Source: Acidimicrobiales bacterium
GTDB taxonomy: Bacteria > Actinomycetota > Acidimicrobiia > Acidimicrobiales > Acidimicrobilacustridaceae
DNA: 64,000 nt
Direction: 5' to 3'
Assembly: GCA_041394145.1 (NCBI GenBank)
Contig: JAWKIW010000002.1
Location: 379,252-443,251, forward strand
The notes beneath the pieces were generated by a model, which worked only from the letters and a program-made list of their open reading frames with translations, was not told the origin of the DNA and ran no database searches. This document shows, piece by piece, positions 1 through 64,000 of this stretch (positions within the stretch are counted from its first letter, which is position 1; each line of letters begins with the position of its first letter). The position numbers and the translations under genes were made by a program.

Positions 1-1147
1 GCCCGCGGTCATCGGCGTGCTGGTCGCCTCGTTCTCGCTGGCCCAGCTGGTGTTCGCGCCGATCTGGGGTCGGCTGTCGGACAAGGTGGGCCGCAAGCCG
101 GTGCTCCTCGTGAGCCTGTTCGGCACGGCGATCGGCTCGCTGCTCACGGGCGTCGCCGGCTCGGTGGCCGTGCTGTTCGCCGGTCGGATCATCGACGGCG
201 CCAGCGGCGCGTCGGTGTCGGTGGCTCAGGCGTCGGCGGCCGACCTGGCCCGGCCGCACCAGCGGGCCAAGCTCATGGGCCTGCTCGGCGCGGCCTTCGG
301 CGTGGGGTTCGTGGCCGGCCCGGCCATCGGTGCGCTCGGCGCGCTGGCCGGTGTGCACGTGCCGTTCTTCCTCGCCGCCGCCATCTCGTTCGTCAACGCC
401 CTGGTGGCGATCAAGCGACTGCCCGAGACGGCGCCGACGAAGGTGACCGCCACGGCGGCGGTGGCGGGGTCCGACCGGGGCTCGGGGCCGGGGCGCAGCT
501 CCGCCCTCGACGACGCCGAGCTCGATGGCGACCGCATCGCCGACGCGCCTGCGCTCGACGGCCCCGGCCTCGTCGAGCCCGGCCACCTCGAGGGACCCGA
601 GCACCGCCGGGAGGTCGACGTCGCCGGCATCGTGCGGCTCATCGTCGTCGCCTTCGTCGGGATGGTCGCCTTCGCCGGCTTCGAGGCGACCTTCTCGTTG
701 CTCGGCGAGAAGCGCTTCGGCTTCGAGCTGGCCGCCACCGGGGCCGTGTTCACCGGCATCGGCCTCGCGCTCGTGGCGGTGCAGGGAGGCCTCGTCGGTC
801 CGGTCACCACGGCGCTCGGGGAGAGGTCGGTGCTCCGCCTCGGCCTGACGGCCAACGCCGTGGGCCTCGCCGTGTTGGCCGTCGACGGAGGGTGGCTGAC
901 CCTCGTGCCGGCGCTGTTGCTGCTCGTCGTGGGCCAGGGCCTGCTCACGCCGACGCTGTCGTCCTCGGTCGCCGGTCGAGCCGGCCACGAGCGCGGGCAG
1001 TGGCTGGGCTGGCAGCAGTCCGCCGGTGGGTTGGCCCGGGTCGTCGGCCCCGTCGCCGCCGGCGTGCTGTTCGGGCAGGTCGGGGTGGCCGCGCCGTATG
1101 TGGTCGGTGCCGTCCTCGTGCTGGTCGCCCTCGCCCTCGTGCCGTAG
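1..1147 (+). CDS. MFS transporter, 5' partial (ORF continues upstream of window)
   Basis: ORF 17..1147 is in frame from base 1. The protein is hydrophobic and Gly/Ala/Leu-rich with MFS-like motifs (GRLSDKVGRKPVLL, multiple TM segments). Confidence 0.8.
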   Translation, partial: PAVIGVLVASFSLAQLVFAPIWGRLSDKVGRKPVLLVSLFGTAIGSLLTGVAGSVAVLFAGRIIDGASGASVSVAQASAADLARPHQRAKLMGLLGAAFGVGFVAGPAIGALGALAGVHVPFFLAAAISFVNALVAIKRLPETAPTKVTATAAVAGSDRGSGPGRSSALDDAELDGDRIADAPALDGPGLVEPGHLEGPEHRREVDVAGIVRLIVVAFVGMVAFAGFEATFSLLGEKRFGFELAATGAVFTGIGLALVAVQGGLVGPVTTALGERSVLRLGLTANAVGLAVLAVDGGWLTLVPALLLLVVGQGLLTPTLSSSVAGRAGHERGQWLGWQQSAGGLARVVGPVAAGVLFGQVGVAAPYVVGAVLVLVALALVP

Positions 1148-1466
1148 CGGCGGCCGCCGGGGCCGCCACCTCGGGTCGCCCGGCGCCGTTCTCGATGGGA
1201 TCGGTGTCGCAGGCCGGTCGGGATCCCATCGAGAACACGGGAACGGGCGGACGCGCCGGAGGTCGCGAGGCCCCGAAACGGGACTTTCGGCCGTCTTGTC
1301 AACACCAGGTCGCTGGGTTACCGTTCGGTACGTTACCGGGGGGTAACTTCGTGCCCGGAGGCGATCCGGGCCCCGGACACCCCACCGCACCGGCGCACCG
1401 ATCGGGCCGATCACCCAGCGCCCAGGCCCTCGGACCCCACTCGCATCGCACAAGGAGCCGTGCCCA

Positions 1467-2699
1467 ATGTCCGACGTGTCGTTCCAGCTGAACGAGGACC
1501 AGCTCACCCTGCAGAAGTGGGTCCACGACTTCGGCGAAGAGGTCATCCGCCCGGTCGCGGCCGAGTGGGACGAGAAGGAGGAGTTCCCCTGGCCGGTGGT
1601 CGAGGAGGCGGCCAAGGTCGGCCTCTACGGCATGGACTTCATGGCTCAGATCATGATGAACGACCCGACCGGGCTCTCGATGCCGGTCGCCACCGAGGAG
1701 CTGTTCTGGGCCGACGCCGGCATCGGCCTGGCGATCATGGGCTCGGGCCTCGCCGCCGCCGGCATCCTCGGCAACGGCACCCCCGAGCAGATCATGGAGT
1801 GGGTCCCGCAGTGCTACGGCACCCCCGACGACGTGAAGCTCGGGGCGTTCTGCGTGTCCGAGCCCGACGCCGGCTCCGACGTGTCCTCGCTGCGCACCAA
1901 GGCCGTCTACGACGAGGCCAAGGACGAGTGGGTCCTCAACGGCACCAAGGCGTGGATCACCAACGGCGGCATCGCCGACGTCCACGTGGTGGTCGCGGCC
2001 GTCGACCCCGAGCTGAAGGGCCGCGGCCAGGCCAGCTTCGTGGTCCCGGCCAACACGCCCGGCCTGTCGCAGGGCCAGAAGTACTCCAAGCTCGGCATCC
2101 GGGCGTCGCACACCGCCGAGGTCGTGCTCGACGACGTGCGGGTGCCCGGCAGCTGCCTGCTCGGCGGCAAGGAGAAGCTCGACGAGAAGCTGGCCCGTGC
2201 CCGTGAGGCGCTGAACAACCCGGGCAAGGTGTCGAGCGGCAAGCAGCCGGCCATGGCCACCTTCGAGGCCACCCGCCCCGCCGTGGGCGCCCAGGCCATC
2301 GGCGTCGCCCGCGCCGCCTACGAGTACGCCCTGCAGTACGCCACCGAGCGCGTCGCCTTCGGCAAGCCGATCGTGATGCACCAGGGCGTGGGCTTCATGC
2401 TCGCCGACATGGCCACCGAGATCGACGCCGCCCGCCTGCTGGTGTGGCGGGCCGCGTGGATGTCGCGCAACAGCCAGTACAAGAACGCCGAGGGCTCGAT
2501 GTCCAAGCTCAAGGCCGGCCGCGTGGCCGTGTGGGTCACCGAGCGGGCCATCCAGATCCTGGGTGGCTACGGCTACGTCAAGGAGTACCCGGTCGAGCGC
2601 TGGCACCGCGACTCGAAGATCTACGACATCTTCGAGGGCACCGAGCAGATCCAGCAGCTGGTGATCGCCCGGGCCATCTCCGGCCTGCGCGTCGAGTAG
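1467..2699 (+). CDS. acyl-CoA dehydrogenase (FAD-dependent)
   Basis: 410-aa ORF with ACAD hallmarks: N-terminal helical domain, central beta domain, and the C-terminal YDIFEGTEQIQQLVIARAISG motif. The last 79 bp lie inside the attL direct repeat. Confidence 0.9.
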   Translation: MSDVSFQLNEDQLTLQKWVHDFGEEVIRPVAAEWDEKEEFPWPVVEEAAKVGLYGMDFMAQIMMNDPTGLSMPVATEELFWADAGIGLAIMGSGLAAAGILGNGTPEQIMEWVPQCYGTPDDVKLGAFCVSEPDAGSDVSSLRTKAVYDEAKDEWVLNGTKAWITNGGIADVHVVVAAVDPELKGRGQASFVVPANTPGLSQGQKYSKLGIRASHTAEVVLDDVRVPGSCLLGGKEKLDEKLARAREALNNPGKVSSGKQPAMATFEATRPAVGAQAIGVARAAYEYALQYATERVAFGKPIVMHQGVGFMLADMATEIDAARLLVWRAAWMSRNSQYKNAEGSMSKLKAGRVAVWVTERAIQILGGYGYVKEYPVERWHRDSKIYDIFEGTEQIQQLVIARAISGLRVE

Positions 2700-2774
2700 C
2701 TCTGACCTGCGCTTTCTTCTGTCAGAGGCCCGCTCACCCGAGCGGGCCTCTGTCGTTGTCGAACCCGGGATCGG
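2621..2774. repeat. attL: 154-bp direct repeat (copy 1) = ACAD 3' end + terminator hairpin
   Basis: Aligned by eye to 34905-35058 with 7 mismatches in 154. Contains two perfect 39-bp blocks, ctacgacatcttcgagggcaccgagcagatccagcagct and gtgatcgcccgggccatctccggcctgcgcgtcgagtag. Confidence 0.8.
2724..2753 (+). terminator. stem-loop (13-bp perfect stem, 4-nt loop) downstream of ACAD; part of att repeat
   Basis: cagaggcccgctc-accc-gagcgggcctctg. A second copy at 35008-35037 has loop accg. No T-tract, which is common in high-GC actinobacteria. Confidence 0.6.
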
Positions 2775-2778
2775 CGTC

Positions 2779-2799
2779 CATCCCTACTCCCATCCCTAC
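2779..2799. promoter_or_regulatory. tandem CATCCCTAC arm-type repeats adjacent to attL (putative integrase arm-binding sites / int promoter region)
   Basis: catccctac at 2779-2787 and 2791-2799, immediately inside the element and 22 bp upstream of the int ATG. A near-identical pair occurs at 34779-34798 next to attR. Confidence 0.5.
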
Positions 2800-2821
2800 T
2801 TTTCACGTAGGGTCTTCAGCC

Positions 2822-4330
2822 ATGGCAACGATCCGGCAGCGCAAGCGCGGTGTCTGGGAGGTCCGGGTGTTCGCCGGGCGCGACGCCCAGGGCAAGCCCG
2901 TCCAGGTCTCCCGTACGGTGCGCGGCGGCAAGAAGGATGCCGAGCGGGTGGCGAGCGAGCTCGAGCTCAAGCCGAGCCGGCCCGACGCCCGCCGGACCGT
3001 CGCCGAGCTCCTCGACGAGTGGCGCGCGCTCAAGGAGGCCAGCTGGGCCCCCTACACGCGCCGAGACCAGGAGAGCCGGTCGCGATCGATCGCCGCCGAT
3101 CGGATCGGGAAGGTCCCCGTCGCCCGGCTGCAGGTCACCGACGTCGATGCCTGGATCGTCCGCCTCCGCAAGGCCGGGGTCGGCGAGGGATCGATCCGCA
3201 ACCAGTTCCAGTCGCTGCGGTCGGCACTGGCCCAGGCGGTCCGTTGGGGGTGGATCGCACAGAACCCGGCCGCGCTGGCGAGCTATGAGCGAGCGAAGCG
3301 GACCTCGCGCGATGTGATGTCCGCCGAGGACGTCCAGGCCGTGCTCGAGGCCGCCGAGCAGGTCAACGAGATGGCGCCGGTCGCGATCCGACTCGCGGCG
3401 ATCACCGGTGCCCGCCGCGCCGAGCTCGCGGCGCTGCGGTGGACCGACCTCGACGGCTCCGTGCTCCGGGTCGACAGCGCCATCACGGTGGTCCGGGAAG
3501 GCTCGGGTGACGATCGGCGGACCGTCCTGCGTGACGATCCGACCAAGACCGCCGACCGTCGACGGGTCGCGCTCGACCCGTCGACCGTGGCCATGCTCGA
3601 AGTGCTGCGGGCCAGGCGTGAGCCCTACACACCGTGGATGTTCAGCGACACGGAGAAGGCTCCCCGCCCCGACCGGATCGGGTACTGGTGGCAGCGTTGC
3701 CGCGAGCTCGCCGGCATCGACGTCGAGTGGCGCCTGCACGACCTCCGCCACTGGTCGGCGACGTTCGCGCTCAGCGAGGGCTACGACGCCGCCACGGTCG
3801 CACATCGGCTTGGGCACTCGGACCCATCGACGACGCTGCGCGCCTACGCCCACGCCAGGGCGCAACGAGACGCCGACCTGGCGTCGAGCCTCGCCGATGC
3901 CTTGGAGATCCCCCCGAACCCGGGTAGCGCCCGCCACGGCGGCGAGGGCCTGTGGCCGGCCGGCGGGACCGATCCCGGGACCGACTGCGGGACCTCGTCC
4001 GACATCCGTTGGTCCGCCCGCGCCGACCGAGTGCCCTCCGGGTCTTGGAGCATGGCGACGCCCGAAAGGCCCGTTGACCTGGGAACGGGACCTTGCTCGG
4101 GACCGAGTACGGGAGTCCCGCCGAGGTCCCGTTGTCGACGCTGCCTGGTCCGCTCCGACGGCCGTCGGTTGAAGGAGATGCCCCGTTTCGGGACCGGAAG
4201 CGTGTCAGCTGCCACCTCACGGCCACGTGGCACGATCTCGAACCGGCGTTCGGCCCGTTGGCGAGACGGTGATCTGGGACACCTCGGCGGTGTGTTCGGA
4301 GACGGATTGCCGCGACCGGGCGGGCGGTAG
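2822..4330 (+). CDS. int: tyrosine integrase (phage-type, N-terminal AP2-like arm-binding domain); catalytic core ends ~3900, ORF reads on to 4330
   Basis: Starts MATIRQRKRGVWEVRVFAGRDAQGKP. The R...HDLRHWSATFALSEGYDAATVAHRLGHSDPSTTLRAYAH motif contains the catalytic Tyr. The C-terminal ~130 aa are a low-complexity GT[DG]-rich extension. Confidence 0.85.
   Translation: MATIRQRKRGVWEVRVFAGRDAQGKPVQVSRTVRGGKKDAERVASELELKPSRPDARRTVAELLDEWRALKEASWAPYTRRDQESRSRSIAADRIGKVPVARLQVTDVDAWIVRLRKAGVGEGSIRNQFQSLRSALAQAVRWGWIAQNPAALASYERAKRTSRDVMSAEDVQAVLEAAEQVNEMAPVAIRLAAITGARRAELAALRWTDLDGSVLRVDSAITVVREGSGDDRRTVLRDDPTKTADRRRVALDPSTVAMLEVLRARREPYTPWMFSDTEKAPRPDRIGYWWQRCRELAGIDVEWRLHDLRHWSATFALSEGYDAATVAHRLGHSDPSTTLRAYAHARAQRDADLASSLADALEIPPNPGSARHGGEGLWPAGGTDPGTDCGTSSDIRWSARADRVPSGSWSMATPERPVDLGTGPCSGPSTGVPPRSRCRRCLVRSDGRRLKEMPRFGTGSVSAATSRPRGTISNRRSARWRDGDLGHLGGVFGDGLPRPGGR
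3964..4207. repeat. cluster of >=7 CGGGACC/GGTCCCG heptamers in the integrase 3' extension
   Basis: cgggacc is seen at 3964, 3976, 3988, 4086, 4099 and 4199, with the inverted form ggtcccg at 4126. Confidence 0.35.
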
Positions 4331-4504
4331 CCTCCGTCGAAGTGCTACGGCAAGGTTGTCGTCTGGGACGCGGGTTCTGGGACGGTCCCGAGACCGAGGG
4401 CAGGGGAACAAACGCCGTGACGAGTCCGACGACCGCCTCGACCCGATGATTGCGAACGTTCTGGCCCGCCGCTGGCCGCCGCCTACGTCGACGGTGATCC
4501 GGGC

Positions 4505-4909
4505 ATGAAGCGGATCCGCTTCTTGACTGTGATTGTCGTGGTGCTGGTCGCTGGCTGTTCGGAACCGTTGTCGTCGTCGACGGTGACAGCCACGCCGACC
4601 AGTAGCACGGTGTCGTCGCCCCCGAGTACGCCGCCGGGGATGACAGTCCTGTCTGATGGCTGGCGTCCGGCCTACCGGGCACACATGGCCGCACCGCTGA
4701 CGTCGGAGAGAGCCGAGCAGACAGGGCGCTCGATCACCGATGCCGGCATGCGCGAAGGCTTCCGGCTGGGGGCCGATGTGGACTATGCGAACGGCTGGTT
4801 GGTGGTCTTGGTGCCCACTGATGTGCCGCCTGACCCGGAGCGGCTACCCGAGCTCGAAGCACTCATCGCGGCGGCGCCGGGTGTCACGGGGGTCGAACGG
4901 CTCCCGTAG
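4505..4909 (+). CDS. lipoprotein (hypothetical)
   Basis: Signal peptide MKRIRFLTVIVVVLVAGCS with lipobox L-V-A-G-C, followed by a Ser/Thr/Pro linker. Confidence 0.65.
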   Translation: MKRIRFLTVIVVVLVAGCSEPLSSSTVTATPTSSTVSSPPSTPPGMTVLSDGWRPAYRAHMAAPLTSERAEQTGRSITDAGMREGFRLGADVDYANGWLVVLVPTDVPPDPERLPELEALIAAAPGVTGVERLP

Positions 4910-5062
4910 GGGTCTGGTCGGCTACCGCTGCGCCCGCCACGATCAGCCCCGGGCATCGACGCGAGGGCAGCATGCGGCGAGTAGTCGCCCTCGGCAGGTT
5001 GACGCGCCACCTTCTCAGGATCCGGCGACGCGGGGGAACCGGCAGCGAGGATCTGATACCGA

Positions 5063-5137
5063 GAAGCGCGGTGCAGGGGGCGGAGCCGGCGATCGGCCCG
5101 TTCGCTGGCCGCGGTTATGCCCGCGTGATCTGGGGCG
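5063..5137. repeat. ~75-bp imperfect direct repeat, copy 1 (intergenic, upstream of 5288 ORF)
   Basis: gaagcgcggtgc ... cccgttc ... ttatgcccgcgtgatctggggcg. Compare 6346-6416. Confidence 0.5.
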
Positions 5138-5287
5138 CGGTGTTTGGGCGAGGGGGCAGGCGATGCTGATAGGAGGTACTCGTCGCTGCGGCAGGGGCGG
5201 GTCGGCGCGTTGCCCGTGGCTTCCTTCGTTCCGCCACCCGTCGTCTGGGACACTTGTTCGCGACCGACAGCTCGTTGACCGTCGCCA

Positions 5288-5779
5288 TTGGCGCGCGTCG
5301 TTGGTCGGAGAGGCGGGGTGTTGGTAGCTCAGCTCGAAACTGGTCAGTGGGCGTTGCTTGCCTTCGGAGCGGTCGCCGCGGTCGCGTTCATCGGGTGGCT
5401 GATCATCCGAACGGCGCGCGGGTCGTGGTTGGGTGTGGTGCAGGATCCGCCTGTCGCCAGGCCCGGTGGTTGGCAACCGACGGCCGTCTACGACGTGGCG
5501 GCCAAAGTGAACGGCGTGGTCGTGCGTCGCCCAGGGTCTGCGCGTCTGGGGATCTCTGCTGATGGCGTCGAGTTGACCAGCGACTCGTTCAACGGCCTGT
5601 GGGTGCCGCGCGTCGAGGTTGCCTGTGTTCGGCTGCGGCCAGCCGTCCCGCCCGTACCCGGCTACCGCACCGCTCGGTTCCTGACGGCTTCTGGTCGCCT
5701 CGATCGAGTCTCGATCACCGCTGCGGTCAGTGCCTTCGACGAGCTGAGGTCGTTGGGTTGGGTCGTCGAGTCGCGGTAG
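5288..5779 (+). CDS. hypothetical membrane-anchored protein (start uncertain)
   Basis: 163-aa ORF with one TM helix (ALLAFGAVAAVAFIGWLII). Coding-like composition. Confidence 0.4.
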   Translation: MARVVGRRGGVLVAQLETGQWALLAFGAVAAVAFIGWLIIRTARGSWLGVVQDPPVARPGGWQPTAVYDVAAKVNGVVVRRPGSARLGISADGVELTSDSFNGLWVPRVEVACVRLRPAVPPVPGYRTARFLTASGRLDRVSITAAVSAFDELRSLGWVVESR

Positions 5780-6345
5780 GCCCCATGGTCCCCGTCGGCA
5801 GGACGCCGTGGCGTTCGAGCGGCTACGGGGACTCGCACTCGCGGCGCTGGCGCGTCGTCGAGCGTTCGCGGTGCGTCGTAGGGCTGCCGACATGCCAGCG
5901 ACCGGGGGCGAAGACGATCGTCGGCCCGTCGTGCCGCCTCGTCGTCCTCCCGCTGGGGTGCTGTCGACCACAGACCTGGCAACGGTGCACGGCCGACTGT
6001 GAGCAAGGTCGTCGAGGATGTTCACGTCAGCGACCTCGCTGACGAACTCGCCTGTGTCGGGTTCGGCCGGTCGTGATCGGACTTCCGTGTACCCGTGGCA
6101 CCTGGTACCGGTACGTGAGCTACTGCTCCGTCGTGTTCTCGATCCCCGGATCCGTCGGATTCGGGGCAGACAACCCGGATGCCCTCCTCTACCGGGGCAC
6201 CGAGCCTACACGCCCGACGCATCGTGCGACGGGCTCATGGGCGCGACAAGAACCTCATCGCCGTTGGCCCCCGACTGGTATTTCGGGTTCGCGCTGCACT
6301 GCTGAGGCACCGGGGCAACCGGCATCGGACGCGCGAACGGCCGCG

Positions 6346-6416
6346 CGAAGCGCGGTGCGGCGGAACCGGCGAACTGCCCGTTCTCGGTGCGTGCTTATGC
6401 CCGCGGATCTGGGGCG
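6346..6416. repeat. ~75-bp imperfect direct repeat, copy 2 (upstream of large cargo gene)
   Basis: gaagcgcggtgc ... cccgttc ... ttatgcccgcggatctggggcg. Confidence 0.5.
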
Positions 6417-6777
6417 GGCGCGCGTCGAATCGGGTCGGCCCGACCTACCCGGGAGAGGGAGATCGCTCTGTCGTGTCGGTAGGGTGGAGGTTGGGTGTGT
6501 TCGGTGGGTTCGGGATCGACGGGGTCTCGTGCGGACTGGCCCGAGAAAGAAACGAGGAGAGGCGGGTGGTGGTGGCGACCACGTCTGGGTCGATCGGGGC
6601 CGGGGGGCCGTGCGGCGGCCGCGGTGGGCGCCTTGGTCACGGTTCGAACGGTGTGGGTGTCTTGCCGGCGGGACCCCCGGCTCGACGGGCTGCCTCGGAC
6701 GGTGTGGCGGTGGGCTTGTCGGGTGGTGTGACGGGTCGGTGGCGGGGCGGGCGGGTCCTCGTGGCGGGGGTGGTTTC

Positions 6778-9117
6778 GTGATCCCCGAGGCCGGTGTGCC
6801 GCCACCGTTCCGCCAACGGCCCCGCCCCCAGGATCTGCTTCCGGATTGCTCGACCCAAGACCCGACGGCGCTGCTGGCGTTCTTGGAGGGTCTCGGGCTG
6901 GTCCGCTGCGACGCCGATGCCTGCGGACACCGGGCCGAGACCCTCGAGGCCTACGACGTCAAGAACGGCGTGCCGGTCTACCTGTTTCGTTGCCATCGTT
7001 GCTTCGACGGGCACCTCGACGGCGATGGTGTGCCCCGTCGCTTGTACCACGAGGGAACGCACGCCAGGTTCGACGAGGACGCCTACATGTGGCGCTACGA
7101 CCAGGTCGACCGTCGCTACGGGATGGACGGTTGGGTCTGGCGCTATGAGCGGGGCTGGCACCGCGACCACGAGTGGACGGCCCCGCCGGTCGACGACACC
7201 GACGACGCGGTTGTCACGCTCAGCCTCGATGCTGCGGTGGGCCGGCTCGAACGCTGCGCGGCCCGCGTCAGAGGATGGGCGAGCGCGTATGACCTGGTGC
7301 AGGAGGTCGTCGAGGTCGCCGGCCGCATCGACTTCGAGGAGGCCGGGGTCGGCGCCGTCGAGGTGCTCGCCGGGTTCTTCGAGCGGGCTCAGGAGGCGGT
7401 CGATGCCGAGGGGCTGTTCGACGATCGGGCTCGGATGCTGGGGGTGTGGCAGCGCGAGCGACCCGCGCAGGTGCCCGACGAGGTTGAGGCCGCCTGGATG
7501 CGCTATCGGGCTCGGCGGTGGGACGAGCTCGTCGGCGCCACCGACGACCTCGGCGCTTGGCTGTTCAACTATCTGTCGGCCAACAGCGGGTGGCGGCCGC
7601 CGCGCACGGTGGACCCGGTGGGCCTCCTCAACCAGCTGCGTGGCGCCGATGACGTCCTAGTGGAGAAGGGGTGGGGGGTCATCGACGAGGACTCCGGCAT
7701 GGGGCCGAGCCTGACGTCGTTCGTTCGTCGGCTGCGGGGCGTCTCGACTCGGCCCGGGACCGAGCCGGCCTTCGCGAACCTGCAGGTCTGTGTGGCGTCC
7801 GCGCTGCGCCACGTCGGTGACGTGTCCGACGTCGATGTGCTCGGCATCGTCGAGGCGTGGGGCGACGATCGAGTGGCAGCCGACCGGCTCGCCGTCGAGC
7901 ATCCGACTCCGGCGATCGTCGCGGCGCTGGTGTGCCAGCGACAAGGCGACGTGTGCGGACCGATCCACCTTGGCGAGGTCGCAGCCCGGGCCGCCCGCGA
8001 GCCGTTGCCCGAGGTGTTGTTCGTCGAGCTCGTCGACGCCTGGGCCGAGGCGCGCAATCCGGCGATTGCCACGGCCTTGGGGTCGAACCCGGTGTGCCCC
8101 CCCGCAGCGCAGCGCCGCCTCGCTGTCCACGACAGGGTGGAGGTGGCGATCGGGGTGGCGTCCAACCCGAACCTGGACGCCGTAGCCGCCCGGATCGTGG
8201 CCGACCGGCCTGTCGGATCTGACTTCCGCGAGACGCAAGCTGCCCTGGTGGTGGCCGCCAACCCAGTCTGCCCACCGGACGTCGCCGAGCGGGCGCGAGC
8301 CAACGCGCGGGCCGCGCTCGACGCGGATGCCGACCTGGGCAAGGAACATGCCCCTCGTTGTCGGGAGCCGGCACCCGGGTGGTTCGACCCGCGCGTCCAA
8401 CGCTGTGGCCCCAACTTCCTACTGGACTGGGCATGGGGGTACGCCGCCTATGGCGTCGACGACCCGGAGGTCGTCGTCGCCCTGCACTCCGCCAATTGCC
8501 ACGCCACCCGCGTGGCGCTGCCCCTGTATGCCAATGGCGCCTGCACGCTGGATGAGGCCGTGGCGCTCGCTCGTCTCGATCCGAGCGGCGACAGCTTGCG
8601 GTCTTGGATGCTCGCCGGCGCCGATACCGTCCACGACGTCTTGCGACTTGTCGAGGCTCGAGTCAGCGTGACCCAGGCCGAGCGGGTCGCCACGACGGCC
8701 GGACCGGTCGACGTCGACGAGCTGATCGCCCACCGTGAAGATCTCGACTCCTGGCTGGCCGGGCTTCCCCCTCGTGACACGGACGCCGTGATCGCCCAGA
8801 TCATCAGCCCCTGCTGGTGGTCCCTGGTCGGCGTTCCCGACGGGGCGTGGTCCGGACGTCTCGAGATCATCGCCTCCGCCCCTGAGGCGGTGACCCGGGG
8901 TGCGTCCGGGCAGCGCATCGCCGAAGCGTTCATCGACCGCACTGAAGCCGAGCTGGCCTGCTACCCGGAGTGCAGGACCGTCAGAGACCTTCTCGGGTCC
9001 TTCCGTCGTGCGGTCGTCGCCGCTCGCGCCGCCGTCGACGCCGCCGCCGGTGCCGAGGTCGAAGACACCGTCGTCGCCCCTGCGCTGGCCACCATCCGCG
9101 AGATCCGTCCGTGGTGA
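6778..9117 (+). CDS. large hypothetical protein: N-terminal Cys/His-rich (zinc-ribbon-like) region + C-terminal leucine-rich-repeat-variant (LRV)-like NP...P repeats
   Basis: CDADACGHRAETL...LFRCHRCFDGHLDG at the N-terminus. Repeated ...NPAIATALGSNPVCPPAAQRRLAVHDRVEVAIGVASNPNLDAVAARIVAD...ANPVCPPDVAERA. GTG 6778 was chosen because the upstream part of the 6073 ORF is Gly/Arg junk. Confidence 0.55.
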   Translation: MIPEAGVPPPFRQRPRPQDLLPDCSTQDPTALLAFLEGLGLVRCDADACGHRAETLEAYDVKNGVPVYLFRCHRCFDGHLDGDGVPRRLYHEGTHARFDEDAYMWRYDQVDRRYGMDGWVWRYERGWHRDHEWTAPPVDDTDDAVVTLSLDAAVGRLERCAARVRGWASAYDLVQEVVEVAGRIDFEEAGVGAVEVLAGFFERAQEAVDAEGLFDDRARMLGVWQRERPAQVPDEVEAAWMRYRARRWDELVGATDDLGAWLFNYLSANSGWRPPRTVDPVGLLNQLRGADDVLVEKGWGVIDEDSGMGPSLTSFVRRLRGVSTRPGTEPAFANLQVCVASALRHVGDVSDVDVLGIVEAWGDDRVAADRLAVEHPTPAIVAALVCQRQGDVCGPIHLGEVAARAAREPLPEVLFVELVDAWAEARNPAIATALGSNPVCPPAAQRRLAVHDRVEVAIGVASNPNLDAVAARIVADRPVGSDFRETQAALVVAANPVCPPDVAERARANARAALDADADLGKEHAPRCREPAPGWFDPRVQRCGPNFLLDWAWGYAAYGVDDPEVVVALHSANCHATRVALPLYANGACTLDEAVALARLDPSGDSLRSWMLAGADTVHDVLRLVEARVSVTQAERVATTAGPVDVDELIAHREDLDSWLAGLPPRDTDAVIAQIISPCWWSLVGVPDGAWSGRLEIIASAPEAVTRGASGQRIAEAFIDRTEAELACYPECRTVRDLLGSFRRAVVAARAAVDAAAGAEVEDTVVAPALATIREIRPW

Positions 9118-9224
9118 GTGTGGCACGCCATCAGCAGCGATGGTCTCGCCGGTGAAGGTCGCCGTGGAGAGGAGCGACCACCAACCGCCGTCGAACGTCG
9201 GGCCGCCGCGGGGACGCCCCTAGG

Positions 9225-10919
9225 GTGGCTGCGGTGGTCGGCGGGCGAGCAGTACGGGGTCGGTGTCTCGACGACGCCGCCGAAGACGGCCTGTGGGCCG
9301 AGGCCGGATTCACGGCCGCCGAGGCCCGCCGCTGGACCCGGCTGTACCGCGAATGCACCGACGAGCCTTTCCGGCGCCGGGATCCGGTTGCCAGCGTCGT
9401 CGAGGCCGCCGCTGTCACGGTGAGCGGGCTGCTGCCGACGGGGTGGACCGGGGCGGAGGTCCTCGACGTCGCCGAGCGGCACCAGGTCGTGGGAGAGGTC
9501 CTGCCCGCTGTGGTGCAGATGCTGCCAGACCCGTCACCGGCGGGGTTCGCCGCCGTCGAGGCGGCGGCCGACATCACGGGGATGCCGCTGCTCCACCGGC
9601 TGTGGACGGCGGCTCGGCACCCCGGTCGCGTCGACCACGACGAGCTGGTGGAGGCCATGGCGTGGGCGGCGAGGGCGGTGGCGCTGGGCACCACCCAGGT
9701 GTTGGAGCTGTCGGGGCTGCGGCCGGCCACCTGGGCCGGGTTCCTGGCGACGGCGTCGCCGCCCCCGACGCTGCTCGAGCACCGGCTGTGGCACTACGGG
9801 TGGCGGTGCATGAACGAGATGACCGCCCCCTACCCGTTCACCGGTGCCCTCGGCGCACGGGTCGCGTCGGTCGTCGTCGACCGCAGGCCCTACCGCTCCA
9901 ACGATCAGCGGCGGACGTGGATCTCGCCCGCCGCCGGTGAGGTCTGGTCGGTCGCCCGGCAGGCGCACCTCGACCACGGCGCTCACGTACCGGCGACGCT
10001 CGCTCCCGGCTGGTTGTGGAGCCGCTGTGACCCCCTCCTGTTGGCGCGGCGACCGGTGCCCGACGCCACGCAGATCGAGCGGCTGACCCGGGTGCAGCTG
10101 CGCGACGCGCTCGACGACCTCGGGCTGCCGGTCCCCGAGTGGTCCGACGAGCTGCTCACCGCGGCGGTGGCGTGGGGTACCAGGTACGCCGCCGATCTCG
10201 TCGCCGCCCAGGAGCTGACCTGGGATGTCCCCGGATCACCGCACACGTCCTTGCTCGTGGTCGAGCCAGCTGACTTCGACGAAGGTGAGCTGCTCGCCCG
10301 CGGGTTCCGTCCGTTCGTGTCCGGCTCGAGGACCGACGACGTACTCGGTGTGCTGCGTACCGCCGGGGTACAAGCGGCTCGAACGCGAGGTGACGAGCCG
10401 GTGGGGTGGGCACGAGCTGGTCGCGACGGACGCCGGACGTGGCGCTACGTCCTCGACGTAGCCGCAGACATGGTCGTAGCGCCCGACGACGATCTGGTCG
10501 CCCGATGGCGGCGCGTGGTGGGGACCGTCGCCGCCGAACTCGACAGCCGCCGCGAGCAGCCCCTACGGCCCTGGCCGCTCCAAGGGACCTCGAGGCGCTG
10601 TCGGCAGCCACCGCGCCCGTGGCGGGCATCGACACCGGCTCGACCGACCGGCACGGTCGAACCGCTTAAACGTCTCCCAGCGACGACGTGTGGCGTCGCC
10701 GCGGTCAACGTCTCGGTCTCGGTGGCGCCGACATCGACGGTGAACGACCTGCACCTCCGCACCCTGGTGCGTGTCGTACCGATGGAGAGCCCGAACCGCC
10801 TCGGTCACGACGAACTGGTGTTTGGTGCCCAGACCGGACGCCGGTTGGCCTCCGACAGACGAGGCGGCCCAGGCTCGACAAGCCCTCGACGAGGTCTTTA
10901 CCGCCCGTCGACGCCCTAA
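9225..10919 (+). CDS. hypothetical protein (family duplicated downstream); true 3' end probably ~10.7 kb
   Basis: Contains LEHRLWHYGWRC, EWSDELLTAAVAWGTRYAADLVAAQ and GWARAGRDGRRTWRYVLDVAADMVVAP blocks. These recur in shifted frames at 10.85-12.25 kb. Confidence 0.5.
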   Translation: MAAVVGGRAVRGRCLDDAAEDGLWAEAGFTAAEARRWTRLYRECTDEPFRRRDPVASVVEAAAVTVSGLLPTGWTGAEVLDVAERHQVVGEVLPAVVQMLPDPSPAGFAAVEAAADITGMPLLHRLWTAARHPGRVDHDELVEAMAWAARAVALGTTQVLELSGLRPATWAGFLATASPPPTLLEHRLWHYGWRCMNEMTAPYPFTGALGARVASVVVDRRPYRSNDQRRTWISPAAGEVWSVARQAHLDHGAHVPATLAPGWLWSRCDPLLLARRPVPDATQIERLTRVQLRDALDDLGLPVPEWSDELLTAAVAWGTRYAADLVAAQELTWDVPGSPHTSLLVVEPADFDEGELLARGFRPFVSGSRTDDVLGVLRTAGVQAARTRGDEPVGWARAGRDGRRTWRYVLDVAADMVVAPDDDLVARWRRVVGTVAAELDSRREQPLRPWPLQGTSRRCRQPPRPWRASTPARPTGTVEPLKRLPATTCGVAAVNVSVSVAPTSTVNDLHLRTLVRVVPMESPNRLGHDELVFGAQTGRRLASDRRGGPGSTSPRRGLYRPSTP

Positions 10920-12252
10920 CCGGGTCCGGGTGGAGCCAAGCCACGTTGGCCGACGCAGTGGAGCGCACGAACCTGTGGGTGACCGAGCTTCGGTGCCCCT
11001 CGTCAGGCGCTCGGCGGCCTGTCACCCGACCGCGCCACGGTTACCAGAGCCGTCGGGCTCAGCGGTCCGCCGTGGCCGCCGCCTTGGCCAATCTTCGCTG
11101 CGCGCCCGACACCCTGCAGCACCGACGACAAGGTGGCGGCCGCGAGGTGGTGGCCTGCCGCCGACGCTCTCGGCTTGCGCGCCTCGTGCTGGAGCTGGCC
11201 GGTGTGGTCGATCCCACCTGGCAGGCCCATGAGAGCGTCGCACCGCAGCCTCCGACCGCTGTGGATCGGGCACTGTGGCACCACGGCTGGCGATGTGCTG
11301 GCTCACTGGCCGTGGGCACCTCCTACGAGGACATCAGCCAGCATCGCCAGGGGGCTCTTTGTGTTCTCCCTTACCCAGGAATCGCCCGTGGCGACAGGTG
11401 AGCACTCCGGGCCGGTGTGGCTGCACCAGTCGCCGGACAGGTATGGCCCGCGGTAATCGGCGCGCCTCATCGGCCCCGACGGCGGACCGCGTCGACGCAC
11501 CGCCTCCGAGGCTGAGCGTGGCGCTCGTAGACATCGCCCGGGACCCGCCGGCCGGCTGCACCGACCTGGAGCAGGGTGCGGCGGTGAAGCCGTAATCTCG
11601 CTGCTGGTCGCCCTCAGACCTCGGCCTGCCCGTCGACGAGTGGTCCGACGAGATCGTGCGTTTCGCCGCCCGCTACGAAAGCAGGGCCGAAGCCGCCGAC
11701 CTCGTCGCCGTGCAGGTCGACCACCTCGGGCTGGCCGCCGACCTCATCGTCGTCGACATGGCCGCTAGGCGAGGAGATCGACCTCGCGATCCGGGGTACC
11801 GGCCCGTCGTGGCCGGCGCCGACACCGATCCGGTGCTCGCCCTGCTCGACGACCACGGCCACGACACCGCCACCACCCGTCCTGACCACCCTGTCGGCTG
11901 GGCGCGTCCTCGCGACTGGGTCTGGCGCTATGTCCTCGACGTCGCTGGTCAGGCCGTGCCCACCGCCACCGAATCGGTGCCCGACCGCTGGCTGCTCGAC
12001 ATCGCCGCCGCTCACCCGGCCGGCGAGCCGACCACAGCCCACTCCACTGACGTCCTCCGCCAGCTCGACGGGATGCGTGCCGGCGGCCTTCGACTTCGAG
12101 ACCGGTGTTGCGTCCCGGAGCGGAAGGGCGGAGGCAAGGCCTCTCGGCCGCCGGTGTGCGCTCCACCCAGGCCAACACCAGAGGCCCGCGACCTTGCCAG
12201 CAGGGCGACGCTGATGTCCTCTCCAGTCGAGCGAACCCCTGGGATTCGATGA
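10850..12252 (+). pseudogene. frameshifted paralog of the 9225 gene
   Basis: ORF 10688..11401 carries DRALWHHGWRC. ORF 11656..12252 carries EWSDEIVRFAARYESRAEAADLVAVQ...GWARPRDWVWRYVLDVAGQAVP. The pieces share order and spacing with the 9225 protein but lie in different frames. Confidence 0.5.
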
Positions 12253-12558
12253 AAGGCCCCAGACCATGGAACCCGTCGGAACCGAGGACCGGGTCGCCGG
12301 AGGAGAAGCCCTCCTGGAAGCCGACGGCGGGCCGGCGAGTCGGAGAAGGATCGAACCCCCACACCGGTCGAGACGATGTCGTCGAACGTCATCGGCGCAC
12401 TGTCCCTTAACGCAGCCGCCAACGTCGCCCGCAGGGTGGGTGTGCTCACCTGCATTCCCGGCCCCACTTGAGCAGGTTTGTGCTCGTCTGATTTGGCCCC
12501 ACCCTGACGGTGTCGGGGTCCACCTGGGAGCGGCCGGCTGCTGTGAACCGTGGGGTTC

Positions 12559-14091
12559 ATGGCGAAGAGGTCGAAGGTGGAGTTGTACAGGCAGATCCGC
12601 AAGACCCGCGAGCGTGAGCAGCTCGGGATCCGGGCGTTGGCGCGCCGGTTCGGGGTTCATCGCCGCGCGATGTGCGCCAGGCGTTGGCGTCGGCGGTGCC
12701 GCCGCCGCGCAAGCCGTGCAGCGGGCGTCGCCGGTGCTGGATCGGTGGAAGCCGATCATCGATGGCTGGTTGGAGGCCGACCGGGCGGTGCCGAAGAAGC
12801 AGCGGCACACGGCCCGGCGGGTGTGGCAGCGGCTGGTCGCCGAGCACGGCGCCGAGATCGGCGAGTCGACCGGTGCGCCGCTTACGTGGCGGCGTGGAAG
12901 CCGGCAGCAAGGCGCTGGTGGAGGTGGCGGTGCCCCAGACCCATCCGCTGGGCGCGGAGGCCGAGGTGGACTTCGGGGCGGTCAGCTTCTATCTCGACGG
13001 GGTGCTGTGTGAGGGCCACATGTTCGTGATGCGCTTGTCGGCGTCGGCCAAGGGGTTCCATCAGGTGTATCCGAACGAGGCCCAGCAGGCGTTCCTCGAT
13101 GGCCATGTCCGGGCCTTCGCCCATTTCAGTGGGGTGCCGGGCCGGGTGCGCTATGACAACTTGAAGCCGGCGGTGGAGCGGGTGCTGCGGGGCCGGGACC
13201 GCGCCGAGTCCGAACGGTTCAGTGGCGCTCGCATTCGCCACTACAGGTTCCGACTCGATTGTTCTTCTGTCAGCCCGGCCCCGACGGCGCCCGCCCAGAA
13301 GGTGGCGTGGAAGGAGAGGTGGGCCGGTTCCGTCGCCGTCACCTGGTCCCGATGCCCAACGTCGCCTCGTTCGCCGAGCTCAACGACCTGATCGCGGCCG
13401 CCGACGCCGCCGATGACGCCCGCTGGGTGGCGGGTCGACGCCTCAGCGTCGGTGACCACTTCGCCCTGGAGGCCCCACGCTGGGGTGCCTGCCCGACGAG
13501 GCGTTCGACCCGGCGTTGATGCTGCGGCCCCGGGTGGACACGAAGTCCCGGGTGTGTGTGCGTCAGTGCTTCTACTCAGTGCCGGTGCGCTACGTCCGGG
13601 CGACGCATCGATGTGCGTCTGGGCGCCGACACGATCGAGGCGCTCGACGGGCCCCGGGTGGTGGCCACCCACCCCGGTTGTTGGCCAAAGGCACCGAGAG
13701 CTTGGTGCTGGACCACTACCTGGAGGTGCTACGGCTCAAGCCCGGGGCGCTGCCAGGCGCCACCGCGCTGGCTCGAGCCCGGGCGTCGGGCGCGTTCAGC
13801 GCCGACCACGAAGACGTATTGGTCCGCGGCCCGCCGACGCCTCAACGGCGCCGGCGCACCCAGGCCCTGATCGAGGTCCTGCTGGCCGCAGGCCCTGCCC
13901 GCCGACGCCGTGCGCGCCGGGATCCGAGCGGCGCTACGGATCCCGGTTCAGTCGACCCCGCCATCGTCGTCGTCGGTGCCCGACGAGCCCTCGAGGACCA
14001 CGACGCACGGTCGTGGCGATCGGTAATCGCCCGCTACGACCGCCCACCGCCGACGATCGCCCACTACGACCAGCTCCTGGAGGCCCGATGA
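12559..14091 (+). pseudogene. istA: IS21 transposase IstA (HTH + DDE), multiple frameshifts
   Basis: MAKRSKVELYRQIRKTREREQLGIRALARRFGVHRR is the N-terminal HTH. GHMFVMRLSASAKGFHQVYPNEAQQAFLDGHVRAFAHFSGVPGRVRYDNLKPAV is the catalytic core. C-terminal pieces (VCVRQCFYSVPVRY..., HYLEVLRLKPGALPGATAL) lie in other frames. Confidence 0.7.
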
Positions 14092-14862
14092 ACACCGACA
14101 CCGCCGCCGGTGCCACCGTCGACGCCGCAGCCCGCGAGCTGCGCCTACCGGCGGTGCGCGACCACACGCCACGACAGCCGCCGAAGCCAAACGGGCCCGC
14201 TCCACCCACCTGGGGTTCCTCGCCGACGTGCTCACCGTCGAGGTCGACGACCGAGCCGAACGACGACAGGCCCGGCGCATCCACGAGGCGCACTTCCCGC
14301 GCCTCAAACGCCTCGCCGACTTCCGACCTCGACGCCGCCCCCACCGTGGCCCCCACCGACCTCCCCGCCACCCTCGCCGCCGGCACCTTCCTCGACGTCG
14401 GCGAACCCGTCGTGTTGCTCGGCGACTCCGGCACCGGCAAGACCCACCTGCTCATCGGCACCGGCCTCGCCGCCTGCGAAGCCGGACGACGAGTCCACCG
14501 CCACCTGCGCACAACTCGTCAACGAACTCGTCGAAGCCGCCGACGAACGCCGCCTCGCCCGCCTCGTCGCCCGCTACGGCGCCGCCTCGACCTGCTGTGC
14601 GTCGACGAGCTCGGCTACGTCCAACTCGACAGCCGCGGCGCCGAGCTGTTGTTCCAAGTGCTCACCGAACGAGACGAACGAGCATCCGTGGCCGTCGCGT
14701 CCAACCTCCCCGTTCAGCGAATGGGGCCAGATCATCACCGACGCCCGCCTCGTCGCCGCCGTCATCGACCGGCTCACCTTCAACGCCCACATCATCGAAA
14801 CCGGCACCCGCTCTACCGTCTGCGCGCCAGCAGCCGCACCCGTCACCAACAAGACCGCCTGA
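14088..14862 (+). pseudogene. istB: IS21 helper ATPase IstB, frameshifted
   Basis: Starts MNTDTAAGATVDAAARELRLPAVRDH. Walker A VLLGDSGTGKTHLLIG. LDLLCVDELGYVQLD and DRLTFNAHIIETG lie in shifted frames. Confidence 0.65.
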
Positions 14863-15320
14863 ACGCCCCGAACATCCGCACCCGTCACCCACCCGACCCG
14901 ACCCGAGAGGCTCTACGGGCCACACAGCAGCCAGTTCCTCGGCTCGACGCCGACCGAAGGGGTGGGGCCAAATCAGACGAGCACGGTGGGGCCAATCCAG
15001 GTTGACATTCCCGGCAGAGCGCCGAAGGGGCCGATAGGCCCGGCTTCATAACCATCGGGGACACCGTCGAGGGTCGGAAATCGACACGGCGGCTCCGGCT
15101 GCCGATACTGCCTCTCGGTGGGGCGGCTCGTCGGCCCGGGAGGCTGTCATGGATGCCGGTACCGCCATGTCCCTGCGCTCGCGCTCAGTGAGCCTTTGCA
15201 CTGCTGATGATCCAGCGGAGGTAGCTGCCGCCGGGTTCCTGGCCCGCTACGGGACGGACCCTCAGTCGTATCATTCATGACCTGCGGGTCTTCCAGTGGG
15301 CGGCTGACGCTCGCATCGAC

Positions 15321-16124
15321 GTGCTCGCGGCCACTCGAGCCCACATCGGCTGTACCGCACCCACCTCGAAGCGCCGCGGCCTGGCCGGCACCACCATCGG
15401 CCGGCGTCTCTCGACAGTGTGTGGCTTCTACCGGTTCGCCCACATCGACGGCTACATCAATGCCAACCCCGCCCAGTACGTCCGCCGGGTACAGCGTCGA
15501 ACCCCGAGGGTCGAGGCTGGACCTGTCGAGCTGGCCCAGCTGCTGTTCGAAGCCGAACGCACCGACCACCACCACGCGGCCCTGGCCCTGTTGTTGGGAC
15601 TCAACGGGCTTCGCGTCAGCGAAGCCTGCGGCGCCGACCTCGCCGACCTCGGCGCTGACCACGGTCACCGCACCTGCGCATCATCGGCAAGGGCAACAAG
15701 CCCGCCGTTGTCCCGCTCGTACCTCGCACCGCCCGCACCATCGATCTGGCGCGAGGCGAACGCACCGACGGGCCGCTGCTCCTACGGAGCGACGGCGACC
15801 GCCTCGACCGTCGCACCGCCTACCGCTGGATCCGCTCCATGGCCCGCCGCGCCGGGCTCCGGCTCGGTCCATCCCCACATGCTGCGCCGCCGCGTTCATC
15901 ATGGCCGCCCTCGACAGCGGCGTCCCGCTAACGACGTTGCAGATCGCCGCCCGCCGCCGATCCACGCACCACCACCGTACGACCGGCGCCGCGCCAACTT
16001 CGACCATCACGCCGCCTACGTCGTCGCGGCCTTCGTCACGGCGGATAGCACCGCTCTCGACGGTGTCCCACTCGTTATGAGCCGGGCCTATCGGCCCATC
16101 CGAACTAGCAGTGTCAGAACGTAG
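15321..16124 (+). pseudogene. tyrosine recombinase remnant (frameshifted, N-terminally truncated)
   Basis: CGFYRFAHIDGYINANPAQYV...LLLGLNGLRVSEACGADLADL, then in another frame HRTLRIIGKGNKPAVVPLVPRTARTIDLARGERTDGPLLLRSDGDRLDRRTAYRWIRSMARRAG. Confidence 0.65.
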
Positions 16125-16485
16125 CCGTTGTTCGGCCCGCCAGCAGAAGACACTGGCGACTTCGGGTCCACGTTAGCGCTCCCGTCATGGGCAACAGACG
16201 TTGGTCAATTTGTGCTGCAGCCAGGTACTGCTCAACGCACCCAGATGTATAGACAAGCAGGGGGATGGTGTCGTATGGTGCCGTCTTAGTGGTTAGCGAC
16301 GGGATGCACGGTGCGGTGGCACCGTAGGTCGGGACGGCGACGTCGATCCGGGATGGGGTGCGCATGGCGCCGCAGGCTGGCCTGGGGAAGGTTACTGACA
16401 AGGTCCCTGCGCTTGCCGGCCGACCCCGGCGACCGCGAGACGCCGTCTCGGTGACCTGCTTAGCCACGCGGAAACGCAGCTGCTC

Positions 16486-17163
16486 GTGTGGGCGCTCCAG
16501 CTCGGTGCGGGCCTCGACCGATCCCGCGGTGGGCCCGTCCGCCTCGTCGGCGACGTTGCGTACTGGCTGAGCGGCGCACCCGGTCCCGTCGCGGCCCGGA
16601 CCGCCGCTCGGGCGGTACGAGACGCCCTCGGCGTCGCTGCGAGCGATCACCGAAGCCGACGTCGGCCTGATCTACCAGGCGTCGCTGCGGCCGCACACGG
16701 CGCACCGCTGGCGCTTCCGGGGGATCACCCCGTCGCCGGAGGCTTCGGCCGGGCGCTGTTCAGCGACAACGTGCTCGCCCACCTTATGGTGACGTCGCGG
16801 ACGAGCCCGAGGCCGGTCAGCTGCGTGTGCGCCTACTCGGCGGACCTCGCATCGCGGTTCGCCTCGATGGCGGTCCTGCGCGTAGACGGGTCCGACGGCG
16901 ACGGGCTCATGATCGAAGGTGTTGCGGCCTTCGCGTCGTACCTGTTCGATCACTTCGACCTGCGCAAGATCTACTTCGAGGTCCCCGCTTACAACGCCGA
17001 GCTGTTCTCGGTGCGCGGCACCGGCCTGCTGCGGGAGGAGGGGCGCTTCGTCGACCATTTCTACTACGGCGGCCGGTTCTGGGACCTCCACACGTTCGCC
17101 ATGCACCGCAGTGACTGGGAGGCCGCGGTCGGCGGCTTCTTCGGACCCCGGGAGGGAACATGA
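16486..17163 (+). CDS. GNAT-family N-acetyltransferase (RimL-like C-terminal half clear; N-terminus uncertain/possibly degraded)
   Basis: GLMIEGVAAFASYLFDHFDLRKIYFEVPAYNAELFSVRGTGLLREEGRFVDHFYYGGRFWDLHTFAM. Confidence 0.5.
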   Translation: MWALQLGAGLDRSRGGPVRLVGDVAYWLSGAPGPVAARTAARAVRDALGVAASDHRSRRRPDLPGVAAAAHGAPLALPGDHPVAGGFGRALFSDNVLAHLMVTSRTSPRPVSCVCAYSADLASRFASMAVLRVDGSDGDGLMIEGVAAFASYLFDHFDLRKIYFEVPAYNAELFSVRGTGLLREEGRFVDHFYYGGRFWDLHTFAMHRSDWEAAVGGFFGPREGT

Positions 17164-17640
17164 CAAGGACACCGCTGCGACCCCTGGGGGCGCGCACGGG
17201 AGCTGCAGGGATCGCAGCAACCGCCGCCCTCGTGGCCGGCGTCGCCACCGAGGCCGGCGCGGCCCCGACGCGTGAACCCGGCGATCGCTGAGACCTCGAT
17301 CTGCGGCCCGGACTCGACCTACGTCCTCGACCTGTACGAGAGCACCGACTTCTCCGGTGACACGCCGTCGTTCCCACCAGCCCGACCTCCGCACCGACAC
17401 CTGGTACAACCTCGTCTACATCTCCATGATCCGCCACCCCTGGAGCTGGAACGACCAGGTCTCCTCGTGGTGGAACAGCTGCAACGCCCCGGCCACCTGC
17501 TCGACCGACTACGGCGGCGGGCGGCTCGAAGCTACTGATGCAGGGCGAGCGCTGCGGCACGAACCCGCACTACTACGACGTGTACATCGGCGACGCGGAA
17601 CGACCTTGCCGTCGGCGTCGACCAGCGTGGCCGCCCGAAG
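17161..17640 (+). pseudogene. secreted beta-gamma-crystallin (Greek-key)-like protein, >=2 frameshifts
   Basis: Signal-like MTRTPLRPLGARTGAAGIAATAALVAGVATEAGAAP. Then ICGPDSTYVLDLYESTDFSGDTPSF / PDLRTDTWYNLVYISMIRHPWSWNDQVSSWWNSCNAPATC / CGTNPHYYDVYIGDAERPC split across three frames (Y..DFSG...PDL...W.D..SS motif). Confidence 0.35.
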
Positions 17641-19296
17641 TCCCCGTGCTGGACGACCGGACGTGGACCCACTGCACGACTGAGGTCGGTGAGCCCGCGT
17701 CCGCGGTGTGGGTCAACCGTCGTCCTGTCCGACCGCCGGTGATCGCCGCTGCCATGGAGGCCGATCACCCGCCGGCCGTGTCGCCGCCGGTCGGGGTGCC
17801 GCCCCGTGCCCCGCCGGCGTTGCCGATGGCGGCCACCTCGTCGCTCCACGAGCGCTACGGCGAACGCCAGTCGCCGATGGCGTTCGTGGGCGACGCTCCG
17901 ATGGGCCTCGCCGCGAGGTCCGGACCACGGCGACCGTCGACGTGTCGGGTCGGTGGCCACTGACGGTGGCCGTGTACGGTGTCCACCGGTGGTGACGACG
18001 GGTGGCCGCCGACCTGGGTCGGCCCCGGCGACGCACCGTGGTTGCCCGGTCACGACGTACCCGTCGACTCCGCCGTCAGGAGCGGGCGGCCTCGGGCCTG
18101 CCGGTCCGCCTCACCGCGATCTCCGACAGCTTGCTGTCGATGTCGACCACGGCCGGGTCGACCTCGTCGGCCACCGACCTGCCAGTCGAATGCGTCGACG
18201 AACCCGGCCGAGGAGGTGGACGGGGTCGCGCAGGTGTCCGGGCTGGGACCGGAGCCAGGGGATGCCCAGCGCCGCACCGCACGGTCCGCCCTCGGCGGTG
18301 TGGTCGGCACCGTCGTTGACCCGGCAGCAGGCCGGGTGGTGGGCGCCGAGGTCGACGGTGGCGCGGTGGTCGAGGGTGGTGCCGATCGACTGGGCGATGT
18401 CGGTGGCGGGCAGGCTCGACGGACGATGCCCGGCTGCTCACGGCCAACAGGGTCGCCACCACCGCTGGTCGACCACGACCACCGCGGCGCGCGACCTACG
18501 GGCAACTGGCTGTGGCCGGTGTACGTCGGCGGCACCGGGGCCACGGGGGCATCGGGCACCCCAGCGACGTCCCAACCGCGTGACGGCCTGCCGTCGGGTC
18601 CCGGCGGCGGCGATCGGACAGCGGGCTCGTCGACGTACGGCTGGGCTCGCTGGAGTGCGGCTGCGACGGCCACCAGGTCAGCCGTGCGCCGACGCTCGGC
18701 GCGTGGCGGAGGCGATCGGTCGGCGCCGAACGGGGGCCAGGACAGGGGTGTCGGTGGGCATGGCGATCCTCACGGTCGAGCGCCGCGAACGGTGCCGTCA
18801 GTGGACGCCGATGACGAGTGGGATCACGCCTGGCAGACCAAGGCAGGGCAAGACCCGTATCCGAAAAGTACCGAGGCTGGCGTGCGAGCACCGCGCACCT
18901 TCGGGCCGGGCTGGTCCGTGACAGCTCTCGACCGGCGTCGTTGGACCATGCGCTCCGAGACGTGCCCTGTGCCTGGGACGGTGCGAACTGTCGCCAGCCG
19001 CCAGCTCGACGGCTATGAGGCTATCGCCGCGGTCGACGTGGTCGGCGACCAAGTGGCCGAGACGGTTACCGCACCGCCGGATCCGGCCCCAGAGCGGGCC
19101 AGACCACCGAAGGCGGCTCACACTGCTGAGCGCAATGGTGGTGAGCTCGAACCGGGAACCGGCGTGCCCTGTCGACACTGCCCAAATCACCGGATCAGCC
19201 CGCCGGTCCTCGGCGTCCCTGATCGCCAGATCCGTGGGGACGGGCGAAGCAAGGCGGTCTTCGGCGTGACGGCTCGTGGATCTTCGTCACTTGTGG

Positions 19297-19640
19297 CTAC
19301 TCGATCTGGTCCTCAGCGGGGAGTGCCGAAGTTGAGGCGGTGTCCATCGATCGTCTCGATGCCGAAGTCGCGCATGCCGTATGGCTGCCTCGCAGGGCGC
19401 AGAACGTCGGAGTCGCGCCGCTGGCCACGAACGTCGCGAACAGCTCGTCGATGTCACCAGCCACGTAGAAGTACGTGCCGTAGTGCATCGGGTCACGCTC
19501 GCCCCGCGACGTCCCGGCCCTGAAGGTGCACACCGGCCTCGTCGCGGTCGAGGATGGCGTAGGTGGCTGGGCCGCCGGGCTCCGCCGTGAAGATCCCGCG
19601 GTCGGGGTCGAGGTTGAACCGCGAGGGTGTCCCGCCACCA
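19297..19640 (-). pseudogene. VOC/glyoxalase-family protein remnant (C-terminal half, 2 frameshifts)
   Basis: Reverse-strand translation gives IFTAEPGGPATYAILDRDEAGVHLQ / DPMHYGTYFYVAGDIDELFATFVASGATP / PYGMRDFGIETIDGHRLNFGTPR-stop, split across three frames. Confidence 0.5.
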
Positions 19641-20607
19641 GGCCGCGCTTCGCAGCCACATCCGGCAACCGAGTACCGGCACCACCCGCGACGACATCGC
19701 CGAAGCCTACCGATCAGGGTCTGCCGCGGCAGCCGTCGACGCTGCCAGGGCCCGAGGGCGTCCCAGACCATCCGGCATGACCCTACCCCGCGAAAGTGGG
19801 CAGATCGTCGGCAGGGCTCACCCGGATGGAGTGTCCGCGCTTGCTGCCTGGCGGCAGATCGGGCCCGGCTCTGGCGCCAGCTGGCGGTGCGTTCCGATCG
19901 CGCGCGCCACGCCAGGCACCGGATGCCAACATGTCCGCGGAACAAACCTGACCGTCCGGTCGGAGCACCAGAGCGGACCGTCGCGGCGGCTGGGGATGTC
20001 GGCCACCAGGATCGTCCTTCCGATCATCTGGTGGACCGCAAGCGTCATCGTGTGGACCAGTCGGATCAGTCGTGCACCGCAGAGATGGGTACACGCCCTC
20101 GGAGGCACGGAGCTTTCCTGACCACCCCACCGGACCCTTCCTCTACCGACGTGGCGTCCCGTCGACGAAGCTCGGCCCGGCATGGTTGATCGCCTTCGAC
20201 GAGTCAGACCTTCGTGATCATCCCACGCGGCCTGCTGACAACGGCCAGGCATTTCTACCGCAGCGAAGAACGGCTGGTCGTGCGAGTCGATCGCGCCCGA
20301 CCGTCGATCTGGCGGTCGCGGGCAAGTGGCCCAGATCACCAAGGGCCCACTCGGAAGACATCGACGCGCGGTTGGCGGCAACCGGCTGGACCGACGAACC
20401 GCTAGCGAGCACTCCCACCACCCCCATGCTTCACCTCGTCCCCTGGCCGCTCCCCATCCAGACCTGACCACGTCCACCGAGCCGACCCAGACCACTGGAC
20501 CCGATCAGCAGATCTGCCCGCACCACCGAGGTATCCAGATCGCCTAATACACGGATGATCCATCTGGCATCCCGTGTGATCTCACCGGCGGCGGGGAGCA
20601 TGCGGGG

Positions 20608-21651
20608 ATGAACCAGTTCCCGTGTTTGATCCGTTCGTCGTCGCCCGGTGGGGAGGCCCGCTTCGCCCTGGGTGATCCGCTCGTGGACGCCTACCTCGAG
20701 TTCGTCGCGGGCCGGGCCCGACCGAACACGTTGCGGGCGGTCGCCCATGACTTGAAGACGTTCTTCACGGTGATCGACAAGGCGCCCGCGGCGGTGGTCA
20801 CCGCCGATGTGTTCGACTTCCTCGCTGACCAACGTGGTGACCGCACCGTGATCCGTCTGTCTGATCGCGAGTCGGGGTTGTCGGCTCGCACGATCGCCCG
20901 GCGGTTGTCGTCGGTGTCGGGCTTGTACGCGTATCTGATCGCTCGGGGCGACACCGGCGTGGACACCAACCCGGTGCCGCGTGGCCTGTCGACCCGGCGG
21001 CGAGGCGGACGCACCCAGATCGTGCCCCTGGTGCGGGTGCCGCGCACCCTGCCCAAGATCTTGTCGCCCGCCGAGGTGAACGCACTGGTGGGTGCGCTGC
21101 GCACCCACCGGGACCGGGCGATGGTGTTCGCGATGGTGCTGGGAGGACTGCGCCGCTGCGAGGTCCTCGGTCTGCGCCTGGCCGACATCCGCGTGCCGGA
21201 CCGGTCGGTGTTCATCGCCGAAGGCAAGGGCGGCCACCAACGCATCGTGCCGATCAGCAACCCGTTCTTCGCGGCGGTCGGCCACTACCTGCGCTCGGAA
21301 CGACCCGCGGTGGACACCGACCGCGTCTTCGTCACCTTGAAGGGCCCCACCCGGGGGCACCCGATGACCCCCGACGGCATCGACAAGATCCTCCAGGCTG
21401 CCCGCCGACGCGGCGGGCTGGAACGGGCGACGTGTCACCAGCTGCGCCACACCTGCCTGACCCGCCTGCGCGAAGCCGGCATGGCCCTCGAAGCGGTCCA
21501 GGCCCAGGCCGGGCACGTCTCGATCGAGTCGACCCGGATCTACCTGCACCTCACCAACGACTGGCTCGCCAACGAATACCGGCGGGCCAGCGAACGCATC
21601 GACGCCGACCACACCGCCGAGCTCCTCGAGGCTCAGGAGATCAACCGATGA
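20608..21651 (+). CDS. tyrosine recombinase (XerC/D-like integrase), intact
   Basis: 347 aa. Catalytic-domain motifs present: LRRCEVLGLRLADI, HQLRHTCLTRLREAGMALEAVQAQAGHVSIESTRIYLH (the Y is the nucleophile). Confidence 0.85.
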   Translation: MNQFPCLIRSSSPGGEARFALGDPLVDAYLEFVAGRARPNTLRAVAHDLKTFFTVIDKAPAAVVTADVFDFLADQRGDRTVIRLSDRESGLSARTIARRLSSVSGLYAYLIARGDTGVDTNPVPRGLSTRRRGGRTQIVPLVRVPRTLPKILSPAEVNALVGALRTHRDRAMVFAMVLGGLRRCEVLGLRLADIRVPDRSVFIAEGKGGHQRIVPISNPFFAAVGHYLRSERPAVDTDRVFVTLKGPTRGHPMTPDGIDKILQAARRRGGLERATCHQLRHTCLTRLREAGMALEAVQAQAGHVSIESTRIYLHLTNDWLANEYRRASERIDADHTAELLEAQEINR

Positions 21652-22930
21652 CTGCCCTTGCTGCGGTCCCCGAACCTGCCACACCGAGCACCCAAGCCGA
21701 CCGCGACTGGGCCGAGCTGTCCGCCACTGCCCCCCAGCTGACCTCGACGATGCGCCGCTACCTGATCCAGCTCGGCACCTTCCTCGCGCCCCGCAGCGTC
21801 GACGTCGCCGACTCGACACTGCGCCCGTTCGCACGCTGGCTCACCACCACCACCGACGTCCGCGTCGTCGCTGGCATCGAACGCCACCACATCGAGGACT
21901 ACAAGGTGTGGCTCGCCGCCCGACCCGGCGCCCGCCCCGGCACCACCCTCGCCAAGAACACCCAACGCCAACGGCTGCGCACGATCCGGATCTTCCTCGA
22001 ACGCCTCATCGAATGGGACTGGCCCGACGCCCCCGGTCGGAACCCGATCCTGCACGGTGACATCCCACCGCGCCCCGAACCGCTCCCCAAGTTCCTCAAC
22101 GACCAAGACGCCGCCAAGTTCATGGCCGCCGCCCGCGCCCACCCCCTCCCGCGCTACCGCCTCGTCGCCGAAATGCTCGCCCGCACCGGCATGCGCGTCA
22201 GCGAGCTGTGCGACCTCACCGCCGATGCCGTCACCCGCATCGGTGACGCCCACTGGCTCCGCATCCCCGTCGGCAAGCTCCGCAACGACCGGTTCATCCC
22301 CCTGCACCCCGACCTCACCCTCGCCGACTGGACCGCCACCAACGCCAACCACATCCGCTCTACAACCGGCTCCTCGCCGACCACCACAAACCCTCGACCG
22401 GCGCACCGCCTACCGCATCGTCGCGGCCCGTCGGCCGCACCGCCGGCATCCACGTGCACCCCCACCAGCTCCGCCACACCCTCGCCACCCAAGCCATCAA
22501 CCGCGGCATGCGCCTCGAAGCCATCGCCGCGCTCCTCGGCCACCGCTCCCTGGAGATGACCCTCGTCTACGCCCGCATCGCCGACCGCGTCGTCGCCGAC
22601 GAATACGCCTCGGTCTGCCAACAGATCGACGCCCTCTACAACACCGCCGCCACCCCCAGCGCCCTGCCCGCCGACATCGAAACCGCCGCCATGACCCGAC
22701 TACGCGAACAAGCCCACGCCCGCATGCTCGGCAACGGACTCTGCACCCGCCCCGCCGAACTCGAATGCCGCATGGAAACCATCTGCGAGACCTGCGCCTA
22801 CTTCACCACCGGCCCCGAGTTCGTCCCCGTCCTCCTCCGCCAACGAGACCACGCCCGCCACCACCACCAACCCGACCGCGCCACCCTCTACGACCAGCTC
22901 CTCGACCAAGCCGCCAAGGACACCCCTTGA
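21648..22930 (+). CDS. second tyrosine recombinase, start overlaps upstream stop (ATGA); apparent frameshifts at ~22.35-22.44 kb
   Basis: ARTGMRVSELCDL, GKLRNDRFIPLHP, then RTAYRIVAA / GRTAGIHVHPHQLRHTLATQAINRGMRLEAIAALLGHRSLEMTLVYARI in other frames. Confidence 0.7.
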
Positions 22931-23086
22931 CACCGATACTGCGTATAACGCCGGCTCGGCTCCAACCTGCCGCCGGCGAGCAGTCCGGCCCCTGTTGGAC
23001 GCGACTCGGCCGTTGACCAGCGGTGTTGTGCCCGAGGGGCCATCATCCCTCAGGTGGGCACCCACTGAGTCGCGTACATTCTGCCT

Positions 23087-23719
23087 ATGCGCCGATCTGC
23101 TTGGCGGAGGGGGTTGCTCGCCGGGGGCATCGTCTTCGTCGCCACGACGGCGGTCTCGACGAGCTACCTCTACTGGTCGTTCCAGTCAGGGCGCACCATT
23201 CGCGCGCCGCGACCGTTCACGGCGTGGTTGTACGAGGGCGCGCTCAACGGGGTCATGGTCGGAGCGGTTGTCGGTGTCGCCGTGGCGGCCGCCGTCTACC
23301 TGCTCAATGTCCGAGATGACGCTAATCAGGTCGACGTTTGCGCACGCGGTGCTCCGGACGGTCTTCTACACGATGGCCATTCGCTTCGTCCGCGGCTCTT
23401 TCCGCGGCAATCGTGGCCAGTGTTGGCGGTGGTGCTGGTCGTGATCGTTGTCGTGTCTGCTTCGATCGCCGCAGTCGGGGTTCGCTCCGACGACGAGCTG
23501 GACAGCAAGGGTTCCGTGGTCCAGTTCGTTGTCGGAGCTATCTACGCGACCTACATCGCGGTCTATGCCGCCTTCTGTGTGTCTGTCGTGGGCATCGTGC
23601 TTTTGCTCATCCGGTGGACGGTTCTGACCCGACGATGGACCGACGCCGAGCGTCTGAACGCTCCACTCTCGCTTCGGGAGGCGCGGACTGGACTCGACGG
23701 AGCGTCCGACACCCAATGA
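23087..23719 (+). CDS. hypothetical integral membrane protein (4 predicted TM)
   Basis: Hydrophobic segments GGIVFVATTAVSTSYLYW, GVMVGAVVGVAVAAAVYLL, LAVVLVVIVVVSASIAAVG and VYAAFCVSVVGIVLLLI. Confidence 0.55.
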   Translation: MRRSAWRRGLLAGGIVFVATTAVSTSYLYWSFQSGRTIRAPRPFTAWLYEGALNGVMVGAVVGVAVAAAVYLLNVRDDANQVDVCARGAPDGLLHDGHSLRPRLFPRQSWPVLAVVLVVIVVVSASIAAVGVRSDDELDSKGSVVQFVVGAIYATYIAVYAAFCVSVVGIVLLLIRWTVLTRRWTDAERLNAPLSLREARTGLDGASDTQ

Positions 23720-23815
23720 CGATCCGTAGGCAGCGAACGAGTCCGAGCGCCGCCATCGAGCGCGGCAGAACGCCGGCAGGGCGCAACGTGAGAGCTCGCG
23801 TGCGTGCGCCGCGGA

Positions 23816-24073
23816 CTAGCCCTGTCCCATGACAAGCGCAGCGATCGCCAAGGCCGCCGTCGTCGCCCAGGCGCCCCCGACGAGCAACGTGCACGCCCAC
23901 CGGTAGAACGGCCACCGGTTCTCGCGCCACTCGTTGTCGTAGATGTCCCGGTTCGCCTTCCGACTCCAGTAGATCCACCGCGGGCTGAAGTACCAGCTCA
24001 CCGCGCTCAGCGTGAGCAACGACGCCATGAACCCGGCGAACATGGCGGCGGCGCCGAGGTCGACGTCCAACAT
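23816..24073 (-). CDS. small membrane protein (hypothetical)
   Basis: MLDVDLGAAAMFAGFMASLLTLSAVSWYF...WACTLLVGGAWATTAALAIAALV, with two TM helices. The longer ORF upstream is an Arg-rich extension. Confidence 0.35.
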   Translation of the reverse strand: MLDVDLGAAAMFAGFMASLLTLSAVSWYFSPRWIYWSRKANRDIYDNEWRENRWPFYRWACTLLVGGAWATTAALAIAALVMGQG

Positions 24074-25007
24074 GGCGCAAAGGACCACGATGGGGCTCAC
24101 CAGCAGTGTGAGCAGCACCACGGCCGAGACAACCGTGCGACCAAGGCAGGCGTCCGATGCCTTACCCGAATACCTGCTGGCGGCGCGCGGCCACCGCCGA
24201 GGGCCACCCCGGAGGCGCCAGCGCCGACGCCGCCGCCTCGACATCCAACGGGCGGAACGCCGCTGCGACCGTCAGCTCGGCGCAACAGCCACCATCGGCC
24301 AACCGGACGCCCGGGCGAACACGACCGCCAGGCACGGGAACGAATCGTGCCGGTGACCGATAGTCGAACTGCTCGATCGGCTGAGCATCAAGTGCAGTCA
24401 CCACGTGTTCGTCGTGTCCGACGACGACCTGCAGCATCCCGTCTGGCTCGACCAGAAGCTCAGCCGGCTCGAAACGCCAGCCACACCGTTCACCGTCCCG
24501 CACAGACGCGGGGACGGCGAGTCGTCGGCCACCCCGGTGGACCGGCGACGACGCCGAGCCACCTTCGGGCGACACGCTCTCCGTGCAACCGGTCCAGGTC
24601 CCCGCTCGACATCGCCACAGCGGGAGAGCGACGAGGTGGTACCAGGGCAGACGATCTTCTTCGCCCCCGGCCGCTGACATGTCGCGACCATACGACCGAA
24701 CGCAGGTGCGGAAACGACGTGGCCCGGAGAGTCGAGTCGTGGGCCCGAATCTCGGGCCGCGCCGCGGCTGCGACGCCGCTGCACCTGGGCAGGCTCCGGC
24801 GGAAGCCAGAGGCTCACGATTGAAGAGCGCCCCAGAACACCCCACCGATGTATCCCCGATCATCAGCCCGCGATCATGCCGATCGCCGGCTCGGCGTGGC
24901 CTTGAGGGGTCTGGCCCCCCAAAAGGCACGAGGGATGAGGGTGAATGCCACCAGCTGCCGTCAGCCCAGGATCGCCCAGTCGTTCGCCTGCGATAGCGTG
25001 GAATCGA

Positions 25008-25170
25008 GATGTCGAGCGAGCTGATCCAGCCCAGCCATGACGACAGCTTGGAGCTGCCCGTCGAGCTGCTGCTGCGTCGCGCACGGCCGCTGCCACCCCA
25101 CGAGGAGATGGTGATCGACGATCTCACCAGCGAAGAGGGTGACGCCTTCCTCGCCGCGCTACGACAGTGA
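25008..25170 (+). CDS. vapB: antitoxin of VapBC-type TA pair (54 aa)
   Basis: MSSELIQPSHDDSLELPVELLLRRARPLPPHEEMVIDDLTSEEGDAFLAALRQ. Its stop overlaps the toxin start (GTGA). Confidence 0.6.
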
Positions 25171-25601
25171 CGCCGCCTACCGGCCGCAGCGCCGTCGTCA
25201 TCGACATCGATGTCTTCGGAGCGGATCTCGTACCCAGTTCTGCTCTGGCAGGGCGATACGAGCCGCTGATCGTCGGACGGCCGGCGTTCATCTCCTTCCA
25301 GACCGCCGCTGAGCTGCGCTATGGAGCCATGCTCCGCAGCTGGGGCGACGCACGCTTGCTGAAGCTCGAAGCGAGGATCGCCGCAGCCGAGGTCGTGCAC
25401 ACCGGCCCAGATCTGATCGAGGTCTACGCGCGACTCCGGGTGGCATGCCAGCGCGCAGGCCACGGCCTGTCCCAGCGCGAACACGACGCAGACCGCTGGA
25501 TCGCTGCAACCGCAATCCGGCTCGGTCTCCCCCTCGTGTCGAACGACACGATCTTCGAGGGCGTGCCGGGACTCGTCCTGGAGTCCGCCCACGACGAATA
25601 G
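25167..25601 (+). CDS. vapC: PIN-domain ribonuclease toxin VapC
   Basis: VIDIDVF...D, AAELRYG, EVYARLRV, D.WIAATAIRLGLPLVSNDTIFEGVPGL: conserved acidic PIN residues in canonical order. Confidence 0.8.
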   Translation: MTPPTGRSAVVIDIDVFGADLVPSSALAGRYEPLIVGRPAFISFQTAAELRYGAMLRSWGDARLLKLEARIAAAEVVHTGPDLIEVYARLRVACQRAGHGLSQREHDADRWIAATAIRLGLPLVSNDTIFEGVPGLVLESAHDE

Positions 25602-25832
25602 GGCGCCACCCCAACCGACGCCTATCCCAGATCAGCAGATCAGCGCGAACGCCGGCCGCGTCCCTGATCGCCGGCTCCGCCAATGCGCTTCCCATGGCGC
25701 ACTGCGGTCGCCCGCCGGTGAGTCACCCGGAGCGGGCGGCGAGCCGGACCGGTCGCCGGGATCCGCGGGCCGGTCCGTCGACCATGGGCGCGGGATAGGG
25801 TCACGTCGGTTCGGCGGACGAGAAGCCGGGAG

Positions 25833-27014
25833 GTGGGGGCGGTGGCGCTCGACGACACATACGCGCCGGTGGACAGCGTCGATCGGGAGGCGGCACGCAC
25901 CGCGGTGAGGGACCTGACGGTTGCGATGATCGACCACTTCGTGGACGGTTCTGCCAACGTTGCGTGCTCGGGGCTGGGGCTGTGGAACGTCGTTGCGGTG
26001 CTGGCGTCGGGAGCCGACGGTGCGACCGCCGACGAGTTGGCGTCGCTGATCGGGGTGAGCGCGGACCGCGCCGCCGCCGCGGTAACGGGCCTCGACACCG
26101 ACGTGGACGCCGTCGACGGGGTGGCCCACGCTCTGGGGATGTGGAGCCAGGTGCCCACCTACCGGGCCTGGCGCGAGGAGCTGCCGACGATCGGGGTCGC
26201 CCACCTCGGCGACGACACCGACCTGGCCGCCTGGGTCGCCGACCACACCGGCGGCGCCATCCCCGGCTTCGACCTCACGATCCCATCCGACGCCCTGCTG
26301 GTGCTCGCCGACCTGATCCGGGTGAAGGTCACCTGGGCCGACGCCTTCCCCAAGGACAGCACCCGCCACCGGGCCTTCCGGGCTCCCGGCGGCGACGCGG
26401 ACGTGTCGACCATGACCAAGACCGACGCCACCGACTGCCTGGCGGTGGTGGGACGCACGCTCACCTACGACGTGCCCACCACCGCCGGAGAGGGCCCGGC
26501 GACGGTGATGCGCTTCGCCATCGGTGCCGCCGATGCCTCACCCGCCGAGGTCATCGGCGACATCATCGCCCCGCACCAGCGACGGCGACCCCTGTCGGCG
26601 TGCACCTGGTCGGACCTGCCCGACGACGCCACCACCGACAGCGATCTCCCGCCGGGCTCCTTCGGCCGGTTCACGGTGTTCCTCCCCAAGTTCGCCACGA
26701 CGACCAGCCTCGACCTGCTCAGCCTCCTCGACGTCCTCGGTGCTCGCCGCTGCCAGACCGACCAGGCTGGGTTCACGCGCATGTCCCCCGAGCCACTCAT
26801 GGTCGAGCAAGCGCTGCAGGACAGTGAGGTGAAGCTCGACGAGGCCGGCGTCGAGGCCACGGTCGTCACCCGCTCGTCCATGGTCACCACCGGTAGGTAC
26901 AAGAGTCCGGACCTCGAGGTCTTCTTCGACCGACCCTTCGGCTACGCCCTGGTCACCGAAGATACCGGCCTGCCCCTCTTCGCTGGTTGGGTCGCCGACC
27001 CCACCGTCACCTGA
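25833..27014 (+). CDS. serpin (serine protease inhibitor family)
   Basis: Hinge/RCL EAGVEATVVTRSSMVTTGRY and FDRPFGYALV, plus N-terminal FVDGSANVACSGLGLWNVVAVLASGADGATADELASL: serpin shutter and breach motifs. Confidence 0.75.
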   Translation: MGAVALDDTYAPVDSVDREAARTAVRDLTVAMIDHFVDGSANVACSGLGLWNVVAVLASGADGATADELASLIGVSADRAAAAVTGLDTDVDAVDGVAHALGMWSQVPTYRAWREELPTIGVAHLGDDTDLAAWVADHTGGAIPGFDLTIPSDALLVLADLIRVKVTWADAFPKDSTRHRAFRAPGGDADVSTMTKTDATDCLAVVGRTLTYDVPTTAGEGPATVMRFAIGAADASPAEVIGDIIAPHQRRRPLSACTWSDLPDDATTDSDLPPGSFGRFTVFLPKFATTTSLDLLSLLDVLGARRCQTDQAGFTRMSPEPLMVEQALQDSEVKLDEAGVEATVVTRSSMVTTGRYKSPDLEVFFDRPFGYALVTEDTGLPLFAGWVADPTVT

Positions 27015-27164
27015 TGGTGACGCCGCACCGTGTAGCGGGGCACCCAGGTTGCGTGCGGTCGATGGCCGGCCGAGGGCGGCGTGCTTCGGTCCACCGGTGC
27101 GATGTCCAGAGGCCGCTCGTGGGTGGAAGGTGACGGCTCGCCGGCTCGACCTCGGTGGCGTCGT

Positions 27165-28493
27165 TCAACCGGATGAGGTGTCGTCGTGGTCGCTCGGCCC
27201 GTTGCCGTGAGGGAGCTCGTCAACGACGGCGGGTCGAAGGTTGTTCTCCTTGATGAAGCGCAGTCGCTGTTGCGCTCGTTGTCGCGCCATGACGCGGTCT
27301 TGGCCGTGTTCGACGGCGGCAACCCCTGCAGAGAAGGTGACCGGCCGTCCCGCTATCAGGCGTCGATGGTGGTGGTCGTCGAGAAGAGCGCGCAGCCGCC
27401 GGGTGAGCTCGTGCTCGTCGAGGTTGGGGACAGCCACGACGAACTCGTCGCCGCCCCAGCGGCCGACCTGACCTTCGGGGTCGACGTCGCCCAGCAGGCG
27501 CGCCACGGTGCACAGGGCCTGGTCGCCGGCGTCGTAGTTGTCCGCCGTGGCGTTGAAGCCGCGCAGGTCGTCGAGATCGACGAACGCCACCGCGAACGGG
27601 ACAGGCAAAGCGTTGAGCGCCCGTTCGGTCCCGACGCGGTTCAACACGCCGGTGAGCCCATCGTGGTCGGCGCGTTCCTCCGCGTCGGACAGTCGACGCC
27701 TGAGATCCCGGATCTCGGCCTGCGTGCCCCGCACCGAGACCCCGGCGGTGGCTTCGAGGTGCTCGAGGCGCTGCACCAGCGGCACGAGGCGCTCCCAACG
27801 GGCGTCACTTCGGGCGGCCCACAAAGCGTTGGCATGGGTCGGTGACGGCCCCGCCCGCGGCGTGACCTGCAGCTCGATCGCCACGCAACGGTCCCCGAGG
27901 TCGACGTCGCCACCGCAACCGGCACGGATGCGGCGAGCCAACTGGGTGACGCCGTCGGCGGGCAGCCGGTCGACGAGCACGGCCAGCTCGCTGGGGCCCA
28001 CCCGACCGACGGTGACCGCGTCGGCGACGGTGGCATGCAGGCGGCGGGCCAGCTCGTCGAGGACACGGTCACCCACCTCGCGGCCCACATCCCGGTTGAG
28101 GTGGCGCAACCCGACCAGGTTCACCAGCGCCACCCCGTACGACAGCCGGGTCCCGGCCGATCGGGCCCGCCCGTCGACCTCGGCCAGCCGCTGGAGGAAC
28201 ACGACCTCGGAATCCCACGGCTCATCGCCCCGCGCCACTCCGACAGTATTGCCCTCGCTCCAAGCCCGCACCGAGGCGACCGACGAAGTGTCAACGGCTG
28301 CTCCCCGAACGCCGGCTATGTGCGCGACAACTACGGCGAGCTCCACGTCTGGTTCGCACGGTGGTGCGTCGTAGCTGTCCGAGACGTGAACCTGGCCCGG
28401 GACTCGGTGGCCTCGTGGTCCGTAGCGTTCCCGACGGCGACCTCCCTGACATCGCCGACTGCTGGCCGACGTGGCCGACCAGGCGCAACGCAC
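27165..28493 (-). CDS. diguanylate cyclase: degenerate N-terminal GGDEF-like domain + coiled coil + canonical GGDEF domain
   Basis: C-terminal domain DGLTGVLNRVGTERAL...VAFVDLDDLRGFNATADNYDAGDQAL...GRWGGDEFVVAV. N-terminal region SYGVALVNLVGLRHLNRDVGREVGDRVLDELARRL lacks GGDEF. GTG start 12 bp after upstream stop. Confidence 0.75.
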   Translation of the reverse strand: MRCAWSATSASSRRCQGGRRRERYGPRGHRVPGQVHVSDSYDAPPCEPDVELAVVVAHIAGVRGAAVDTSSVASVRAWSEGNTVGVARGDEPWDSEVVFLQRLAEVDGRARSAGTRLSYGVALVNLVGLRHLNRDVGREVGDRVLDELARRLHATVADAVTVGRVGPSELAVLVDRLPADGVTQLARRIRAGCGGDVDLGDRCVAIELQVTPRAGPSPTHANALWAARSDARWERLVPLVQRLEHLEATAGVSVRGTQAEIRDLRRRLSDAEERADHDGLTGVLNRVGTERALNALPVPFAVAFVDLDDLRGFNATADNYDAGDQALCTVARLLGDVDPEGQVGRWGGDEFVVAVPNLDEHELTRRLRALLDDHHHRRLIAGRPVTFSAGVAAVEHGQDRVMARQRAQQRLRFIKENNLRPAVVDELPHGNGPSDHDDTSSG

Positions 28494-28508
28494 CTCGCCG
28501 GGCAGGTG

Positions 28509-29074
28509 TCAGTTGAGGCGGTAGCGGGTGGTGCCGTCGCTGATGAGGTCGTGGCCGGGCTCGTCGTTGAACCGGGCGTAGAAGGCGTCGTCGTAGGCCG
28601 CGACAGCGCCGTCCCAGCCGTCGGGTTCGGCGGCGGTAACGCCGGCGCACACGTGGACGTCGGTGAGGAGCGGGTCGAAGTCCGGGAGTGCCCGGATGCG
28701 GGCGGCGGTGGCAGCGACGGCGTCGGCGAGCGTCGGGGCGTCGATCGTGTAGCCGCAGGTCGCCCACCCGGAGAAGATGATGAGGCGTCCGTCGCCGCCC
28801 AGATTCGCGTCCGGTCCGTCGCCGGCGACACTGGGTTCGGTGTCACTACTGGTGTCGCCGTACGGGTCGTGGTTGACGATGGAGTCCCGCCACCAAGGCA
28901 GGATGAACCACCCGTACGGCGGGCGGGGTGCTGGCCGGCACCCGGCGGCCAGCGCGCCGAACAGCGTGTACTTCTGGTGTGGTCCCAGCGCCGGTGGCTG
29001 CCGCCGTGGTCGTACTCGAGGGTCGCTTTCGCGAACGGGTCCGGGATGCCGGTGACGACCAGGTAGGTGGCCAT
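28509..29074 (-). CDS. hypothetical protein with one apparent frameshift near 28.99 kb
   Basis: MATYLVVTGIPDPFAKATLEYDHGG, then in another frame KYTLFGALAAGC...WWRDSIVNHDPYGD...GRLIIFSGWATCGYTIDAPTLADAVAATAARIRALPDFDPLLTDVHVCAG...YDDAFYARFNDEPGHDLISDGTTRYRLN-stop. Not in ORF track because of the frame change. Confidence 0.45.
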
Positions 29075-29282
29075 GTCGTCCACATTCTTGCCGACCCCCA
29101 CCGACTGACTTGACACCGGGTCCGGCGAGGTGCCGTGCCCGGGGGCCTTGCGGTTTGGTCTGGTGTGAGGTCGACCACTGTGGCCGGGTTCGTCACCGCC
29201 ACGTTGATCTGGTGTGCACCTCGAGCGCCGCCCCGAGGAATGTCCGACAAACGCCGGCGACATCGGTTCACCACTCGCCGCG

Positions 29283-29408
29283 ATGGAAAGCGACTGGAAA
29301 ATGGCATTCGGCGAGCTTGAGGCTCTCACCAGGGCGATCAACAAGCGCGCTCAGTACCTGACTGCGTGCCGAGTGCGTGTGGCGAAGGCGGACGACCGGG
29401 GGATCTGA
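29283..29408 (+). CDS. small ORF (41 aa), hypothetical
   Basis: MESDWKMAFGELEALTRAINKRAQYLTACRVRVAKADDRGI. Sits in a lower-GC stretch. Confidence 0.2.
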   Translation: MESDWKMAFGELEALTRAINKRAQYLTACRVRVAKADDRGI

Positions 29409-30490
29409 TCACGATCCATGGTCATGTCGACGAGTTGTGGGAGGTATTCTCGGCCTGCTCTCGCCGGAGCGAGCCGCGGTTCGCCAAGTGCCGTGGTGCG
29501 CTACTCGTTGACATGCTCATGTCGAGGACGGCTTTCAAGCGCAGCCGATCGCCAGGTAGGTCCGGCTTGCGGGTCTATCCCAGATCGCCGGCCTGGTTGA
29601 TGCGCTCGACGAAGCAGTGCCGGCGAGTGGGCTCATCGGCGAGACTGGCTCATGGCATTCGGACAAACAGGGCGGGTCCACCCGCGACTTCCCGACAGAC
29701 AAAGGAGTTGCTCGATCTCTACGTACGCGGGACACAGCGATTTCCGAGACGCTCGTTGGCCCGATGGGGTTCACGCAATGCCAGGCCGCCGGTAGGTTCA
29801 CCCGAGACGAGGCCGACGCGCCCATCACACACCAACTTCGCGACGCGGCCGATGCCGCGGAGGAGGGTGTGGGCGAATCCGACGCACACGCGCCTGATCG
29901 GCTTCGCTCTGCGGCGGAGCAAGACCGAGTTGGCCTCACCAAGGTTCCGGACGGGGTTGCCTGCGGCGGAACTGCAACGGCGTGGGTGGATCGTCGTCGA
30001 ACCTGGAGTGAGCAGCAGCGTCCCATAACACCTACAGCGCTCAGAAACAACGTACCCGCTGCCCCTGAACGCCGGCTCCGCCGCGACGTTGCTGTCTGGC
30101 GCCGGGACGGCGCGGCCGTAGATCGGGCGGCTCGTCCGGCGGCCGTTGACGGTGGTGGGCTACGAGGACATACGGGCCGTGGGCCGTCGGCGAGCGATGC
30201 ACGCCGCTTCTTCCACGTCGGCCATAACGGGTGACCGTCCTGAACGCCTCCCGGCAGACGTCTCGGATGGCCTGACGCGGAGAGCCGGGACTCGTCGGGT
30301 CGCGCGACGGTTCGGGCGTCCAGCAAGGGGTTTGAGGGTGAGCCCTGTTCCGCCCGTCCCGGTCTGACTGATTCCACGACCGAGATGTGGAGACCGTCGC
30401 TGAGTTCGGGGTGGGTCTGAATAGGTAGAGCCGTGTCGTCCGTGGCTGCGTCGTGTGCCCGGGCGTCCGAACCCGTCAGGAGAACCCCTC

Positions 30491-30727
30491 ATGGACATCG
30501 ACTCCCTGCCCGACATGCTCCGGGTCGACGAGGCTGCGGCGGTGCTGCGGATCAGTCGCAGCCGGGCCTATGAGGAGGTCGCGGCGTTCCAGCGCACGGG
30601 CGGTGTCGAGGGCTTAGCGTCGATCCGCATCGGTCGCACGCTGCGGGTCCTCGAAGCGGGCGCTGCTGGCGTGGATCGAGGCGCAGCTTGGCGGCCCGAG
30701 CGCTGCGTGACCGTCGCCGGCTCGTGA
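30491..30727 (+). CDS. xis: excisionase / MerR-like HTH DNA-binding protein (Xis family); indel near 30645 (canonical reading ends 30710)
   Basis: MDIDSLPDMLRVDEAAAVLRISRSRAYEEVAAFQRTGGVEGLASIRIGRTLRV. In the +1 frame PSKRALLAWIEAQLGGPSAA-stop is the canonical excisionase tail. Confidence 0.7.
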   Translation: MDIDSLPDMLRVDEAAAVLRISRSRAYEEVAAFQRTGGVEGLASIRIGRTLRVLEAGAAGVDRGAAWRPERCVTVAGS

Positions 30728-31615
30728 TCGATGTCGACGTGGCGGCGCTTGCACGCGCGGCGAGGTCGGTCAGATCGGCTGGCTGGTGCTCGAGGCGATC
30801 GCCGGACACGCATCGCCCGGCGTCGCGTGGTCGAGGCTCTCGTGCGCAGCCTGCGGTCGCAGGCAGTGACGCGTCGGGGTGTCGAGGGACTGGGGTGGCC
30901 CGGGCGTTGCGGTCGCTGATCGACGCTGGGGATCGTCGGCGCGTAGATGACCGCGACGAGCAGAGGGGTCGGCTCCCGTCGGCGACCTACCGGGTCGACC
31001 TGGCGGCCGACGGCATCACCGTCGTCGCCGTGTCGCAGGACACCGTCGAGGCACCTGCCGTCATGGACTAGCCGGCCAACGACTCGCGCCCGGTCGACCA
31101 GCTCAGCCTCACCTGGACGCCAGTCCCGCTCCGATGCTCGCCGCCATGCCAGTCGCCGTCACTGCCGCCACGACCCATGGGCGACCAGAGATGGCTCACA
31201 GACTTGCACGCGGTCGTGCGGACCCTGGTCGGGACCGTCGGTGGCGCCGTCGAGGCCGCTGGCGCCGGCGGCGTGGACGACTCGACGGCCGGCAGAGCTG
31301 GGTGATCGATCGGGTGCGCCTGTGGTAGGCGCGCCGCCTGTCGTTCGTCCTGCTGGCAGGTCGGGTTACGGCGCCGGGTCGTTCAGCGAGGCGTCAGGAG
31401 GGGTCGGGACGCGGTGGGCAGGTCGTTGGTCGGGTCGTGGCTCGGTCGTTCGCTGTGGCCGCCTTGGCGCCGGGAGGCGGTCGGCCTGGGTTGCTGCGGC
31501 AGAGGCCGTGGGTCCCGGGTTCGGTCCCCGGGTGGGGTTCGGTCCTGGTGGCCCGGCCACCCCGGATTGAGGCGGATCGGCGCGGCGGCGGCGGGCTGGG
31601 AGTGGGTCTAGGTCG

Positions 31616-34154
31616 GTGGAGGTTCGTGTCGTGTTGAACATCGGGAAGCTGGCGGCGGGCAAGGCCGGCTACTACGTGTCGCTGGCTGCTGGGGTCGAGG
31701 ACTACTACACTGACACGGCGAACCTCCGCCGAGCCCGACGGCGCCGAGCTGCTCGGCTTGGCCATTGCCGGCACCGTGACGGCCGACGATCTGGTCACGG
31801 TGCTGGGTGGGCGGGCGCCGGGGACTGGCGAGCGGCTGACGGGCTCGGGTGGCGGGGTTCGATCTGGACGTTCCGGGCGCCGAAGTCGGTGTCGTTGCTG
31901 TACGGGTTGGGCGAGGCCGACACGGTCGCCGGCGTGGTGGTCGATCGCGCGACGAGGCGGCTGTGGACGCCGCGGTCGGCTACCTCGAGCGGGCCGCCTG
32001 GTGCGACCCGCCGCCGGGTCGACGGGACGATCACCCGGTTCGCGGGGAGGGGTCTGCTGCGGCCGGGTTCGGCACCAGACGTCGCGGCGGGGACCCGACC
32101 CTGCACACCCACGTGCTGGTGGCGAACATGACCTGCACACCCGGCGGCCGGTGGGGGCGCTGGACGGGCGACGGGTCTACGAGCACGCCTTGATCGCCGG
32201 CTACTTCTACCAGGCCCAGCTGCGGGCCGAGCTGATCCGCCGCCTCGGCGTCGAGTGGGACTGCGGTCAACGGCTGTGCCGACGTCGCCGGTGTCGACGA
32301 CGGGGTGATCGCCGCGCCTTCCGGCGGCGCGCCGAGATCCTCGAACGTCTGACCAGCGCGGCCAGCGGTCGGCCCGGCGCAGGCGGCCACGCTCGACACC
32401 CGCCGCGCCAAGGACTACCGCCACGGCCGGGTCGACGCCACCGAGCTGCGGAGCCGCGGGCCGAACGCGGCGACCGGGTCGGGTTCGGACCGGCACAGGT
32501 GGCCGGGTTGTCGACGCCGGCGTCCGACGAACCCTCCTCCCTGGCCCAGGTCGGCGACATCTTCCGCGATCTGGCCGGCCCCGACGGGCTCACCAAGCAC
32601 AAGAGCACCTTCACCCGCCCCGACGTGCTGCGAGCGTTCGCGTCGGCGCTGCCCGACGGCGCCGACGTCGCCGCCATCGAAGACCTCGCCAGCTTCTACC
32701 TGTTCGCCACCGAACCGGTCGCAGTCGGTGACGTGCACGGCGCCGAGGCGTGGACGACCCAGGACCTCCTCGACACCGAACGACGGGTGCTCGCCGGCAT
32801 CGCCGCCCGCCGACACGCCGGCACCGGCATCGCCGACCGGGCCGAGGTGGCCGCCGCCATCGGTGCCCGGCCCACCATCGGTGACGAGCAGGCCGACATG
32901 GTCGCCGACCTGTGCCTGGCCGGACACGGCGTCGACGTCGTGGTGGGTGCCGCCGGCACCGGCAAGACCTTCGCCCTCGACACCGCCCGCGTCGCTTGGG
33001 AGCGCTCCGGGTACCGGGTCCACGGCGCCGCCCTGTCGGCGCGGGCCGCCGCCGAGCTGCAGGCCGGCTCGGGCATCGAGTCGACCACGATCGCCCGGCT
33101 GCTCGGCCAGATCGACGCCGGCCGGACCCGACTCGATACCCGGGCGGTCGTGGTCGTCGACGAAGCCGGCATGGTCGGCACCCGGACCCTGGACCGGCTC
33201 CACCAGGCGACCTCGGCCGCCGGCGCCAAGCTGGTGCTCGTCGGTGACCCCGCCCAGCTCCCCGAGATCGACGCCGGCGGCGCCTTCGCGGCGCTCACCG
33301 AACGCCTCGACCCGATCCGCCTCGTCGACAACCGCCGCCAGGTCCACCACTGGGAACGCGGCGCCCTCGACGACCTGCGCTCCGGCCGGATCGCCGCCGC
33401 CGTGGCCACCTACCAGCAACGGCAGCGCATCGTGGTCGTCGCCGACCCCGACGAGCTGCACACCCGCGTCGTCCAAGACTGGTTCGCCTCCCACCAGGCA
33501 GGGGACCAGGCGCTCATGGTCGCCGCGCACCGCGCCGAGGTCCGAGACCTCAACCAACGAGCACGCCAGCTGCTCGACGACGCCGGCCTCCTCGGCCCGA
33601 CCCGCCTACGGGTCGGCGGCCACGAGTTCGCCGAAGGCGACCGGGTCATGGCCGTCGGCCGCAACCACTACGACCTCGACATCCTCAACGGCGACCTCGG
33701 CACCATCACCGGCATCGGACCCAACGGCGACATCACCTTCCACGCCGACCGAACGGCCGAGCCACGCACGATGCCCGCCGCCCGCATCGAAGCAGGCTTC
33801 CTCGACCACGGCTACGCCCGCACCAACCACAAGACCCAAGGCGCTACGGTCGACCGCACCTTCATCCTCGGCGACGACGGCGACCTCGACCGCCAAGCCG
33901 CCTACGCCGCCCTGTCCCGGGGTCGCATCGAGAACCGCCTCTACGTGCCGGACCCCGACGACGACCTCCTCCTGGACACACCAGCTGCCTCCCCGATCCA
34001 CGAGCACGTCACCTACGAGCTGTCCCGCGACCGATCCCAACGCCTCGCCACCGACCACCTCGACGCCCAGGCCGGCCGCGCCGACGACCTGGACGCCCAC
34101 CTGCCCCACGCCCACCCCGATCCCGAACCCACCGTCGACAACGACCTCTGGTGA
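31616..34154 (+). CDS. MobF-family conjugative relaxase (TrwC/TraA N-terminal relaxase + RecD-like helicase); relaxase domain split over 3 frames
   Basis: MEVRVVLNIGKLAAGKAGYYVSLAAGVEDYY (YY/DYY motif), WTFRAPKSVSLLYG, DPTLHTHVLVANMT (HxH motif), WRALDGRRVYEHALIAGYFYQAQLRAEL, helicase motifs GAAGTGKTF, VVVDEAGMV, LVGDPAQLP. Confidence 0.85.
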
Positions 34155-34184
34155 GCTGTCGAGCGGCCTGAGCGGACCGTCGCC

Positions 34185-34440
34185 TTGCGTCGGCGGGGCT
34201 GGTGGAGCCGCCTGGTACCGTGCCGGTGTGGCGCTGCGCCGAGACGACCTGACCCTGAGCAGCTGGAGCTCCAGCGGGCGCTGGATCGATCGTGGACCGA
34301 GGCCCAGCGGGGGCTCGCCGACCCGGAGTTCCGGGCCTACCTCGAGGACTCGATGCGCCGGCTCGATGCCAGGGAGCCGGCCCCGATGCTCACCCGCGAG
34401 GAGTTCCTGGCGCAGACCAGGATCCTCGACCAGCAGTGCC
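34185..34440 (+). CDS. putative antitoxin (ParD/Phd-like C-terminal motif); start/stop unclear
   Basis: ...ELQRALDRSWTEAQRGLADPEFRAYLEDSMRRLDAREPAPMLTREEFLAQTRIL. Duplicated outside the island at 35097-35313. Confidence 0.3.
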
Positions 34441-34448
34441 CCTCCGAG
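34232..34448. repeat. ~215-bp direct repeat, element-internal copy (antitoxin-like region)
   Basis: gaccctgagcagctggagctccagcgggcgctggatcgatcgtgg... about 92% identical to 35097-35313. Confidence 0.6.
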
Positions 34449-34711
34449 ACGTCGAGGAGTTCCACCGCTGGATCGAGCGGGAGTCCCTGTCGATCGCGGC
34501 CCAGCGAGTCGCCCGCCACTCTCGCCGAGGTCGGCGACGAGGCCTGGCGATCACCGAGTGTCCCGGTCGAAGCCCTTTCGAACCAACCGGAGTACGAAGT
34601 GCGCGAGAGGTCGCCCTTCCTGCCGAGGGCGACGACCGGCCGGTCCGGCTCTGGTACCGCCACATCTACGCCACGGACGCTGTCGATGTCATCGCCGTCA
34701 CCAACCGGTGA
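34437..34711 (+). CDS. putative ParE/RelE-superfamily toxin (GTG start overlapping antitoxin frame)
   Basis: VPLRDVEEFHRWIERESLSIAAQRVARH...RPVRLWYRHIYATDAVDVIAVTNR-stop has ParE-like motif spacing. Low confidence. Confidence 0.3.
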
Positions 34712-34778
34712 CCGCGCCGTCGAACCGGATCGAGCGTCTCCCGATCGGCGGCGATCGATCGCTCGCAGGCCCCCGATC

Positions 34779-34798
34779 CATCCCTACTCCATCCCTAC
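34779..34798. promoter_or_regulatory. tandem CATCCCTAC arm-type repeats adjacent to attR
   Basis: catccctac at 34779-34787 and 34790-34798, 106 bp inside attR. Mirrors the attL-proximal pair. Confidence 0.5.
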
Positions 34799-34904
34799 AA
34801 CTGCACGACACAGGCCCACATCGGCTGGTACGGGCCGACACAAACCTCGGGAAAACCGCAGGTCAACGGCACAATCGCGCACTGGCTGGACAAGCAGGTC
34901 AGAC

Positions 34905-35058
34905 CTACGACATCTTCGAGGGCACCGAGCAGATCCAGCAGCTCGTGATCGCCCGGGCCATCTCCGGCCTGCGCGTCGAGTAGTCCTGACCTGCGCGTTC
35001 TTCTGTCAGAGGCCCGCTCACCGGAGCGGGCCTCTGGCGTTGTCGGACCCGGGATCGG
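34905..35058. repeat. attR: 154-bp direct repeat (copy 2), displaced ACAD 3' fragment + hairpin
   Basis: Encodes ...YDIFEGTEQIQQLVIARAISGLRVE-stop with no upstream gene body. Hairpin at 35008-35037. Confidence 0.8.
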
Positions 35059-35096
35059 TCCTGTCCCGCGGGCGCTCGGGTAGCGTGCGTGCGTGG

Positions 35097-35313
35097 CGCG
35101 GCGTCGAGACCGCTTGACCCTGAGCAGCTGGAGCCTCCGGCGGGCGCTGGATCGATCGTGGGCCGAGGCCCAGCGGGGCTCGCCGACCCGGAGCTCCGGG
35201 CCTACCTCGAGGACTCGATGCGCCGGCTCGATGCCAGGGGGCCGGCCCCGCTGGTCACCCGCGAGGAGCTCCTGGCGCAGACCGAGGTCCTCGACGGGTA
35301 GTGCCCCTCCGAG
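35097..35313. repeat. ~215-bp direct repeat, chromosomal copy just outside attR
   Basis: Same sequence with two compensating 1-bp indels. The antitoxin-like ORF ends with TAG here. Confidence 0.6.
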
Positions 35314-35443
35314 ACGTCGAGGAGCTCGGCCACATCATCAGGGACGGCGGTCCCGAGGACGTCGAACGCCTCCACCGAGCCGAGCGGCGGCCCCGCTGGA
35401 CCCGACCATCCTGCGTGTCACACGCCCTCGTCATGATGGGAGC

Positions 35444-37177
35444 ATGGTCGAGGGATCGGGGTTCTCCGACGTGTCGCTGGAGCTGGTCGGTGCCGTCGGG
35501 GGCATCGTCGGTGCAGCAGCCGTGGACCCGGCGTCGGCGTCCGACGAGGACCTGTGTGCGGCGATGGTGACGTTGGAGGGGGTGCGGCGGGCCGTCGACG
35601 CCCTGCAGGCGCGGGTGGTGGCCGAGGCCGACGCCCGCGACGTGTGCAACCTCGCCGACGGGCTGTCCACGGCGCGGTGGCTCGCCCGCGAAGCCGGCCT
35701 GGCCGGGGCGACGGCCAAGCAGCGGGTCAAGGTCGCCAACGTCCTGTGTCGCCACCTCGACGTCGTCCACCAGGCACTGGCCGACGGTCGCATCTCGTGG
35801 GACCACGCCCGGGTGCTGGCCGATCTGGTGAACCCCCGTGTCGTCGACCAGGTCGTCGCCCTGCAGGGCGAGCTGGTGGCGCTGGCGGAGCTGTGCGGGT
35901 TCGAGCGGTGGCGCCGCGAGGTCACCGCCGTCGTGGCCCGGTTGGACCACGACGGTGGCTACGACCCCGCCGCGGACCTGGCGCGGAACCGGCTGCGGGT
36001 CGGACCGGTGCTGGGCGGCGTCGCCGACGTGTCCGGCTCGTTGACCGGTGACCACGCCGTGCTCGCGGCGCACGCCATCGACACCGTCGCCGACGAGCTG
36101 TTCCACCGCTACCGCCGCGACCACGACCAGTGCCCCGACATCGAGGTGCCGTCGCGGGCGACCTTGCGGGCACTGGCCCTGGTCGAGCTGTGCCGCCGCG
36201 GCCTCGCCACCGACCCCCGCTCGTCCACGCCGCCGCGGCCCGAGATCGTGGTCGTCACGCCGGCGTCGGATCCCCTCGATGCCGATGCGCTCGCCGATGC
36301 GGCCACCCTCGACGGTGTGCCGTTGCCGGACGGCACGATGCGGCTGCTGGCCTGTGACGCTGCCTGGCGGGCGCTGATCGTGGACCACCTCGGCGTCCCG
36401 TTGGACCTGGGTCGCCGCGTCCGGTTCGCCACCCCCGACCAACGGCTGGCACTGGCCGTGCGCGACGGCGGCTGCGTCTTCCCCGGCTGTGACGCCCCAC
36501 CGTCGTGGTGCGACGCCCACCACCTCGACGAGTTCGTCCGCCACCGCGGCCACACCGATCTCGTTCGGCTCGCCCTGCTGTGCCGCCACCACCACGGCGT
36601 CACCCACCGCCGGGGCTGGACGATGCGGTCCACGGGCGACGGGTGGTTCCGGTGGCAGACGCCGACCGGCCGCACCCTCCACTCCCAACGCCACGGCCGC
36701 CGACGAGCCGGTGCCGATCCCCGGGGAGGCCGGCCACCACGAGCGCCACGCACCACCGACCACCTCGGGCCGCGCGAGATGGCCTGCACCTCCACCACCC
36801 TCTGTGCCACCGCTCCCATCACCGCCACGGTGCCCTCGAGTGGCGTGGCGACAGGTGCTCGTCGGGTCGCGACGCGCACCTGGTCGACTCCGGCGGTGCC
36901 GCCGCTCGTCGGCGTCAGGCGGGGTCGAGCACGAAGAGCGGGATCACCCGCTCGGTGGCCGCCTGGTAGCTGTCGTAGTCGGGCCAGACCGCAGTGGCGC
37001 GGGCCCACCACGTCGACTTCTCGTCGCCGTGCACCTCCCGAACCGTGTAGTCGCCGAGGACGTCGCCGTCCTGGAGCCGCGCGACGGCGTTGGCGCGGAC
37101 GTTGTGCACCCACTGCGGGTTGGTCGGCGCACCACCCATCGAGCCGACCACGGCGTAGCGGCCCTCGCCGTCGCTGA
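35444..37177 (+). CDS. DUF222 + HNH endonuclease protein (REP13E12-like); real C-terminus probably ~36.75 kb, ORF reads through to 37177
   Basis: MVEGSGFSDVSLELVGAVGGIVGAAAVDPASASDEDLCAAMVTLEGVRRAVDALQARVVAEAD. C-terminal HNH GGCVFPGCDAPPSWCDAHHLDEFVRHRGHTDLVRLALLCRHHHGVTHRRGW. Confidence 0.7.
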   Translation: MVEGSGFSDVSLELVGAVGGIVGAAAVDPASASDEDLCAAMVTLEGVRRAVDALQARVVAEADARDVCNLADGLSTARWLAREAGLAGATAKQRVKVANVLCRHLDVVHQALADGRISWDHARVLADLVNPRVVDQVVALQGELVALAELCGFERWRREVTAVVARLDHDGGYDPAADLARNRLRVGPVLGGVADVSGSLTGDHAVLAAHAIDTVADELFHRYRRDHDQCPDIEVPSRATLRALALVELCRRGLATDPRSSTPPRPEIVVVTPASDPLDADALADAATLDGVPLPDGTMRLLACDAAWRALIVDHLGVPLDLGRRVRFATPDQRLALAVRDGGCVFPGCDAPPSWCDAHHLDEFVRHRGHTDLVRLALLCRHHHGVTHRRGWTMRSTGDGWFRWQTPTGRTLHSQRHGRRRAGADPRGGRPPRAPRTTDHLGPREMACTSTTLCATAPITATVPSSGVATGARRVATRTWSTPAVPPLVGVRRGRARRAGSPARWPPGSCRSRARPQWRGPTTSTSRRRAPPEPCSRRGRRRPGAARRRWRGRCAPTAGWSAHHPSSRPRRSGPRRR

Positions 37178-37364
37178 TGCGGACCAGCGGCGTCTTGCGG
37201 ACCTTTCCGGACTTCGCCCCGAGCGTCCAGAGGACGATCCACTGCTCGCCGACGATCTCGCTCGGCTCGGTCCCACCGGTCCGCTCGTAGCGTTCGACCT
37301 CCTCGGCGATCGGTGCCCAGGGGCTGGGCTCGTACTCGGCATCGAACGCTTCGAACCCTGACAT
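36915..37364 (-). CDS. nitroreductase-family deazaflavin (F420H2)-dependent oxidoreductase, DUF385
   Basis: MSGFEAFDAEYEPSPWAPIAEEVERYERTGGTEPSE...TLGAKSGKVRKTPLVRISDGEGRYAVVGSMGGAPTNPQWVHNVRANAVARLQDGD...YQAATERVIPLFVLDPA. Confidence 0.75.
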   Translation of the reverse strand: MSGFEAFDAEYEPSPWAPIAEEVERYERTGGTEPSEIVGEQWIVLWTLGAKSGKVRKTPLVRISDGEGRYAVVGSMGGAPTNPQWVHNVRANAVARLQDGDVLGDYTVREVHGDEKSTWWARATAVWPDYDSYQAATERVIPLFVLDPA

Positions 37365-37548
37365 CGCGGCCTCCTCGCTGCGGCTCCGGCGCCCCCTGGC
37401 ACGACGGCAGGAACGGGGCGTCCCGGAGGCGCAACGTAGCCGCCTCGACCGGCCGGGCACCGAACCCGACGAGTGCCACGGGGTCGTTCAGCACTACCCG
37501 GGCGCCGCGTCGTCGGCCTACGGTGCAGCGAGGGCACGGGGAGGCGAG

Positions 37549-38520
37549 ATGCAGGCGATCGTCCGTCGCGAGTACGGCTCGGCACAGGTCTTGGAGCTGA
37601 CGGACGCCGATCGGCCCGTTCCCGAGGACGACCAGGTGCTCGTGCGGGTGCGGGCGTCGTCGGTCAACCCCTACGACTGGCACGCCATGACCGGGTTGCC
37701 GCAGTTCATGCGGCTGATGACCGGTCTGCGCCGGCCGAAGGTGGCGGCGCTGGGCGCCGACCTGGCCGGCGTGGTCGAGGAGGTCGGTCCGGCGGTGCAC
37801 GACCTCCGCCCCGGCGACGAGGTCTTCGGCGAGGTCGAGGAGGGCGCGTTCGCCGAGTACGTGGGCGCGGCGGCCGACGTGGTGGCACCCAAGCCGGCCG
37901 GCCTCACCTTCGAGCAGGCGGCGGCCGTGCCGATGGCCGGGGTCACGGCACTGCAGGCGCTCCGTGACCACGGACGGGTGCGACCCGGCCACGCCGTGCT
38001 CGTCAACGGTGCATCGGGCGGTGTGGGCACCTTTGCCGTGCAGCTGGCGCGGCACCTCGGTGCCGAGGTCACCGGGGTCTGCAGCACGCGCAACGTCGAG
38101 CTGGTCCGGTCCCTCGGTGCCGCCGAGGTCGTCGACTACACGCGCGACGACTTCACCCGCGGCGGCCCGCGCTACGACGTGATCCTCGACCTCATCGGGA
38201 ACCGCTCGACGAGGGAGTGCCGGCGGGTGCTCGCTCCCAAGGGCGTCTACATCGCGTCGTTCGGCCAGCCGGAGCACCGGGTGCTCGGCCCGCTGGGGCG
38301 CCTGGCCGGGATGCTGGTGGTCTCGCCGTTCGTCGGCCACACCCTGACCACGTTCGTGTCGAAGCCGAACCGGCCCGACCTGGTGCTGCTGGCGGACCTC
38401 CTCGAGCGCGACGAGGTGACCCCGGTCATCGACCGCACCGTCGCCCTGGGCGACCTCGCCGACGCCATGGCCCACGTGGCGGCCGGTCACGCCCGTGGCA
38501 AGGTCGTCGTGACGATCTGA
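37549..38520 (+). CDS. NAD(P)H quinone oxidoreductase / zinc-type alcohol dehydrogenase (MDR superfamily)
   Basis: VLVRVRASSVNPYDWHAMTG and LVNGASGGVGTFAVQLARHLGAEVTGV (Rossmann). GGAGG-like RBS upstream. Confidence 0.85.
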   Translation: MQAIVRREYGSAQVLELTDADRPVPEDDQVLVRVRASSVNPYDWHAMTGLPQFMRLMTGLRRPKVAALGADLAGVVEEVGPAVHDLRPGDEVFGEVEEGAFAEYVGAAADVVAPKPAGLTFEQAAAVPMAGVTALQALRDHGRVRPGHAVLVNGASGGVGTFAVQLARHLGAEVTGVCSTRNVELVRSLGAAEVVDYTRDDFTRGGPRYDVILDLIGNRSTRECRRVLAPKGVYIASFGQPEHRVLGPLGRLAGMLVVSPFVGHTLTTFVSKPNRPDLVLLADLLERDEVTPVIDRTVALGDLADAMAHVAAGHARGKVVVTI

Positions 38521-38633
38521 CGTCCGAGCCGGAGCCCGAGCCCGGGCGAGGGTCGGGAGGCGGGGGCGCGGCGGGGCGTTGTTCCCTACTCGGCGCCCCC
38601 TCGTCGTCGCACCATCGGGCTAGGAGCAAGGCG

Positions 38634-40144
38634 ATGTATCCCGTCCACACGAACCCCGATGGTTCGCGCTACCGGTGGGACGGCGAGCAGTGGGTGCCGT
38701 TGCCACCCGAGCGGCAGGGCCCGCGAGGCCTGGTGTTCGGCATCGTCGTGGTGACCGTGGCCCTGATCGCCTTCGTGATGGTCGGGCTGGCGGGCAACGC
38801 GGTCTACCAGCGGGTCACCTCCGGCGGTTCGACGACCACCGCGGCGCGGCCGACCACGACCCGCGCCGGGCAGAGCACCACCACGACGAGCCGCTCGACG
38901 GACCGCACCCCGGCGCCAGACCGCGACGGGGAGGCGGCACAGGCCGACGAGAGCTTCTTCGTGACCTTCCTGCCCGAGCTGCGGTCGGCGAAGGCCCCGT
39001 CGTGGGTGCAGCAGGGCACCCGCATCACCTACTACTCGGCCGCCGCCTCGGTCCCGCAGTCGTACCACCGCTACGTCGAGGACGAGGAGGGCGGCTGGAT
39101 CGACCCGACCACCGGCGACAAGTACCGACGGGAGGACATCCAGAGCGCCGCGGGGCACGGCTACAACGAGATCAACGTGACGGCCCTGAACGACGCGGTG
39201 GTGGCCCTCAACATCCGGGCCTACGGGCTGCAGGACGTCGATCGGTCGAGCCCGGTCACCACCCTCACCTGGAGCGGGGCGGTCGGGCTCCCGGGAGCGG
39301 GGTCGGACTGGTGGCTCGCTCCGGAGGTGCTCGCCGGCATCGAGGAGACGGTCACCTCCGACCTCAAGATCGTGCGCATGCCCTACACCGCCGAGGGCAC
39401 GACCTACTCGTCGATCTGGATCCAGTCCCTCAGCGACCGCGGCAACCACACGTGGGTCTACGACCTCGACTCCGGGGTGCTGCTGCACACCGCCAGCTCG
39501 ACCCAGGGGCCGCCGATCACCGGTCCGGTCGCCCGAGGTGAGGGCCGTGAGGGCTCGACGTTCCTGACCACCAGCACGATCGTGAACACCCGCCAGCTGT
39601 CGATGCCGTGGGTCGGCTCCTCGGCGCCGTCGTGGATCGGCTCGAGTCCCACTTCGACTACCAGGGCACGGTCACGGCCGAGGTCGGGTCGCCCATCCCG
39701 CTCGACGCCACCGTGGCCATCGACCGCAAGGCGTCCGGGTCGGACTGGGCCCGCTACACCTACGCCCGGACGCTGTACTCGACCGTCGCTCCGTCGGTGA
39801 CCGAGGGCTTCGAGCGCGTCGACGGCCCCGGGCAGGTCGGCGGCCTGTTCCTGCCGCCGGACGCCATCGGTGACCTGCGGGCCGGCGACGACCTCGACCA
39901 CGACCCGGTGACGAACGTCGACGTCTCCGTCGCCGCTGTCGATCCGGGGTCGACGGTGACGATCCGCGAGTCCGGCCAGGGCGAGGTGTCCGAGCTCACC
40001 TACGACGCCCGGTCCGGGCTCCTGGTCGCCTGGTCGTACCAGAACCCGTACCAGTACCAGCGCCACGACTTCCGGCTCACCGGCCAGGGCGCGCGGCAGC
40101 GGGCCTGCGCCACGCCGACACCGGGTGGCCGGCGAGCACGGTGA
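38634..40144 (+). CDS. hypothetical membrane-anchored secreted protein; apparent frameshift ~39.61 kb
   Basis: MYPVHTNPDGSRYRWDGEQWVPLPPE, a TM segment FGIVVVTVALIAFVMVGL, and a Thr-rich linker. The body continues in ORF 39608..40144. AGGAG RBS at ~38620. Confidence 0.55.
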
Positions 40145-41508
40145 CGAGTGCTCGTGCCGCCTCCACCACGGAGTCGCTCGTCAGCGAGGCAGGTGAGCGC
40201 CCGGGGGCGTGGGTGGGGATGCGGATGCGCACGGCACCGGGCTTCGATGTGAAGACCAGCGGCGGGTCCAGCACGAGGGCCTCACCGTCCACGCCGGCCT
40301 CGACGGGCGAGTCGCTGGTCACCGCGAAGCGCGGGGTCGACCAGTCGAGCCATCCCTCGAACTTGGAGACCTGTCCGGCGGTCTCGAGGGCCACGAAGCG
40401 GGCCACGTCGGTGTCCCGGGTGAGGTGCACGGCGGCGATGCCGAGCGTGCCGGCGTCGAGGCGGGCCCGAGTGCCGAACCCGCCCAGCAGCCGCGCCAGC
40501 ACGTACCGGTTGTTCGAGACCTGGATGACCTGGGCGCCGTCGACCGCCTTCGCCGTCGGGGCCGTCGAAGTGCAGGTCGAACGGCGGGGCGTCGGGGCCG
40601 AGCATCTCGGGCAGCATCGCCAGGGTGGTCTGGCGCTTGGCGTCGCGGTAGTCGGGTGACTGGACGATCTTGGCGTACACGCCGAGCGACACGTTGTTGA
40701 CGAACACCCGCCCGTTGACCTCGGCGAGGTCGATGCGGCGCTCCACCGCGTCGCCGAAGGCGTCGAGCGCACCGACGACGTCGTCGCGGTCGAGGCCGAG
40801 GTCGAGGGCGAAGTGGTTGCGGGTGCCGGCGGGTATGCACACGTGGGCGACGCCGTGCTCGGCGGCGACCGAGGCGACGAGGGCCTGCGAGCCGTCACCC
40901 CCGGCCATGCCGATGACGTCGGCCCCGCGCTCGACCGCGTCCACGGCGAGCTCGCGCGGGTCGAGGCCGGGCTTCAGGATGATCGGCTCGATGCCACGCG
41001 CCCGGCAGGCGTCTTCGAGGTGGAACCGCTCGGCCTTCCCACCCCCGGACTTGAGGTTCATGATCAGCACCGGCCGCGACGCCGGGCCGACCGGCCGCCC
41101 TTCGACCGGCGCCGCCTCCAGCGAGGCGGCGTCGTGGCCCAGGGCGACCTTGGCGGCGGCGATCGACACGGCCACGTGCGCCACCACGATCGCCAGCGCG
41201 AGGCCGTGGTGCTCACCGAGCACGAACAGCGCGACCACGCCGACGACTGCCGCCATCGCGACGACGAGCGCGACGAGGCGGCGCACCCCGGTCCTCGTGA
41301 TGGCGAACCAGCCGGCGAGGACCACCACGAGCAGCAGGACGACCAGGGCCACCAGGTCGACGACGTTGCCCCAGGCGGCGACGGCCGCCAGCACGATGGC
41401 GACGAGCGGGCAGACGAGGGCCACGGCGGCCAGGGCACGTCGCCCGGTCGAGGGTCGGGCGCTGGCGGAGGTCGGCCGGGGTGCCGCAGGGGATCGGTCG
41501 TCGTCCAT
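40077..41508 (-). CDS. lipid kinase, DAGK catalytic domain (YegS/BmrU family) with N-terminal TM region; apparent frameshift ~40.6 kb
   Basis: PVLIMNLKSGGGKAERF, GADVIGMAGGDGSQALVASVAAEHGVAHVCIPAGTRNHFALDLGL. C-terminal ARFVALETAGQVSKFEGW lies in ORF 40077..40898. Confidence 0.7.
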
Positions 41509-41557
41509 GAGCGGCCTCCTGGGTCGGCGAGCGGTCGGCGGTCTCCGGCGTCGTGGT

Positions 41558-42961
41558 CTACCCGGTCGCCGTCACGTGTGCCACGAAGGCGGCGTGGTCG
41601 CGCTCGTTCTGGTCGGCGTACGCGGAAGCGAAGGCGATCATGGCCCTGCCCATCGACCTGCCGTTGCCGAGGTAGGACGTGATGGCCACGGCGTCACCGC
41701 TGCGGGCATGGGCCCGGGCCAGCGTGTACCCGCAGATCTGGGCGTAGACGCCCATCACGGGGGGCGTCATCGAGTCGGTCTCGGCGGAGACCTTCCAGTC
41801 CCACAGCTGGCGGAAGTAGTAGTCGTGGTCTCGGCCGTCGATCCCCGCGAAGCGGTCCCAGCCGAGGAAGATGTCGCTGCTGGCCTGCAGCAGGCGCTGG
41901 CCCTCGACCACCCGCCGGCCCTGCTGGCGGTACACCGACCGGGGGAGGTGACCCTCGAGGACCGAGGCCTCGGCCTCCTTCACCTGCAGGAAGAGCGGAT
42001 CGCCCTCGTCGTTCCCCACGAGCAGCATCACCCAGCAGCGGGTGCCCACGCTGCCCACGCCCACCACCTTCCGGGCGATGTCGACGAAGCGGTAGCGCTC
42101 GAGCAGGGCGCGACGGTCGGGCTGCAGCGTGGCCCGGTAGGCGCGCAGCGCACCGTGCATCAGCTCGGTCAGGTCCCGGGCGTCGGTGTCGGGGAGCAGC
42201 TCGGTCACGGGCTGCAGGACGGGCGGTTGGGAGAGGAAGCGAGGCCCGTCCGAGGTCACCGTCGTGAGCTTGCGCAGGGCCTTGAGCCGGTCCTTGCCCT
42301 GGGCCTTCTGCGTGCTCTGGAGGAACCGCTTCCGGGTGGCGGCGTCGACCTGGGTGCCCCAGCCGGCCATGATGTCCTCGGCGGTCAGCTTCAGGTACCA
42401 GACGTCCAGGCTCGACATGGCCGAGAAGCGCGCCATGGACCGGGCATAGGCGTCGGTGAGGGTGGTCTGCAGCCCGGCCCGCTCCTTGTCGGCGAAGCCG
42501 TTGTGGCGGGCGGCGACCTCGAAGCTGGCGGCGAGGCGCTTGAGATCCCACTCGAACGGTCCGGGCAACGTCTCGTCGAAGTCGTTCAGGTCGAACACCA
42601 GCGACCGTTCGGGGGAGGCGAAGCCGCCGAAGTTGGCCAGGTGGGCGTCACCGCACAGCTGCACCTTCAGGCCGGTCTGGGGCTCACCGGCGAGGTCGGC
42701 CGCCATCACTGCGGCGGCCCCCCGGTAGAAGGTGAACGGCGACTCGCTCATGCGCTCGTGGCGCAGCGGCACGAGCTCGGGGACCCGGGTCGTCTCCTGG
42801 GCCTCGAGGATCGCCAGGGGATCTCGTCCGCTCGGCGGCGACCACTCCCCCTGCTGGGACCGCCGGACCCTGCGGCGGGCCTCTCGGCCCAGCTCGGCTC
42901 GTTCGGCCACGGTCCGGTGCCGGACCACCGGTGCAGCTCGGGTGTCACCCTTGTCGGCCAT
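41558..42961 (-). CDS. DUF2252 domain protein
   Basis: Starts MADKGDTRAAPVVRHRTVAERAELGREARR. LKVQLCGDAHLANFGGFASPERSLVFDLNDFDETLPGPFEWDLKRLAASFEVAAR is typical DUF2252. The long N-terminal extension of ORF 41558..44050 was rejected. Confidence 0.7.
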   Translation of the reverse strand: MADKGDTRAAPVVRHRTVAERAELGREARRRVRRSQQGEWSPPSGRDPLAILEAQETTRVPELVPLRHERMSESPFTFYRGAAAVMAADLAGEPQTGLKVQLCGDAHLANFGGFASPERSLVFDLNDFDETLPGPFEWDLKRLAASFEVAARHNGFADKERAGLQTTLTDAYARSMARFSAMSSLDVWYLKLTAEDIMAGWGTQVDAATRKRFLQSTQKAQGKDRLKALRKLTTVTSDGPRFLSQPPVLQPVTELLPDTDARDLTELMHGALRAYRATLQPDRRALLERYRFVDIARKVVGVGSVGTRCWVMLLVGNDEGDPLFLQVKEAEASVLEGHLPRSVYRQQGRRVVEGQRLLQASSDIFLGWDRFAGIDGRDHDYYFRQLWDWKVSAETDSMTPPVMGVYAQICGYTLARAHARSGDAVAITSYLGNGRSMGRAMIAFASAYADQNERDHAAFVAHVTATG

Positions 42962-43131
42962 GATCGTCCCCTCCCGGGTCGCGCCCCAGGTCGTGTCGGT
43001 CGGTGTCGTCGGGTCTGCCGCACCACGGGGTGGCGCCGGGACCAGCGTGTGAGTCCTGACGGCGACCGTATTCGGTGCGCCCGACCGGGTCGTCATCCCG
43101 AAGGGGTGAGCGGGGTGAGCCCGGGCCGCCG

Positions 43132-44397
43132 TCAGCGGACCTGGTGGCAGTGCTTGGCCTTGCGGCCGCTGCCGCAGGGGCAGGGGTCGTTGCGTCCGGC
43201 GGCGGCGAGGATGCCGCGCACCTCGTCGGCGAAGCGGCCCGAGCGCAGCAGGTCGGCCATGATCCGCACGAGCCCGTCGGCGTGGCGGAAGAAGGCGTAG
43301 TAGCCGGCACAGAGGTAGTTCAGACCGGGCTCGCCGTCGACGCTGACGGTGAAGCGGTTCTTGGGGCACTCGCCGTTGCACGCGAAGCGGACCTCGCAGC
43401 GCCGGCACTGGCCGGGCAGGCCGTCTCGCTTGGCGGCGCCGAAGGCCCGCTGCCGGGGTGAGGCGACGAGCTCGACGAGGTGCGTCGACGCGATGTTGCC
43501 GAGCAGGTGCCCCGGTTCGACGAAGTGGTCGCACGAGTAGACGTCGCCGTTGTGCTCGAGGGCCAGCGCATCGCCGCAGGTCTCCCGGAAGATGCACAGG
43601 GACGGCGGCACGCCGAGCCAGGAGGCGAGGGCGGCGTCGAACTGCGACACGAACACCTCGCCGACGTCGCGCACCACCCACTCGTCGAACACGGCGACGA
43701 GGAAGCGCCCCCAGGCCTCGGGGTCGACGGATCGGCCCGTGACCGTGTCGCCCTCCTGGAAGCCGGTGTCGTTGTCGCGCTCGACGATCGGGATGAGCTG
43801 GATGTGGCGCAGGCCGAGGACATCGCGGAAGAAGCGGTAGACGTCGAGCGGGTGGTCCTGGTTGGCGGCGTGCACGGAACACAAGACGTTGGTGTCGACG
43901 TCGTGCGCGACGAGAAGCTCGAAGCCGGCCATGACCTTGTCGAAGGTGGGTGCTCCCCGCTTGTCGACCCGGTAGGCGTCGTGCAGCTCGCGCGGCCCGT
44001 CGATGCTGATGCCGACGAGGAAGCCGTGCTCGGCGAACAGCTCGCACCACTCGTCGGTGAGCAGCGTGCCGTTGGTCTGGATGGTGTGGTGCACCTGCTG
44101 GCCCTGGCGACGGTGGCGCTGCACGGCGTCGAGCGACCGTCGGAAGAAGTCCACTCCCATGAGCGTGGGCTCACCGCCCTGCCAGGCGATGGTCACCTCC
44201 GGTCCGTCGTGAGCCTCGAGCAGCTGGCGGACGTAGGTGTCGAGGACCTCGTCGCTCATGCGGAAGCGGTCGCCCGGGTACAGCGCCTCCTTCGACAGGA
44301 AGAAGCAGTAGTCGCAGTCGAGGTTGCAGATCGCCCCGGTGGGCTTGGCGAGCACGTGGAAGGACGGCGGCGCGTCGTCGGGTCGGGCGGTGGGCAT
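43132..44397 (-). CDS. anaerobic sulfatase-maturating enzyme (radical SAM/SPASM) with C-terminal SEC-C motif
   Basis: FHVLAKPTGAICNLDCDYCFF (CxxxCxxC). SPASM cysteines CIFRETCGD...CDHF, CRRCEVRFACNGECPKNRF. Terminal DPCPCGSGRKAKHCH. Confidence 0.8.
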   Translation of the reverse strand: MPTARPDDAPPSFHVLAKPTGAICNLDCDYCFFLSKEALYPGDRFRMSDEVLDTYVRQLLEAHDGPEVTIAWQGGEPTLMGVDFFRRSLDAVQRHRRQGQQVHHTIQTNGTLLTDEWCELFAEHGFLVGISIDGPRELHDAYRVDKRGAPTFDKVMAGFELLVAHDVDTNVLCSVHAANQDHPLDVYRFFRDVLGLRHIQLIPIVERDNDTGFQEGDTVTGRSVDPEAWGRFLVAVFDEWVVRDVGEVFVSQFDAALASWLGVPPSLCIFRETCGDALALEHNGDVYSCDHFVEPGHLLGNIASTHLVELVASPRQRAFGAAKRDGLPGQCRRCEVRFACNGECPKNRFTVSVDGEPGLNYLCAGYYAFFRHADGLVRIMADLLRSGRFADEVRGILAAAGRNDPCPCGSGRKAKHCHQVR

Positions 44398-44483
44398 CGC
44401 CGGTCCGAGAGCCGGGCCCGGGGGCTCGGAGCCGACGGGGATCAGGGCCGGCATCGGGTGGTCGGGGTCGGTGCCATCGGCGA

Positions 44484-46748
44484 TCAGCCCGGCAGGAGGC
44501 CGAGGCGTCGGGCTTCGGCCACCGCGTCGCTGCGCGAGGAGACGCCGAGCTTGCGGTAGATGGCCACCGAGTGGGTCTTGGCGGTGTTGCGGCTGACGTG
44601 CAGCTCCCCGGCGATCTCCTGCAGGGAGAGGTGGGTGGCCAGGTGGGGCAGCACCCGCAGCTCGGCCTCGGTGAGCGGGGTGACGAGCGACGTCGAGGCG
44701 GCGACGGCGTCCACCTGGGCTTCGACGTCGTGCAGCTGCGCGATGAGCCAGGTGGCGGTGGGCTCGCGGTCCGCAGCTCGCTGTGCGTCGCGCACGTGCC
44801 GGCGAGCCCCGTGGCCGTCACCGAGCGCGAGGCAGGCCTGGGCGATGACGGCGTGGTTGAGCAGCGCCGTGCGGGGGGAGATGTCGCCGAGGCGCTCGAG
44901 CAGCACCTCGGTCACGGCGACGGCCCGTTCGGCTCGGGTGAGGTCACCGGCTCGCGCCGCCACGAGCGCGTCGACCGAGTAGGTGACCATGGTGGCCACG
45001 AGGCCCTCGAGGTCGTGGCGGTCGGCGATCCGACGGCTCGCCTCGACGTGTTGGCGGGCCGACTCGACGTCGCCCGTCGAGAGGTCGAGCAGCGCCATCC
45101 AGGCGTGGCTGCCCGCCTCCATGCCCGGCAGGGACCCGACGGCGGGCAGGGCGTCGGCGAGCAGGCGACGGGCCTCGGTCAGCTCGCCGATGTTGGCCAG
45201 CGCCGTCGCCCGGATGGCGGTGGCCATGCCCCACCACGGGTTGGTGGTCCAGCCGCCGCTGTCGATGACGGTGGCGGTGTCGCGCAGGATCCCCGGGATG
45301 CCCCCGACGGCCAGCAACGACCGCTGCAGCGCGATCGCCACCCCGGCGCTCGGCGTCCCGTCGCCGAGGCGGCGACCGTCGTCGAGGCCGGCGGCCTGCT
45401 GCGCCGACCGGTGGATGAGCGCAGGGTCGGGGACGCTCAGCCCGTACCAGGCGGTCGCCACGGCGGCGTCCACCCAGCGGTCGGCGGCCCCGTCGCCGAG
45501 GAGCGCCAATCGCCGGGCCAGCACGCCGCTGCGACCGTCGAACGCAAGCGCGACCGCCTCCCGCATGACCAGCGCAGCAGCCCGTTCCTCGTCGCCCGCG
45601 TCGACGGCATGCGCGATCGCGGTGTCGAGGTCGCCGACGGCCTCGAAGCGGTCCGCGGCCTGCCGGTGGAGGTACCGGGCCCGTCCCGGGTCCCGCCGGC
45701 GCAGGCGGTCGCGCAGCAGCTCGGCGAAGAGGTGGTGATAGCGGTACCACCGGCGCTCGTCGTCGAGCGGCACCAGGAAGAGGTTGCCGGAGTCCTCCAG
45801 CGCTTGCAGGCGCGTCGCCGAGTCGTCACGCTCGAGCAGGTCGTCGAGCAGGTCGGCGTCCATCCGTTCGACCACCGCCGAGTCCTCGAGGAAGGCGGTC
45901 ACGGCTGGATCGAGGCCACGGAGCACCTCCTCGACGAGGTAGTCGGCCACGAGCCGATGGCGGCCGGTCAGCACCGGGGCCGTGGGGCTCCGGGGCTCAC
46001 GGGCCGCCAGCGCGGCGAGGTGGAGCCCTGCCGCCCAGCCTTCGACCCGAGCGACGAGGCCCTCGGTCGTGGTCCGATCGAGGGCCACGCCCTGGTGCGC
46101 GAGCGCGCGCTGCGCCTCGTCGACCGACAGGGCGAGCTCGCCGGGGCCGATCTCGACGACGGTGCCGTCGAGGCGGCGACGGGCGAGCGGCACGGCGGCG
46201 ATGGACCGGCCGATCAGCACCGGGAGCAGGTGGGGACCCAGCTCGTCGACCAGGGTGGTCAGGCAGGACCGCGCGGCTTCGGACCCAAGGGCCTGGACGT
46301 CGTCGAACACCAGGACGACCCGCGGGGCGACGGCGAGCCGGGCCACCACTGCGGGCAGCAGCTCGTCGGCGACCGAGCGTCCGGGGAGGCCAGGAGGTGG
46401 TGAAGGTCGGGGCCCAGGTCGGCGACCGAGTCGACGGCGCACGCCAGGTGCTGCAGGAGGTGGACGGGGTCGTCGTCGAGTCGGTCGAGCGCGACTCCAC
46501 GCGAACGGGCGCTCGTCGGCCTGGGCCCACAGCGCCACCGTCGTGGTCTTGCCGTAGCCGGCCGGCGCCGCGACCACGACCAGGGAGCCGGACGCGCTGC
46601 GTCGCAGACGACCGACCAGGCGGTCGCGGGCCACGACGCCCGGCCGCACGCCCGGGACCTCGCCCTCGCTGCATCGCTGCCGGTGGGGCACCACCGTCGC
46701 CCCGGGGGTCGGAGCGGCATCCGGTCCCCGAGCTTCTGTCATCGCCAC
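44484..46748 (-). CDS. LAL-type (large ATP-binding) LuxR-family transcriptional regulator
   Basis: N-terminal P-loop VVVAAPAGYGKTTTVALW. C-terminal LuxR HTH LTEAELRVLPHLATHLSLQEIAGELHVSRNTAKTHSVAIYRKLGV. Confidence 0.85.
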   Translation of the reverse strand: MAMTEARGPDAAPTPGATVVPHRQRCSEGEVPGVRPGVVARDRLVGRLRRSASGSLVVVAAPAGYGKTTTVALWAQADERPFAWSRARPTRRRPRPPPAAPGVRRRLGRRPGPRPSPPPGLPGRSVADELLPAVVARLAVAPRVVLVFDDVQALGSEAARSCLTTLVDELGPHLLPVLIGRSIAAVPLARRRLDGTVVEIGPGELALSVDEAQRALAHQGVALDRTTTEGLVARVEGWAAGLHLAALAAREPRSPTAPVLTGRHRLVADYLVEEVLRGLDPAVTAFLEDSAVVERMDADLLDDLLERDDSATRLQALEDSGNLFLVPLDDERRWYRYHHLFAELLRDRLRRRDPGRARYLHRQAADRFEAVGDLDTAIAHAVDAGDEERAAALVMREAVALAFDGRSGVLARRLALLGDGAADRWVDAAVATAWYGLSVPDPALIHRSAQQAAGLDDGRRLGDGTPSAGVAIALQRSLLAVGGIPGILRDTATVIDSGGWTTNPWWGMATAIRATALANIGELTEARRLLADALPAVGSLPGMEAGSHAWMALLDLSTGDVESARQHVEASRRIADRHDLEGLVATMVTYSVDALVAARAGDLTRAERAVAVTEVLLERLGDISPRTALLNHAVIAQACLALGDGHGARRHVRDAQRAADREPTATWLIAQLHDVEAQVDAVAASTSLVTPLTEAELRVLPHLATHLSLQEIAGELHVSRNTAKTHSVAIYRKLGVSSRSDAVAEARRLGLLPG

Positions 46749-46832
46749 GGTTCGTGATCCTAGGCCTCGGACCCCGCGGCACCACCCCGGTCACGCACAC
46801 CGATGGGCCCGTCGCCTCCGTTGTTGCCTCGA

Positions 46833-47160
46833 TCAGCCGGACCGGCCGTCGTCGGACTCGCCGACGACCAGCAGCACCTGCTCGATGAGGGCAGCGTCGT
46901 CGAAGGTCGTGTGGATGCAGGTGATGCGGTCGTCGTGCAGCTCGGCGATCGAGACCCCTCGGAGGCTCAGGTGGCGGCGGTCGGCCTCGACCAGCACGTC
47001 GTCGTCGACCAGCAGCGGGGTGTCGACGCTGGCCTCGAGGATCCACTCGACCACGGCGACCGGGTCGAACCACCACAGGTGATCGGCGGCGAAGCGGTGG
47101 ACGGCCAAGGAATCGGCGGCGTCGGACAGGGCACGGCATGCGTCGGCGCGACGAAGGTGA
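46833..47160 (-). CDS. small hypothetical protein (start unresolved)
   Basis: C-terminal ~105 aa ...HRFAADHLWWFDPVAVVEWILEASVDTPLLVDDDVLVEADRRHLSLRGVSIAELHDDRITCIHTTFDDAALIEQVLLVV looks protein-like. The upstream part of ORF 46833..47717 is junk. Confidence 0.25.
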
Positions 47161-47719
47161 AGCCGGGGCACCACCCGGTGGCGTCGTGGCTGAGGACGTC
47201 GACGAGGTCGCGGGCGGACCGACGACGGTGGCGGCGACGGCGTGGGTGAGGGCCTCGCGACGGCCGTCACCGACGGCCAGCTCGGTGTCCCAGCGCCCGG
47301 CCCCGGGCGTCGGGACGCGGCGGCCTCCCGGATCGCTCGTCGGCCGCGGACCGGCTGGGATCGTCGTCGCCCGGCGAGCATCGGCGGCGACGCGCGAGCC
47401 GGCGGTGGGCCCCGAACGGCAGGCGGCCGATGACCCGCGAGGGCCGGTGCTGCTCGGTCAGGGCTGGAGGTGGCGTCGTCGCGATGGCTCGACGGTACGA
47501 AGCCGTGCCATCGGGGCATCACCCGATGCGGGCGACCAGGGCTGATGGCGCAGGACGCCACCGATCGGCCGTTCACCCTCATCGGGTGACGACGGTGGGA
47601 CGCTTCAACGACACGATGGGCACGATCCTCGGTGCGCACCTGACGCGGATCGGCCTGACGATCGCCGGGATCGGCGAGGATCGCCGCTTCCGCCAGCTCC
47701 ACCCAGAAGGACCGCACCC

Positions 47720-48235
47720 ATGGGCATCCTGCGCAACCGCCACGATGATGGCGGCGAGCCCACCCGCTACCGGATGCAGCAGCGACTGCTGTCGGTCGGC
47801 GACGACTACTGGATCGAGGACGACCGTGGCGAGCGGGTGTTCCTCGTCGACGGCAAGGCGCTGCGCGTCCGTGACACGTGGGAGCTGAAGGACCGGGCCG
47901 GCCACGAGGTGGCCAAGATCCGGGAGCGCAAGCTGAGCGTGCGCGACGCCATGACGATCGAGCTGGGCGACCGCAAGGCGGTGGTGAAGAAGGCGGTCGT
48001 GGGCATCCGCGACCGCTTCCACATCGATGTCGACGGCGGCCCCGACCTGAAGGCCCACGGCAACGTCGTCGACCACGAGTACGAGATCGAGGGCGACGAC
48101 GGCACGATCGCCAACGTGTCCAAGCGGTGGTTCCGGGTGCGCGACACCTACGGCGTCGAGGTGCTGCCCGGGGCCGACCCCGTCCTGGCGCTGGCGATCA
48201 CCGTCGCCATCGACGCACTCGCCGGCGACCACTGA
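47720..48235 (+). CDS. LURP-one-related / DUF567 (tubby-like) protein
   Basis: MQQRLLSVGDDYWIEDDRGERVFLVDGKALRVRDTWELKDRAGHEVAKIRERKLSVRDAMTIE. Confidence 0.7.
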   Translation: MGILRNRHDDGGEPTRYRMQQRLLSVGDDYWIEDDRGERVFLVDGKALRVRDTWELKDRAGHEVAKIRERKLSVRDAMTIELGDRKAVVKKAVVGIRDRFHIDVDGGPDLKAHGNVVDHEYEIEGDDGTIANVSKRWFRVRDTYGVEVLPGADPVLALAITVAIDALAGDH

Positions 48236-48249
48236 CCCAGGAGCCCGTC

Positions 48250-50605
48250 ATGGCCAAGCGCTTCAACGGCAAGATCTCGCTCGACGTCCGGGACTCGGAG
48301 CCGGACTGGGAGCCGTACCTCGCGCCGAAGGCGCCGGAGGGTGCGCCCAACGTCTTGCTGCTGGCCTGGGACGACCTCGGGTTCGCCACCATGGACGTGT
48401 ACGGCGGGCCGGTGGAGTGCCCGAACATGCGACGCATCGCCGAGCGGGGGGTGCAGTTCTCGAACTTCCACACCACGGCGCTGTGCTCGCCGACGCGGGC
48501 CTCGCTGCTCACCGGCCGCAACGCCACCACCAACGGCATGGCCACCATCGCCGAGTTCGCCAGCGGCTTCCCGGGCATCTCCACCCGGATCCCGTTCGAG
48601 AGCGGCTTCGTCTCCGAGGTGCTCGCCGAGCACGGCTACAACACCTACTGCGTCGGCAAGTGGCACCTCACCCCGGGCGAGGAGTGCAACCTCGCCGCCT
48701 TCAAGGGCCGGTGGCCCCTGGGTCGCGGCTTCGAGCGCTTCTACGGCTGGCTCGGCGGCGAGACCAACTCGTACTACCCCGACCTCGTCCACGACAACCA
48801 CCCGATCGAGCCGCCGGGCCGTCCCGAGGACGGCTACCACCTCGCCGACGACATGGCCGACCGGGCCGTCCAGTTCATCCAGGACGCCAAGGTCATCGAT
48901 CCCGACAAGCCGTTCTTCATGTACCTCGCGCCGCAGGCCGGCCATGCGCCGCACCTGGTCCCGAACGAGTGGGCCGACCGGTACGAGGGCCGCTTCGACG
49001 ACGGCTACGAGGCCATCCGGGCCGGGATCCTGGCCCGTCAGATCGAGCTCGGCATCCTGCCCGAGGGCACCGAGCTGTCGCCGATCAACCCCCACGGCGA
49101 GCCCGAGCGCACCGGCCCCGACGGCCAGCCCTGGCCCCAGCTCGACACCGTGCGCCCGTGGGACACGCTCGGCGACGACGAGAAGCGGCTGTTCTCCCGG
49201 ATGATGGAGGTCTTCGCCGGCTACATCTCGTACTACGACGACCGCCTCGGCCGGGTGCTCGACCACCTGGAGGAGTCGGGCCAGATCGACAACACGCTGA
49301 TCATCGTCGTGTCCGACAACGGGGCCAGCGGCGAGGGCGGCCCCAACGGCTCGTTCAACGAGTGGCGCTTCTTCAACGGCGTGCCCGACACCACCGAGAC
49401 CACGATGCCCCACATCGACGAGCTCGGCACCCCGGCGTCGAACAACCACTACAACACCGGCTGGGCCTGGGCCCTCGACACGCCCTTCCCGTACTGGAAG
49501 CGCTGGGCAGGCGAGGAGGGCGGCACCGCCGACATGTTGCTGGTGTCGTGGCCGGCGAAGATCCCGGCCAGCCGCGAGATCCGCCACCAGTACACCCACG
49601 CGGTCGACGTCGTGCCGACGATCTACGACCTCCTGGGCATCGAGCCGCCCGACGTGATCAGGGGCTACCCGCAGCTGCCCATCGAGGGCGAGAGCTTCGC
49701 CGCCGCCCTCACCGATCCGTCGGTGCCGGGCAAGGCGACGCAGTTCTACACGATGCTCGGGCAGCGGGCCCTCTACCACGAGGGCTGGCTGGCGACGACG
49801 GTGCACCCGCCGCTGTCGGGCTGGGGCGACTTCATGGCCGACGAGTGGGAGCTGTTCCACCTCGAGGCCGACCGCTCCCAGTCGAAGAACGTGGCGGCGG
49901 AGCACCCCCGCCGGCTCGAGCTGCTGAAGGACCTGTGGTTCTACTACGCCGGCATCTACAACGGCCTGCCCCTCGACGACCGGTCTGCTCCTCGAACAGG
50001 TCCTGGCCGAGCGGCCGCACGCGGCCGCGCCCCGCGACCAGTACGTCTTCTACCCGGGCGCGTCCGACGTGCCCGAGTCGGCGGGCCCGTCGGTCAACGG
50101 CCGCTCCTACACGGTCGCGGCCGGGGTGACCGTCGACTCTGCCGACGTGGAAGGGGTGATCTGGGCGGCCGGTGGCGTGCCGGGCGGCCACAGCCTCTAC
50201 GTCAAGGACGGCCGGTTGCGCTACACGTTCAACTGGATCGGCACGAAGCTCCAGGACGTGGTGGCCGACCGGTCCCTCACCCCCGGGCCGCACGTGTGCA
50301 CCGCCGAGTTCGAGGCCGCCGGGCCCAGTGCAGATCCGGCCATGCCCGGCACGGCGGGCACCCTCACCCTCTACGTCGACGACCAGGCCGTCGGCTCGGG
50401 TCAGATCGTCACCCAGCCCGGTTACTTCTGCCTGACCGGCGACGGCATCTGCGTCGGCCGTGACAGCGCGCCGGCGGTGACCCCTGCGTACGACGCACCG
50501 TTCGCCTTCACCGGCGGCAGGATCGACAAGGTCGTGGTCGACGTGTCGGGCGAGCGCTACGTCGACCACGAGGCCCAGGTCCGCGGCTGGTTCCTGATCG
50601 ACTGA
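48250..50605 (+). CDS. arylsulfatase (Cys-type, formylglycine-dependent); apparent frameshift ~50.0 kb
   Basis: Sulfatase signature CSPTRASLLTGR (48.49 kb) and GKWHLTPGEE. C-terminal domain in ORF 50069..50605. Confidence 0.85.
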
Positions 50606-50904
50606 ACGTCGCCGCTGCCGGCGGTCATCCGCTTGGGGTGATGTCTCGCCGGAGATCGCCTCGTGGGTTCGACGAACGGTGGCGCTCGCGCCCCCGAGCA
50701 TCGACCGCCGGTGAGCGGGGTTCCGCCGTTCGGACCCGACCCGACCCGAGGAGCCCCCCATGCCCGACCTGATCGCCATCGGCTACGACGACACCACCAC
50801 CGCGCTCCCGGCTGATCCCGGCCGCCTCCGTCAGAATCGACGGGCGCCCGGCCCAACTCGTGGGCCGGGCGCCGTCGCAGGATCCGGGGTGTGACCGGAC
50901 AGGA

Positions 50905-51448
50905 TCAGCCGGACTTCGTCGCCGCGACCGTCGTGCCGGTTCTCGCCGTGCCGGTGGTGCCGGTCGAGCCGGTGCCGGCCGTCTCGAGCACGACCACGAT
51001 GTAGGTCTGGCCGTCCCTCGGCAGTACGGTGACGCGGCCGGTGTCGGAGCCGCTGAACTTGACCGTGCCGACGTAGCGGTCCCCGCTGCCGATCGAGCTC
51101 TTGCTCTCCACCGTGAGGCTCGACTGGCTCGTGTAGAAGCCGTAGGCGTCCTCCGGCGAGCCCGGGGCGGTGAAGACGCCGACCAGCACGGTCGTCGAGG
51201 ACCCGCCGAGCGAGCCCGAGCCGGCGGGCTGGGCACCGTTCGGCACCGGGAACGCGCTGGGCCAGCCGGGCGGCAGCTTGCCGTCGAGCGACAAGCGACA
51301 CCTGCCCGTCCTCGGTCGAGATCTCGAAGCTCTTCTTGGAGGCGGTGGTGGTCGTGGTGGCCGCCTCGTTCGTCGAGCTGCTCGAGCAGGCGACGCCGCC
51401 GAGCAGGACGGCGGCGGACACGGCGGTGGCGGTGAGGGCTCGCTTCAT
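50905..51448 (-). CDS. lipoprotein (hypothetical); apparent frameshift ~51.29 kb
   Basis: MKRALTATAVSAAVLLGGVACSSS lipobox. The body continues in ORF 50905..51294. Confidence 0.55.
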
Positions 51449-52000
51449 TGCTTCTCCTGGGTCGAGGGTGGCGGCAGGGTACCGCCGACCGGCTCACCTG
51501 CCGGTGCGGCCCGGAAGGCGGCGACGGCGGCGCCCACCGAGTCCTGGTAGGCGTCGGCTCCCACCAGCTCGGTGATCCCGAAGCGGTCGAGCTCGGCGCG
51601 GGTGGCCTCGGCGAACAGCGGGCGCTTGGCCGGGATGCCGGGTCGAGGCCACCGGTCACCAGCCGGACGTTGTGCTCCTGCAGAGCGGCGTGGAGCTGCT
51701 TCAGCGTCTCGCTGCCGGTGAAGTCGACGTCGGGCAGGGCGGACAGGTCGAGGCAGATCCAGCGCACGGCGTCGTCGTCGTCGTGTTGACGAATAGCAGC
51801 ACCTCCTCGCCGAACCACTCGGCGTTCGCGTAGTACAGGGATGCGGCGAAGCGGTACACGACGAGGCCGTCGACGGTCCGGGCGTCGGGCGTGGCCGGCT
51901 CGCCCGTGAACCCCCGGCCGCCCGGCTCCGGCTCGAGCACGGCGGTGGGCGGTCGGTAGGAGCGGCGGATGTGGTCGACGATCGAGGCCACGATGGCGAT
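51445..52000 (-). pseudogene. remnant of SulP-family sulfate permease (STAS domain only, frameshifted)
   Basis: LVVYRFAASLYYANAEWFGEEVL / VRWICLDLSALPDVDFTGSETLKQLHAALQEHNVRL / FAEATRAELDRFGITELVGADAYQDSV across three frames. No transmembrane domain upstream. Confidence 0.45.
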
Positions 52001-52207
52001 GACGATGCTGCGGTCGCGGGACGAGGAACTTCGTGCGCGGGAAGACCACGGGCGTGGTCGACGCCGCACCGGTGCCCGCTCCGTCGCCCCGGCTCACGCC
52101 GGGACAGCGTAGGCGCGGCGGTCCCCAGCCGCCGTCGATCGCTCGGGCCGGATCTCGAGCCGGGGTGCCCTGGGGACCGATCCGTGTGTCGCGAACCGGC
52201 CCGCGGC

Positions 52208-54271
52208 TCAGGGCTCGGGCAGCGTCGGAGGCGTCTGGCCGCCGGCGAGCGCGGCCGCCGGCTCCCGGTCGACCTCGTCGTCTTGTGCCGAGCCCTCGTC
52301 GTCGTCATGGCCGTCGCCGAGGGCGGCGCCGTTGCCCGAGCCGTTGCTGCCGTTGGCGTCGACGGCGAGGTTGCGCATGAGCAGGGCGCCGACGCCGCCG
52401 AGGACGCCGGCATCGCCGCCCACCTGGATGTCGGGCACGATCTTCACGTGGCCGGTGCCCACCTCGCGCAGGGCGGCCACCAGCGCGGTCTGCTCGGCGC
52501 CGATGGCGCGGCGCTGGGCGTCGAAGCCCTTCGCCCGGGCCAGGCCCAACGCCTCCTCGGCCGACGCCGACGCCTCACCGAGGGCCTTGGTGCGGGTGGC
52601 CTCGGCGTCGCCGGTGGTGGTGATGACCGCCGCCTCGCCCTCGGCGCGTGCTCGGGCAGCCTGGGCGCGCGAGCGCTCGATGTCGACCGAGACGTTGGCC
52701 TGGGCCAGCTCGGCCTGCATGTCGGCCACGCCGCGCTGCTGCTCGAGGCTCACCCGGGCCTCCTGGGCCTCGCGCTGCTGGGCGAAGGTGGACCGCTCCT
52801 GGGCGGCGATCTCCCGGCTCGTGAGGACCTGTACGAGGTCGGGCGGGAACACCACGTCCTGGATGTAGACACCGCGCGTCTCGACCTCGTAGCGGGACAG
52901 GTACTGCTGGATGTAGCGCTCGGCGGCGTTCTGCACCTCGTCGCGCTTCTCGATGAACTCGGTGGCGCCGAGGGTCTGCAGCTTGTTGCGGAAGTAGTTG
53001 CCGACGGCGGACTGCAGCACCTCGTTGACCAGGTTCTGCATGGTGCCGACCATGCTGATCACCTTGGGCGCCCGGGTGTCGGGCACGTGGATCTGCACCT
53101 GCAGGTCGATGCTGAAGTTGAACGCCTCCTTCGACTTGGCGTCGATCGGTGCGAGGCGGGCGTCGAGGCTGTGGGCCTCGCTGGTGACGTGGGACCAGTT
53201 GAGGGTCAGGATCGAGGTGGGCACGATCTCGGCCTCGTAGATGCGCGGGTTCAGCGTGTACTTGCCGGTGCGCAGCGGCTCGGACCAGATGCCCTGGTGG
53301 CCGGGCTTGACGATCGAGCCGAACTTGAACTCCTCGCCGGAGGTGTCCTCGGTGGGCAGGCCCACATAGGACTTGATGACCGCCACCTCGCCCTGGCGCA
53401 CCACGAGCATCTCGCGCAGCTCGACCTTCACCAGGAACGGGTTGAGCAGGTACGAGCCGTACAGCAACGGGTCGTGCTGGAGGCCGATGCAGCCGCCGGC
53501 CTCCAGGAACGCCTGGTAGTCCTGGTAGTTGTCGTGCAGGTCGTTCTTGGCCCGCAGCACCGCCTGGATCACCTGGGTGGGTGAGCCGCCGCCCGACTGC
53601 TCCATGGCGGTGACGTCGTCGAAGCCGCCGATGCGGCTGGCGATGTCGCCCGACGGGGGTCCCTCCAGCGTGGTGACCACGCCGACGATGTCCCGGTCAC
53701 CTTGCGGCGTGATGTGCACGACGCGCAGGACGGCGGGGTCGACCTGGCGGATGGCCGCCTGGGTGGCGTCGGAGACGACCTTGCCGAAGGTCGACTCGCT
53801 GGTGAGCACGACGAAGCCGACCGGGTGGATCGGCGCGGTGGTGCCCGGCGGCAGCACCGGGCGCTGCACGCCCCGCTGGCCCCCGTTGGCGAGGAAGGCG
53901 CGGACGTCGGCGAAGCTGCCGAACTCCGGGCGGTACTGGGCCGACTTGGCGCCCGTGGGCAGCGCCGCACCGACCTGGGCGATCACCAGCCCGACGTGGT
54001 CGGGGGGCACCTGCACCCAGTCGAAGCGCTGCACGCGGAACAGCGGCCACAGCTTGAAGCGCAGCCCCGGCATGAGCAGGTCGGCCTGGTAGCCGGCCTC
54101 GCCGTGCATGGCGATGAGCTGGTCGCCCTTGAGCTTCTTGCCGACCCGCTTGGTGACGAGCCCCACCTCGGCAGGCCCGATCGAGTGGAGGCTGCGCAGG
54201 AACAGCAGCACGATCACCGCGGCGACCGCGGCGATCACGATCAACGTGACGCCGATCTGGTCGAAGGACAT
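52208..54271 (-). CDS. SPFH/band-7 flotillin-like protein (YqiK/FloT family)
   Basis: N-terminal TM region, then SPFH domain and a long Ala/Glu/Gln coiled-coil (REAQEARVSLEQQRGVADMQAELAQANVSVDIERSRAQAARARAEGEAA). Confidence 0.85.
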   Translation of the reverse strand: MSFDQIGVTLIVIAAVAAVIVLLFLRSLHSIGPAEVGLVTKRVGKKLKGDQLIAMHGEAGYQADLLMPGLRFKLWPLFRVQRFDWVQVPPDHVGLVIAQVGAALPTGAKSAQYRPEFGSFADVRAFLANGGQRGVQRPVLPPGTTAPIHPVGFVVLTSESTFGKVVSDATQAAIRQVDPAVLRVVHITPQGDRDIVGVVTTLEGPPSGDIASRIGGFDDVTAMEQSGGGSPTQVIQAVLRAKNDLHDNYQDYQAFLEAGGCIGLQHDPLLYGSYLLNPFLVKVELREMLVVRQGEVAVIKSYVGLPTEDTSGEEFKFGSIVKPGHQGIWSEPLRTGKYTLNPRIYEAEIVPTSILTLNWSHVTSEAHSLDARLAPIDAKSKEAFNFSIDLQVQIHVPDTRAPKVISMVGTMQNLVNEVLQSAVGNYFRNKLQTLGATEFIEKRDEVQNAAERYIQQYLSRYEVETRGVYIQDVVFPPDLVQVLTSREIAAQERSTFAQQREAQEARVSLEQQRGVADMQAELAQANVSVDIERSRAQAARARAEGEAAVITTTGDAEATRTKALGEASASAEEALGLARAKGFDAQRRAIGAEQTALVAALREVGTGHVKIVPDIQVGGDAGVLGGVGALLMRNLAVDANGSNGSGNGAALGDGHDDDEGSAQDDEVDREPAAALAGGQTPPTLPEP

Positions 54272-54331
54272 CTCCGCCTCCGTTCTGGGGGCCGACCTGC
54301 CCCCGGCGTGGTCGTCCTGGTCGGCTGGCGG

Positions 54332-55129
54332 TCAGCCGGCGAAGACCTCGACGTCGTCCAACATAACGAAGCCGACGTGCAAATCACCGCGCAGTATCCG
54401 ATCGTCGACCTCGACGTCGGCCCGGCCACCGGGGTAGAGCACCGGCTCGAGGTGCCCGTCGTCGCCGGACCCCGTGGCCGACCCGACGCGGATGAGGGCA
54501 TGCGGCTCGAGCCGCTCACCCTGCCACGTCTGCTCGTCGTAGTCGCGGGTCACGAAGTACCCACCGCGTGGGTTGAAGACGTCGTCGATGACCCGGAAGC
54601 GGCCCGGCTCGACGCCGCGCAGCACCAGGCGGCGGGCGCAGGTGGCCGACGTCTCGCCCTTGACCAGCGCCGCTCGCACGTCGTCCTCTCGGAACAGGCC
54701 GAGGGTGAGGTCGACGCCCGGCGGCACCGCCGTGGTGTCGAGCCGCCGCTCGAGGCGGGTGCGGTGGGCCACCGCACGGGCCGCCTCGGTGCGGCGGAGC
54801 CGGGCCAGGCGCTCCTCTCGCTCCTCGGCGAGGTAGCGCCGGATCTCCTCGTCACCGAACGCCCGGGCCAGCACCGCCCACTGGGCCTCGACCGGCAGCC
54901 GGGCGAACACCGACCGCACGACGCGCTCGCGCTCCTGGTCGGGGATGCGCTCGATGGCGGCGGTGATGGCCGAGGCGTCGGCGGTGTCGTCGGCGACGAC
55001 GCGGGCCACCTCGAGGCGGATCTCGCGGGCGAGGTCGAGGAAGGGGGCCAGCTCGTCGGCCTCGGCGGCCCGCCGCTCGAGCTCGGCTCGATCGGCCCGC
55101 TCCCACCAGCGCTTGCGATCCTCGGCCAC
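54332..55129 (-). CDS. hypothetical protein upstream of flotillin (GTG start chosen; ORF extends to 55369)
   Basis: VAEDRKRWWERADRAELERRAAEADELAPFLDLAREIRLEVARVVADD...GDLHVGFVMLDDVEVFAG. Coding-like composition. Helical N-terminal half. Confidence 0.45.
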   Translation of the reverse strand: MAEDRKRWWERADRAELERRAAEADELAPFLDLAREIRLEVARVVADDTADASAITAAIERIPDQERERVVRSVFARLPVEAQWAVLARAFGDEEIRRYLAEEREERLARLRRTEAARAVAHRTRLERRLDTTAVPPGVDLTLGLFREDDVRAALVKGETSATCARRLVLRGVEPGRFRVIDDVFNPRGGYFVTRDYDEQTWQGERLEPHALIRVGSATGSGDDGHLEPVLYPGGRADVEVDDRILRGDLHVGFVMLDDVEVFAG

Positions 55130-55251
55130 GTCGCCATGATGCCAGCCCCACCGGGGGTCCCGGTCGTGGCGACGGCAGCGGTGGTCGGACCGCCCGGGCG
55201 CGGACGTGCCGCCGGAGGGCCGGCGGCACGTCGACGGGGTGGGGTCCGAGC

Positions 55252-55578
55252 TCAGCGGCGGGTGACCGTGTGGGCGGCCCTGCTCGCTGCGGCGGCGCCG
55301 GGGACCTTCGGGCCCTTGGGGCCGGTGGGCTGGGAGACGAGATCGGTGGTCACGGTGCCGAAGTGCCACTCGCCGTCGGAGCCGCAGTGGAAGAGGCCGA
55401 CCTGGGTGCCGACCGGCACGTAGGAGACCTTGCCGTTGGCGTCCTCGACGGCGCAGCCCTGGCCGGGCTTGCCGGCGGGGCCGTTGTTGGGCTCGGCCGA
55501 CACGGCGTGGCCACCGAGGGCGGCGACGGGGGCGGCGAACAGGACGAGGGAGGCGATGGCGGTGCGGAAGGGCTTCAT
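55252..55578 (-). CDS. small secreted protein
   Basis: MKPFRTAIASLVLFAAPVAALGGHAVSAEP signal peptide. Four Cys. Confidence 0.55.
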   Translation of the reverse strand: MKPFRTAIASLVLFAAPVAALGGHAVSAEPNNGPAGKPGQGCAVEDANGKVSYVPVGTQVGLFHCGSDGEWHFGTVTTDLVSQPTGPKGPKVPGAAAASRAAHTVTRR

Positions 55579-55811
55579 GGCGGGCTCCTGGGTGCTGGCC
55601 CCTCGGGGCCGGTGGTGTGTGGTCGGACGTCCTGACCGCCCTGGGAGCCCGCGCTTACGCGGAGCCGCAGGATTTCTCGCTGGCGCCGTCCGGGCTCCCG
55701 GACCGGGTGGGGGACCGACCTCGCTGCACGACTGGCGTCGGGGCGGTCGCGTCCGGTGGCGGCGCCCCGGTAGCCTCGGTCCTGTTCGGCCGGCGAGCAG
55801 AGGTGATCGGG

Positions 55812-56357
55812 ATGCGCAGGGTGGTCGTGGCGGGCGTGCTGGGCGCGGTGGCCCTGGTGGGCGCCGTGGGCTGCAGCAAGGACGAGCAGGCGTCGGACGC
55901 CACCACGTCGACGTCGGCGCCCACCGAGGTGTCGGCCCCGGCCGAGCCGGGCACGACGGCCAAGGCCCCGGCGAGCTCGGTCACCACCGCCAAGGCGACC
56001 TCCACCACCAGGCCGACGTCGTCGTCGAGCTCGTCGTCGTCGAGCTCGTCGTCCTCGAGCTCGTCGTCGTCGAGCACCTCGTCGTCGGTGCTGGCATCGG
56101 TGAGCTGCGGTCAGATCGCCTTCACGCCCCAGTCGGGCAACATGGCGACCAACATCTCGGGCTCGGGCGTCACCTGTCAGGAGGCGACCGACCTGGTCCG
56201 CCAGGTGGCGGCCGGTCACGACTTCTACAACGGCCCCCGGTCGTTCTCGAGGGGCGGGTACTCCTGCACGGAGCAGCTCGATGCCAGCGCGGTGCTCCCC
56301 ACCGGCCTGTACACCTGCACGAACGGCACGAAGAGGGTCTCCTGGGCCAAGGGATGA
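55812..56357 (+). CDS. lipoprotein with 21-residue poly-Ser tract
   Basis: MRRVVVAGVLGAVALVGAVGCSKDEQ lipobox. SSSSSSSSSSSSSSSSSTSSS is encoded by tcgtcgagc-type repeats at 56.02-56.09 kb. C-terminal Cys-rich domain. Confidence 0.65.
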   Translation: MRRVVVAGVLGAVALVGAVGCSKDEQASDATTSTSAPTEVSAPAEPGTTAKAPASSVTTAKATSTTRPTSSSSSSSSSSSSSSSSSSSTSSSVLASVSCGQIAFTPQSGNMATNISGSGVTCQEATDLVRQVAAGHDFYNGPRSFSRGGYSCTEQLDASAVLPTGLYTCTNGTKRVSWAKG

Positions 56358-56410
56358 GGCGACGCCGGGGGATCTTGCGCCCACGTCGCGCCCTGGCCTA
56401 GGACGGCGGG

Positions 56411-57331
56411 ATGGCCCACGACCCGTTGCCGATCCACCCCCGCGCGCCGGGGTGGTTCCGCCAGGCGCTGGAGGTGCCCTTCGAGGACGGCCGGGTCGAG
56501 GTGGCCGGCGCCACCGTGCACTACGTCGCCTGGGGGCCGCCGGACCGGCCCGGGCTGGTGTTCGTCCACGGCGGCGGCGCCCACGCCCACTGGTGGACCC
56601 ACGTGGCCGCCCGCTTCGCCGACGACTTCCGCGTCCTGGCCCTCGACCTGACCGGCCACGGCGACAGCGACCACCGCGACGTCTACGACTTCGGGCAGTG
56701 GACCGAGGAGGTGGTGGCGGTGGCCGCAGCCGGGCGGATCGAGGGCCCCCCGGTCCTCGTCGGCCACTCGATGGGGGGCTTCGTCACCATCGTGACCGCC
56801 GCCCTGCACGGCGACCGGCTGTCGGGCGTGATCGTGTGCGACTCGCCCGTCACCGAACCCGACCCCGAGGTCGAGTCGTACCGCCTGAAGGAGGCCTTCG
56901 GGCGACCCCGGACCTACGCCTCGGTCGACGAGGCGCTGGCCCGCTTCCGCACGGTCCCGCCCCAGGAGCACTACCTCGACTACGTGATCGACCACGTGGG
57001 CCGCCGATCGCTGCGCCCGGTCGAGGGTGGCTGGCAGTGGAAGTTCGACCGGCGGATCTTCGAGCAGTTCTCCGGCTCCCTGCGCGGCGTCGCCCTGCCC
57101 TACCTGCCCGAGGTGCGCTGCCGGCTCGCGCTGCTGCGCTCCGAGTGCGGCCTGGTCACCCCCGACATCGGCGCGTCGATGTACGAGGCGATGGGACGGG
57201 TGACGCCGATCATCGAGATCCCCGAGGCCGGCCACCACGCCATGCTGGACCAGCCTCAGGTGCTGCTGACCGCGCTGCGGGCCTTCCTCGCCGACTGGGC
57301 CCACTCGACGCCGGTGCGGGCGCGTCGCTGA
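56411..57331 (+). CDS. alpha/beta hydrolase
   Basis: GHSMGG nucleophile elbow. Asp/His later (IPEAGHHAMLDQP). Confidence 0.85.
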   Translation: MAHDPLPIHPRAPGWFRQALEVPFEDGRVEVAGATVHYVAWGPPDRPGLVFVHGGGAHAHWWTHVAARFADDFRVLALDLTGHGDSDHRDVYDFGQWTEEVVAVAAAGRIEGPPVLVGHSMGGFVTIVTAALHGDRLSGVIVCDSPVTEPDPEVESYRLKEAFGRPRTYASVDEALARFRTVPPQEHYLDYVIDHVGRRSLRPVEGGWQWKFDRRIFEQFSGSLRGVALPYLPEVRCRLALLRSECGLVTPDIGASMYEAMGRVTPIIEIPEAGHHAMLDQPQVLLTALRAFLADWAHSTPVRARR

Positions 57332-57394
57332 CGTCGACGCCGTCGAGCTCCCCGACCCCCGGGTACGGTGACGGCCGCACCGGGAGGGGACAGC

Positions 57395-58174
57395 ATGGGC
57401 ACCATCGCCATCACGGGCTCGGCCAGCGGCATCGGTCGGGCGACCAGGGAGCGGCTCGAGGCCGACGGCCACCGGGTCATCGGGGTCGACCTGCACGACG
57501 CCGAGGTCATCGCCGACCTCGCCACGCCCGAAGGCCGTGACGCGATGGTCGCCGGGGTCACCGAGGTCAGCGGTGGCGTGCTCGACGGGCTCGTGGCGGG
57601 CGCGGGGGTGAGCGGCGTGCCCGGGCCGCTGGTGGCGTCGATCAACTACTTCGGGGCGGTGGCGACGCTGGAGGGGCTCCGCCCGCTGCTGGCCGCGGGC
57701 ACCGACACCTCGGCGGTGGCCATCTCGTCGAACTCGACGTCCACCCAGTCCGGCGTGGACCTCGCCGTCGAAGCGGCGTGCGAGGCGGGCGACGAGGCCG
57801 AGGCCCGGCGGTTGGCCGAGGCCGACGACACCGGTGTGACGGTCTACCCGGCCACCAAGATGGCGCTCGCCCACTGGGTGCGACGACGGGCCGTCACCGA
57901 CGACTGGATCGGCACCGGCATCCGGCTCAACGCCATCGCCCCCGGCTTCATCGACACGGCCATGACGGCGGGGCTGCGCGACATGGTCTTCGAGCTGGGC
58001 GACGTGTACCCGATCCCGATCGACCGGATGGGGCGGGCCGACGAGGTGGCGGGCCTGCTCGCCTACCTGCTGGGCCCGGAGGCCGGGTTCTTCGTCGGCT
58101 CGGTCGTGTACATGGACGGCGGCACCGACGCCGCCGTGCGGGCCGACGACTGGCCGAGCCCCCGCCCGGACTGA
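57395..58174 (+). CDS. SDR-family oxidoreductase (alt. GTG start 57368)
   Basis: TGSASGIGRAT cofactor-binding motif. YxxxK region (YPATKMALAHWV). Confidence 0.8.
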   Translation: MGTIAITGSASGIGRATRERLEADGHRVIGVDLHDAEVIADLATPEGRDAMVAGVTEVSGGVLDGLVAGAGVSGVPGPLVASINYFGAVATLEGLRPLLAAGTDTSAVAISSNSTSTQSGVDLAVEAACEAGDEAEARRLAEADDTGVTVYPATKMALAHWVRRRAVTDDWIGTGIRLNAIAPGFIDTAMTAGLRDMVFELGDVYPIPIDRMGRADEVAGLLAYLLGPEAGFFVGSVVYMDGGTDAAVRADDWPSPRPD

Positions 58175-58196
58175 GCCGTCATCGCTCCCGCCGTGC

Positions 58197-58754
58197 TCAC
58201 CGGACCGTCAGCTTGGCGACGCGGTCGCCGGGACGGACGGTGCCGGCCACCACGACCTTGGCGTTCACGCCACGCAGGTTCAGCTCGCGGCCGACCTCGG
58301 AGTTGACGAAGCGCATCGCCGCGGCACCGACGCGCCGGCGGAACTTGGCGCAGCCCCGGTGGGGGCGGTCGGTGATCTCGATGACCGCCTCGCCGACCGC
58401 GAGCCGGGTGCCCGGCGGGAGGTTGGCGGTGCTCAGGTCGAGGTCGAGGTGGAGCTGATCGCCCGCCAGGGCCCGCCGGTCGGGGTCGGGCGACACCGCG
58501 GCCGCCGCCCGGGCGTTGATCACGTTGAGCTGCATGTCCGGATGGGGGCTCCCATCCGCGGTGTGCCGGCTGCCCCGGGTGGACCAGCTGTCGCCGACGA
58601 GCCCCTCGTCGACCGACAGCAGGCCGACCTCGAGCACCTCCCGCTCGCCGACGGTGGGGCGGCGCACGACGAGTGCCACGACACCGGCGTCGCTCGGCGA
58701 GCGGCGGATGGGGTCGAGGGCCGTCTGGAGCTCGGTTGCGGTCGGATGGGTCAC
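58197..58754 (-). CDS. MOSC domain protein (YiiM-like)
   Basis: GDSWSTRGSRHTADGSPHPDMQLNVINA...GEAVIEITDRPHRGCAKFRRRVG. Confidence 0.7.
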   Translation of the reverse strand: MTHPTATELQTALDPIRRSPSDAGVVALVVRRPTVGEREVLEVGLLSVDEGLVGDSWSTRGSRHTADGSPHPDMQLNVINARAAAAVSPDPDRRALAGDQLHLDLDLSTANLPPGTRLAVGEAVIEITDRPHRGCAKFRRRVGAAAMRFVNSEVGRELNLRGVNAKVVVAGTVRPGDRVAKLTVR

Positions 58755-58805
58755 GGCTGCATCCTCGCCGGCCGGGACCGGTGCGCCCAGCGGGTTTCGG
58801 CCCGG

Positions 58806-58900
58806 CCGGCGGTCCCGTGGCCGTCCCGTGCCCGTCCCGTGCCCGTCCCGTGGCCGTCCGTGGCGGTCCCGTGGCCGTCCCGTGGCCGTCGGGCTCGGCG
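58806..58900. repeat. tandem array of ~8 x 11-bp units (GTCCCGTGGCC variants) in divergent intergenic region
   Basis: ggtcccgtggcc gtcccgtgccc gtcccgtgccc gtcccgtggcc gtccgtggcg gtcccgtggcc gtcccgtggcc, between MOSC (-) and the membrane protein (+). Confidence 0.7.
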
Positions 58901-58953
58901 CGCACGGTGCTCGGTGCGCCCGCCGTCGACCGGCGGCCTCCTAGCCTCTGGCC

Positions 58954-60771
58954 GTGACCGACGCCCGGCTGCGCCGCCTCGACCAGGTCGCCGGCTGGGC
59001 GGCGGTGGTCCTCGTCGCCGTGCCGTTCGTCGCCAACGCGGTGGTGGCCGCCGGGCTGGAGTGGCACCCGGCGTCGGACCGGGCGGTGATCCTCGCCCGC
59101 ATCACCGACGTCCTCGGCGGCGACCGCCCGCTGGTCGGGGCGTACTCGCGGTTCCGCTTCAACCACCCGGGTCCGCTCGGCTCGTACCTGCTGGCCCCGG
59201 CGTGGGCCCTGCGCTCGACGCCGGGGTCGGTGCTGGCCGCGTGTGCGCTGCTCAACGGGGCGGCCGTCCTCGGCGCTGTTGCGCTCACCCGCCGACGAGC
59301 GGGAAGCCTCGCCGCCGTGGGGATGGCTGCGACGTTGCTGCTCGTCGCCCGGTCGATGGGCCCCGTGCTGCTGCGCGACCCGTGGAACCCGTGGCTGCCG
59401 GTGCTGCCGTTCGCCCTGTTCCTCGTGGCCGCGTGGGCCATGGCCACGGGTTCGCGCTGGGCCCTCCCGGTGGCCGTCGGCGCCGGCTCCTTCGTGGTGC
59501 AGGAGCACATCGGCAGCGCGGCGGTGCTCGCCGCCGTGGGGCTGTGGGGCGCCGCCGCCCTGGCGGCGGTCGCCTGGCGGGAGCGCCCGGCGACCGCGGC
59601 GCGGCCCTGGCTGCGGCCGGTGCTGGTGGGCTCGCTCACCGCCGTGGTGGTCCTCGTGGCCTGGGCTCCACCCGTGCGTCAGCAGGTCACGGCGTCGCCG
59701 GGAGAGGGCAACCTGTCCCGGCTGGTGAGCCACTTCCGCGACGGTGGTGACGACGCCGTCGGCACGACCACGGCCGGTCTCGGCACGGCGCTGGCGATCG
59801 TCGGTCGGCAGGTGCGCCCGCTCGGGCCCTGGCTCGTCGCCGACGAGCCCGTGAACCTGTTCACCGGCGAGGTGGAGCCGCTCTCGCCCTGGTGGGTCGG
59901 CCTCTTCGTCGCCGCGGTCGCCGGCGCCGCGGCCCTGCGGGTTCGACGTCGCCGCGGGCGCGATCCCGCGGTGCTGCTCGCCGTCACCGTGCTCGTGGGG
60001 GCGGCCGCCGGCGTCCTGGCCGTCGCCCGCGTCGAGGACGGCGTCTTCCCCTACCTCATCCGGTGGTGGTGGGTGCTCGCCGCCATGGGGTGGTTCGTGG
60101 TGGCCTGGGTCGTCGGCGGGCTGCTCCTGGAGCTCGTCGGGCGCGATCGACCCGCACCGGCCAGGGCAGTCCTCACCGCCATCGCCGGGTCCGTCCTCGT
60201 GGGTCTGGTCGCGGTCACGAGCGTGCAGGCCGCCGACCGGTCGGTGCCCGATCCCGACCAGAGCCGGGCCCTGGCTGCGCTGGTGGGCCCCGTGCGCGCC
60301 GCCATGGCTCCCGGGGCGGCGGTGCGGGTCACCTCGGCCGGCCAGGACAGCGGATCCTCGAGGCCGGGCTGGCCTTCGACCTCGAGCAGGCGGGCAGCCC
60401 GCTGGCCGCCCCCGCCGACCAGGCCTACATCTGGGGACCGGTGCGCCGGTCGCGACGAGCCACCACCCGATCGACGGCTGATCGTCGCCACCGGCCCGGG
60501 AACGCTGGCGGCGCCAGCACCGCCGGGGTACGAGGTGCTGGCCACCTACGACTCCCTGCCGGCGAGCGAGCGGGCCGAGGCCGAGGTGCTGCGGGTCGAG
60601 GTCGACGCCGCGGTGGCGGTGGCCGAGGCGCGCGGCGACACCGCCTGGGGGCTCGCCGGCGACGCCGATCGACTCGGCATCCCCGAGGAGCGCCTCGCCC
60701 GCCTCGCCGACCTCACCCGGCGCTCGACCGAGGCCGTCGTCTACCGAGCGCGCGCCGAGGCTCCCGGCTGA
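58954..60771 (+). CDS. polytopic membrane protein (hypothetical); apparent frameshifts ~60.33-60.48 kb
   Basis: >=10 hydrophobic helices. C-terminal soluble region ...EVLATYDSLPASERAEAEVLRVEVDAAVAVAEARGD. An alternative frame carries ILEAGLAFDLEQAGSPLAAPADQAYIWGPV. Confidence 0.6.
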   Translation: MTDARLRRLDQVAGWAAVVLVAVPFVANAVVAAGLEWHPASDRAVILARITDVLGGDRPLVGAYSRFRFNHPGPLGSYLLAPAWALRSTPGSVLAACALLNGAAVLGAVALTRRRAGSLAAVGMAATLLLVARSMGPVLLRDPWNPWLPVLPFALFLVAAWAMATGSRWALPVAVGAGSFVVQEHIGSAAVLAAVGLWGAAALAAVAWRERPATAARPWLRPVLVGSLTAVVVLVAWAPPVRQQVTASPGEGNLSRLVSHFRDGGDDAVGTTTAGLGTALAIVGRQVRPLGPWLVADEPVNLFTGEVEPLSPWWVGLFVAAVAGAAALRVRRRRGRDPAVLLAVTVLVGAAAGVLAVARVEDGVFPYLIRWWWVLAAMGWFVVAWVVGGLLLELVGRDRPAPARAVLTAIAGSVLVGLVAVTSVQAADRSVPDPDQSRALAALVGPVRAAMAPGAAVRVTSAGQDSGSSRPGWPSTSSRRAARWPPPPTRPTSGDRCAGRDEPPPDRRLIVATGPGTLAAPAPPGYEVLATYDSLPASERAEAEVLRVEVDAAVAVAEARGDTAWGLAGDADRLGIPEERLARLADLTRRSTEAVVYRARAEAPG

Positions 60772-60826
60772 CCACGGGGGGTGAGCGGGGGCGGCGCCGG
60801 GCTCAAGGCGGGCGACCGCACCGCCG

Positions 60827-61525
60827 ATGCAACCGGGCACCGGCGCGGGCCCGCTGGGGTCCGACGGCTCGGGATGCCCTCGGGGGGAGGGCGGCCGGGT
60901 CGGGCGCCGGCCGCCGCACCGCTCGCCACCAGGGGGATCCGTCTTGTCGTCTGCACGCACGCGCGCCCGTGTCCGACGCCTCGGAGGTGTCGCGCTGGTC
61001 GCCGCGCTGGGCATCGTGGCCGTGGCCTGCATGCCGCCCATCCACCCCGACAACAAGCCGTCGAAGCTCGTCGGGCTCACGAACGGCCAGATCCCGACGA
61101 GTCAGCTGGTCGCCGTGAGCTCCAGCTGCTCGGTGTACTACAAGGCGGGCAGGAGCCTGCAGGCCCTGCTGGCCGACGCCAAGAAGGACGGCGTCACCCT
61201 GCTCGGGCGCTCCTGCTACCGCGACTACGCCGGACAGGTCGCCGCCCGCCAGTACTGGTGCAGCCTCGGTCAGTGCTACATGGCGGCGGTGCCGGGCACG
61301 TCGATGCACGGCTGGGGCAAGGCCGTCGACTTCGGCGAAGCGGGGCGGGACCTCGACTTCGGCACGCCCGGCTACGCCTGGCTGGAGGCCAACGCCTGGC
61401 GGTACGGCTGGAACCATCCGGGCTGGGCGGCCGAGGACCAGGTCGGGGCCGAGCCGTGGCACTGGGAGTGGGTCGGCGACGGCGGCACCATGTACCCGGG
61501 CACGACCATCGGCCCGCAGACCTGA
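60827..61525 (+). CDS. D-Ala-D-Ala carboxypeptidase, peptidase M15 (VanY-like) lipoprotein; start uncertain (TTG ~60942 possible)
   Basis: SCYRDYAGQ, GTSMHGWGKAVDF, EPWHWEW: zinc-binding H..D...H pattern of VanY/M15B. Signal LGGVALVAALGIVAVAC. Confidence 0.75.
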   Translation: MQPGTGAGPLGSDGSGCPRGEGGRVGRRPPHRSPPGGSVLSSARTRARVRRLGGVALVAALGIVAVACMPPIHPDNKPSKLVGLTNGQIPTSQLVAVSSSCSVYYKAGRSLQALLADAKKDGVTLLGRSCYRDYAGQVAARQYWCSLGQCYMAAVPGTSMHGWGKAVDFGEAGRDLDFGTPGYAWLEANAWRYGWNHPGWAAEDQVGAEPWHWEWVGDGGTMYPGTTIGPQT

Positions 61526-61578
61526 GCGCGGTCGAGCCGCCGAGTGGCCGAGTGGCCGAGTGGCCGAGCGACGCGCCG

Positions 61579-61866
61579 CTAGACGGTGACGACGGAGTCG
61601 TCGCTGCCGTAGTCGTTGGCGACGTAGCCGTCGGCGGTCCAGTCGTTCTCCCAGCGCTCGCCGTCGAGCAGGTAGCGGAAGCGGTAGCGGCCCGGCGGCA
61701 GGGTGACCGTGGTGGAGAACCGGCCGTCCTTGCGCCGGGCCAGCGGCGTGGGCTCGATGCCCCAGCCGTTGAACTCGCCGCACACGGCGACCTCGCGGGC
61801 CTCGACGGCCGGGGGCAGCTCGAAGGTCACCTTGGCCTTGCCCGAGCGCAGCATCGTCTTCTTCAT
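61579..61866 (-). CDS. CBM48/AMPK-beta glycogen-binding-domain-like small protein
   Basis: MKKTMLRSGKAKVTFELPPAVEAREVAVCGEFNGWGIEPTPLARRKDGRFSTTVTLPPGRYRFRYLLDGERWENDW. Confidence 0.65.
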   Translation of the reverse strand: MKKTMLRSGKAKVTFELPPAVEAREVAVCGEFNGWGIEPTPLARRKDGRFSTTVTLPPGRYRFRYLLDGERWENDWTADGYVANDYGSDDSVVTV

Positions 61867-62039
61867 CGGTCGGTCCCACCTCGTCGGCTGATCGGTCGGG
61901 GTCGGCGCCCGACGGTAGAGCCCCGGTGGCCGCCAGCCGCGGCAATCCGGTCCCCGTCGCCGTGAACTCCCCGTGAACGCGGCCCTGCCGCGACCTGTCC
62001 GGGCGCCGAGGCCGGTGCCGCCCGAGGGTGGCGGCGTGC

Positions 62040-62675
62040 TCAGTGCTGCCGGACGCCCTCGACGGCGGTGCGCACCAGGCGGCGCAGGTACCGGTCGGTG
62101 ACCGGCTCGCCGCTGATGAGCACCCGGTAGAAGATCGGCGCCGACACCAGGTCGAGCAACAGGTCGGTGTCGATGTCGTCGGGCAGCTCGCCTCGGGCCA
62201 CGGCCCGGTCGATCACCGCCCTGGTCCCGCTCCGTCGGCGCTGCACCATGGCCCGGTGCCCCTCGGCCAGCTCGGGATGGCGGGCCGCGGCGGCGATGGC
62301 TGCCGGCACGGTCCGGCCGATCAGGCTGTCGGTGAGCATCCGGTGCAGCTGGTGGGCCACGTCGAGCAGGTCGCCCTCGATCGTCCCGGTGTCGGGCACC
62401 GAGCGCGCGTCGTCGCTGGTGCGCGCCGCCGCGTCCACGAGGAGGTCGGTCTTGCAGGGGTAGCGCCGGTACACCGTCGAGCGGGCGACGCCGGCCCGGG
62501 CGGCCACCTCCTCGATGGTGACCCCTTCGAAGCCGGCTTCGGCCAGCAGCTCCAGGGCGGCCCGGTCGATGGCCCGGTCGGCCTCGGCGCTGCGCGGGCG
62601 ACCGGGACCGGTTCGCGCCACGGCGGTGTCGGCGGGCCTGTCCGCGGCCGGCCCGGGGTGCGCCGTCGGCGCCAT
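62040..62675 (-). CDS. TetR/AcrR-family transcriptional regulator
   Basis: N-terminal HTH RAALELLAEAGFEGVTIEEVAARAGVARSTVYRRYPCKTDLL. Divergent from or cotranscribed with the MFS pump. Confidence 0.85.
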   Translation of the reverse strand: MAPTAHPGPAADRPADTAVARTGPGRPRSAEADRAIDRAALELLAEAGFEGVTIEEVAARAGVARSTVYRRYPCKTDLLVDAAARTSDDARSVPDTGTIEGDLLDVAHQLHRMLTDSLIGRTVPAAIAAAARHPELAEGHRAMVQRRRSGTRAVIDRAVARGELPDDIDTDLLLDLVSAPIFYRVLISGEPVTDRYLRRLVRTAVEGVRQH

Positions 62676-62680
62676 CGGCC

Positions 62681-64000
62681 TCAGTCCACCGCCGGGGCGG
62701 GGGCCAGGTCGGTGGGGGGGAGGCCGAGGTCGGCACGGTGCTCTTCGGCGTACTCGTCGTGCTGCAGCGCGACGTCGCGCGCCCGGGCGCGCGCCGGCAG
62801 GAAGGCCAGCGCCACGATCACGCCGGCGAAGGTGGCCACGGCGGCGACGAGGGCGCCGGTGTGCAGGGCGTCCACGAAGGCCTGGTTGGCCGTGGCCAGG
62901 AGGCGGTCGGCGAAGGCTGCGCTCGGACCGCCGGCCGCCTGCAGGCCCTGGGCCACGCCGATGGCGCCACCGAGGGAGCCCTTCGCTGCCGCGACCGCCT
63001 CGGGCGGTGCCGGGGTGCCGGCGAAGAACTCGGTGATCTTGGCGCCGTAGGTCGACGACAGCACGCTGCCGACCACGGCCACGCCCAGGGCGCCGCCCAC
63101 CTGGCGGGTGGTGTCGTTGACCGCCGAGCCGACGCCGGCCTTGGCCAGGGGGAGCGAGCCCATCACCGACTCGGTGGCCGGTGCCATCACGAACGCCATG
63201 CCGAGGGCGATCACCATCAGCCGAACGAGGACGCCACCGTAGGAGGTGTCCACCTGGAGGCTGGTCATCGACACCAGGCCGATGGTGACCAGGCCGAGGC
63301 CGGCGGCGACGATGACCTTGGTGCCGACCTTCTCGGTGATGCGGGCGCTGGTGGGGGCGGCGATCATCATCGTCGCGGCGAAGGGCAGCATCCGCACGCC
63401 CGTCTCGAGGGGGGAGTAGGCGAGCACGAACTGCAGGTACTGGGTCAGCAGGAACATCGACCCGAACATGGCGAAGAACACCAGGGTGATCGAACCGCTG
63501 GCCGCCGAGAACCGCGGGTTCTTGAAGAACCGCAGGTCGAGCATGGGGTGGTCGGTGTGCAGCTCCCAGGCCCCGAAGGCGCCGAGCAGGACGATGCCGA
63601 CGGCGAAGGCGGTGAGGATCGTCGGCGACGTCCAGCCCTCGGCCGGCGCCTCGATCAGCCCGTACAGCAGGGCGACCAGGCCGCCGATCGACAGCAGCGC
63701 GCCGAGCGGGTCGAGCTTGGGGGCGGTCGGGTCCTTCGACGTGGGGATGAGGACGAAGCCCGCCACGATGCCCACCAGCACGATCGGGACGTTCACGAGG
63801 AACACCGAGCCCCAGTAGAAGTGCTCGACGAGGAAGCCGCCGGTGAGCGGGCCGAGGGCGCCGCCGAGGCCGGCCACGCCGGCCCACACGCCGATGGCCC
63901 GGCCGCGCTCCTCGTCGGGGAAGACGTTCGTGATGATCGACAGGGTGGCGGGCATGATCAGCGCGCCGCCGATGCCCATGAAGGCCCGGGTGGCGATGAG
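62681..64000 (-). CDS. MFS drug-efflux transporter (EmrB/QacA-like), N-terminus beyond window
   Basis: Stop 5 bp upstream of the TetR start. 12+ TM helices. ORF 62681..63979 continues to the window edge. Confidence 0.8.
   Translation of the reverse strand, partial: LIATRAFMGIGGALIMPATLSIITNVFPDEERGRAIGVWAGVAGLGGALGPLTGGFLVEHFYWGSVFLVNVPIVLVGIVAGFVLIPTSKDPTAPKLDPLGALLSIGGLVALLYGLIEAPAEGWTSPTILTAFAVGIVLLGAFGAWELHTDHPMLDLRFFKNPRFSAASGSITLVFFAMFGSMFLLTQYLQFVLAYSPLETGVRMLPFAATMMIAAPTSARITEKVGTKVIVAAGLGLVTIGLVSMTSLQVDTSYGGVLVRLMVIALGMAFVMAPATESVMGSLPLAKAGVGSAVNDTTRQVGGALGVAVVGSVLSSTYGAKITEFFAGTPAPPEAVAAAKGSLGGAIGVAQGLQAAGGPSAAFADRLLATANQAFVDALHTGALVAAVATFAGVIVALAFLPARARARDVALQHDEYAEEHRADLGLPPTDLAPAPAVD

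Follow-up and report, generated by a model that had tools for sequence, protein, structure and literature searches.

The frequent frameshifts in a 64-kb stretch of Acidimicrobiales DNA (the window) are very probably consensus errors of the deposited assembly, in which short bursts of uncorrected small indels and a few mismatches interrupt otherwise accurate sequence. Judged from the sequence comparisons below, the organism itself most probably carries intact copies of nearly all of the affected genes. The window comes from an NCBI MAG (72% GC), on a contig of 443,251 bp whose deposited proteins include MEZ5141797 to MEZ5141849 (locus-tag prefix R2726_). An earlier sequence-only reading had listed nine genes whose coding continues in a shifted frame and had favored assembly indel error over pseudogenisation. 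All nine sites hold, with xis as a probable case, and the favored explanation is supported, as conspecific assemblies carry every covered affected gene intact. Frameshifts are indeed frequent both inside and outside the island, as that reading had stated, but their extent was undercounted: at least 17 genes are affected, with ~55–60 frame-breaking events in 64 kb.

Comparison with independent assemblies

Three other data sets (NCBI MAG GCA_029781665.1 and the Logan assemblies of SRR32022564 and SRR15686344) supplied eight contigs that overlap 32,993 nt (~33 kb) of the window at ~97–100% identity. Their divergence of 0.3–2.9%, reaching 4–9% at 45.5–48 kb, shows that they are not the same strain everywhere, and the conspecific comparators within the island are L112 (2.9 kb) and L090 (the island's first 1.2 kb) only. 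A scan of a genome collection with the sulfatase maturase did not find a conspecific genome; the best match had 77% identity, and the neighboring genes of the relatives were mostly non-syntenic. Frame changes were placed with a frameshift-aware aligner, as plain tblastn blurred the relaxase shifts.

None of the frame-breaking indels was present in the comparators that cover them (L087, L089, L108, L109, L110, L111 and L112), in which the gene products are intact (429, 486, 465, 753, 186, 180 and 606 aa), and no coding lesion common to the window and any comparator was found. With the genes intact in other, independent assemblies of the organism, almost all of the frame breaks are best read as assembly errors. 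Checking orthologs, as had been proposed, gave the same picture: the genes are unbroken in conspecific contigs, and arylsulfatase, relaxase and the hypothetical gene match full-length homologs. Twelve genes were frame-corrected (at least 33 frame changes), and no in-frame stop was found in their ~5,700 codons; the nine that could be set against conspecific proteins were 88–100% identical to them.

Codon-usage Viterbi and GC-by-position passes were also run on the window. The Viterbi pass independently placed a switch of frame on the same strand at seven of the nine listed sites, and its calls on the xis and relaxase stretch were mostly non-coding or fragmented. Much of the island came out as non-coding in these passes, yet the ORFs seen on inspection at 4.0–6.9 kb are small and intact, with atypical codon usage; a non-coding call is therefore not a proxy for error.

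Error bursts and frame breaks in the island

The following features were mapped inside the island:

12553 to 14859, plus strand: IS21-family istA/istB with at least seven frame switches; Pfam models are split between frames and the Viterbi pass agrees
15100 to 16500, plus strand: third tyrosine recombinase, frame-split, from weak Pfam matches only
16614 to 18077, plus strand: further same-strand frame switches, including a GNAT-like ORF, from codon statistics and reading of translations only
22317 to 22427, plus strand: error burst in the gene of the RitB-like second tyrosine recombinase (~21648–22930), from alignment to L112, a Logan contig
24169 to 24325, minus strand: error burst of seven indel events and seven substitutions, from the L112 alignment, in a gene of at least 192 aa in L112
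28968 to 28990, minus strand: frameshift (at ~28974) in a hypothetical gene (~28512–29074); homolog P0396 (178 aa) aligns over both frames
30640 to 30662, plus strand: probable frameshift in the xis/HTH_17 gene (~30492–30710); joining the frames extends the profile match
31713 to 32531, plus strand: error-dense patch in the TrwC domain at the N-terminus of a MobF relaxase (gene 31631–34154), from frameshift-aware alignment to P0146, P0147 and P0150

The first three features and the burst at 24169–24325 are additional to the nine listed genes. The most direct view of a burst came from L112, which showed zero differences from window positions 21519–24395 over ~2.6 kb outside two bursts of ~110 and ~160 nt. 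Together, these two bursts account for 12 indel events and 10 substitutions. The one at 22317–22427 contributes five indel events (−4, −2, −1, −1 and +1 nt) and three substitutions; L112 codes for an intact 429-aa recombinase (P0276), to which the frame-corrected window gene is identical at 422 of 425 residues. In the IS21 element, the IstB_IS21 model is matched from 81 to 197 in one frame and from 195 to 229 in another, and the Mu-transpos_C_2 model is divided between two frames at 1–38 and 35–67. The Phage_integrase model is split likewise in the third recombinase, with weak matches at 7–58 in one frame and 56–131 in the other.

Joining the xis frames extended the HTH_17 match from positions 1–22 (18.0 bits) to 1–50 of 51 (24.4 bits) and raised the TIGR01764 score from 16.0 to 21.5 bits. 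These scores lie below the curated cut-offs, and they make a frameshift in xis probable. The relaxase patch is dense, with 13–16 frame changes in ~850 nt relative to three homologs of 849–851 aa. Identity to P0146 is nevertheless 74% in the patch (241/327) and 73% in the clean C-terminal part; since decay with so many indels should add many substitutions, the patch is better read as error. The GenBank product of this gene is a 667-aa fragment (P0145) labeled 'AAA family ATPase', which corresponds to the C-terminal two thirds of the ~850-aa MobF relaxase. A viral-contig scan with the relaxase found only relatives of ~30% identity. The neighborhood of P0150, the closest genomic relaxase homolog, was non-syntenic and held no homologs of xis or the hypothetical gene.

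Genes outside the island and intergenic DNA

Outside the island, the following positions were mapped:

39643 to 39644, plus strand: 1-nt deletion in the secreted-protein gene (~38634–40090); L087 and L108 are each one base longer, with an intact 486-aa gene
40089 to 40110, no strand: spacer of two convergent genes, where a 6-nt deletion removes the secreted-protein TAG and a substitution changes the kinase TGA to TGG
40549, minus strand: extra T in the diacylglycerol/lipid kinase gene (~40106–41508); the L108 protein is intact (465 aa), and distant homologs span both frames
46383 to 46496, minus strand: compensated pair, −G (46383) and +T (46496), in a MalT-type regulator gene (44484 to ~46740)
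47146 to 47504, minus strand: at least four frame changes in a 229-aa gene (46.8–47.5 kb), from alignment to an L108 protein (196/224 identity)
49989, plus strand: extra T in the arylsulfatase gene (48250–50605), lacking in the conspecific contig as well as in three others of greater distance
50607 to 50877, no strand: intergenic DNA with eight indel events over 270 nt, from the L089 alignment
51293, minus strand: extra A in the lipoprotein gene (~50912–51455), from the L089 alignment, with 180/180 residues identical after correction
51605 to 51788, minus strand: −10 nt (51605), −3 nt and −1 nt (51788) in a STAS-domain gene (~51449–52010)
60352 to 60443, plus strand: compensated pair, −1 nt (60352) and −2 nt (60443), in a 605-aa membrane-protein gene (58954–60771); L109, L110 and L111 carry the missing bases

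The MalT-type, 229-aa and STAS-domain genes extend the original list. Once corrected, the kinase is identical to the L108 protein at 460 of 465 residues; its GenBank product, MEZ5141828.1, named 'diacylglycerol kinase', has 408 aa and ends in an out-of-frame tail, against a true length of 465 aa. For arylsulfatase, the 120 best database homologs measure 782–802 aa and cover 99–100% of the joined 785-aa sequence. The membrane-protein pair puts 30 codons out of frame, and correction restores identity at 597 of 604 residues. At 60352 and 60443, three assemblies from three data sets are unanimous against the window; at 39643, two are. The eight events in the intergenic stretch at 50607–50877 show that indels occur independently of genes.

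Some of these positions are read with more reserve. The cause of the changes in the spacer at 40089–40110 is uncertain, as the spacer also differs between the two comparators. The MalT-type pair, which puts ~38 codons out of frame, lies in a region of 4–9% strain divergence, and its reading as error is our least certain call. The indels at 46.4–47.7 kb could be natural, given that 45.5–48 kb is hypervariable (4–9% divergence).

Distribution and type of the indels

The errors are patchy rather than even, a refinement of the earlier account, and are ~3 times denser in the mobile-element genes of the island. Bursts span 100–1,800 nt between clean stretches, and within them indels locally rival or outnumber substitutions, whether the sequence is coding or not. 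The segment at 49989–51788 holds 13 indel events and 17 substitutions, and the adjoining DNA serves as a control:

52007 to 56907, no strand: clean control stretch that differs from the conspecific contig by 19 substitutions and 0 indels

A second clean stretch, at 1–3920, has 0 indels and 38 substitutions. Intragenic indels are nearly all of 1–2 nt and not multiples of three, the same kind being dense in intergenic DNA; some deletions reach 4–10 nt. Single-base insertions comprise seven T, one A and two G despite the 72% GC of the genome, many being a T inserted among other bases. Two indels shared with some comparators, at 60926 and 61541, are both intergenic, where real polymorphism would be expected, and are clearly real variants of the population.

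A comparison of the indels with homopolymer or GC-run context, which the sequence-only reading had suggested, did not explain the pattern: in the regions compared, an indel adjoins only 2 of the 68 runs of ≥5 nt. This speaks against the classical homopolymer errors of nanopore, 454 and Ion Torrent sequencing and leaves other kinds of artefact untouched. As causes of burst location, homopolymers (66 of the 68 runs without an adjacent indel), GC content (ordinary in bursts) and in-window repeats (which do not account for the bursts) were all rejected.

Probable origin of the errors

The contig was probably assembled from noisy long reads, alone or in a hybrid with short reads, and most positions would have been corrected afterwards. 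Where depth was low, strains were mixed or mobile elements recur across the community, the consensus may have been poor and have stayed wrong; split or shortened gene calls would have followed, to be deposited as fragmentary proteins. Of the earlier suggestion, 'long-read or MAG', the second half is borne out by the MAG and its 443-kb contig, while for the first half the platform and pipeline are what we infer.

Indel errors in long-read assemblies are well documented, including residual errors after short-read polishing (PMC12007338, PMC8812927 and PMC6487183), and gene-fragmenting indels of this kind are described for long-read and hybrid assemblies of bacteria and metagenomes (PMC12007338, Kastor; PMC8812927, Polypolish; PMC6487183). 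Common to the window and such cases are small indels that break up or shorten genes whatever their function, that accurate assemblies of the organism lack, that outlast polishing in difficult regions and that inflate apparent pseudogene counts. It departs from typical long-read errors, on a platform that is itself inferred, in that the indels are not centered on long homopolymers, cluster in bursts of 100–1,800 nt, show T-biased insertions and include a few deletions of 4–10 nt.

Alternative explanations

The strongest competitor is a mixed origin, in which the dense bursts are errors and some isolated events are real strain variants; we consider it unlikely, though well ahead of the other alternatives. 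Its candidates are the events at 39643 and 40549, the shift at 28974, the xis shift, the MalT-type pair and the indels at 46.7–47.7 kb, and comparison alone cannot separate such isolated events from real mutations. The natural hypervariability of 45.5–48 kb and the real intergenic indel polymorphisms at 60926 and 61541 also speak for it. Against these points, the assembly demonstrably carries artefactual indels of this size by the dozen, the corrected proteins are 95–100% identical to intact conspecific proteins, and every such event would have to be a deleterious private mutation. That a minority of isolated events is real seems highly improbable; candidates would be the extra T of the kinase gene, the 1-nt deletion in the secreted-protein gene and the compensated pairs, which leave the MalT-type and membrane-protein genes open. 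If it were so, the strain would have an unusually high rate of small indels, with second-site compensating frameshifts rescuing genes.

Genuine pseudogenisation, with real mutations fixed in a strain undergoing gene decay, is very improbable. Many functionally unrelated genes are affected, non-mobile ones included; related strains lack the lesions, which is what recent strain-specific mutations would give; and decaying integrated elements are common in nature, as are defective mobile elements with real frameshifts. Such decay is nevertheless difficult to reconcile with five to seven indels per 110–160 nt inside sequence otherwise 100% identical to another assembly, or with a relaxase that carries 13–16 shifts in 850 nt and no lowering of amino-acid identity. 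Relaxed constraint is not seen (74% in the relaxase patch versus 73% in the clean part), coding lesions are absent from all comparators and the ~5,700 corrected codons contain zero nonsense codons. Indel density is equal in intergenic DNA, long neighboring stretches lack any indel, and two compensated pairs each fall within ~100 nt.

Reductive genomes, such as that of Mycobacterium leprae and those of recent host-restricted symbionts, display nonsense mutations, larger deletions, raised substitution rates and lineage-shared lesions. The window resembles the M. leprae type in its many disrupted genes along the chromosome, housekeeping-type genes included, but its lesions are private to one assembly and almost purely small indels, with protein identity untouched. 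It is also reminiscent of decayed remnants of integrative/conjugative elements, as the integrase, recombinase, IS and relaxase genes of the island are the most disrupted. Unlike such remnants, the same recombinase is intact in an independent assembly with identical DNA outside the bursts, and the broken pieces of the relaxase are as conserved as its intact part.

Programmed ribosomal frameshifting or recoding in some genes, for instance the IS21 transposase, can practically be dismissed: some insertion-sequence families do make their transposase by programmed −1 frameshifting, but IS21 elements are not known to do so, the shifts are multiple per gene and run in both directions, and 11 genes are single uninterrupted ORFs in homologs or conspecific copies (xis, IS21 and the third recombinase being without a full-length homolog for comparison).

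Consequences for the deposited record

Taken as assembly error, the broken frames are not a real biological feature, and the finding is mainly about data quality. Pseudogene counts, metabolic reconstruction and mobile-element calls made from this MAG would be distorted, and since its frameshifts are read as errors, the island should not be scored as decayed or immobile on their account. Truncated or chimeric products of the record are already present in protein databases, among them MEZ5141828.1 and the 667-aa 'AAA family ATPase'. The burst-like, non-homopolymer pattern also means that homopolymer checks alone miss errors of this kind.

Frame shifts at nine listed genes

In the sequence-only reading, nine genes of the window had been listed as having conserved motifs that continue in a shifted frame, and three-frame translations bore this out, with recognizable protein sequence running on in another frame at all nine. 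Viterbi passes using GC by codon position and codon usage gave same-strand frame switches at 22.36–22.39, 28.98, 39.62–39.64, 40.55, 49.98, 51.30 and 60.35–60.48 kb, coinciding with seven of these sites; the stretch with xis and relaxase was mostly non-coding or fragmented in these passes because frames change too often there.

The window lies on a 443,251-bp contig of an NCBI metagenome-assembled genome (MAG), with proteins MEZ5141797 (window 1467–2696) to MEZ5141849. Comparator contigs of the same species were found through exact look-up of intact window proteins. They comprised four contigs of NCBI MAG GCA_029781665.1 (L089, L090, L108 and L109) and Logan contigs from SRR32022564 and SRR15686344 (L087, L088, L110 and L111), with L112 (SRR32022564) added for the island, the mobile-element region. 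Their overlap with the window totals 32,993 nt, and they vary in strain closeness to it, L108 being 4–9% divergent at 45.5–48 kb. The window has ~72% GC, and MAGs of Acidimicrobiia, Microthrixaceae and Iamiaceae supplied the overwhelming majority of homologs of its genes. Each listed site was checked against homologs or conspecific DNA.

Listed genes and the evidence at each site
49989, arylsulfatase: extra T, the one unpaired gap common to nucleotide alignments with four other contigs; the joined two-frame sequence is 99–100% covered by the best 120 database matches, all 782–802 aa
40549, lipid kinase: T absent from L108, whose protein is intact (465 aa); more distant homologs align across the two frames
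39643/4, secreted protein: one base fewer than in two independent contigs, where the gene is intact (486 aa)
51293, lipoprotein: extra A; the frame-corrected product matches 180/180 residues of the conspecific protein
60352 and 60443, membrane protein: −1 nt and −2 nt, leaving 30 codons out of frame; three assemblies contradict the window at both positions
22317–22427, second tyrosine recombinase: five indel events versus a Logan contig with an intact 429-aa copy; 422/425 residues match after correction
28.97 kb, hypothetical gene: a 178-aa homolog extends across both frames
31713–32531, relaxase: 13–16 frame changes versus three ~850-aa homologs with an N-terminal TrwC domain
30.65 kb, xis: frame joining lengthens the HTH_17 match from model positions 1–22 to 1–50 of 51, with scores below curated cut-offs; the weakest-supported of the nine

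The same comparisons revealed broken genes beyond this list.

Further broken genes
STAS protein: −10, −3 and −1 nt
MalT-type regulator: compensated −G/+T pair
229-aa gene: broken frame
24.17–24.33 kb gene: seven indel events
IS21 istA/istB: Pfam models run on from one frame into another
Third tyrosine recombinase: Pfam models run on from one frame into another
16.6–18.1 kb, ORFs: broken frames

We estimate that at least 17 genes are affected, by ~55–60 frame-breaking events across the 64 kb; the island holds about three quarters of these events.

The indels are private to the record and clustered

None of the coding frame-breaking indels was present in any comparator across the 32,993 nt, and the comparator genes were intact. 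Differences from the comparators are extremely patchy. L112 is identical to the window over ~2.6 kb save for two bursts of ~110 and 160 nt, which together hold 12 indel events and 10 substitutions. Window 49989–51788 differs by 13 indel events and 17 substitutions, with eight indels inside 270 nt of intergenic DNA, and the adjoining 4.9 kb has 0 indels and 19 substitutions. Indels are likewise absent from window 1–3920 (38 substitutions) and from 40550–46382 (~5.8 kb). The relaxase patch, with one frame change per ~60 nt, shows no extra divergence: identity to the nearest homolog is 74% over its pieces and 73% over the C-terminal 551 residues, which are uninterrupted. No in-frame stops were found in ~5,700 frame-corrected codons of twelve genes, and the corrected proteins were 88–100% identical to their conspecific counterparts.

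Natural indels show another pattern: those common to only some comparators (60926 and a repeat at 61541) lie between genes. The window matches L110 at 61541 and differs from L109 and L111, and this site is therefore a natural polymorphism. Short intergenic tandem repeats (~8–11-nt units) at 58826–58837 and 61538–61542 vary in copy number among assemblies.

The sequence-only reading had pointed to homopolymer context as a check on such errors; the outcome was negative, with an adjacent indel at 2 of 68 runs of ≥5 nt in the compared regions. Ten single-base insertions private to the window (including those at 24175, 40549, 46496, 49989, 50616, 50806, 50837 and 51293) are 7 T, 1 A and 2 G despite the 72% GC genome. 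The inserted bases sit mostly between other bases, often after C, and mostly extend no run; this T bias may be the signature of a basecaller or consensus tool. Several deletions are 3–10 nt. Burst GC was ordinary, and repeats within the window gave no explanation of burst positions.

Cause of the frame shifts

The attribution of these indels to assembly error is supported, as they are private to the record, clustered and found irrespective of coding status. Taking them out gives back conserved full-length proteins. Technical error very probably accounts for the great majority of events, and the frame shifts of the window are not a biological feature.

That a few isolated events, at least one, are nonetheless real is unlikely but deserves some weight. 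The MalT pair and the 229-aa gene indels could be natural because of the divergence of L108 there, and they are the lowest-rated of the events as errors. Window 45500–48000 spans the MalT-type regulator's N-terminal half, the 229-aa gene and intergenic DNA up to a LURP-one-related gene; it is hypervariable between the two conspecific MAGs (20–45 substitutions per 500 nt versus 0–14 in most other bins) and could represent a recombined allele. Across the 22-nt spacer at 40089–40110 both convergent genes have lost their stop codons in the window, the secreted-protein TAG through a 6-nt deletion and the kinase TGA by change to TGG; this spacer differs strongly between the two comparators too.

Real pseudogenisation as the general cause is highly improbable, because decay gives neither clusters of 1–2-nt indels within otherwise sister-identical sequence nor a dozen frameshifts lacking matching substitutions or stop codons, as consensus error does. 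Programmed frameshifting can be dismissed almost entirely, the homologs being single ORFs.

For the favored technical error, the contig's length of 443,251 bp, which is uncommon for a community member of 72% GC, suggests together with the indel-dominated profile that the sequence came from noisy long reads or hybrid gap filling. Most of the contig appears well corrected, since long stretches are 99.6–100% identical to other assemblies. On this view the bursts would mark sites of failed correction, which include the flank of a structural variant at window 52007/8, the region hypervariable between strains, and mobile-element genes, possibly multi-copy or common to several community members. The variant is a segment of 3.76 kb (L089 4902–8661) that lies between the SPFH and STAS genes and is absent at window 52007/52008; it holds two small genes and one for a 902-aa MalT/LuxR-type regulator. 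The densest non-island error patch (49989–51788) stops near this breakpoint.

Short-read polishing leaves residual errors in hard-to-map regions (PMC8812927), and long-read indels fragment genes (PMC12007338, PMC6487183). The problem here is of this familiar kind, but its profile is atypical in being burst-like and non-homopolymer.

Consequences for the deposited record

Indel errors inflate the pseudogene load of the MAG and make the apparent decay of the island unreliable. Some deposited proteins are artefacts. MEZ5141828.1 is a kinase of 408 aa whose tail is out of frame, and the 667-aa "AAA family ATPase" is a piece of the relaxase. Other public MAGs may contain artefacts of this class too. 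In two Microflora Danica-type MAG contigs from relatives, a kinase gene (L082) and a DUF222-region gene (L006) are likewise split across frames.

Ends and cargo of the island

Direct repeats of 158 nt (94.9% identical) flank the ~32.3-kb island.

Features of the island
2617–2774 and 34901–35058: 158-nt repeats, the left one overlapping the 3′ end of an acyl-CoA dehydrogenase gene (1467–2699)
2822–4030: intact tyrosine integrase just inside the left repeat (Phage_integrase model 2–171 of 172)
20608–21651 and 21648–22930: two adjacent tyrosine recombinase genes, ends overlapping by 4 nt; the ORF after them (201 aa) has no Pfam match
34214–34462 and 35079–35327: second direct repeat pair, 250 nt, 90% identical
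25842–27011 and 27168–28500: cargo, an intact serpin-family gene (MEZ5141817.1) and a gene whose translation, inspected by eye, shows a GGDEF-type diguanylate cyclase motif

The 158-nt repeats look like the attL and attR of an element whose integration site was the 3′ end of a protein-coding gene; conspecific contig L090 also has the left junction and the integrase. One copy of the second pair follows the relaxase just inside the right end and the other lies just outside attR, and the pair may have been left behind by a related element that inserted earlier or in tandem. The arrangement at 20608–22930 resembles recombinase-in-trio elements but has two recombinases only. Homologs of ~429 aa number in the hundreds in metagenomes, at 70–89% identity.

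What the first reader, a model, noticed from the sequence alone, without database searches (positions are those of the whole stretch)
2621..35058. A ~32-kb integrative mobilizable element inserted into the 3' end of an acyl-CoA dehydrogenase gene
The last 79 bp of the ACAD ORF plus its terminator hairpin (2621-2774) are repeated at 34905-35058 with 147 of 154 bases identical. The second copy has no gene body in front of it. A tyrosine integrase with an arm-binding N-terminus sits 48 bp inside the left repeat. An excisionase and a MobF relaxase-helicase sit toward the right repeat.

This is the classic layout of a site-specific integrated element that regenerates the 3' end of its target gene. 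Here the target is a protein-coding gene rather than a tRNA or tmRNA, which is unusual.

No VirB4, VirD4 or FtsK-like transfer ATPase is visible, so it is either mobilizable in trans or a decayed ICE/AICE.
Basis: partly seen in the sequence, partly recalled or inferred. Interest (0 to 1): 0.8.

Follow-up and report, generated by a model that had tools for sequence, protein, structure and literature searches.

The report
Mobile island inserted in ACAD gene
A 32-kb mobile genomic island has inserted by site-specific recombination into the end of an acyl-CoA dehydrogenase gene of an Acidimicrobiales bacterium and rebuilt that gene end; the mechanism is textbook, but it belongs to a large family I found no description of, whose every sampled member uses this same gene as its landing site.

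Summary
The repeat is real: 2617-2774 and 34901-35058, 158 nt, 95% identical, 32,284 bp apart. The first copy is the 3' end of an intact ACAD gene plus a hairpin.

A tyrosine integrase starts 47 nt inside attL. Integrases 54-79% identical to it lie directly downstream of the orthologous ACAD gene in all five distinct relatives examined, with different cargo. Close relatives have empty sites.

An 8-mer, ATCCCTAC, occurs only four times in the window: twice between attL and int, and twice about 110 nt before attR. The same layout recurs in a complete 10.5-kb relative (L007) and in ten metagenome contigs. The shortest shared core, GACATCTTCGARGGCACCGAG, encodes D-I-F-E-G-T-E, by homology the ACAD catalytic-Glu motif.

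No VirB4, VirD4 or FtsK-type ATPase and no phage protein family was found. The MobF relaxase-helicase is present, but as assembled its relaxase domain carries 13 frameshifts in 750 nt. This may be an assembly error.

Landing in the 3' end of a housekeeping protein gene is normal for such elements, not unusual. Verdict: a new member of a known kind, of moderate interest.

The parts
1467..2699 (+). Target gene: acyl-CoA dehydrogenase, 410 aa, intact after integration
   Evidence: Pfam Acyl-CoA_dh_N, _M, _1 and _2. Orthologues 82-95% identical, 409-411 aa, in Iamia, Rhabdothermincola, Aquihabitans and many Acidimicrobiales MAGs.
2617..2774 (+). attL repeat: last 83 nt of ACAD, stop codon and hairpin
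   Evidence: 158-nt direct repeat, 95% identical. Hairpin fold.
2625..2645 (+). Candidate core site in attL, GACATCTTCGAGGGCACCGAG (codons D-I-F-E-G-T-E)
   Evidence: Only two matches in the window, even with 3 mismatches allowed. It is the shortest segment shared by all attR-type sites, including L022 and L024. It is present in all empty sites. The crossover point itself was not determined.
2780..2799 (+). P' arm: two direct ATCCCTAC repeats (2780-2787, 2792-2799); an inverted GTAGGG follows at 2808-2813
   Evidence: The 8-mer occurs 4 times in 64 kb, all at the element ends, against 0.44 expected. The same pair lies upstream of int in L001 and L003-L007, with a variant in L029.
2822..4330 (+). 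Tyrosine integrase. The real protein is 368 aa (2822-3925). The ORF reads on to 4330 because one G is missing from a G-run
   Evidence: Pfam PF00589. 853 homologues, almost all 355-375 aa. R198/K242/H306/R309/H332/Y342 are invariant in the alignment. The otherwise identical Logan contig L018 has GGGG-TAG where the window has GGG-TAG.
5876..24700 (.). Nested segment bounded by ~125-bp imperfect inverted repeats (5876-6000 and 24570-24700), possibly a transposon-like insert
   Evidence: Inverted repeat I2, 40 nt, 90% complementary. The extended alignment is about 80% identical over about 125 nt.
6778..9117 (+). Large cargo ORF of 779 aa (open frame from 6073), no known family
   Evidence: No hit in Pfam, NCBIfam, PADLOC or PHROGs. 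Among 1.84 billion representatives only itself and 3 marginal hits.
9225..10919 (+). Cargo ORF of 564 aa, no known family
12672..15005 (+). IS21-family remnant: IstA and IstB fragments, out of frame
   Evidence: NCBIfam transpos_IS21 7e-27 and IS21_help_AAA 1e-24, both partial and below cut-off. Pfam IstB_IS21.
20608..22930 (+). Two tandem tyrosine recombinases: 20608-21651, and 21750 to about 22930 with a frameshift near 22.4 kb
   Evidence: Pfam Phage_integrase and SAM-like domains. No third recombinase in 22.56-23.81 kb.
25009..25601 (+). PIN-domain toxin (25167-25601) with a small upstream ORF (25009-25170)
   Evidence: Pfam PIN 1.9e-9. Homologous PIN genes occur in L028 and L029, the latter inside a sister island.
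25833..27014 (+). Serpin (cargo)
   Evidence: Pfam Serpin 5e-32.
27165..28493 (-). GGDEF diguanylate cyclase (cargo)
   Evidence: Pfam GGDEF 2.4e-27.
30491..30727 (+). Small HTH protein, candidate excisionase (recombination directionality factor)
   Evidence: Sub-threshold HTH_23, HTH_28 and HTH_17 matches. 49-55% identical to HTH_17 proteins in sister elements L004-L006, L025 and L026.
31631..34154 (+). MobF (TrwC-type) relaxase-helicase. The helicase part (from about 32470) is intact. The relaxase domain has 13 frameshifts between 31712 and 32455
   Evidence: Pfam AAA_30 3e-52 and TrwC 3.6e-5. Intact homologues are about 850 aa and carry PF08751. tblastn pieces alternate between frames. Frameshift-aware alignment.
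34214..34475 (+). Internal copy of the ~260-bp stretch that also lies just outside attR (35079-35340)
   Evidence: Direct repeats D2, D6 and D8, spacing 865-866. Alignment. No protein family found.
34779..34807 (+). P arm: CATCCCTACTCCATCCCTACAACTGCACG, with two ATCCCTAC repeats, about 110 nt before the core
   Evidence: Unique in the window. Nearly invariant in L007 and ten metagenome contigs, with the same spacing to the core.
34901..35058 (+). attR repeat: displaced ACAD 3' end and hairpin, with no gene body in front. Candidate core at 34909-34929

Best explanation
This is a 32.3-kb integrative genomic island of the integrative-mobilizable-element (IME) type, in an Acidimicrobiales chromosome.

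Shown:
- It lies between two copies of the ACAD 3' end.
- It carries its own replacement for the last 27 codons, the stop codon and a hairpin, so the ACAD ORF stays intact at attL. The displaced original end sits at attR.
- A lambda-like tyrosine integrase is encoded next to attL.
- Paired ATCCCTAC repeats lie on both sides of the core: the P arm about 110 nt to its left, and the P' arm 163 nt from the start of the att repeat (144 nt after the core).
- The integrase family, its arm repeats and its target gene are conserved across many Acidimicrobiia, while the cargo differs.
- Close relatives have unoccupied sites.

Inferred:
- Int binds the arm repeats with its N-terminal domain. It exchanges strands in or beside the core GACATCTTCGARGGCACCGAG, which encodes D-I-F-E-G-T-E, by homology the ACAD catalytic-Glu motif. 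This is a sequence held constant by selection on the enzyme, much as tRNA genes are for other elements.
- Excision to a circle needs Int plus the small HTH protein (30491-30727).
- The circle is then nicked by the element's MobF relaxase-helicase and moved through a mating pore and coupling protein supplied by another conjugative element, because the island has none.

Cargo: a serpin, a GGDEF cyclase, a PIN toxin module, two large ORFs with no family, and a nested inverted-repeat-bounded segment with two more tyrosine recombinases and an IS21 remnant.

Whether this particular copy is still mobile is open.
For: - Repeat and gene end.
- Integrase with all catalytic residues.
- ATCCCTAC occurs 4 times in 64 kb, only at the two ends, against 0.44 expected. 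The same pairs occur in the 6 occupied loci among the 14 held at that point and in none of the 7 empty-site loci.
- ACAD-then-int adjacency in L003 (79% identical integrase), L004-L006 (73%), L007 (72%) and L029 (54%).
- L007 has attL at 9785-9868 and attR at 20336-20420, the repeat starts at the same ACAD position as in the window, and its P arm is about 110 nt before attR.
- Empty sites: L008-L010 (ACAD 93% identical), L011-L012 (Rhabdothermincola sediminis) and L013-L014. L013 shares the downstream DUF2252 gene with window 41558-42961.
- Ten metagenome contigs have the P-arm-plus-core architecture.
- L004 and L005 are 99.56% identical over 13.6 kb including ACAD and int, then carry unrelated cargo.
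- The element is 70.3% G+C against 72.4% and 73.1% in the flanks.
- Relaxase. Related relaxases sit in other Acidimicrobiales islands with no transfer-apparatus Pfam family among the called genes within 10 kb.
- No transfer ATPase: the only genuine Walker A motifs, in six frames, are the relaxase helicase and the IstB fragment.
- No PHROG hit in ten ORFs.
Against: - As assembled, the relaxase domain has 13 frameshifts and the integrase has lost its stop codon.
- The island's coding-phase signal is fragmented: median run 120 nt against 510 nt in the flank. This copy may therefore be inactive, or the assembly may be poor here.
- No oriT-like inverted repeat was found upstream of the relaxase.
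- No attP junction of the strict pattern was found in the metagenome collection. The one attP-like contig, L021, has a broken integrase and is more likely a tandem junction.
- The HTH protein is below Pfam thresholds.
- No helper conjugative element is known for this host.
- The crossover position could not be located from the mismatch pattern.
Confidence: 0.85

Rival explanations
1. This copy is a fossil. It is a once-mobile island, or a decayed ICE that lost its mating-pore genes, is now fixed in the chromosome, and is decaying by indels and IS insertion. This accepts the integration history but denies present mobility.
For: 13 frameshifts in the relaxase domain. Integrase stop codon lost. 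IS21 and the second recombinase are out of frame. Coding phase is fragmented over 4-20 kb and 28-32.5 kb. No transfer ATPase.
Against: The frameshift-corrected relaxase is as conserved as the intact helicase part, has no stop codons, and all 13 events fall in 750 nt with none in the next 1.7 kb. That pattern fits local consensus error better than slow decay. L018, an independent short-read contig of the same element (1 substitution in 1467 nt), has the normal integrase stop. Both att sites and all four arm repeats are intact. Relaxase relatives in other genomes also lack nearby T4SS genes, so loss of a T4SS need not be assumed.
Confidence: 0.3
2. The locus is a composite made by accretion. The stretch just right of attR (35059 to about 37200: hairpin, the 260-bp copy and the DUF222/HNH gene) is the remnant of an older sister element. 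The present island then integrated into that element's attL.
For: The att identity runs 75 nt past the stop codon, through a hairpin of the type seen at attL of sister elements (L001, L003, L021) but not after ACAD in any empty site. The identity ends 5 nt before the point where the P' arm begins at attL. 35079-35340 is a 92% copy of 34214-34475 inside the island. L021 shows that element-att-element junctions with a decayed integrase exist in nature.
Against: There is no third att core or arm repeat anywhere in the window, even with 3 mismatches allowed. The empty sites available are at least 7% diverged in ACAD protein, so the native downstream sequence of this species is unknown. CTGACCTGCG after the stop codon is also seen on the chromosomal side of attR in L019 and L020.
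Confidence: 0.25
3. It is a prophage or phage satellite that uses the ACAD gene as attB.
For: The nearest annotated integrases are those of mycobacteriophages, Actinomyces and Thermus phages. Phage-style arm-type sites are present.
Against: Those integrases are at most 30% identical. No PHROG family matched ten tested ORFs. No Pfam capsid, portal or terminase hit. A conjugative relaxase is present. The attR pattern is absent from IMG/VR viral contigs.
Confidence: 0.03
4. The repeat is a segmental duplication or assembly artefact unrelated to the integrase.
For: None beyond the bare existence of a repeat.
Against: The same repeat boundary, arm repeats and integrase position recur in independent genomes and metagenomes. 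Empty sites exist. L001 and L018, from other samples, reproduce the left junction.
Confidence: 0.01

Closest known systems
Integrative mobilizable elements that target the 3' end of housekeeping protein genes, such as SGI1 (trmE), MGIVchUSA1 (yicC), ATE-1 of the actinobacterium Trueperella pyogenes (guaA) and streptococcal IMEs in rpmG, rpsI and rplL. All are listed in the review PMC5704250.
   Same: A single tyrosine integrase at one end. [quoted passage not shown] Toxin-antitoxin and other cargo. Own relaxase but no mating pore or coupling protein. Tandem accretion is known for these elements.
   Different: The target gene (acyl-CoA dehydrogenase) and the host class (Acidimicrobiia) are not in that list. 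The relaxase is MobF, and the 2017 review states that no known canonical IME had a MobF or MobH relaxase. Nothing here has been tested experimentally.
Lambdoid phage 21 and the e14 element of E. coli, which integrate into icd and carry a substitute 3' end of that gene (from my own knowledge, not checked here).
   Same: The target is the 3' end of a metabolic enzyme gene, and the element supplies a near-identical replacement end.
   Different: Those are phage or phage-derived and have an unrelated integrase lineage. Here there are no phage genes and a conjugative relaxase is present.
Lambda and mycobacteriophage L5-type tyrosine integrases with arm-type sites (mechanism from established knowledge).
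   Same: About 365 aa with a conserved basic N-terminus. Repeated arm-type sequences lie on both sides of the core in attP, and the R-K-H-R-H-Y catalytic set is present.
   Different: Only 27-30% identical to any annotated phage or plasmid integrase. Binding of the arm repeats is inferred from position and conservation only.
Actinomycete ICEs (AICEs such as pSAM2 and SLP1) and T4SS-type ICEs.
   Same: Site-specific integration in an actinobacterial chromosome, with int (and xis) at one end.
   Different: AICEs need an FtsK-like TraB and a replication initiator, and usually target tRNA genes. T4SS ICEs need VirB4 and a coupling protein. None of these was found.

Membership tests
Integrative mobilizable element (IME) | Site-specific integrase encoded at one end of the element | tested here: met
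   int at 2822-3925, 47 nt from attL. Pfam PF00589. Catalytic residues invariant.
Integrative mobilizable element (IME) | [quoted passage not shown] | tested here: met
   158-nt repeat, 95% identical. The ACAD ORF is intact at attL.
Integrative mobilizable element (IME) | Unoccupied target site in related genomes | tested here: met
   L008-L014: orthologous ACAD with the same upstream synteny and no integrase. No same-species empty site was available.
Integrative mobilizable element (IME) | Own relaxase and/or oriT | tested here: inconclusive
   A MobF relaxase-helicase gene is present, but its relaxase domain has 13 frameshifts as assembled. No oriT-like repeat was found.
Integrative mobilizable element (IME) | No complete mating-pore system and no coupling protein | tested here: met
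   No VirB4, VirD4, TraG or FtsK hit in Pfam, NCBIfam or PADLOC on the ORFs. The six-frame Walker A scan finds only the relaxase helicase and IstB. Caveat: frameshift-rich regions could hide non-ATPase components.
Integrative mobilizable element (IME) | Demonstrated excision and mobilization by a helper | not testable with these tools
   The strict attP pattern gave 0 hits in the metagenome collection. Raw reads are not available here.
T4SS-type ICE | VirB4-family ATPase, coupling protein and mating-pore genes | tested here: not met
Actinomycete ICE (AICE) | FtsK/SpoIIIE-like TraB translocase and a replication initiator | tested here: not met
   No FtsK_SpoIIIE or Rep family hit and no further Walker A ORF.
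Tyrosine recombinase with arm-type sites (lambda Int type) | Catalytic R-K-H-R-H/W-Y set | tested here: met
   R198 (or R199), K242, H306, R309, H332 and Y342 are invariant across seven family members.
Tyrosine recombinase with arm-type sites (lambda Int type) | Repeated arm-type sites on both sides of the core in attP, and an N-terminal arm-binding domain | tested here: inconclusive
   Paired ATCCCTAC repeats lie at both ends and are conserved across the family. No Pfam arm-binding domain was called. Binding was not tested.
MobF (TrwC) relaxase | N-terminal relaxase domain with the tyrosine motif and the histidine triad, fused to an SF1 helicase | tested here: inconclusive
   The helicase is clear (AAA_30, 3e-52). 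TrwC scores 23.9 bits against a cut-off of 25 in the ORF as read. After frameshift correction the N-terminus ...AGYYVSLAAGVEDYYT and GDPTLHTHVLVAN are recovered. Intact homologues carry PF08751.
Prophage | Capsid, portal, terminase or tail genes | tested here: not met
   No PHROG hit in ten ORFs. No such Pfam hits.
Recombinase-in-trio (RIT) element (for the nested segment) | Three adjacent tyrosine recombinase genes between terminal inverted repeats | tested here: not met
   Only two recombinases were found, and none in any + frame of 22.56-23.81 kb. Inverted repeats exist but lie 18.8 kb apart.

The most novel reading that the evidence does not exclude
The ACAD-targeting integrases define a very large, Acidimicrobiia-wide family of islands that all use the codons of the enzyme's catalytic-Glu motif as a universal landing pad. 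This one spot would then be the main exchange point for defence, toxin and other cargo in a class where no conjugative system has been characterised. The relaxase-only members would be moved by a helper apparatus of unknown kind. The inverted-repeat-bounded 18.8-kb insert, with two recombinases and two large ORFs lacking detectable homologues, could be a new type of transposon.
Probability: 0.12. Interest if true: 0.6.

Novelty: new member of a known kind. Interest (0 to 1): 0.35.

Why it matters
Acidimicrobiia are abundant in soils, waters and wastewater, but they are mostly uncultured and their mobile elements are almost undescribed. The paper searches found no description of an ACAD-targeting element or of integrative elements in this class.

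The integrase, its arm-repeat signature and the fixed target give a simple, searchable rule for delimiting genomic islands in their genomes and MAGs: P arm, 110 nt, core; core, 144 nt, P' arm, int. The rule also helps explain contig breaks at this locus.

The choice of the catalytic-motif codons as the core is a neat example of an element exploiting a sequence its host cannot change. The mechanism itself is standard.

Tried and rejected
- The strict attP pattern (P arm, core, P' arm) found nothing in metagenome contigs. The attR pattern found nothing in viral contigs.
- Locating the crossover from attL/attR mismatches failed. The window and L007 patterns fit a crossover on either side of the mismatches.
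- The idea that the 260-bp repeat plus the next ORF is a toxin-antitoxin pair has no support: there are no Pfam hits.
- The RIT-trio idea for the tandem recombinases was rejected, because no third recombinase was found.
- Linking the 13 relaxase frameshifts to homopolymer runs was inconclusive.
- No oriT-like inverted repeat was found near the relaxase.
It was done only for 22.56-23.81 kb, with stops masked.
- Looking up the source contig through the relaxase protein failed: the protein is not on record.
- The large ORF 6778-9117 has no homologues beyond itself among 1.84 billion representatives, so no alignment-based structure prediction was attempted.

Full report
**Observation.** The repeat exists as described. 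Positions 2617-2774 and 34901-35058 form a 158-nt direct repeat at 95% identity, 32,284 bp apart.

The left copy is the last 83 nt of a 410-aa acyl-CoA dehydrogenase (ACAD) ORF at 1467-2699, which has all four ACAD Pfam domains, plus 75 nt downstream. That downstream stretch holds a 13-bp G+C-rich hairpin. The single coding mismatch is synonymous. Nothing upstream of the right copy resembles ACAD. The window has no tRNA or tmRNA gene. It is about 71% G+C. The closest named ACADs are from Rhabdothermincola, Iamia and Aquihabitans, so the host is an Acidimicrobiales bacterium.

**Anatomy of the island.** Gene content comes from Pfam, NCBIfam, PADLOC and PHROGs searches:
- Tyrosine integrase, 2822 onward.
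- Two large ORFs with no family, 6073/6778-9117 and 9225-10919. The first has no homologue but itself among 1.84 billion representatives.
- An out-of-frame IS21 remnant, 12.7-15 kb.
- Two tandem tyrosine recombinases, 20.6-22.9 kb.
- A PIN toxin, a serpin and a GGDEF cyclase.
- A small HTH protein, 30491-30727.
- A MobF relaxase-helicase, 31631-34154.

Just outside attR lie a DUF222/HNH gene and then ordinary chromosomal genes: an F420H2-dependent reductase, an alcohol dehydrogenase, a diacylglycerol kinase and DUF2252. The island has 70.3% G+C against 72.4% and 73.1% in the flanks.

**The integrase family always sits at this gene.** The integrase has 853 homologues at E ≤ 1e-10, mostly from Acidimicrobiia MAGs and almost all 355-375 aa long. 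I looked at the genomic context of five of them:
- L003, 79% identical integrase.
- L004, L005 and L006, 73%.
- L007, 72%.
- L029, 54%.
- L018, the near-identical copy of the window's own integrase.

In the four more distant relatives the integrase lies directly downstream of the orthologous ACAD gene, in the same orientation. The upstream CysS-MFS-ACAD neighbourhood, or part of it, recurs in most of them. L001 and L018 are copies of the window's own junction from other samples. Cargo differs completely between relatives: RHS or PA14 giant proteins, an ABC transporter, a type I restriction-modification system. L004 and L005 are 99.56% identical for 13.6 kb across ACAD and int, and then diverge completely.

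**Empty sites.** ACAD orthologues 89-93% identical to the window's are followed directly by unrelated chromosomal genes, with no integrase, in L008-L010, L011-L012 (Rhabdothermincola sediminis) and L013-L014. L013 shares the downstream DUF2252 gene with window 41558-42961. No same-species empty site was found.

**att architecture.** The 8-mer ATCCCTAC occurs exactly four times in the 64-kb window, against 0.44 expected. Two copies lie between attL and int (2780, 2792). Two lie about 110 nt left of the attR repeat (34780, 34791).

Among the 14 loci held at that point, the motif is found in all six occupied ones and in none of the seven empty-site loci. It always forms a pair just upstream of int. 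In L007 a second pair lies about 110 nt before a second copy of the ACAD end. L007 is therefore a complete 10.5-kb sister island. Its repeat starts at the same ACAD nucleotide as the window's.

A pattern made of the P-arm pair, 100-120 nt and the start of the core picked up ten further metagenome contigs. Their alignment shows three conserved blocks:
- CATCCCTACTCCATCCCTACAACTGCACG
- GCAGGTCARCGGCA
- CAGASCTWCGACATCTTCGARGGCACCGAG

In two contigs, L022 and L024, similarity to ACAD stops right after GGCACCGAG. The shortest shared segment is therefore the 21-mer that encodes D-I-F-E-G-T-E. By homology with medium-chain ACAD this motif holds the catalytic glutamate; that is established knowledge, not tested here. 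The 21-mer is present in every empty site and matches only the two att sites in the window. I take it as the likely core. The exact crossover could not be placed.

**Mobility functions.** In six-frame translation, the only genuine Walker A motifs in the island are the relaxase helicase and the IstB fragment. No VirB4, VirD4/TraG, FtsK/TraB or Rep family was hit. No phage family was hit either. The island therefore cannot transfer itself by any known route.

Intact relatives of the relaxase are about 850 aa and carry a TrwC domain. Two of them (61-62% identical) sit in other Acidimicrobiales islands beside a large serine recombinase. No transfer-apparatus Pfam family appears among the called genes within 10 kb. 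Relaxase-only islands thus seem common in this order.

The HTH protein is below Pfam thresholds. It is nevertheless 49-55% identical to HTH_17 proteins in sister elements, which fits a role as an excision factor.

**State of this copy.** A frameshift-aware alignment to an intact homologue finds 13 frameshifts between 31712 and 32455, and none in the remaining 1.7 kb. The corrected translation is well conserved and free of stop codons, for example GDPTLHTHVLVAN.

The integrase ORF runs 134 codons too far because one G is missing from a G-run. The short-read contig L018, which differs from the window by a single substitution over 1467 nt, has the G and a normal stop codon. L001, from another assembly, has 38 substitutions but no indels over the first 3920 nt. 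Coding-phase runs are much shorter inside the island than outside it.

Dense, clustered indels with few substitutions fit local consensus error better than old decay. Such error is plausible where strains differ or reads map ambiguously. I cannot settle this without the reads, so whether this copy can still move is open.

**Right boundary and the second repeat.** The conserved P-arm-to-core spacing fixes the right end at attR, so 35079-35340 lies outside the element. That stretch is a 92% copy of 34214-34475, which lies inside, between the relaxase and the P arm. It has no family assignment.

The att identity also runs 75 nt past the stop codon. It passes through a hairpin of the type carried by sister elements but absent from all empty sites, and it ends 5 nt before the point where the P' arm begins at attL. 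One reading is accretion: the present island entered the attL of an older sister element, of which only a stump remains. L021 shows such an element-att-element junction with a broken integrase. Against this reading, there is no third att or arm site in the window, and the native downstream sequence of this species is unknown.

**Comparison with known systems.** The layout matches the definition of an integrative mobilizable element. The review PMC5704250 states that IMEs with one tyrosine recombinase commonly integrate into the 3' end of tRNA genes or of housekeeping protein genes (guaA, rpmG, rpsI, rplL, trmE, yicC), and that the repeat preserves the gene.

Three things are new here: the target gene, the host class, and the relaxase type, since no MobF IME was known in 2017 according to that review. 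The integrase is at most 30% identical to any annotated phage or plasmid integrase. Paper searches found no description of an ACAD-targeting element or of integrative elements in Acidimicrobiia.

**Verdict.** This is a new member of a known kind: an IME-type island from a large, previously undescribed, ACAD-targeting family. Present-day mobility is unproven. Interest is moderate (0.35).

Noticed in passing
window 5876-6000 and 24570-24700: Imperfect inverted repeats of about 125 bp (40-nt core 90% complementary) bracket an 18.8-kb segment inside the island. The segment holds the two ORFs with no family, the IS21 remnant and the two tandem tyrosine recombinases. It may be a nested transposon-like element. 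It is not a canonical RIT, because only two recombinases are present.
   Followed up: partly
window 31712-32455: There are 13 single- or double-base frameshifts in 750 nt of the relaxase domain and none in the next 1.7 kb of the same gene. The corrected protein is well conserved. This suggests local assembly or polishing error rather than decay.
   Followed up: partly
window ~3925 and ~3990 versus L018: Two single-base deletions relative to an otherwise identical short-read contig. The first removes the integrase stop codon and adds a 134-aa junk tail.
   Followed up: yes
window 34214-34475 and 35079-35340: A 260-bp stretch at 92% identity is present both inside the island (after the relaxase) and just outside attR (before the DUF222/HNH gene). 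It encodes a small conserved-looking ORF with no family. Its origin is unexplained; it may be the remnant of an older sister element.
   Followed up: partly
window 35444-37177: A DUF222/HNH-type gene lies immediately right of attR. A 49%-identical copy sits at a different position (7 kb upstream of ACAD) in L003, so the gene is itself probably mobile.
   Followed up: partly
L004 versus L005 (divergence at L004:13618): Two MAG contigs are 99.56% identical across ACAD, the integrase and 3.6 kb of island, then carry unrelated cargo (an RHS toxin versus an ABC transporter and a DDE transposase). This shows cargo swapping behind an identical integration module.
   Followed up: partly
L021:1705-2250: This metagenome contig has P arm, core, ACAD 3' end, hairpin, a degenerate P' arm and a frameshifted, truncated integrase start. 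It is an attP-like or tandem junction.
   Followed up: partly
window 6778-9117: A 779-aa ORF with good codon bias has no homologue other than itself among 1.84 billion representative proteins. The stored copy (P0361) is 704 aa and matches only residues 1-690, which suggests another indel difference between assemblies.
   Followed up: partly
window 43132-47108: A radical SAM/SPASM enzyme with a SEC-C motif lies next to a LuxR-type AAA regulator and a small ORF (46833-47108). This may be a peptide-modification cluster in the chromosomal flank.
   Followed up: no
L029:9957-10000: In the 54%-identical relative the arm repeats (GTCCCTAC, TATCCCTAC, inverted GTAGGG) follow the ACAD stop codon directly, with no hairpin spacer. 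The cargo there is a type I restriction-modification system plus a PIN toxin.
   Followed up: partly

Follow-up and report, generated by a model that had tools for sequence, protein, structure and literature searches.

Paired direct repeats at the ends of an Acidimicrobiia integrative element as probable arm-type sites of its tyrosine integrase

Introduction

Heterobivalent integrases are defined by accessory arm-type sites. The integrase (Int) of phage lambda binds such sites, which are distant from the core, with its N-terminal domain and core-type sites, with a 7-bp overlap, with its C-terminal domains, and the bridging between the two builds the intasome (PMC4880445). The systems closest to the one described here come from mycobacteriophages. 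In the attP of the Cluster K1 phage CrimD two pairs of 11-bp repeats flank the core, in phages L5 and Giles the paired arm-type sites are in direct orientation, and among Cluster K1 phages position 7 of the arm site (T or G) tracks residues 17 and 19 at the N-terminus of Int (PMC3203893). Arm-type sites can also serve in regulation: the KplE1 integrase IntS was shown experimentally to repress its own promoter through P' sites lying over it, and RDFs are able to repress int as well, as the KplE1 RDF TorI does (PMC2951348).

Here we analyze a 32-kb insert within a 64-kb stretch of DNA (the whole of which is called the window below), where four copies of the 9-mer CATCCCTAC lie in two pairs, one inside each end of the insert. 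Like the mycobacteriophage systems (L5, Giles, Cluster K1), the locus combines an actinobacterial tyrosine integrase, in all likelihood heterobivalent, with paired arm repeats of ~10-11 bp. It differs from them in the integrase family (27-30% identity to phage integrases), in the motif CATCCCTAC and in the host class, Acidimicrobiia. Moreover its target is a protein-coding gene and not a tRNA or tmRNA gene, and the element is a 32-kb island with a relaxase and not a phage.

Results

The integrated element and its integrase

The insert lies between two direct repeats, the left of which takes in the final ~80 bp of an acyl-CoA dehydrogenase gene whose translation ends in ...DSKIYDIFEGTEQIQQLVIARAISGLRVE* (Table 1). 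A repeat search aligned the two att segments over 158 nt with 95% identity, and their uninterrupted identity starts at 2621 and 34905, respectively. No third att copy, which would be a sign of a tandem element, was found in the 64-kb window. The gene content indicates that the insert is a mosaic integrative island of nested mobile elements and not a prophage; it is probably mobilizable. Among the small ORFs near int no Pfam or PHROG family pointed to an excisionase/RDF, and no bending-protein or excisionase sites were identified.

Table 1 Coordinates of the features in and around the integrated element.
Feature	Position	Strand	Remarks
Target gene, acyl-CoA dehydrogenase	1467..2699	+	Pfam Acyl-CoA_dh_1/M/N, E 4e-49 to 5e-18
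Candidate core, attL	2612..2636	+	9-bp inverted repeat around 7-bp spacer; junctions in relatives
attL identity segment	2617..2774	+	3' end of acyl-CoA dehydrogenase gene and hairpin 2723-2752 (self inverted match)
Probable arm-type site P'1 (CATCCCTAC)	2779..2787	+	43 to 35 nt 5' of int start codon; position conserved in relatives
Probable arm-type site P'2 (CATCCCTAC)	2791..2799	+	12 bp after P'1; conserved in relatives
GTAGGGT with -10-like TANNNT box (TAGGGT, 2808-2813)	2807..2813	+	8 nt before ATG; inverted partial motif copy (GTAGGG)
int, tyrosine integrase	2822..4330	+	Functional part 2822-~3925; Pfam Phage_integrase 165-348, E 5.6e-18
Putative arm-binding domain, int codons 1-50	2822..2971	+	AF2 model; residue-20 covariation
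IS21 IstB	13413-15005		Inside element
Two Xer-like tyrosine recombinase genes	20608-21651, 22247-22930		Inside element; one apparently truncated
Serpin	25833-27014		Inside element
GGDEF protein	27165-28493	-	Inside element
TrwC/AAA_30 relaxase-helicase	31758-34154		Inside element
Probable arm-type site P1 (CATCCCTAC)	34779..34787	+	Homologous P-arm pairs in other elements
Probable arm-type site P2 (CATCCCTAC)	34790..34798	+	11 bp after P1, 106 bp before crossover point
Candidate core, attR	34896..34920	+	Element-derived left half-site ...GGTCAGAC (to 34904), CTACGAC (34905-34911), ATCTTCGAG (34912-34920)
attR identity segment	34901..35058	+	Displaced original 3' end of target gene

The integrase belongs to a family of 1192 proteins at E <= 1e-10, with more than 400 genomic matches in one scan. 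Besides its catalytic domain, Pfam detects a weak central/SAM-like domain (Phage_int_M/SAM-like) at residues 62-151, and an alignment of 40 family members shows R198, K242, H306, R309, H332 and Y342 to be invariant. The relatives are ~363-370 aa long, with P0001 (368 aa) ending in IPPNPG*. The int ORF of the window encodes 502 aa, as 134 additional G/R/P-rich codons (3920-4330) follow the position of the relatives' stop; where these end after ...IPPNPG, the window reads ...ccg ggt agc..., with its TAG out of frame. This read-through is a 1-nt indel or an assembly error, and it leaves the catalytic domain unaffected.

Beyond the right end of the element, a 248-bp segment of its interior (34214-34459) is repeated at 35079-35324 with 91% identity, 20 bp outside attR. 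The inside copy encodes a ParD-like antitoxin, behind which a ParE-like toxin ORF without a Pfam match extends to 34711, and the outside copy is frameshifted and truncated. The latter may be what is left of an earlier element of this family that stood in tandem; a third att core is absent from the window. Immediately to the right of attR and of this antitoxin remnant lies a DUF222 gene (35441-37177; Pfam DUF222, E 1.5e-20), which we take to be of the REP13E12 type. Its C-terminus looks HNH-like by eye (...HHLDEF...HHH...) and gave no Pfam HNH match.

Paired copies of the motif in the window and in relatives

All four copies of CATCCCTAC lie on the plus strand and there are no others in the 64-kb window, where 0.24 would be expected; none of 100 dinucleotide-preserving shuffles of the window reached four. 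At each copy the full repeat unit is the 10-mer CCATCCCTAC. The start-to-start spacing is 12 bp in the left pair and 11 bp in the right pair. The left pair begins 4 bp past the end of the att repeat and 43 bp before the int ATG (2822), and the right pair ends 106 bp before the uninterrupted att identity starts at 34905; the coordinates and distances of the original prediction (2779-2799, 34779-34798 and 106 bp inside attR) thus proved correct on recount. Copies of CCATCCCTAC with one or two mismatches occur in the window at chance level (56 versus 45 expected), and a search for additional CCCTA/TAGGG near the att sites returned only the inverted GTAGGG at 2807. A single TTCCCTAC at 38582, considered as a further arm site, is isolated and probably due to chance.

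For comparison we assembled 80 genomic loci whose integrases are 50-79% identical to that of the window. They come from Acidimicrobiia or related actinobacterial MAGs and from Actinospongicola halichondriae. We inspected the 90 bp upstream of int in each of them, and 79 could be scored for the pair. Two perfect TCCCTA hexamers precede int in 74 of these 79 loci, with a period of 12 bp in 44 loci, 11 bp in 21, 10 bp in six, 13 bp in two and 9 bp in one. The tandem sites, which in nearly all 80 loci have the general form (N)ATCCCTA(C/G), have their first hexamer 65 to 30 nt 5' of the int start codon, and the DNA surrounding them cannot be aligned between clades. As a negative control we searched 588 kb of chromosomal flank upstream of the int genes of the 80 loci, which contains no pair; 20 are found in 471 kb on the element side. 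Single TCCCTA hexamers number 21 in the 588 kb of flank against ~190 expected from base composition. Because the hexamer is this rare, the arm motif is intrinsically distinctive in these genomes. The motif had been predicted to be rare in the genome and kept in homologous elements, and both hold: the 588 kb of flank are free of pairs and homologous elements have retained them.

The counts of 21 and ~190 amount to a ~9-fold depletion of the hexamer (TCCCTA/TAGGGA) in the chromosomal flanks relative to base composition. The loci without a clean pair are five: L035, L041, L046, L055 and L054, the last being too short. L046 has two copies of ATCCCAAC ~40 nt before the int start, together with changes at integrase residues 26 and 28 (HVSH, not KPVQ). 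The T20 clade (L035, L041 and L055) shows an inverted-plus-direct arrangement (TAGGGAT..ATCCCTAAG) and not a tandem pair. One further clade (L018, L020, L024, L029, L034, L045, L061, L066 and L074) carries a full third copy in inverted orientation, GTAGGGATG, which occupies the stretch from ~40 to 25 nt ahead of the int start codon and so separates the pair from the -10-like box. Of this inverted copy the window retains only a partial GTAGGG (2807-2812), fused with the TANNNT box.

Attachment sites and arm geometry

Within flanks of up to 10 kb, a second same-strand pair was found downstream of int in 12 loci and is followed by an att direct repeat in 11 of them, so that a repeated motif distinct from the core is present on both attP arms of the window element and of 11 further elements. 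We aligned 16 attL/attR junctions from nine loci, including the tandem arrays of L069 and L079. In all 16 junctions the attL/attR identity begins directly after host ...GAAGAT, the element side reading ...AGAC or GGAC. The host sequence at this point is the inverted repeat GAAGAT-N7-ATCTTC, which encodes K-I-(Y/H/M/T)-(D/T/Q)-I-(F/Y)-E of the acyl-CoA dehydrogenase, and every junction places the crossover point at these "K-I-x-x-I-F-E" codons. A literature search, of incomplete coverage, found no paper on an att site in acyl-CoA dehydrogenase genes.

In the window the attL core is a perfect 9-bp inverted repeat, CTCGAAGAT (2612-2620) and ATCTTCGAG (2628-2636), around CTACGAC (2621-2627). By comparison with the aligned junctions, the recombination core proper is most likely these ~25 bp at the left edge of the identity segment; CTACGAC would be the 7-bp overlap region of a B-O-B' core and the half-sites its core-type sites. 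The 154-bp segment that had originally been called the core is the shared identity segment, made up of the 3' end of the target gene and a hairpin.

The start of the P pair lies 114-138 bp before the crossover edge, and 124-126 bp before it in 11 of the 16 junctions. On the other side, the P' pair comes 115-194 bp after the crossover point, since the end of the gene, with any sequence following it, has to be accommodated on the P' arm. When 17 P arms were aligned, the two TCCCTA blocks were the only invariant columns besides the core. The proposal that P and P' arms flank the core is hence upheld, on one side by the pairs next to int in 74 of 79 loci and on the other by a second pair at a near-constant distance in 16 of 16 far junctions. 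Both pairs are kept even in the minimal element of L047, whose ~2.8 kb hold int together with a glyoxalase-like gene and an unknown ORF; Pfam recognizes no DNA-binding protein in it besides Int.

Two loci (L069, 12481-19300, and L079, 18796-20720) have several units of [arm pair, ~126 bp, att core] arrayed in tandem behind a single int. The distance between some of these units, only ~0.9-1 kb, is too short for an integrase gene. The arrays look like an accretion, at one acyl-CoA dehydrogenase site, of remnants that lack int and may be mobilizable in cis. In L039 a motif pair on the minus strand (11349-11372) is located ~280 bp past the end of int, where an att repeat was not found; it may be an arm belonging to a neighbour in the opposite orientation, or the product of a rearrangement.

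The N-terminal domain of the integrase

Residues 1-50 of the integrase precede the Phage_int_M/SAM-like region and are highly conserved among the 40 aligned sequences. An AF2 model of this part, built from 19 sequences, predicts strands at residues 2-8, 11-20 and 26-34 and a helix at residues 37-49, with a pLDDT of 82-90 over residues 1-50, and places Arg20 in a conserved G-R-D turn at the end of strand 2. Such a beta-beta-beta-alpha order is the topology of arm-binding domains, and the predicted domain may resemble the N-domains of the lambda and Tn916 integrases and AP2/ERF domains, in which a three-stranded antiparallel sheet is packed on one helix.

Direct searches with this region returned no family. 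Pfam gave none for residues 1-67 even at E = 10, PF14657 was precomputed in 0 of 120 homologues among the matches listed, a profile of 19 N-domains against PDB sequences produced only spurious matches (E > 0.6) and Foldseek found nothing below E = 0.4. By tblastn against phages, many phage integrases align from residue 2-7 onward at 27-30% identity. In one of them, the integrase of Bacillus phage vB_BtS_BMBtp16, Pfam recognizes Arm-DNA-bind_4 (PF14657) at residues 11-55 (E 1.8e-18). The window integrase is collinear with this protein from residue 7 by BLASTP (E 3e-28), with the GRD motif in register, and its N-domain falls onto residues 11-55. With the N-domains alone the link is moderate (hhalign, 48% probability, E 1.8e-4, 44% identity over 39 columns). 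The window protein shares with PF14657 integrases such as that of BMBtp16 the N-domain motifs R-KR..W...GRD..GK....KK(D/E)AER and, in the model, the beta3-alpha topology, whereas neither it nor its 39 aligned relatives match the Pfam model. The domain is probably a divergent relative of PF14657, although the Pfam model itself is not reached, and would act like an arm-binding domain. Of the description of the integrase as AP2-type in the original prediction, the predicted beta3-alpha fold and the moderate link to a PF14657 member speak in favour, but no match in Pfam or in the structure database backs it.

Covariation between integrase residue 20 and the last base of the sites

Across the loci the sites occur mainly as ...CCCTAC and ...CCCTAG. 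Integrases with Arg or Lys at residue 20 go with C at both sites in 51 of 51 loci, and those with Asn, Tyr, Thr or Ser go with G or A in 23 of 24, the exception being L057, which combines S20 with TAC sites (Fisher p = 2e-18, uncorrected for phylogeny). To place the changes we used a neighbour-joining tree of integrase residues 61-345 only. Parsimony required eight changes of the residue class, seven of the base class and eight of the joint character, which puts the residue and base switches on shared branches; in all, the switch has recurred about seven times across the tree. For example, N20 with TAG sites in L027 and L073 is nested among relatives with R20 and TAC sites (L028, L030, L043 and L044). 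Of the ~348 alignment columns residue 20 has the highest normalized mutual information with the site class (0.95); the next-best column reaches 0.51, which is the level given by shared ancestry. Further variants, each confined to a single clade and representing one event, point the same way: GTCCCTAG sites occur with V11Y and Y20, TTCCCTAG sites with a Lys in strand 3 and ATCCCAAC sites with the changes at residues 26 and 28. The idea that the motif is recognized by the N-domain of the integrase thus gains indirect backing, since residue 20 of this domain changes together with the terminal base of the site.

The same covariation bears on whether the sites could instead be bound by another protein of the element, an excisionase/RDF or a repressor controlling int transcription and excision. 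RDF sites are often short direct repeats in the att arms and RDFs can repress int (PMC2951348); moreover, most small ORFs near int lack a recognizable family, and a DNA-binding protein may have gone unrecognized among them. Yet it is residue 20 in the integrase N-domain that the site variant tracks, far better than it does other integrase columns. The pairs stand on both arms, at distances like those of arm sites, whereas RDF sites normally occupy one arm, and elements of ~2.8 kb keep both pairs with int as the only gene that Pfam recognizes as DNA-binding. We consider it very unlikely that such a protein, and not the N-domain of the integrase, binds the sites.

The left pair and the predicted int promoter

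In actinobacteria the -10 consensus is TANNNT. Such a box is present in 75 of the 80 loci, against a chance of 0.56% per locus. Its start is 16 to 11 nt and its end 6-9 nt ahead of the int start codon, a geometry that fits a leaderless int mRNA. In 67 of 69 loci 2-21 nt separate the end of the second site from the box downstream, which puts this site in the spacer/-35 zone. The overlap of the left pair with the int promoter, as had been suggested, is in this way borne out at the sequence level by a conserved box. A scan for E. coli-type sigma70 promoters around both pairs gave nothing, which is expected at ~70% G+C, and a scan for intrinsic terminators around both pairs gave none. Because site 2 lies in the spacer/-35 zone, Int at P' would be in a position to block RNA polymerase, in the manner demonstrated for KplE1 IntS (PMC2951348), and on this analysis we lean slightly towards autoregulation of the int promoter by Int. 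The distance between sites and box ranges from 2 to 33 nt across the loci, and therefore promoter occlusion need not hold for every element.

As most loci have a conserved -10-like box 2-21 nt downstream of the left pair, this pair could also be no more than an element of the int promoter itself (a -35/UP-like element or the site of a host transcription factor), with the right pair playing a similar part for another gene and neither being recombinational. The right pair, however, is followed by no TANNNT box or gene start, which rules it out as a duplicate of the promoter. It is fixed at ~125 bp from the crossover and not from any gene, and if a host factor were the ligand, the sites would not follow integrase residue 20 from element to element. 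A role confined to promoters is very unlikely on these grounds. That the copies arose by chance or by a recent functionless local duplication is hardly credible: the window itself has only four short copies, but no shuffle in 100 reaches four, the 588 kb of flank hold no pair, and position and orientation are kept across integrases only 50% identical within unalignable DNA.

Discussion

The comparison of 80 loci leads us to conclude that the four CATCCCTAC copies are very probably the arm-type sites of the element's heterobivalent tyrosine integrase. We propose the following working model. It builds on the observed sites, their conservation throughout the family, their geometry and the covariation of protein and DNA; the physical binding, the arm-core bridging, the exact cleavage positions and the autoregulation in it are inferred. 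In the excised circle (attP) the tandem pair P1-P2 would lie ~125 bp to one side of the crossover and the tandem pair P'1-P'2 ~158 bp to the other, with all four sites in direct orientation and one helical turn between the two members of a pair. The N-domain of the integrase (residues 1-50) would dock on the CATCCCTAC sites, with Arg20 reading the terminal C:G pair, and the core-binding and catalytic domains of the same Int molecules would act at GAAGAT-N7-ATCTTC in the K-I-Y-D-I-F-E codons. Such arm-to-core bridging would build an intasome for integration and excision of the element. The target gene would stay intact because the element brings a spare copy of its 3' end. After integration the P' pair would be placed just upstream of the int -10 box, where bound Int should repress its own promoter.

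The catalytic domain of the window integrase is related by sequence to that of lambda Int (1z1b, E 2.5e-9), whereas the searches returned nothing that matched the lambda N-domain in sequence or fold. In contrast to the five arm-type sites of lambda (P1, P2 and P'1-P'3), the window has four in two tandem pairs, and no IHF, Xis or Fis sites were identified. The identity segment is also as long as 154-158 bp here because it carries the end of the target gene. As in KplE1, int is directed away from attL and has P' arm-type sites lying across its promoter; unlike in KplE1, the case for the window comes from the geometry of the sequence (TANNNT box, leaderless start and sites in the spacer/-35 zone). 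The covariation of residues 17 and 19 with position 7 in Cluster K1 matches that of residue 20 with the last base in the present family, where, in contrast to the mycobacteriophages, it recurs about seven times independently. Judged by these features, what we describe is the same phenomenon as the mycobacteriophage arm sites, in a different integrase family, host class and target. The mechanism is accordingly not new, as arm-type sites, direct pairs, covariation of site and N-domain and promoter overlap all have precedents.

What the analysis adds is a complete att layout for a large element family of uncultured lineages, with its arm motif, spacing, candidate core and overlap, and target gene. 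It provides a signature by which islands can be delimited in Acidimicrobiia, namely (C/T)ATCCCTA(C/G) twice before int and, ~125 bp ahead of a duplicate of the acyl-CoA dehydrogenase 'IFEGT' codons, another such pair. The switch of residue 20 and the last base is in turn a specific, testable prediction of how such arm-binding domains read DNA. It is a tentative suggestion, which we regard as rather doubtful, that these elements form an undescribed and widespread Acidimicrobiia family that uses one universally conserved target in acyl-CoA dehydrogenase genes (the K-I-Y-D-I-F-E-G-T codons) and has repeatedly switched its arm specificity by one residue and one base (Arg20 with C versus Asn, Tyr, Thr or Ser20 with G). 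If true, this would be a natural minimal recognition code for re-engineering arm specificity. Elements with a common core site would then have mutually orthogonal intasomes, and this orthogonality could permit tandem arrays such as those of L069 and L079 without cross-excision.

What the first reader, a model, noticed from the sequence alone, without database searches (positions are those of the whole stretch)
6778..12252. Cargo block of large uncharacterised proteins: a Cys/His plus LRV-repeat protein and a duplicated hypothetical gene
The 780-aa protein at 6778-9117 combines a Cys/His cluster (C..C.H...LFRCHRCFDGH) with repeated ...NP..CPP...L...D..V..A...NP... units resembling leucine-rich-repeat-variant motifs.

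The next gene (9225-~10700) has a frameshifted paralog immediately downstream (10.85-12.25 kb) that ends at the IS21 insertion.

These proteins have no obvious housekeeping role and sit right after the integrase. That position is typical for defence, fitness or anti-defence cargo on islands.
Basis: partly seen in the sequence, partly recalled or inferred. Interest (0 to 1): 0.55.

Follow-up and report, generated by a model that had tools for sequence, protein, structure and literature searches.

The report
Two orphan genes on integrated element
Two large genes of unknown function sit on an integrated mobile element in an uncultured Acidimicrobiales genome, and the supposed "gene plus broken copy" is one two-part gene whose second half is garbled in this assembly, so the finding is largely ordinary.

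Summary
Gene A (6778-9117, 779 aa) is real. It has a CX4C...CX2C Cys/His cluster and 4-6 degenerate LRV-like repeats. Among 1.84 billion representative proteins it matches only its own near-identical copy and, marginally (E about 3e-4 to 6e-4), two true LRV proteins.

The "duplicated gene with a frameshifted paralog" is a misreading. In a 97.9%-identical sister contig (L001) the stretch 9225-12093 is one 959-aa ORF built from two homologous modules of about 450 aa, 36% identical to each other. A 936-aa homolog at 45% identity has the same two-module layout.

In the window, module 2 carries 40 indels and 44 mismatches in 1.5 kb. This noisy stretch starts abruptly at 10585 and also breaks IS21 istA/istB. 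The 6.4 kb to its left differs by only 14 events. Another contig of the same MAG encodes a clean module 2. Poor consensus is the likelier cause; real decay is not excluded.

Gene B ends at its own stop about 350 bp before IS21, so IS21 does not truncate it.

Both genes lie in a roughly 32-kb integrase/relaxase element bounded by 158-bp direct repeats. Nothing matches a defence, phage, plasmid or housekeeping family, and function stays unknown. Interest is low.

The parts
2617..2774 (.). Left copy of the 158-bp direct repeat (probable attL). It holds the last ~83 nt of the acyl-CoA dehydrogenase gene and its terminator hairpin. The right copy is at 34901-35058.
   Evidence: Self-blastn gives 94.9% identity over 158 bp; alignment; acyl-CoA dehydrogenase Pfam domains on 1347-2699.
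2444..4330 (+). Tyrosine integrase ORF. The true start is probably later than 2444.
   Evidence: Pfam Phage_integrase E=9e-18 at aa 291-474 of the ORF.
6778..9117 (+). Gene A: 779 aa, acidic (pI 4.8), soluble orphan protein.
   Evidence: ORF and GC3 periodicity; NCBI MEZ5141801.1; no real homolog among 1.84 billion representatives; no family hits; pI and hydropathy.
6907..7014 (+). Cys/His cluster of gene A (aa 44-79), CX4C-x22-CX2C with three His. Zinc-ribbon-like spacing.
   Evidence: Sequence. Enrichment is marginal (5.3% of shuffles). AF2 pLDDT is about 30 here. No Pfam zinc-finger hit.
7885..8307 (+). Degenerate LRV-like helical repeats of gene A (aa ~370-510), with NP..CPP / ..V..A.ANP.. 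units.
   Evidence: Marginal exhaustive-search hits (E 3e-4 and 6e-4) to P0005 and P0006, which carry Pfam LRV/LRV_2. In-register alignments. Short-helix repeats with pLDDT 75-85 in the AF2 model.
9225..10584 (+). Gene B, module 1 (aa 1-453). This part is intact in the window.
   Evidence: GC3 0.84. Identical to L001 apart from 4 mismatches. Aligns from aa 16 with aa 9 of P0003, which supports the 9225 start over NCBI's shorter call.
10585..12093 (+). Gene B linker plus module 2 (aa 454-959 of the intact protein). In the window it is broken by 40 indel events (36 frameshifting) and 44 mismatches, and the stop codon is lost.
   Evidence: Window-versus-L001 alignment. L001:5065-7944 is one 959-aa ORF with coding GC3 throughout. 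The two modules are 36% identical, E=1e-54. A clean module 2 exists on another contig of the same MAG (P0009).
12440..15012 (+). IS21-family element (istA/istB), also riddled with frameshifts in the window. Its ends are approximate.
   Evidence: IstB_IS21 Pfam hit. Intact 503-aa IstA with Mu-transpos_C_2 in L001. 32-nt inverted repeats at 12480-12511 and 14953-14984, plus outer repeat copies.

Best explanation
The block holds two lineage-restricted accessory genes of a roughly 32-kb integrative, probably mobilizable, element. The element is inserted at the 3' end of an acyl-CoA dehydrogenase gene in an Acidimicrobiales MAG.

Gene A encodes an acidic, soluble 85-kDa protein. It has a possible N-terminal zinc ribbon, and from about aa 150 onward it is predicted to be all-helical. 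Part of that region is a degenerate LRV-type solenoid.

Gene B is a single gene of about 959 aa, not a gene followed by a pseudogene. It arose by an old internal duplication of a Trp-rich module of about 450 aa. Each module starts with a confidently predicted all-alpha domain.

In this window the second module looks frameshifted because a stretch starting at 10585 carries about 5% indels plus mismatches. That stretch runs at least to 14453 and probably to about 20.4 kb. The most likely cause is poor consensus in a strain-variable or repeat-rich part of a long-read metagenome assembly.

Shown: the gene structures, the element borders and the lack of homologs. Inferred only: both proteins look like non-enzymatic binding or scaffold proteins. 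The conserved positions are mostly W, G, L and P, with no catalytic or nucleotide-binding motifs, and the architecture is repeat-based. My low-confidence guess is that they bind a protein or nucleic-acid partner to the benefit of the element.
For: - One ORF in the sister contig. L001 is 97.9% identical to window 4163-14453 and reads 9225-12093 as a 959-aa ORF with coding GC3 0.77-0.97 throughout.
- Conserved architecture. P0003 (936 aa) aligns over 98% of that ORF at 45% identity. N-N and C-C module identities (50% and 43%) exceed N-C (33-38%), so the duplication predates the split of the two homologs.
- Noise pattern. There are 4 indels and 10 mismatches in 6422 nt left of 10585, then 80 indel events and 88 mismatches in the next 3869 nt. 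That is an indel:substitution ratio of about 0.9. It affects gene, spacer and IS21 alike.
- Reading frames stay fragmentary until about 20.4 kb.
- The same MAG encodes a clean module 2 elsewhere (P0009, 1 aa different from L001).
- Long-read assemblies are known to produce such gene-fragmenting indels (PMC12007338, abstract).
- Element borders and mobility genes.
- Orphan status.
- No transmembrane segments and acidic pI.
- AF2: gene B module aa 1-170 at pLDDT 85-94, all-alpha. Gene A aa 430-520 and 560-660 at pLDDT 60-85, short-helix repeats.
Against: - No reads were available, so poor consensus cannot be told apart from a truly decayed allele. The window-specific substitutions are biased to transitions and to A/T, which real decay also produces.
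- L001 itself has a 1-nt frameshift in gene A (at window 8842), so neither assembly is error-free.
Confidence: 0.6

Rival explanations
1. The second half of gene B, and the adjacent IS21, are genuinely decayed in this strain. On this view, the window carries a real pseudogenised allele, perhaps an old copy brought in by recombination, and gene B is non-functional here.
For: Window-specific substitutions are 66% transitions and run 3:1 towards A/T, as expected for neutral decay in a high-GC genome. The disruption is uniform over gene, spacer and IS21. The MAG holds a second, clean module 2 on another contig, which could mean there are two real copies.
Against: The indel:substitution ratio is about 0.9, far above what I know of bacterial pseudogenes (own knowledge). 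There are zero differences in the ~2 kb of weakly or non-coding sequence at 4163-6200 and only 14 in 6.4 kb immediately to the left. This rules out simple orthologous neutral divergence and would require a recombination junction exactly at 10585.
Confidence: 0.25
2. Genes A and B together form a new defence or anti-defence module carried by the element.
For: The genes sit on an integrase/relaxase element downstream of the integrase and on the same strand, 108 nt apart. Both proteins are large, acidic and orphan. After excision they would lie near the relaxase end of the circular form (inference).
Against: There are no hits in PADLOC, PHROGs or Pfam. No nuclease, ATPase, NTPase, TIR or Sir2-type motifs are seen among the invariant residues. 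The only other gene B homolog has no gene A homolog in the 472 nt upstream. There are too few homologs for any neighbourhood statistics.
Confidence: 0.08
3. Genes A and B serve the element's own maintenance, for example replication initiation, partition or transfer accessory functions.
Confidence: 0.07

Closest known systems
Leucine-rich repeat variant (LRV) proteins (Pfam PF01816 LRV, PF25591 LRV_2; prototype Azotobacter vinelandii LRV protein, PDB 1LRV, from my own knowledge)
   Same: Gene A aa ~370-510 carries 4-6 units of the type ..V..A.A.NP.CPP....L... These align in register with two proteins that score strongly on Pfam LRV and LRV_2. The AF2 model shows the matching pattern of short helices. 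Like the prototype, gene A also has a Cys cluster N-terminal to the repeats.
   Different: Gene A reaches no Pfam LRV, LRV_2 or LRV_FeS score even at E<=10. The repeats make up under 20% of a 779-aa protein. The Cys cluster lies 300 aa upstream of them and has zinc-ribbon spacing, not that of a 4Fe-4S domain. The remaining ~600 aa match nothing.
Lineage-specific orphan cargo genes of integrative and mobilizable elements
   Same: The genes lie between an att-flanked tyrosine integrase and a TrwC-type relaxase. They have lower GC3 than the flanking core genes (0.80-0.86 against 0.96-0.97) and no homologs.
   Different: No function can be transferred from any characterised cargo class. They are also unusually large for orphans (85 and 104 kDa).
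Proteins formed by internal tandem duplication (pseudo-dimers)
   Same: Gene B consists of two homologous modules of ~450 aa joined by a Pro-rich linker. Both modules are kept in both known family members.
   Different: The module matches no known domain by sequence or by fold.

Membership tests
LRV repeat family (Pfam PF01816 / PF25591) | Scores on the Pfam LRV or LRV_2 model at or above the gathering threshold | tested here: not met
   No Pfam family at E<=10 for full-length gene A or for the isolated repeat segment.
LRV repeat family (Pfam PF01816 / PF25591) | Tandem units of ~24 residues with the ..V..A.A.NP..P....L.. signature, forming short alternating helices | tested here: inconclusive
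   Four to six degenerate units. The exhaustive search links gene A aa 406-527 to true LRV proteins only at E 3e-4 to 6e-4. Pairwise alignments are in register. The AF2 model shows short helices at pLDDT 75-85.
A. vinelandii-type LRV protein (LRV_FeS + LRV) | N-terminal 4Fe-4S cluster domain directly preceding the repeats | tested here: not met
   No LRV_FeS hit. The Cys cluster is at aa 44-75, about 300 aa before the repeats.
Zinc ribbon | Two Cys knuckles (CX2-4C ... CX2C) separated by a beta-hairpin and conserved among homologs | tested here: inconclusive
   The spacing C44-x4-C49 ... C72-x2-C75 is present. Strands are predicted between the knuckles, but at pLDDT ~30. C/H density is reached by 5.3% of shuffles. 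There is no Pfam hit and no diverged homolog against which to test conservation.
   A single 959-aa ORF in L001 and a single 936-aa ORF in P0003, both spanning both modules.
Known anti-phage defence systems (PADLOC-DB 2.0) | Match to any defence-system protein model | tested here: not met
   No PADLOC hit at E<=0.1 for gene A, gene B, the module 2 fragments or the upstream small ORFs.
Integrative mobile element | Site-specific recombinase next to one of two direct repeats that duplicate the target | tested here: met
   Phage_integrase domain. The 158-bp direct repeats at 2617-2774 and 34901-35058 contain the 3' end of the acyl-CoA dehydrogenase gene. A relaxase/helicase lies at 31638-34154.
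IS21 family | istA transposase plus istB ATPase between terminal inverted repeats | tested here: met
   IstB_IS21 E=2e-18. L001 has an intact IstA with Mu-transpos_C_2. Inverted repeats of 32 nt, 91% complementary. In the window both genes are frameshifted.

The most novel reading that the evidence does not exclude
Gene A (zinc ribbon plus LRV-like solenoid) and the two-module Trp-rich gene B are a previously unseen pair of mobile-element effector proteins. They could form a new defence or anti-defence module of Acidimicrobiia integrative elements, and gene B would represent a new protein fold family.
Probability: 0.07. Interest if true: 0.55.

Novelty: new member of a known kind. Interest (0 to 1): 0.2.

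Why it matters
The value here is mainly as a correction. An apparent "gene plus frameshifted paralog next to an IS" turns out to be one two-module gene lying in a low-quality (or decayed) stretch of a MAG. NCBI's annotation of gene B is also misleading: a 499-aa call with a late start and a false C-terminus.

The two proteins are true orphans. Gene A has no full-length relative among 1.84 billion representative proteins, and gene B has one. If their function were ever found, it would be new biology of Acidimicrobiia mobile elements. At present nothing points to a specific mechanism.

Tried and rejected
Family scans. Pfam, NCBIfam, PADLOC and PHROGs scans of gene A, gene B (window and L001 versions), P0003, domain-sized segments and the upstream small ORFs gave nothing credible. 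The weak DUF6280, DLW-39 and zf-HC2 hits are far below their cut-offs, and some lie in wrong-frame ORFs.

Solved structures. PDB sequence searches with gene A and with the gene B module profile found nothing at E<=10.

Homolog searches.
- Word-indexed searches of 5.8 billion proteins found only self-copies and one gene B homolog.
- The exhaustive search with gene A found its own copy, one spurious low-complexity eukaryotic repeat (P0004) and two LRV proteins.
- Degenerate-pattern scans of GTDB genomes, JGI metagenomes and IMG/VR, run for both proteins, confirmed no relative.
- tblastn against plasmids and phages gave no match.

Structure.
- The AF2 models are weak, with mean pLDDT 59 for the gene B module and 52 for gene A.
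- afdb50 was not available.

Other checks.
- hhalign shows genes A and B are unrelated to each other.
- Exact-protein look-ups to recover the NCBI contigs or a clean copy of 14.4-20.5 kb failed.
- The G/T-rich leader at 6440-6780 has no excess RNA structure (z=+0.53), and the window has no Rfam hit.
- Promoter and terminator scans were uninformative.

Rejected ideas.
- That the ORFs are non-coding. The GC3 periodicity and the 45%-identical full-length gene B homolog argue against it.
- That IS21 truncated gene B. Its C-terminus aligns to the end of P0003, and a natural stop lies about 350 bp before the IS.
Full report
**Setting**

The window is about 70% GC. Two proteins in the block are exact NCBI entries from a MAG named "Acidimicrobiales bacterium". 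These are R2726_04690 (MEZ5141801.1, 779 aa) and R2726_04695 (MEZ5141802.1, 499 aa), on a 443-kb contig.

Core-like genes with GC3 of 0.96-0.97 (an MFS transporter and an acyl-CoA dehydrogenase) end at 2699. From there GC3 drops to about 0.75-0.86.

A 158-bp direct repeat (2617-2774 and 34901-35058, 94.9% identical) contains the last codons of the acyl-CoA dehydrogenase gene and its terminator hairpin. Between the two copies lie:
- a tyrosine integrase (2444-4330);
- the block under study;
- an IS21 element;
- further recombinases;
- a serpin and a GGDEF protein;
- a TrwC-relaxase/RecD-like helicase (31638-34154).

The block is therefore cargo of a roughly 32-kb integrative, probably mobilizable, element.

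**Gene A (6778-9117)**

The ORF is real.
- It is 779 codons long, and the coding signature (GC3 0.8-0.9, GC2 about 0.5) starts at about 6780 and runs to the stop.
- NCBI and the Logan gene caller chose the same GTG start.

The Cys/His cluster is there: C44-x4-C49-x-H51 ... C72-H73-x-C75-x3-H79. This is zinc-ribbon spacing, but three things leave it unproven.
- The C/H density is matched by 5.3% of shuffles.
- The AF2 model is unreliable in this region, with pLDDT about 30.
- No diverged homolog exists against which to test conservation.

The LRV-like units (aa ~370-510) are also there. Gene A scores on no Pfam model at E<=10, whether scanned whole or in segments.

The exhaustive phmmer search of 1.84 billion representatives returned four proteins:
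- gene A's own near-identical Logan copy;
- a spurious eukaryotic low-complexity repeat;
- two proteins at E 3e-4 and 6e-4 that carry strong Pfam LRV and LRV_2 matches and align with gene A in register over the NP.CPP units.

AF2 gives short-helix repeats at pLDDT 60-85 for aa 430-520 and 560-660. Foldseek finds only generic alpha-solenoids, with no hit at E<1e-3.

Gene A is acidic (pI 4.8) and has no hydrophobic segment. I read it as an orphan helical-repeat protein with a degenerate LRV-type segment. It resembles the LRV family but is not a demonstrable member.

**Gene B and its "paralog"**

tblastn of the 9225 ORF against the window confirms homologous stretches downstream in two other reading frames. 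These are 11186-11446 (32% identity, E=2e-7) and 11617-11991 (44%, E=9e-17).

A Logan contig (L001, 10.3 kb, SRR32022564) is 97.9% identical to window 4163-14453. It reads the whole interval 9225-12093 as one 959-aa ORF, with coding GC3 of 0.77-0.97 in every 300-nt block.

A second family member, P0003 (936 aa, from another sample), aligns over 98% of that ORF at 45% identity.

Both proteins consist of two modules of about 450 aa joined by a Pro-rich linker.
- Within L001's gene B the modules are 36% identical (E=1e-54).
- N-to-N (50%) and C-to-C (43%) identities between the two proteins exceed N-to-C (33-38%), so the duplication predates their divergence.

The start at 9225 is supported, because the conservation with P0003 begins at aa 16. 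NCBI's 499-aa call starts 65 codons too late and ends in a false C-terminus.

**Why the second half looks broken**

Differences between the window and L001 are very unevenly spread.

| Window interval | Content | Length (nt) | Indel events | Mismatches |
|---|---|---|---|---|
| 4163-10584 | upstream region, gene A, gene B module 1 | 6422 | 4 | 10 |
| 10585-12093 | gene B linker and module 2 | 1509 | 40 (36 frameshifting) | 44 |
| 12094-12477 | spacer | 384 | 12 | 9 |
| 12478-14453 | part of IS21 | 1976 | 28 | 35 |

- There are no differences at all in 4163-6200.
- L001 ends at window position 14453.
- L001 has an intact 503-aa IstA, while the window's istA and istB are in pieces.
- Frame-signature segmentation shows only short fragments from 10.6 to about 20.4 kb, and clean genes again from 20461.

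Four points argue against ordinary orthologous decay and for poor consensus:
- the indel:substitution ratio is near 1;
- the noise starts abruptly;
- gene, spacer and IS are hit equally;
- the neighbouring weakly coding DNA is identical between the two assemblies.

Long-read assemblies are known to produce such gene-fragmenting indels (PMC12007338, abstract).

The same MAG also encodes a clean module 2 on another contig (P0009 = MEZ5143942.1, 385 aa, one residue different from L001).

I cannot exclude a genuinely decayed allele introduced by recombination. The window-specific substitutions are rich in transitions and biased towards A/T, which fits either reading. I put artefact against real decay at about 70:25. 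L001 is not perfect either, since it has a 1-nt frameshift in gene A at window 8842.

**Relation to IS21**

The stop codon of gene B (L001 7942-7944) maps to window 12091-12093. There the window reads TCGA instead of CTGA, so the ORF runs on to 12252.

The IS21 inverted repeats are at 12480-12511 and 14953-14984, with further outer repeat copies back to about 12440 and on to about 15012.

Gene B's C-terminus aligns to within 4 residues of the end of P0003. Gene B is therefore complete, and the IS sits about 350-385 bp downstream of it. The gene does not "end at the IS21 insertion".

**What the proteins might do**

Nothing transferable was found.
- No family hits in Pfam, NCBIfam, PADLOC or PHROGs.
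- No PDB sequence hit.
- No relatives in plasmids, phages, GTDB genomes, JGI metagenomes or IMG/VR.

The columns invariant across the four modules are dominated by Trp (11), Gly, Leu and Pro. There is no His, Cys, Ser or Lys constellation and no Walker motif.

Genes A and B are unrelated to each other. The only other gene B homolog has no gene A homolog in its 472-nt upstream flank, so linkage of the two families is not established.

My best guess, marked as inference, is that both are non-enzymatic binding or scaffold proteins that serve the element. A defence or anti-defence role (about 8%) or an element-maintenance role (about 7%) cannot be excluded, but neither has positive evidence.

**Verdict**

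The "cargo" interpretation is supported. The "duplicated gene / frameshifted paralog ending at IS21" reading is wrong.

The two genes are true orphans of unknown function on an ordinary kind of mobile element. Part of what looked unusual is most likely an assembly-quality artefact. Interest is low (0.2).

Noticed in passing
window 10585 to ~20400: This stretch has fragmentary reading frames. Against the sister contig L001 (which covers up to 14453) it shows about 5% indels plus mismatches, while both flanks are clean. It is likely low-quality consensus or a decayed region of the MAG, so any gene call inside it is unreliable.
   Followed up: partly
window 2617-2774 and 34901-35058: 158-bp direct repeats (94.9% identical) hold the 3' end and terminator hairpin of the acyl-CoA dehydrogenase gene. 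They are probably the attL and attR of a ~32-kb integrative element that uses a protein-coding gene, not a tRNA, as its target. No tRNA is present in the window.
   Followed up: partly
window 34214-34462 and 35079-35327: A second direct repeat, 250 bp at 90% identity, straddles the right att copy. It is followed by a DUF222 gene (35084-37177). This may be a remnant of a tandem or earlier insertion.
   Followed up: no
window 20548-23720: Two or three adjacent tyrosine-recombinase genes lie on the + strand: 20608-21651 is intact, and 21432-22559 / 22247-22930 carries an integrase C-terminal domain split across two frames. The layout recalls recombinase-in-trio elements.
   Followed up: no
L001 4683 (= window 8842): The sister contig has one G fewer in a G-run. 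This splits gene A into 704-aa and 75-aa ORFs there, whereas the window copy is intact.
   Followed up: yes
window 6206, 6333, 6406: Three single-base deletions relative to L001 fall within 200 nt and together restore the frame. They lie in the poorly coding region upstream of gene A, inside a 200-aa ORF (6179-6781) whose stop overlaps gene A's GTG start. That ORF has no coding GC3 signature and no family hit.
   Followed up: partly
window 9225-10919 (NCBI R2726_04695): The public annotation of gene B (499 aa) starts 65 codons too late. It also ends in about 110 residues of out-of-frame sequence created by the first indels after 10585.
   Followed up: yes
another contig of the same MAG (138,522 bp; protein MEZ5143942.1 = P0009): A clean copy of gene B module 2 (385 aa, one residue different from L001) is annotated elsewhere in the same MAG. 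This points to either a redundant strain-variant contig or a second genomic copy. The contig itself could not be retrieved.
   Followed up: partly
window 6440-6780: A G/T-rich stretch with strong positive GC skew lies directly upstream of gene A. It shows no excess RNA secondary structure (z=+0.53) and has no Rfam match.
   Followed up: yes
window 15028-15071 and 16056-16097: A 44-nt inverted repeat (88.6%) lies just right of IS21 and brackets an ORF (15277-16080) with no family hit. It may be another small mobile element.
   Followed up: no
window 43132-50463: This stretch holds a radical-SAM/SPASM protein with a SEC-C motif, a LuxR-type regulator with an AAA domain, and a sulfatase. The combination resembles a sulfatase with its anaerobic maturase. 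It lies outside the element's right att copy.
   Followed up: no
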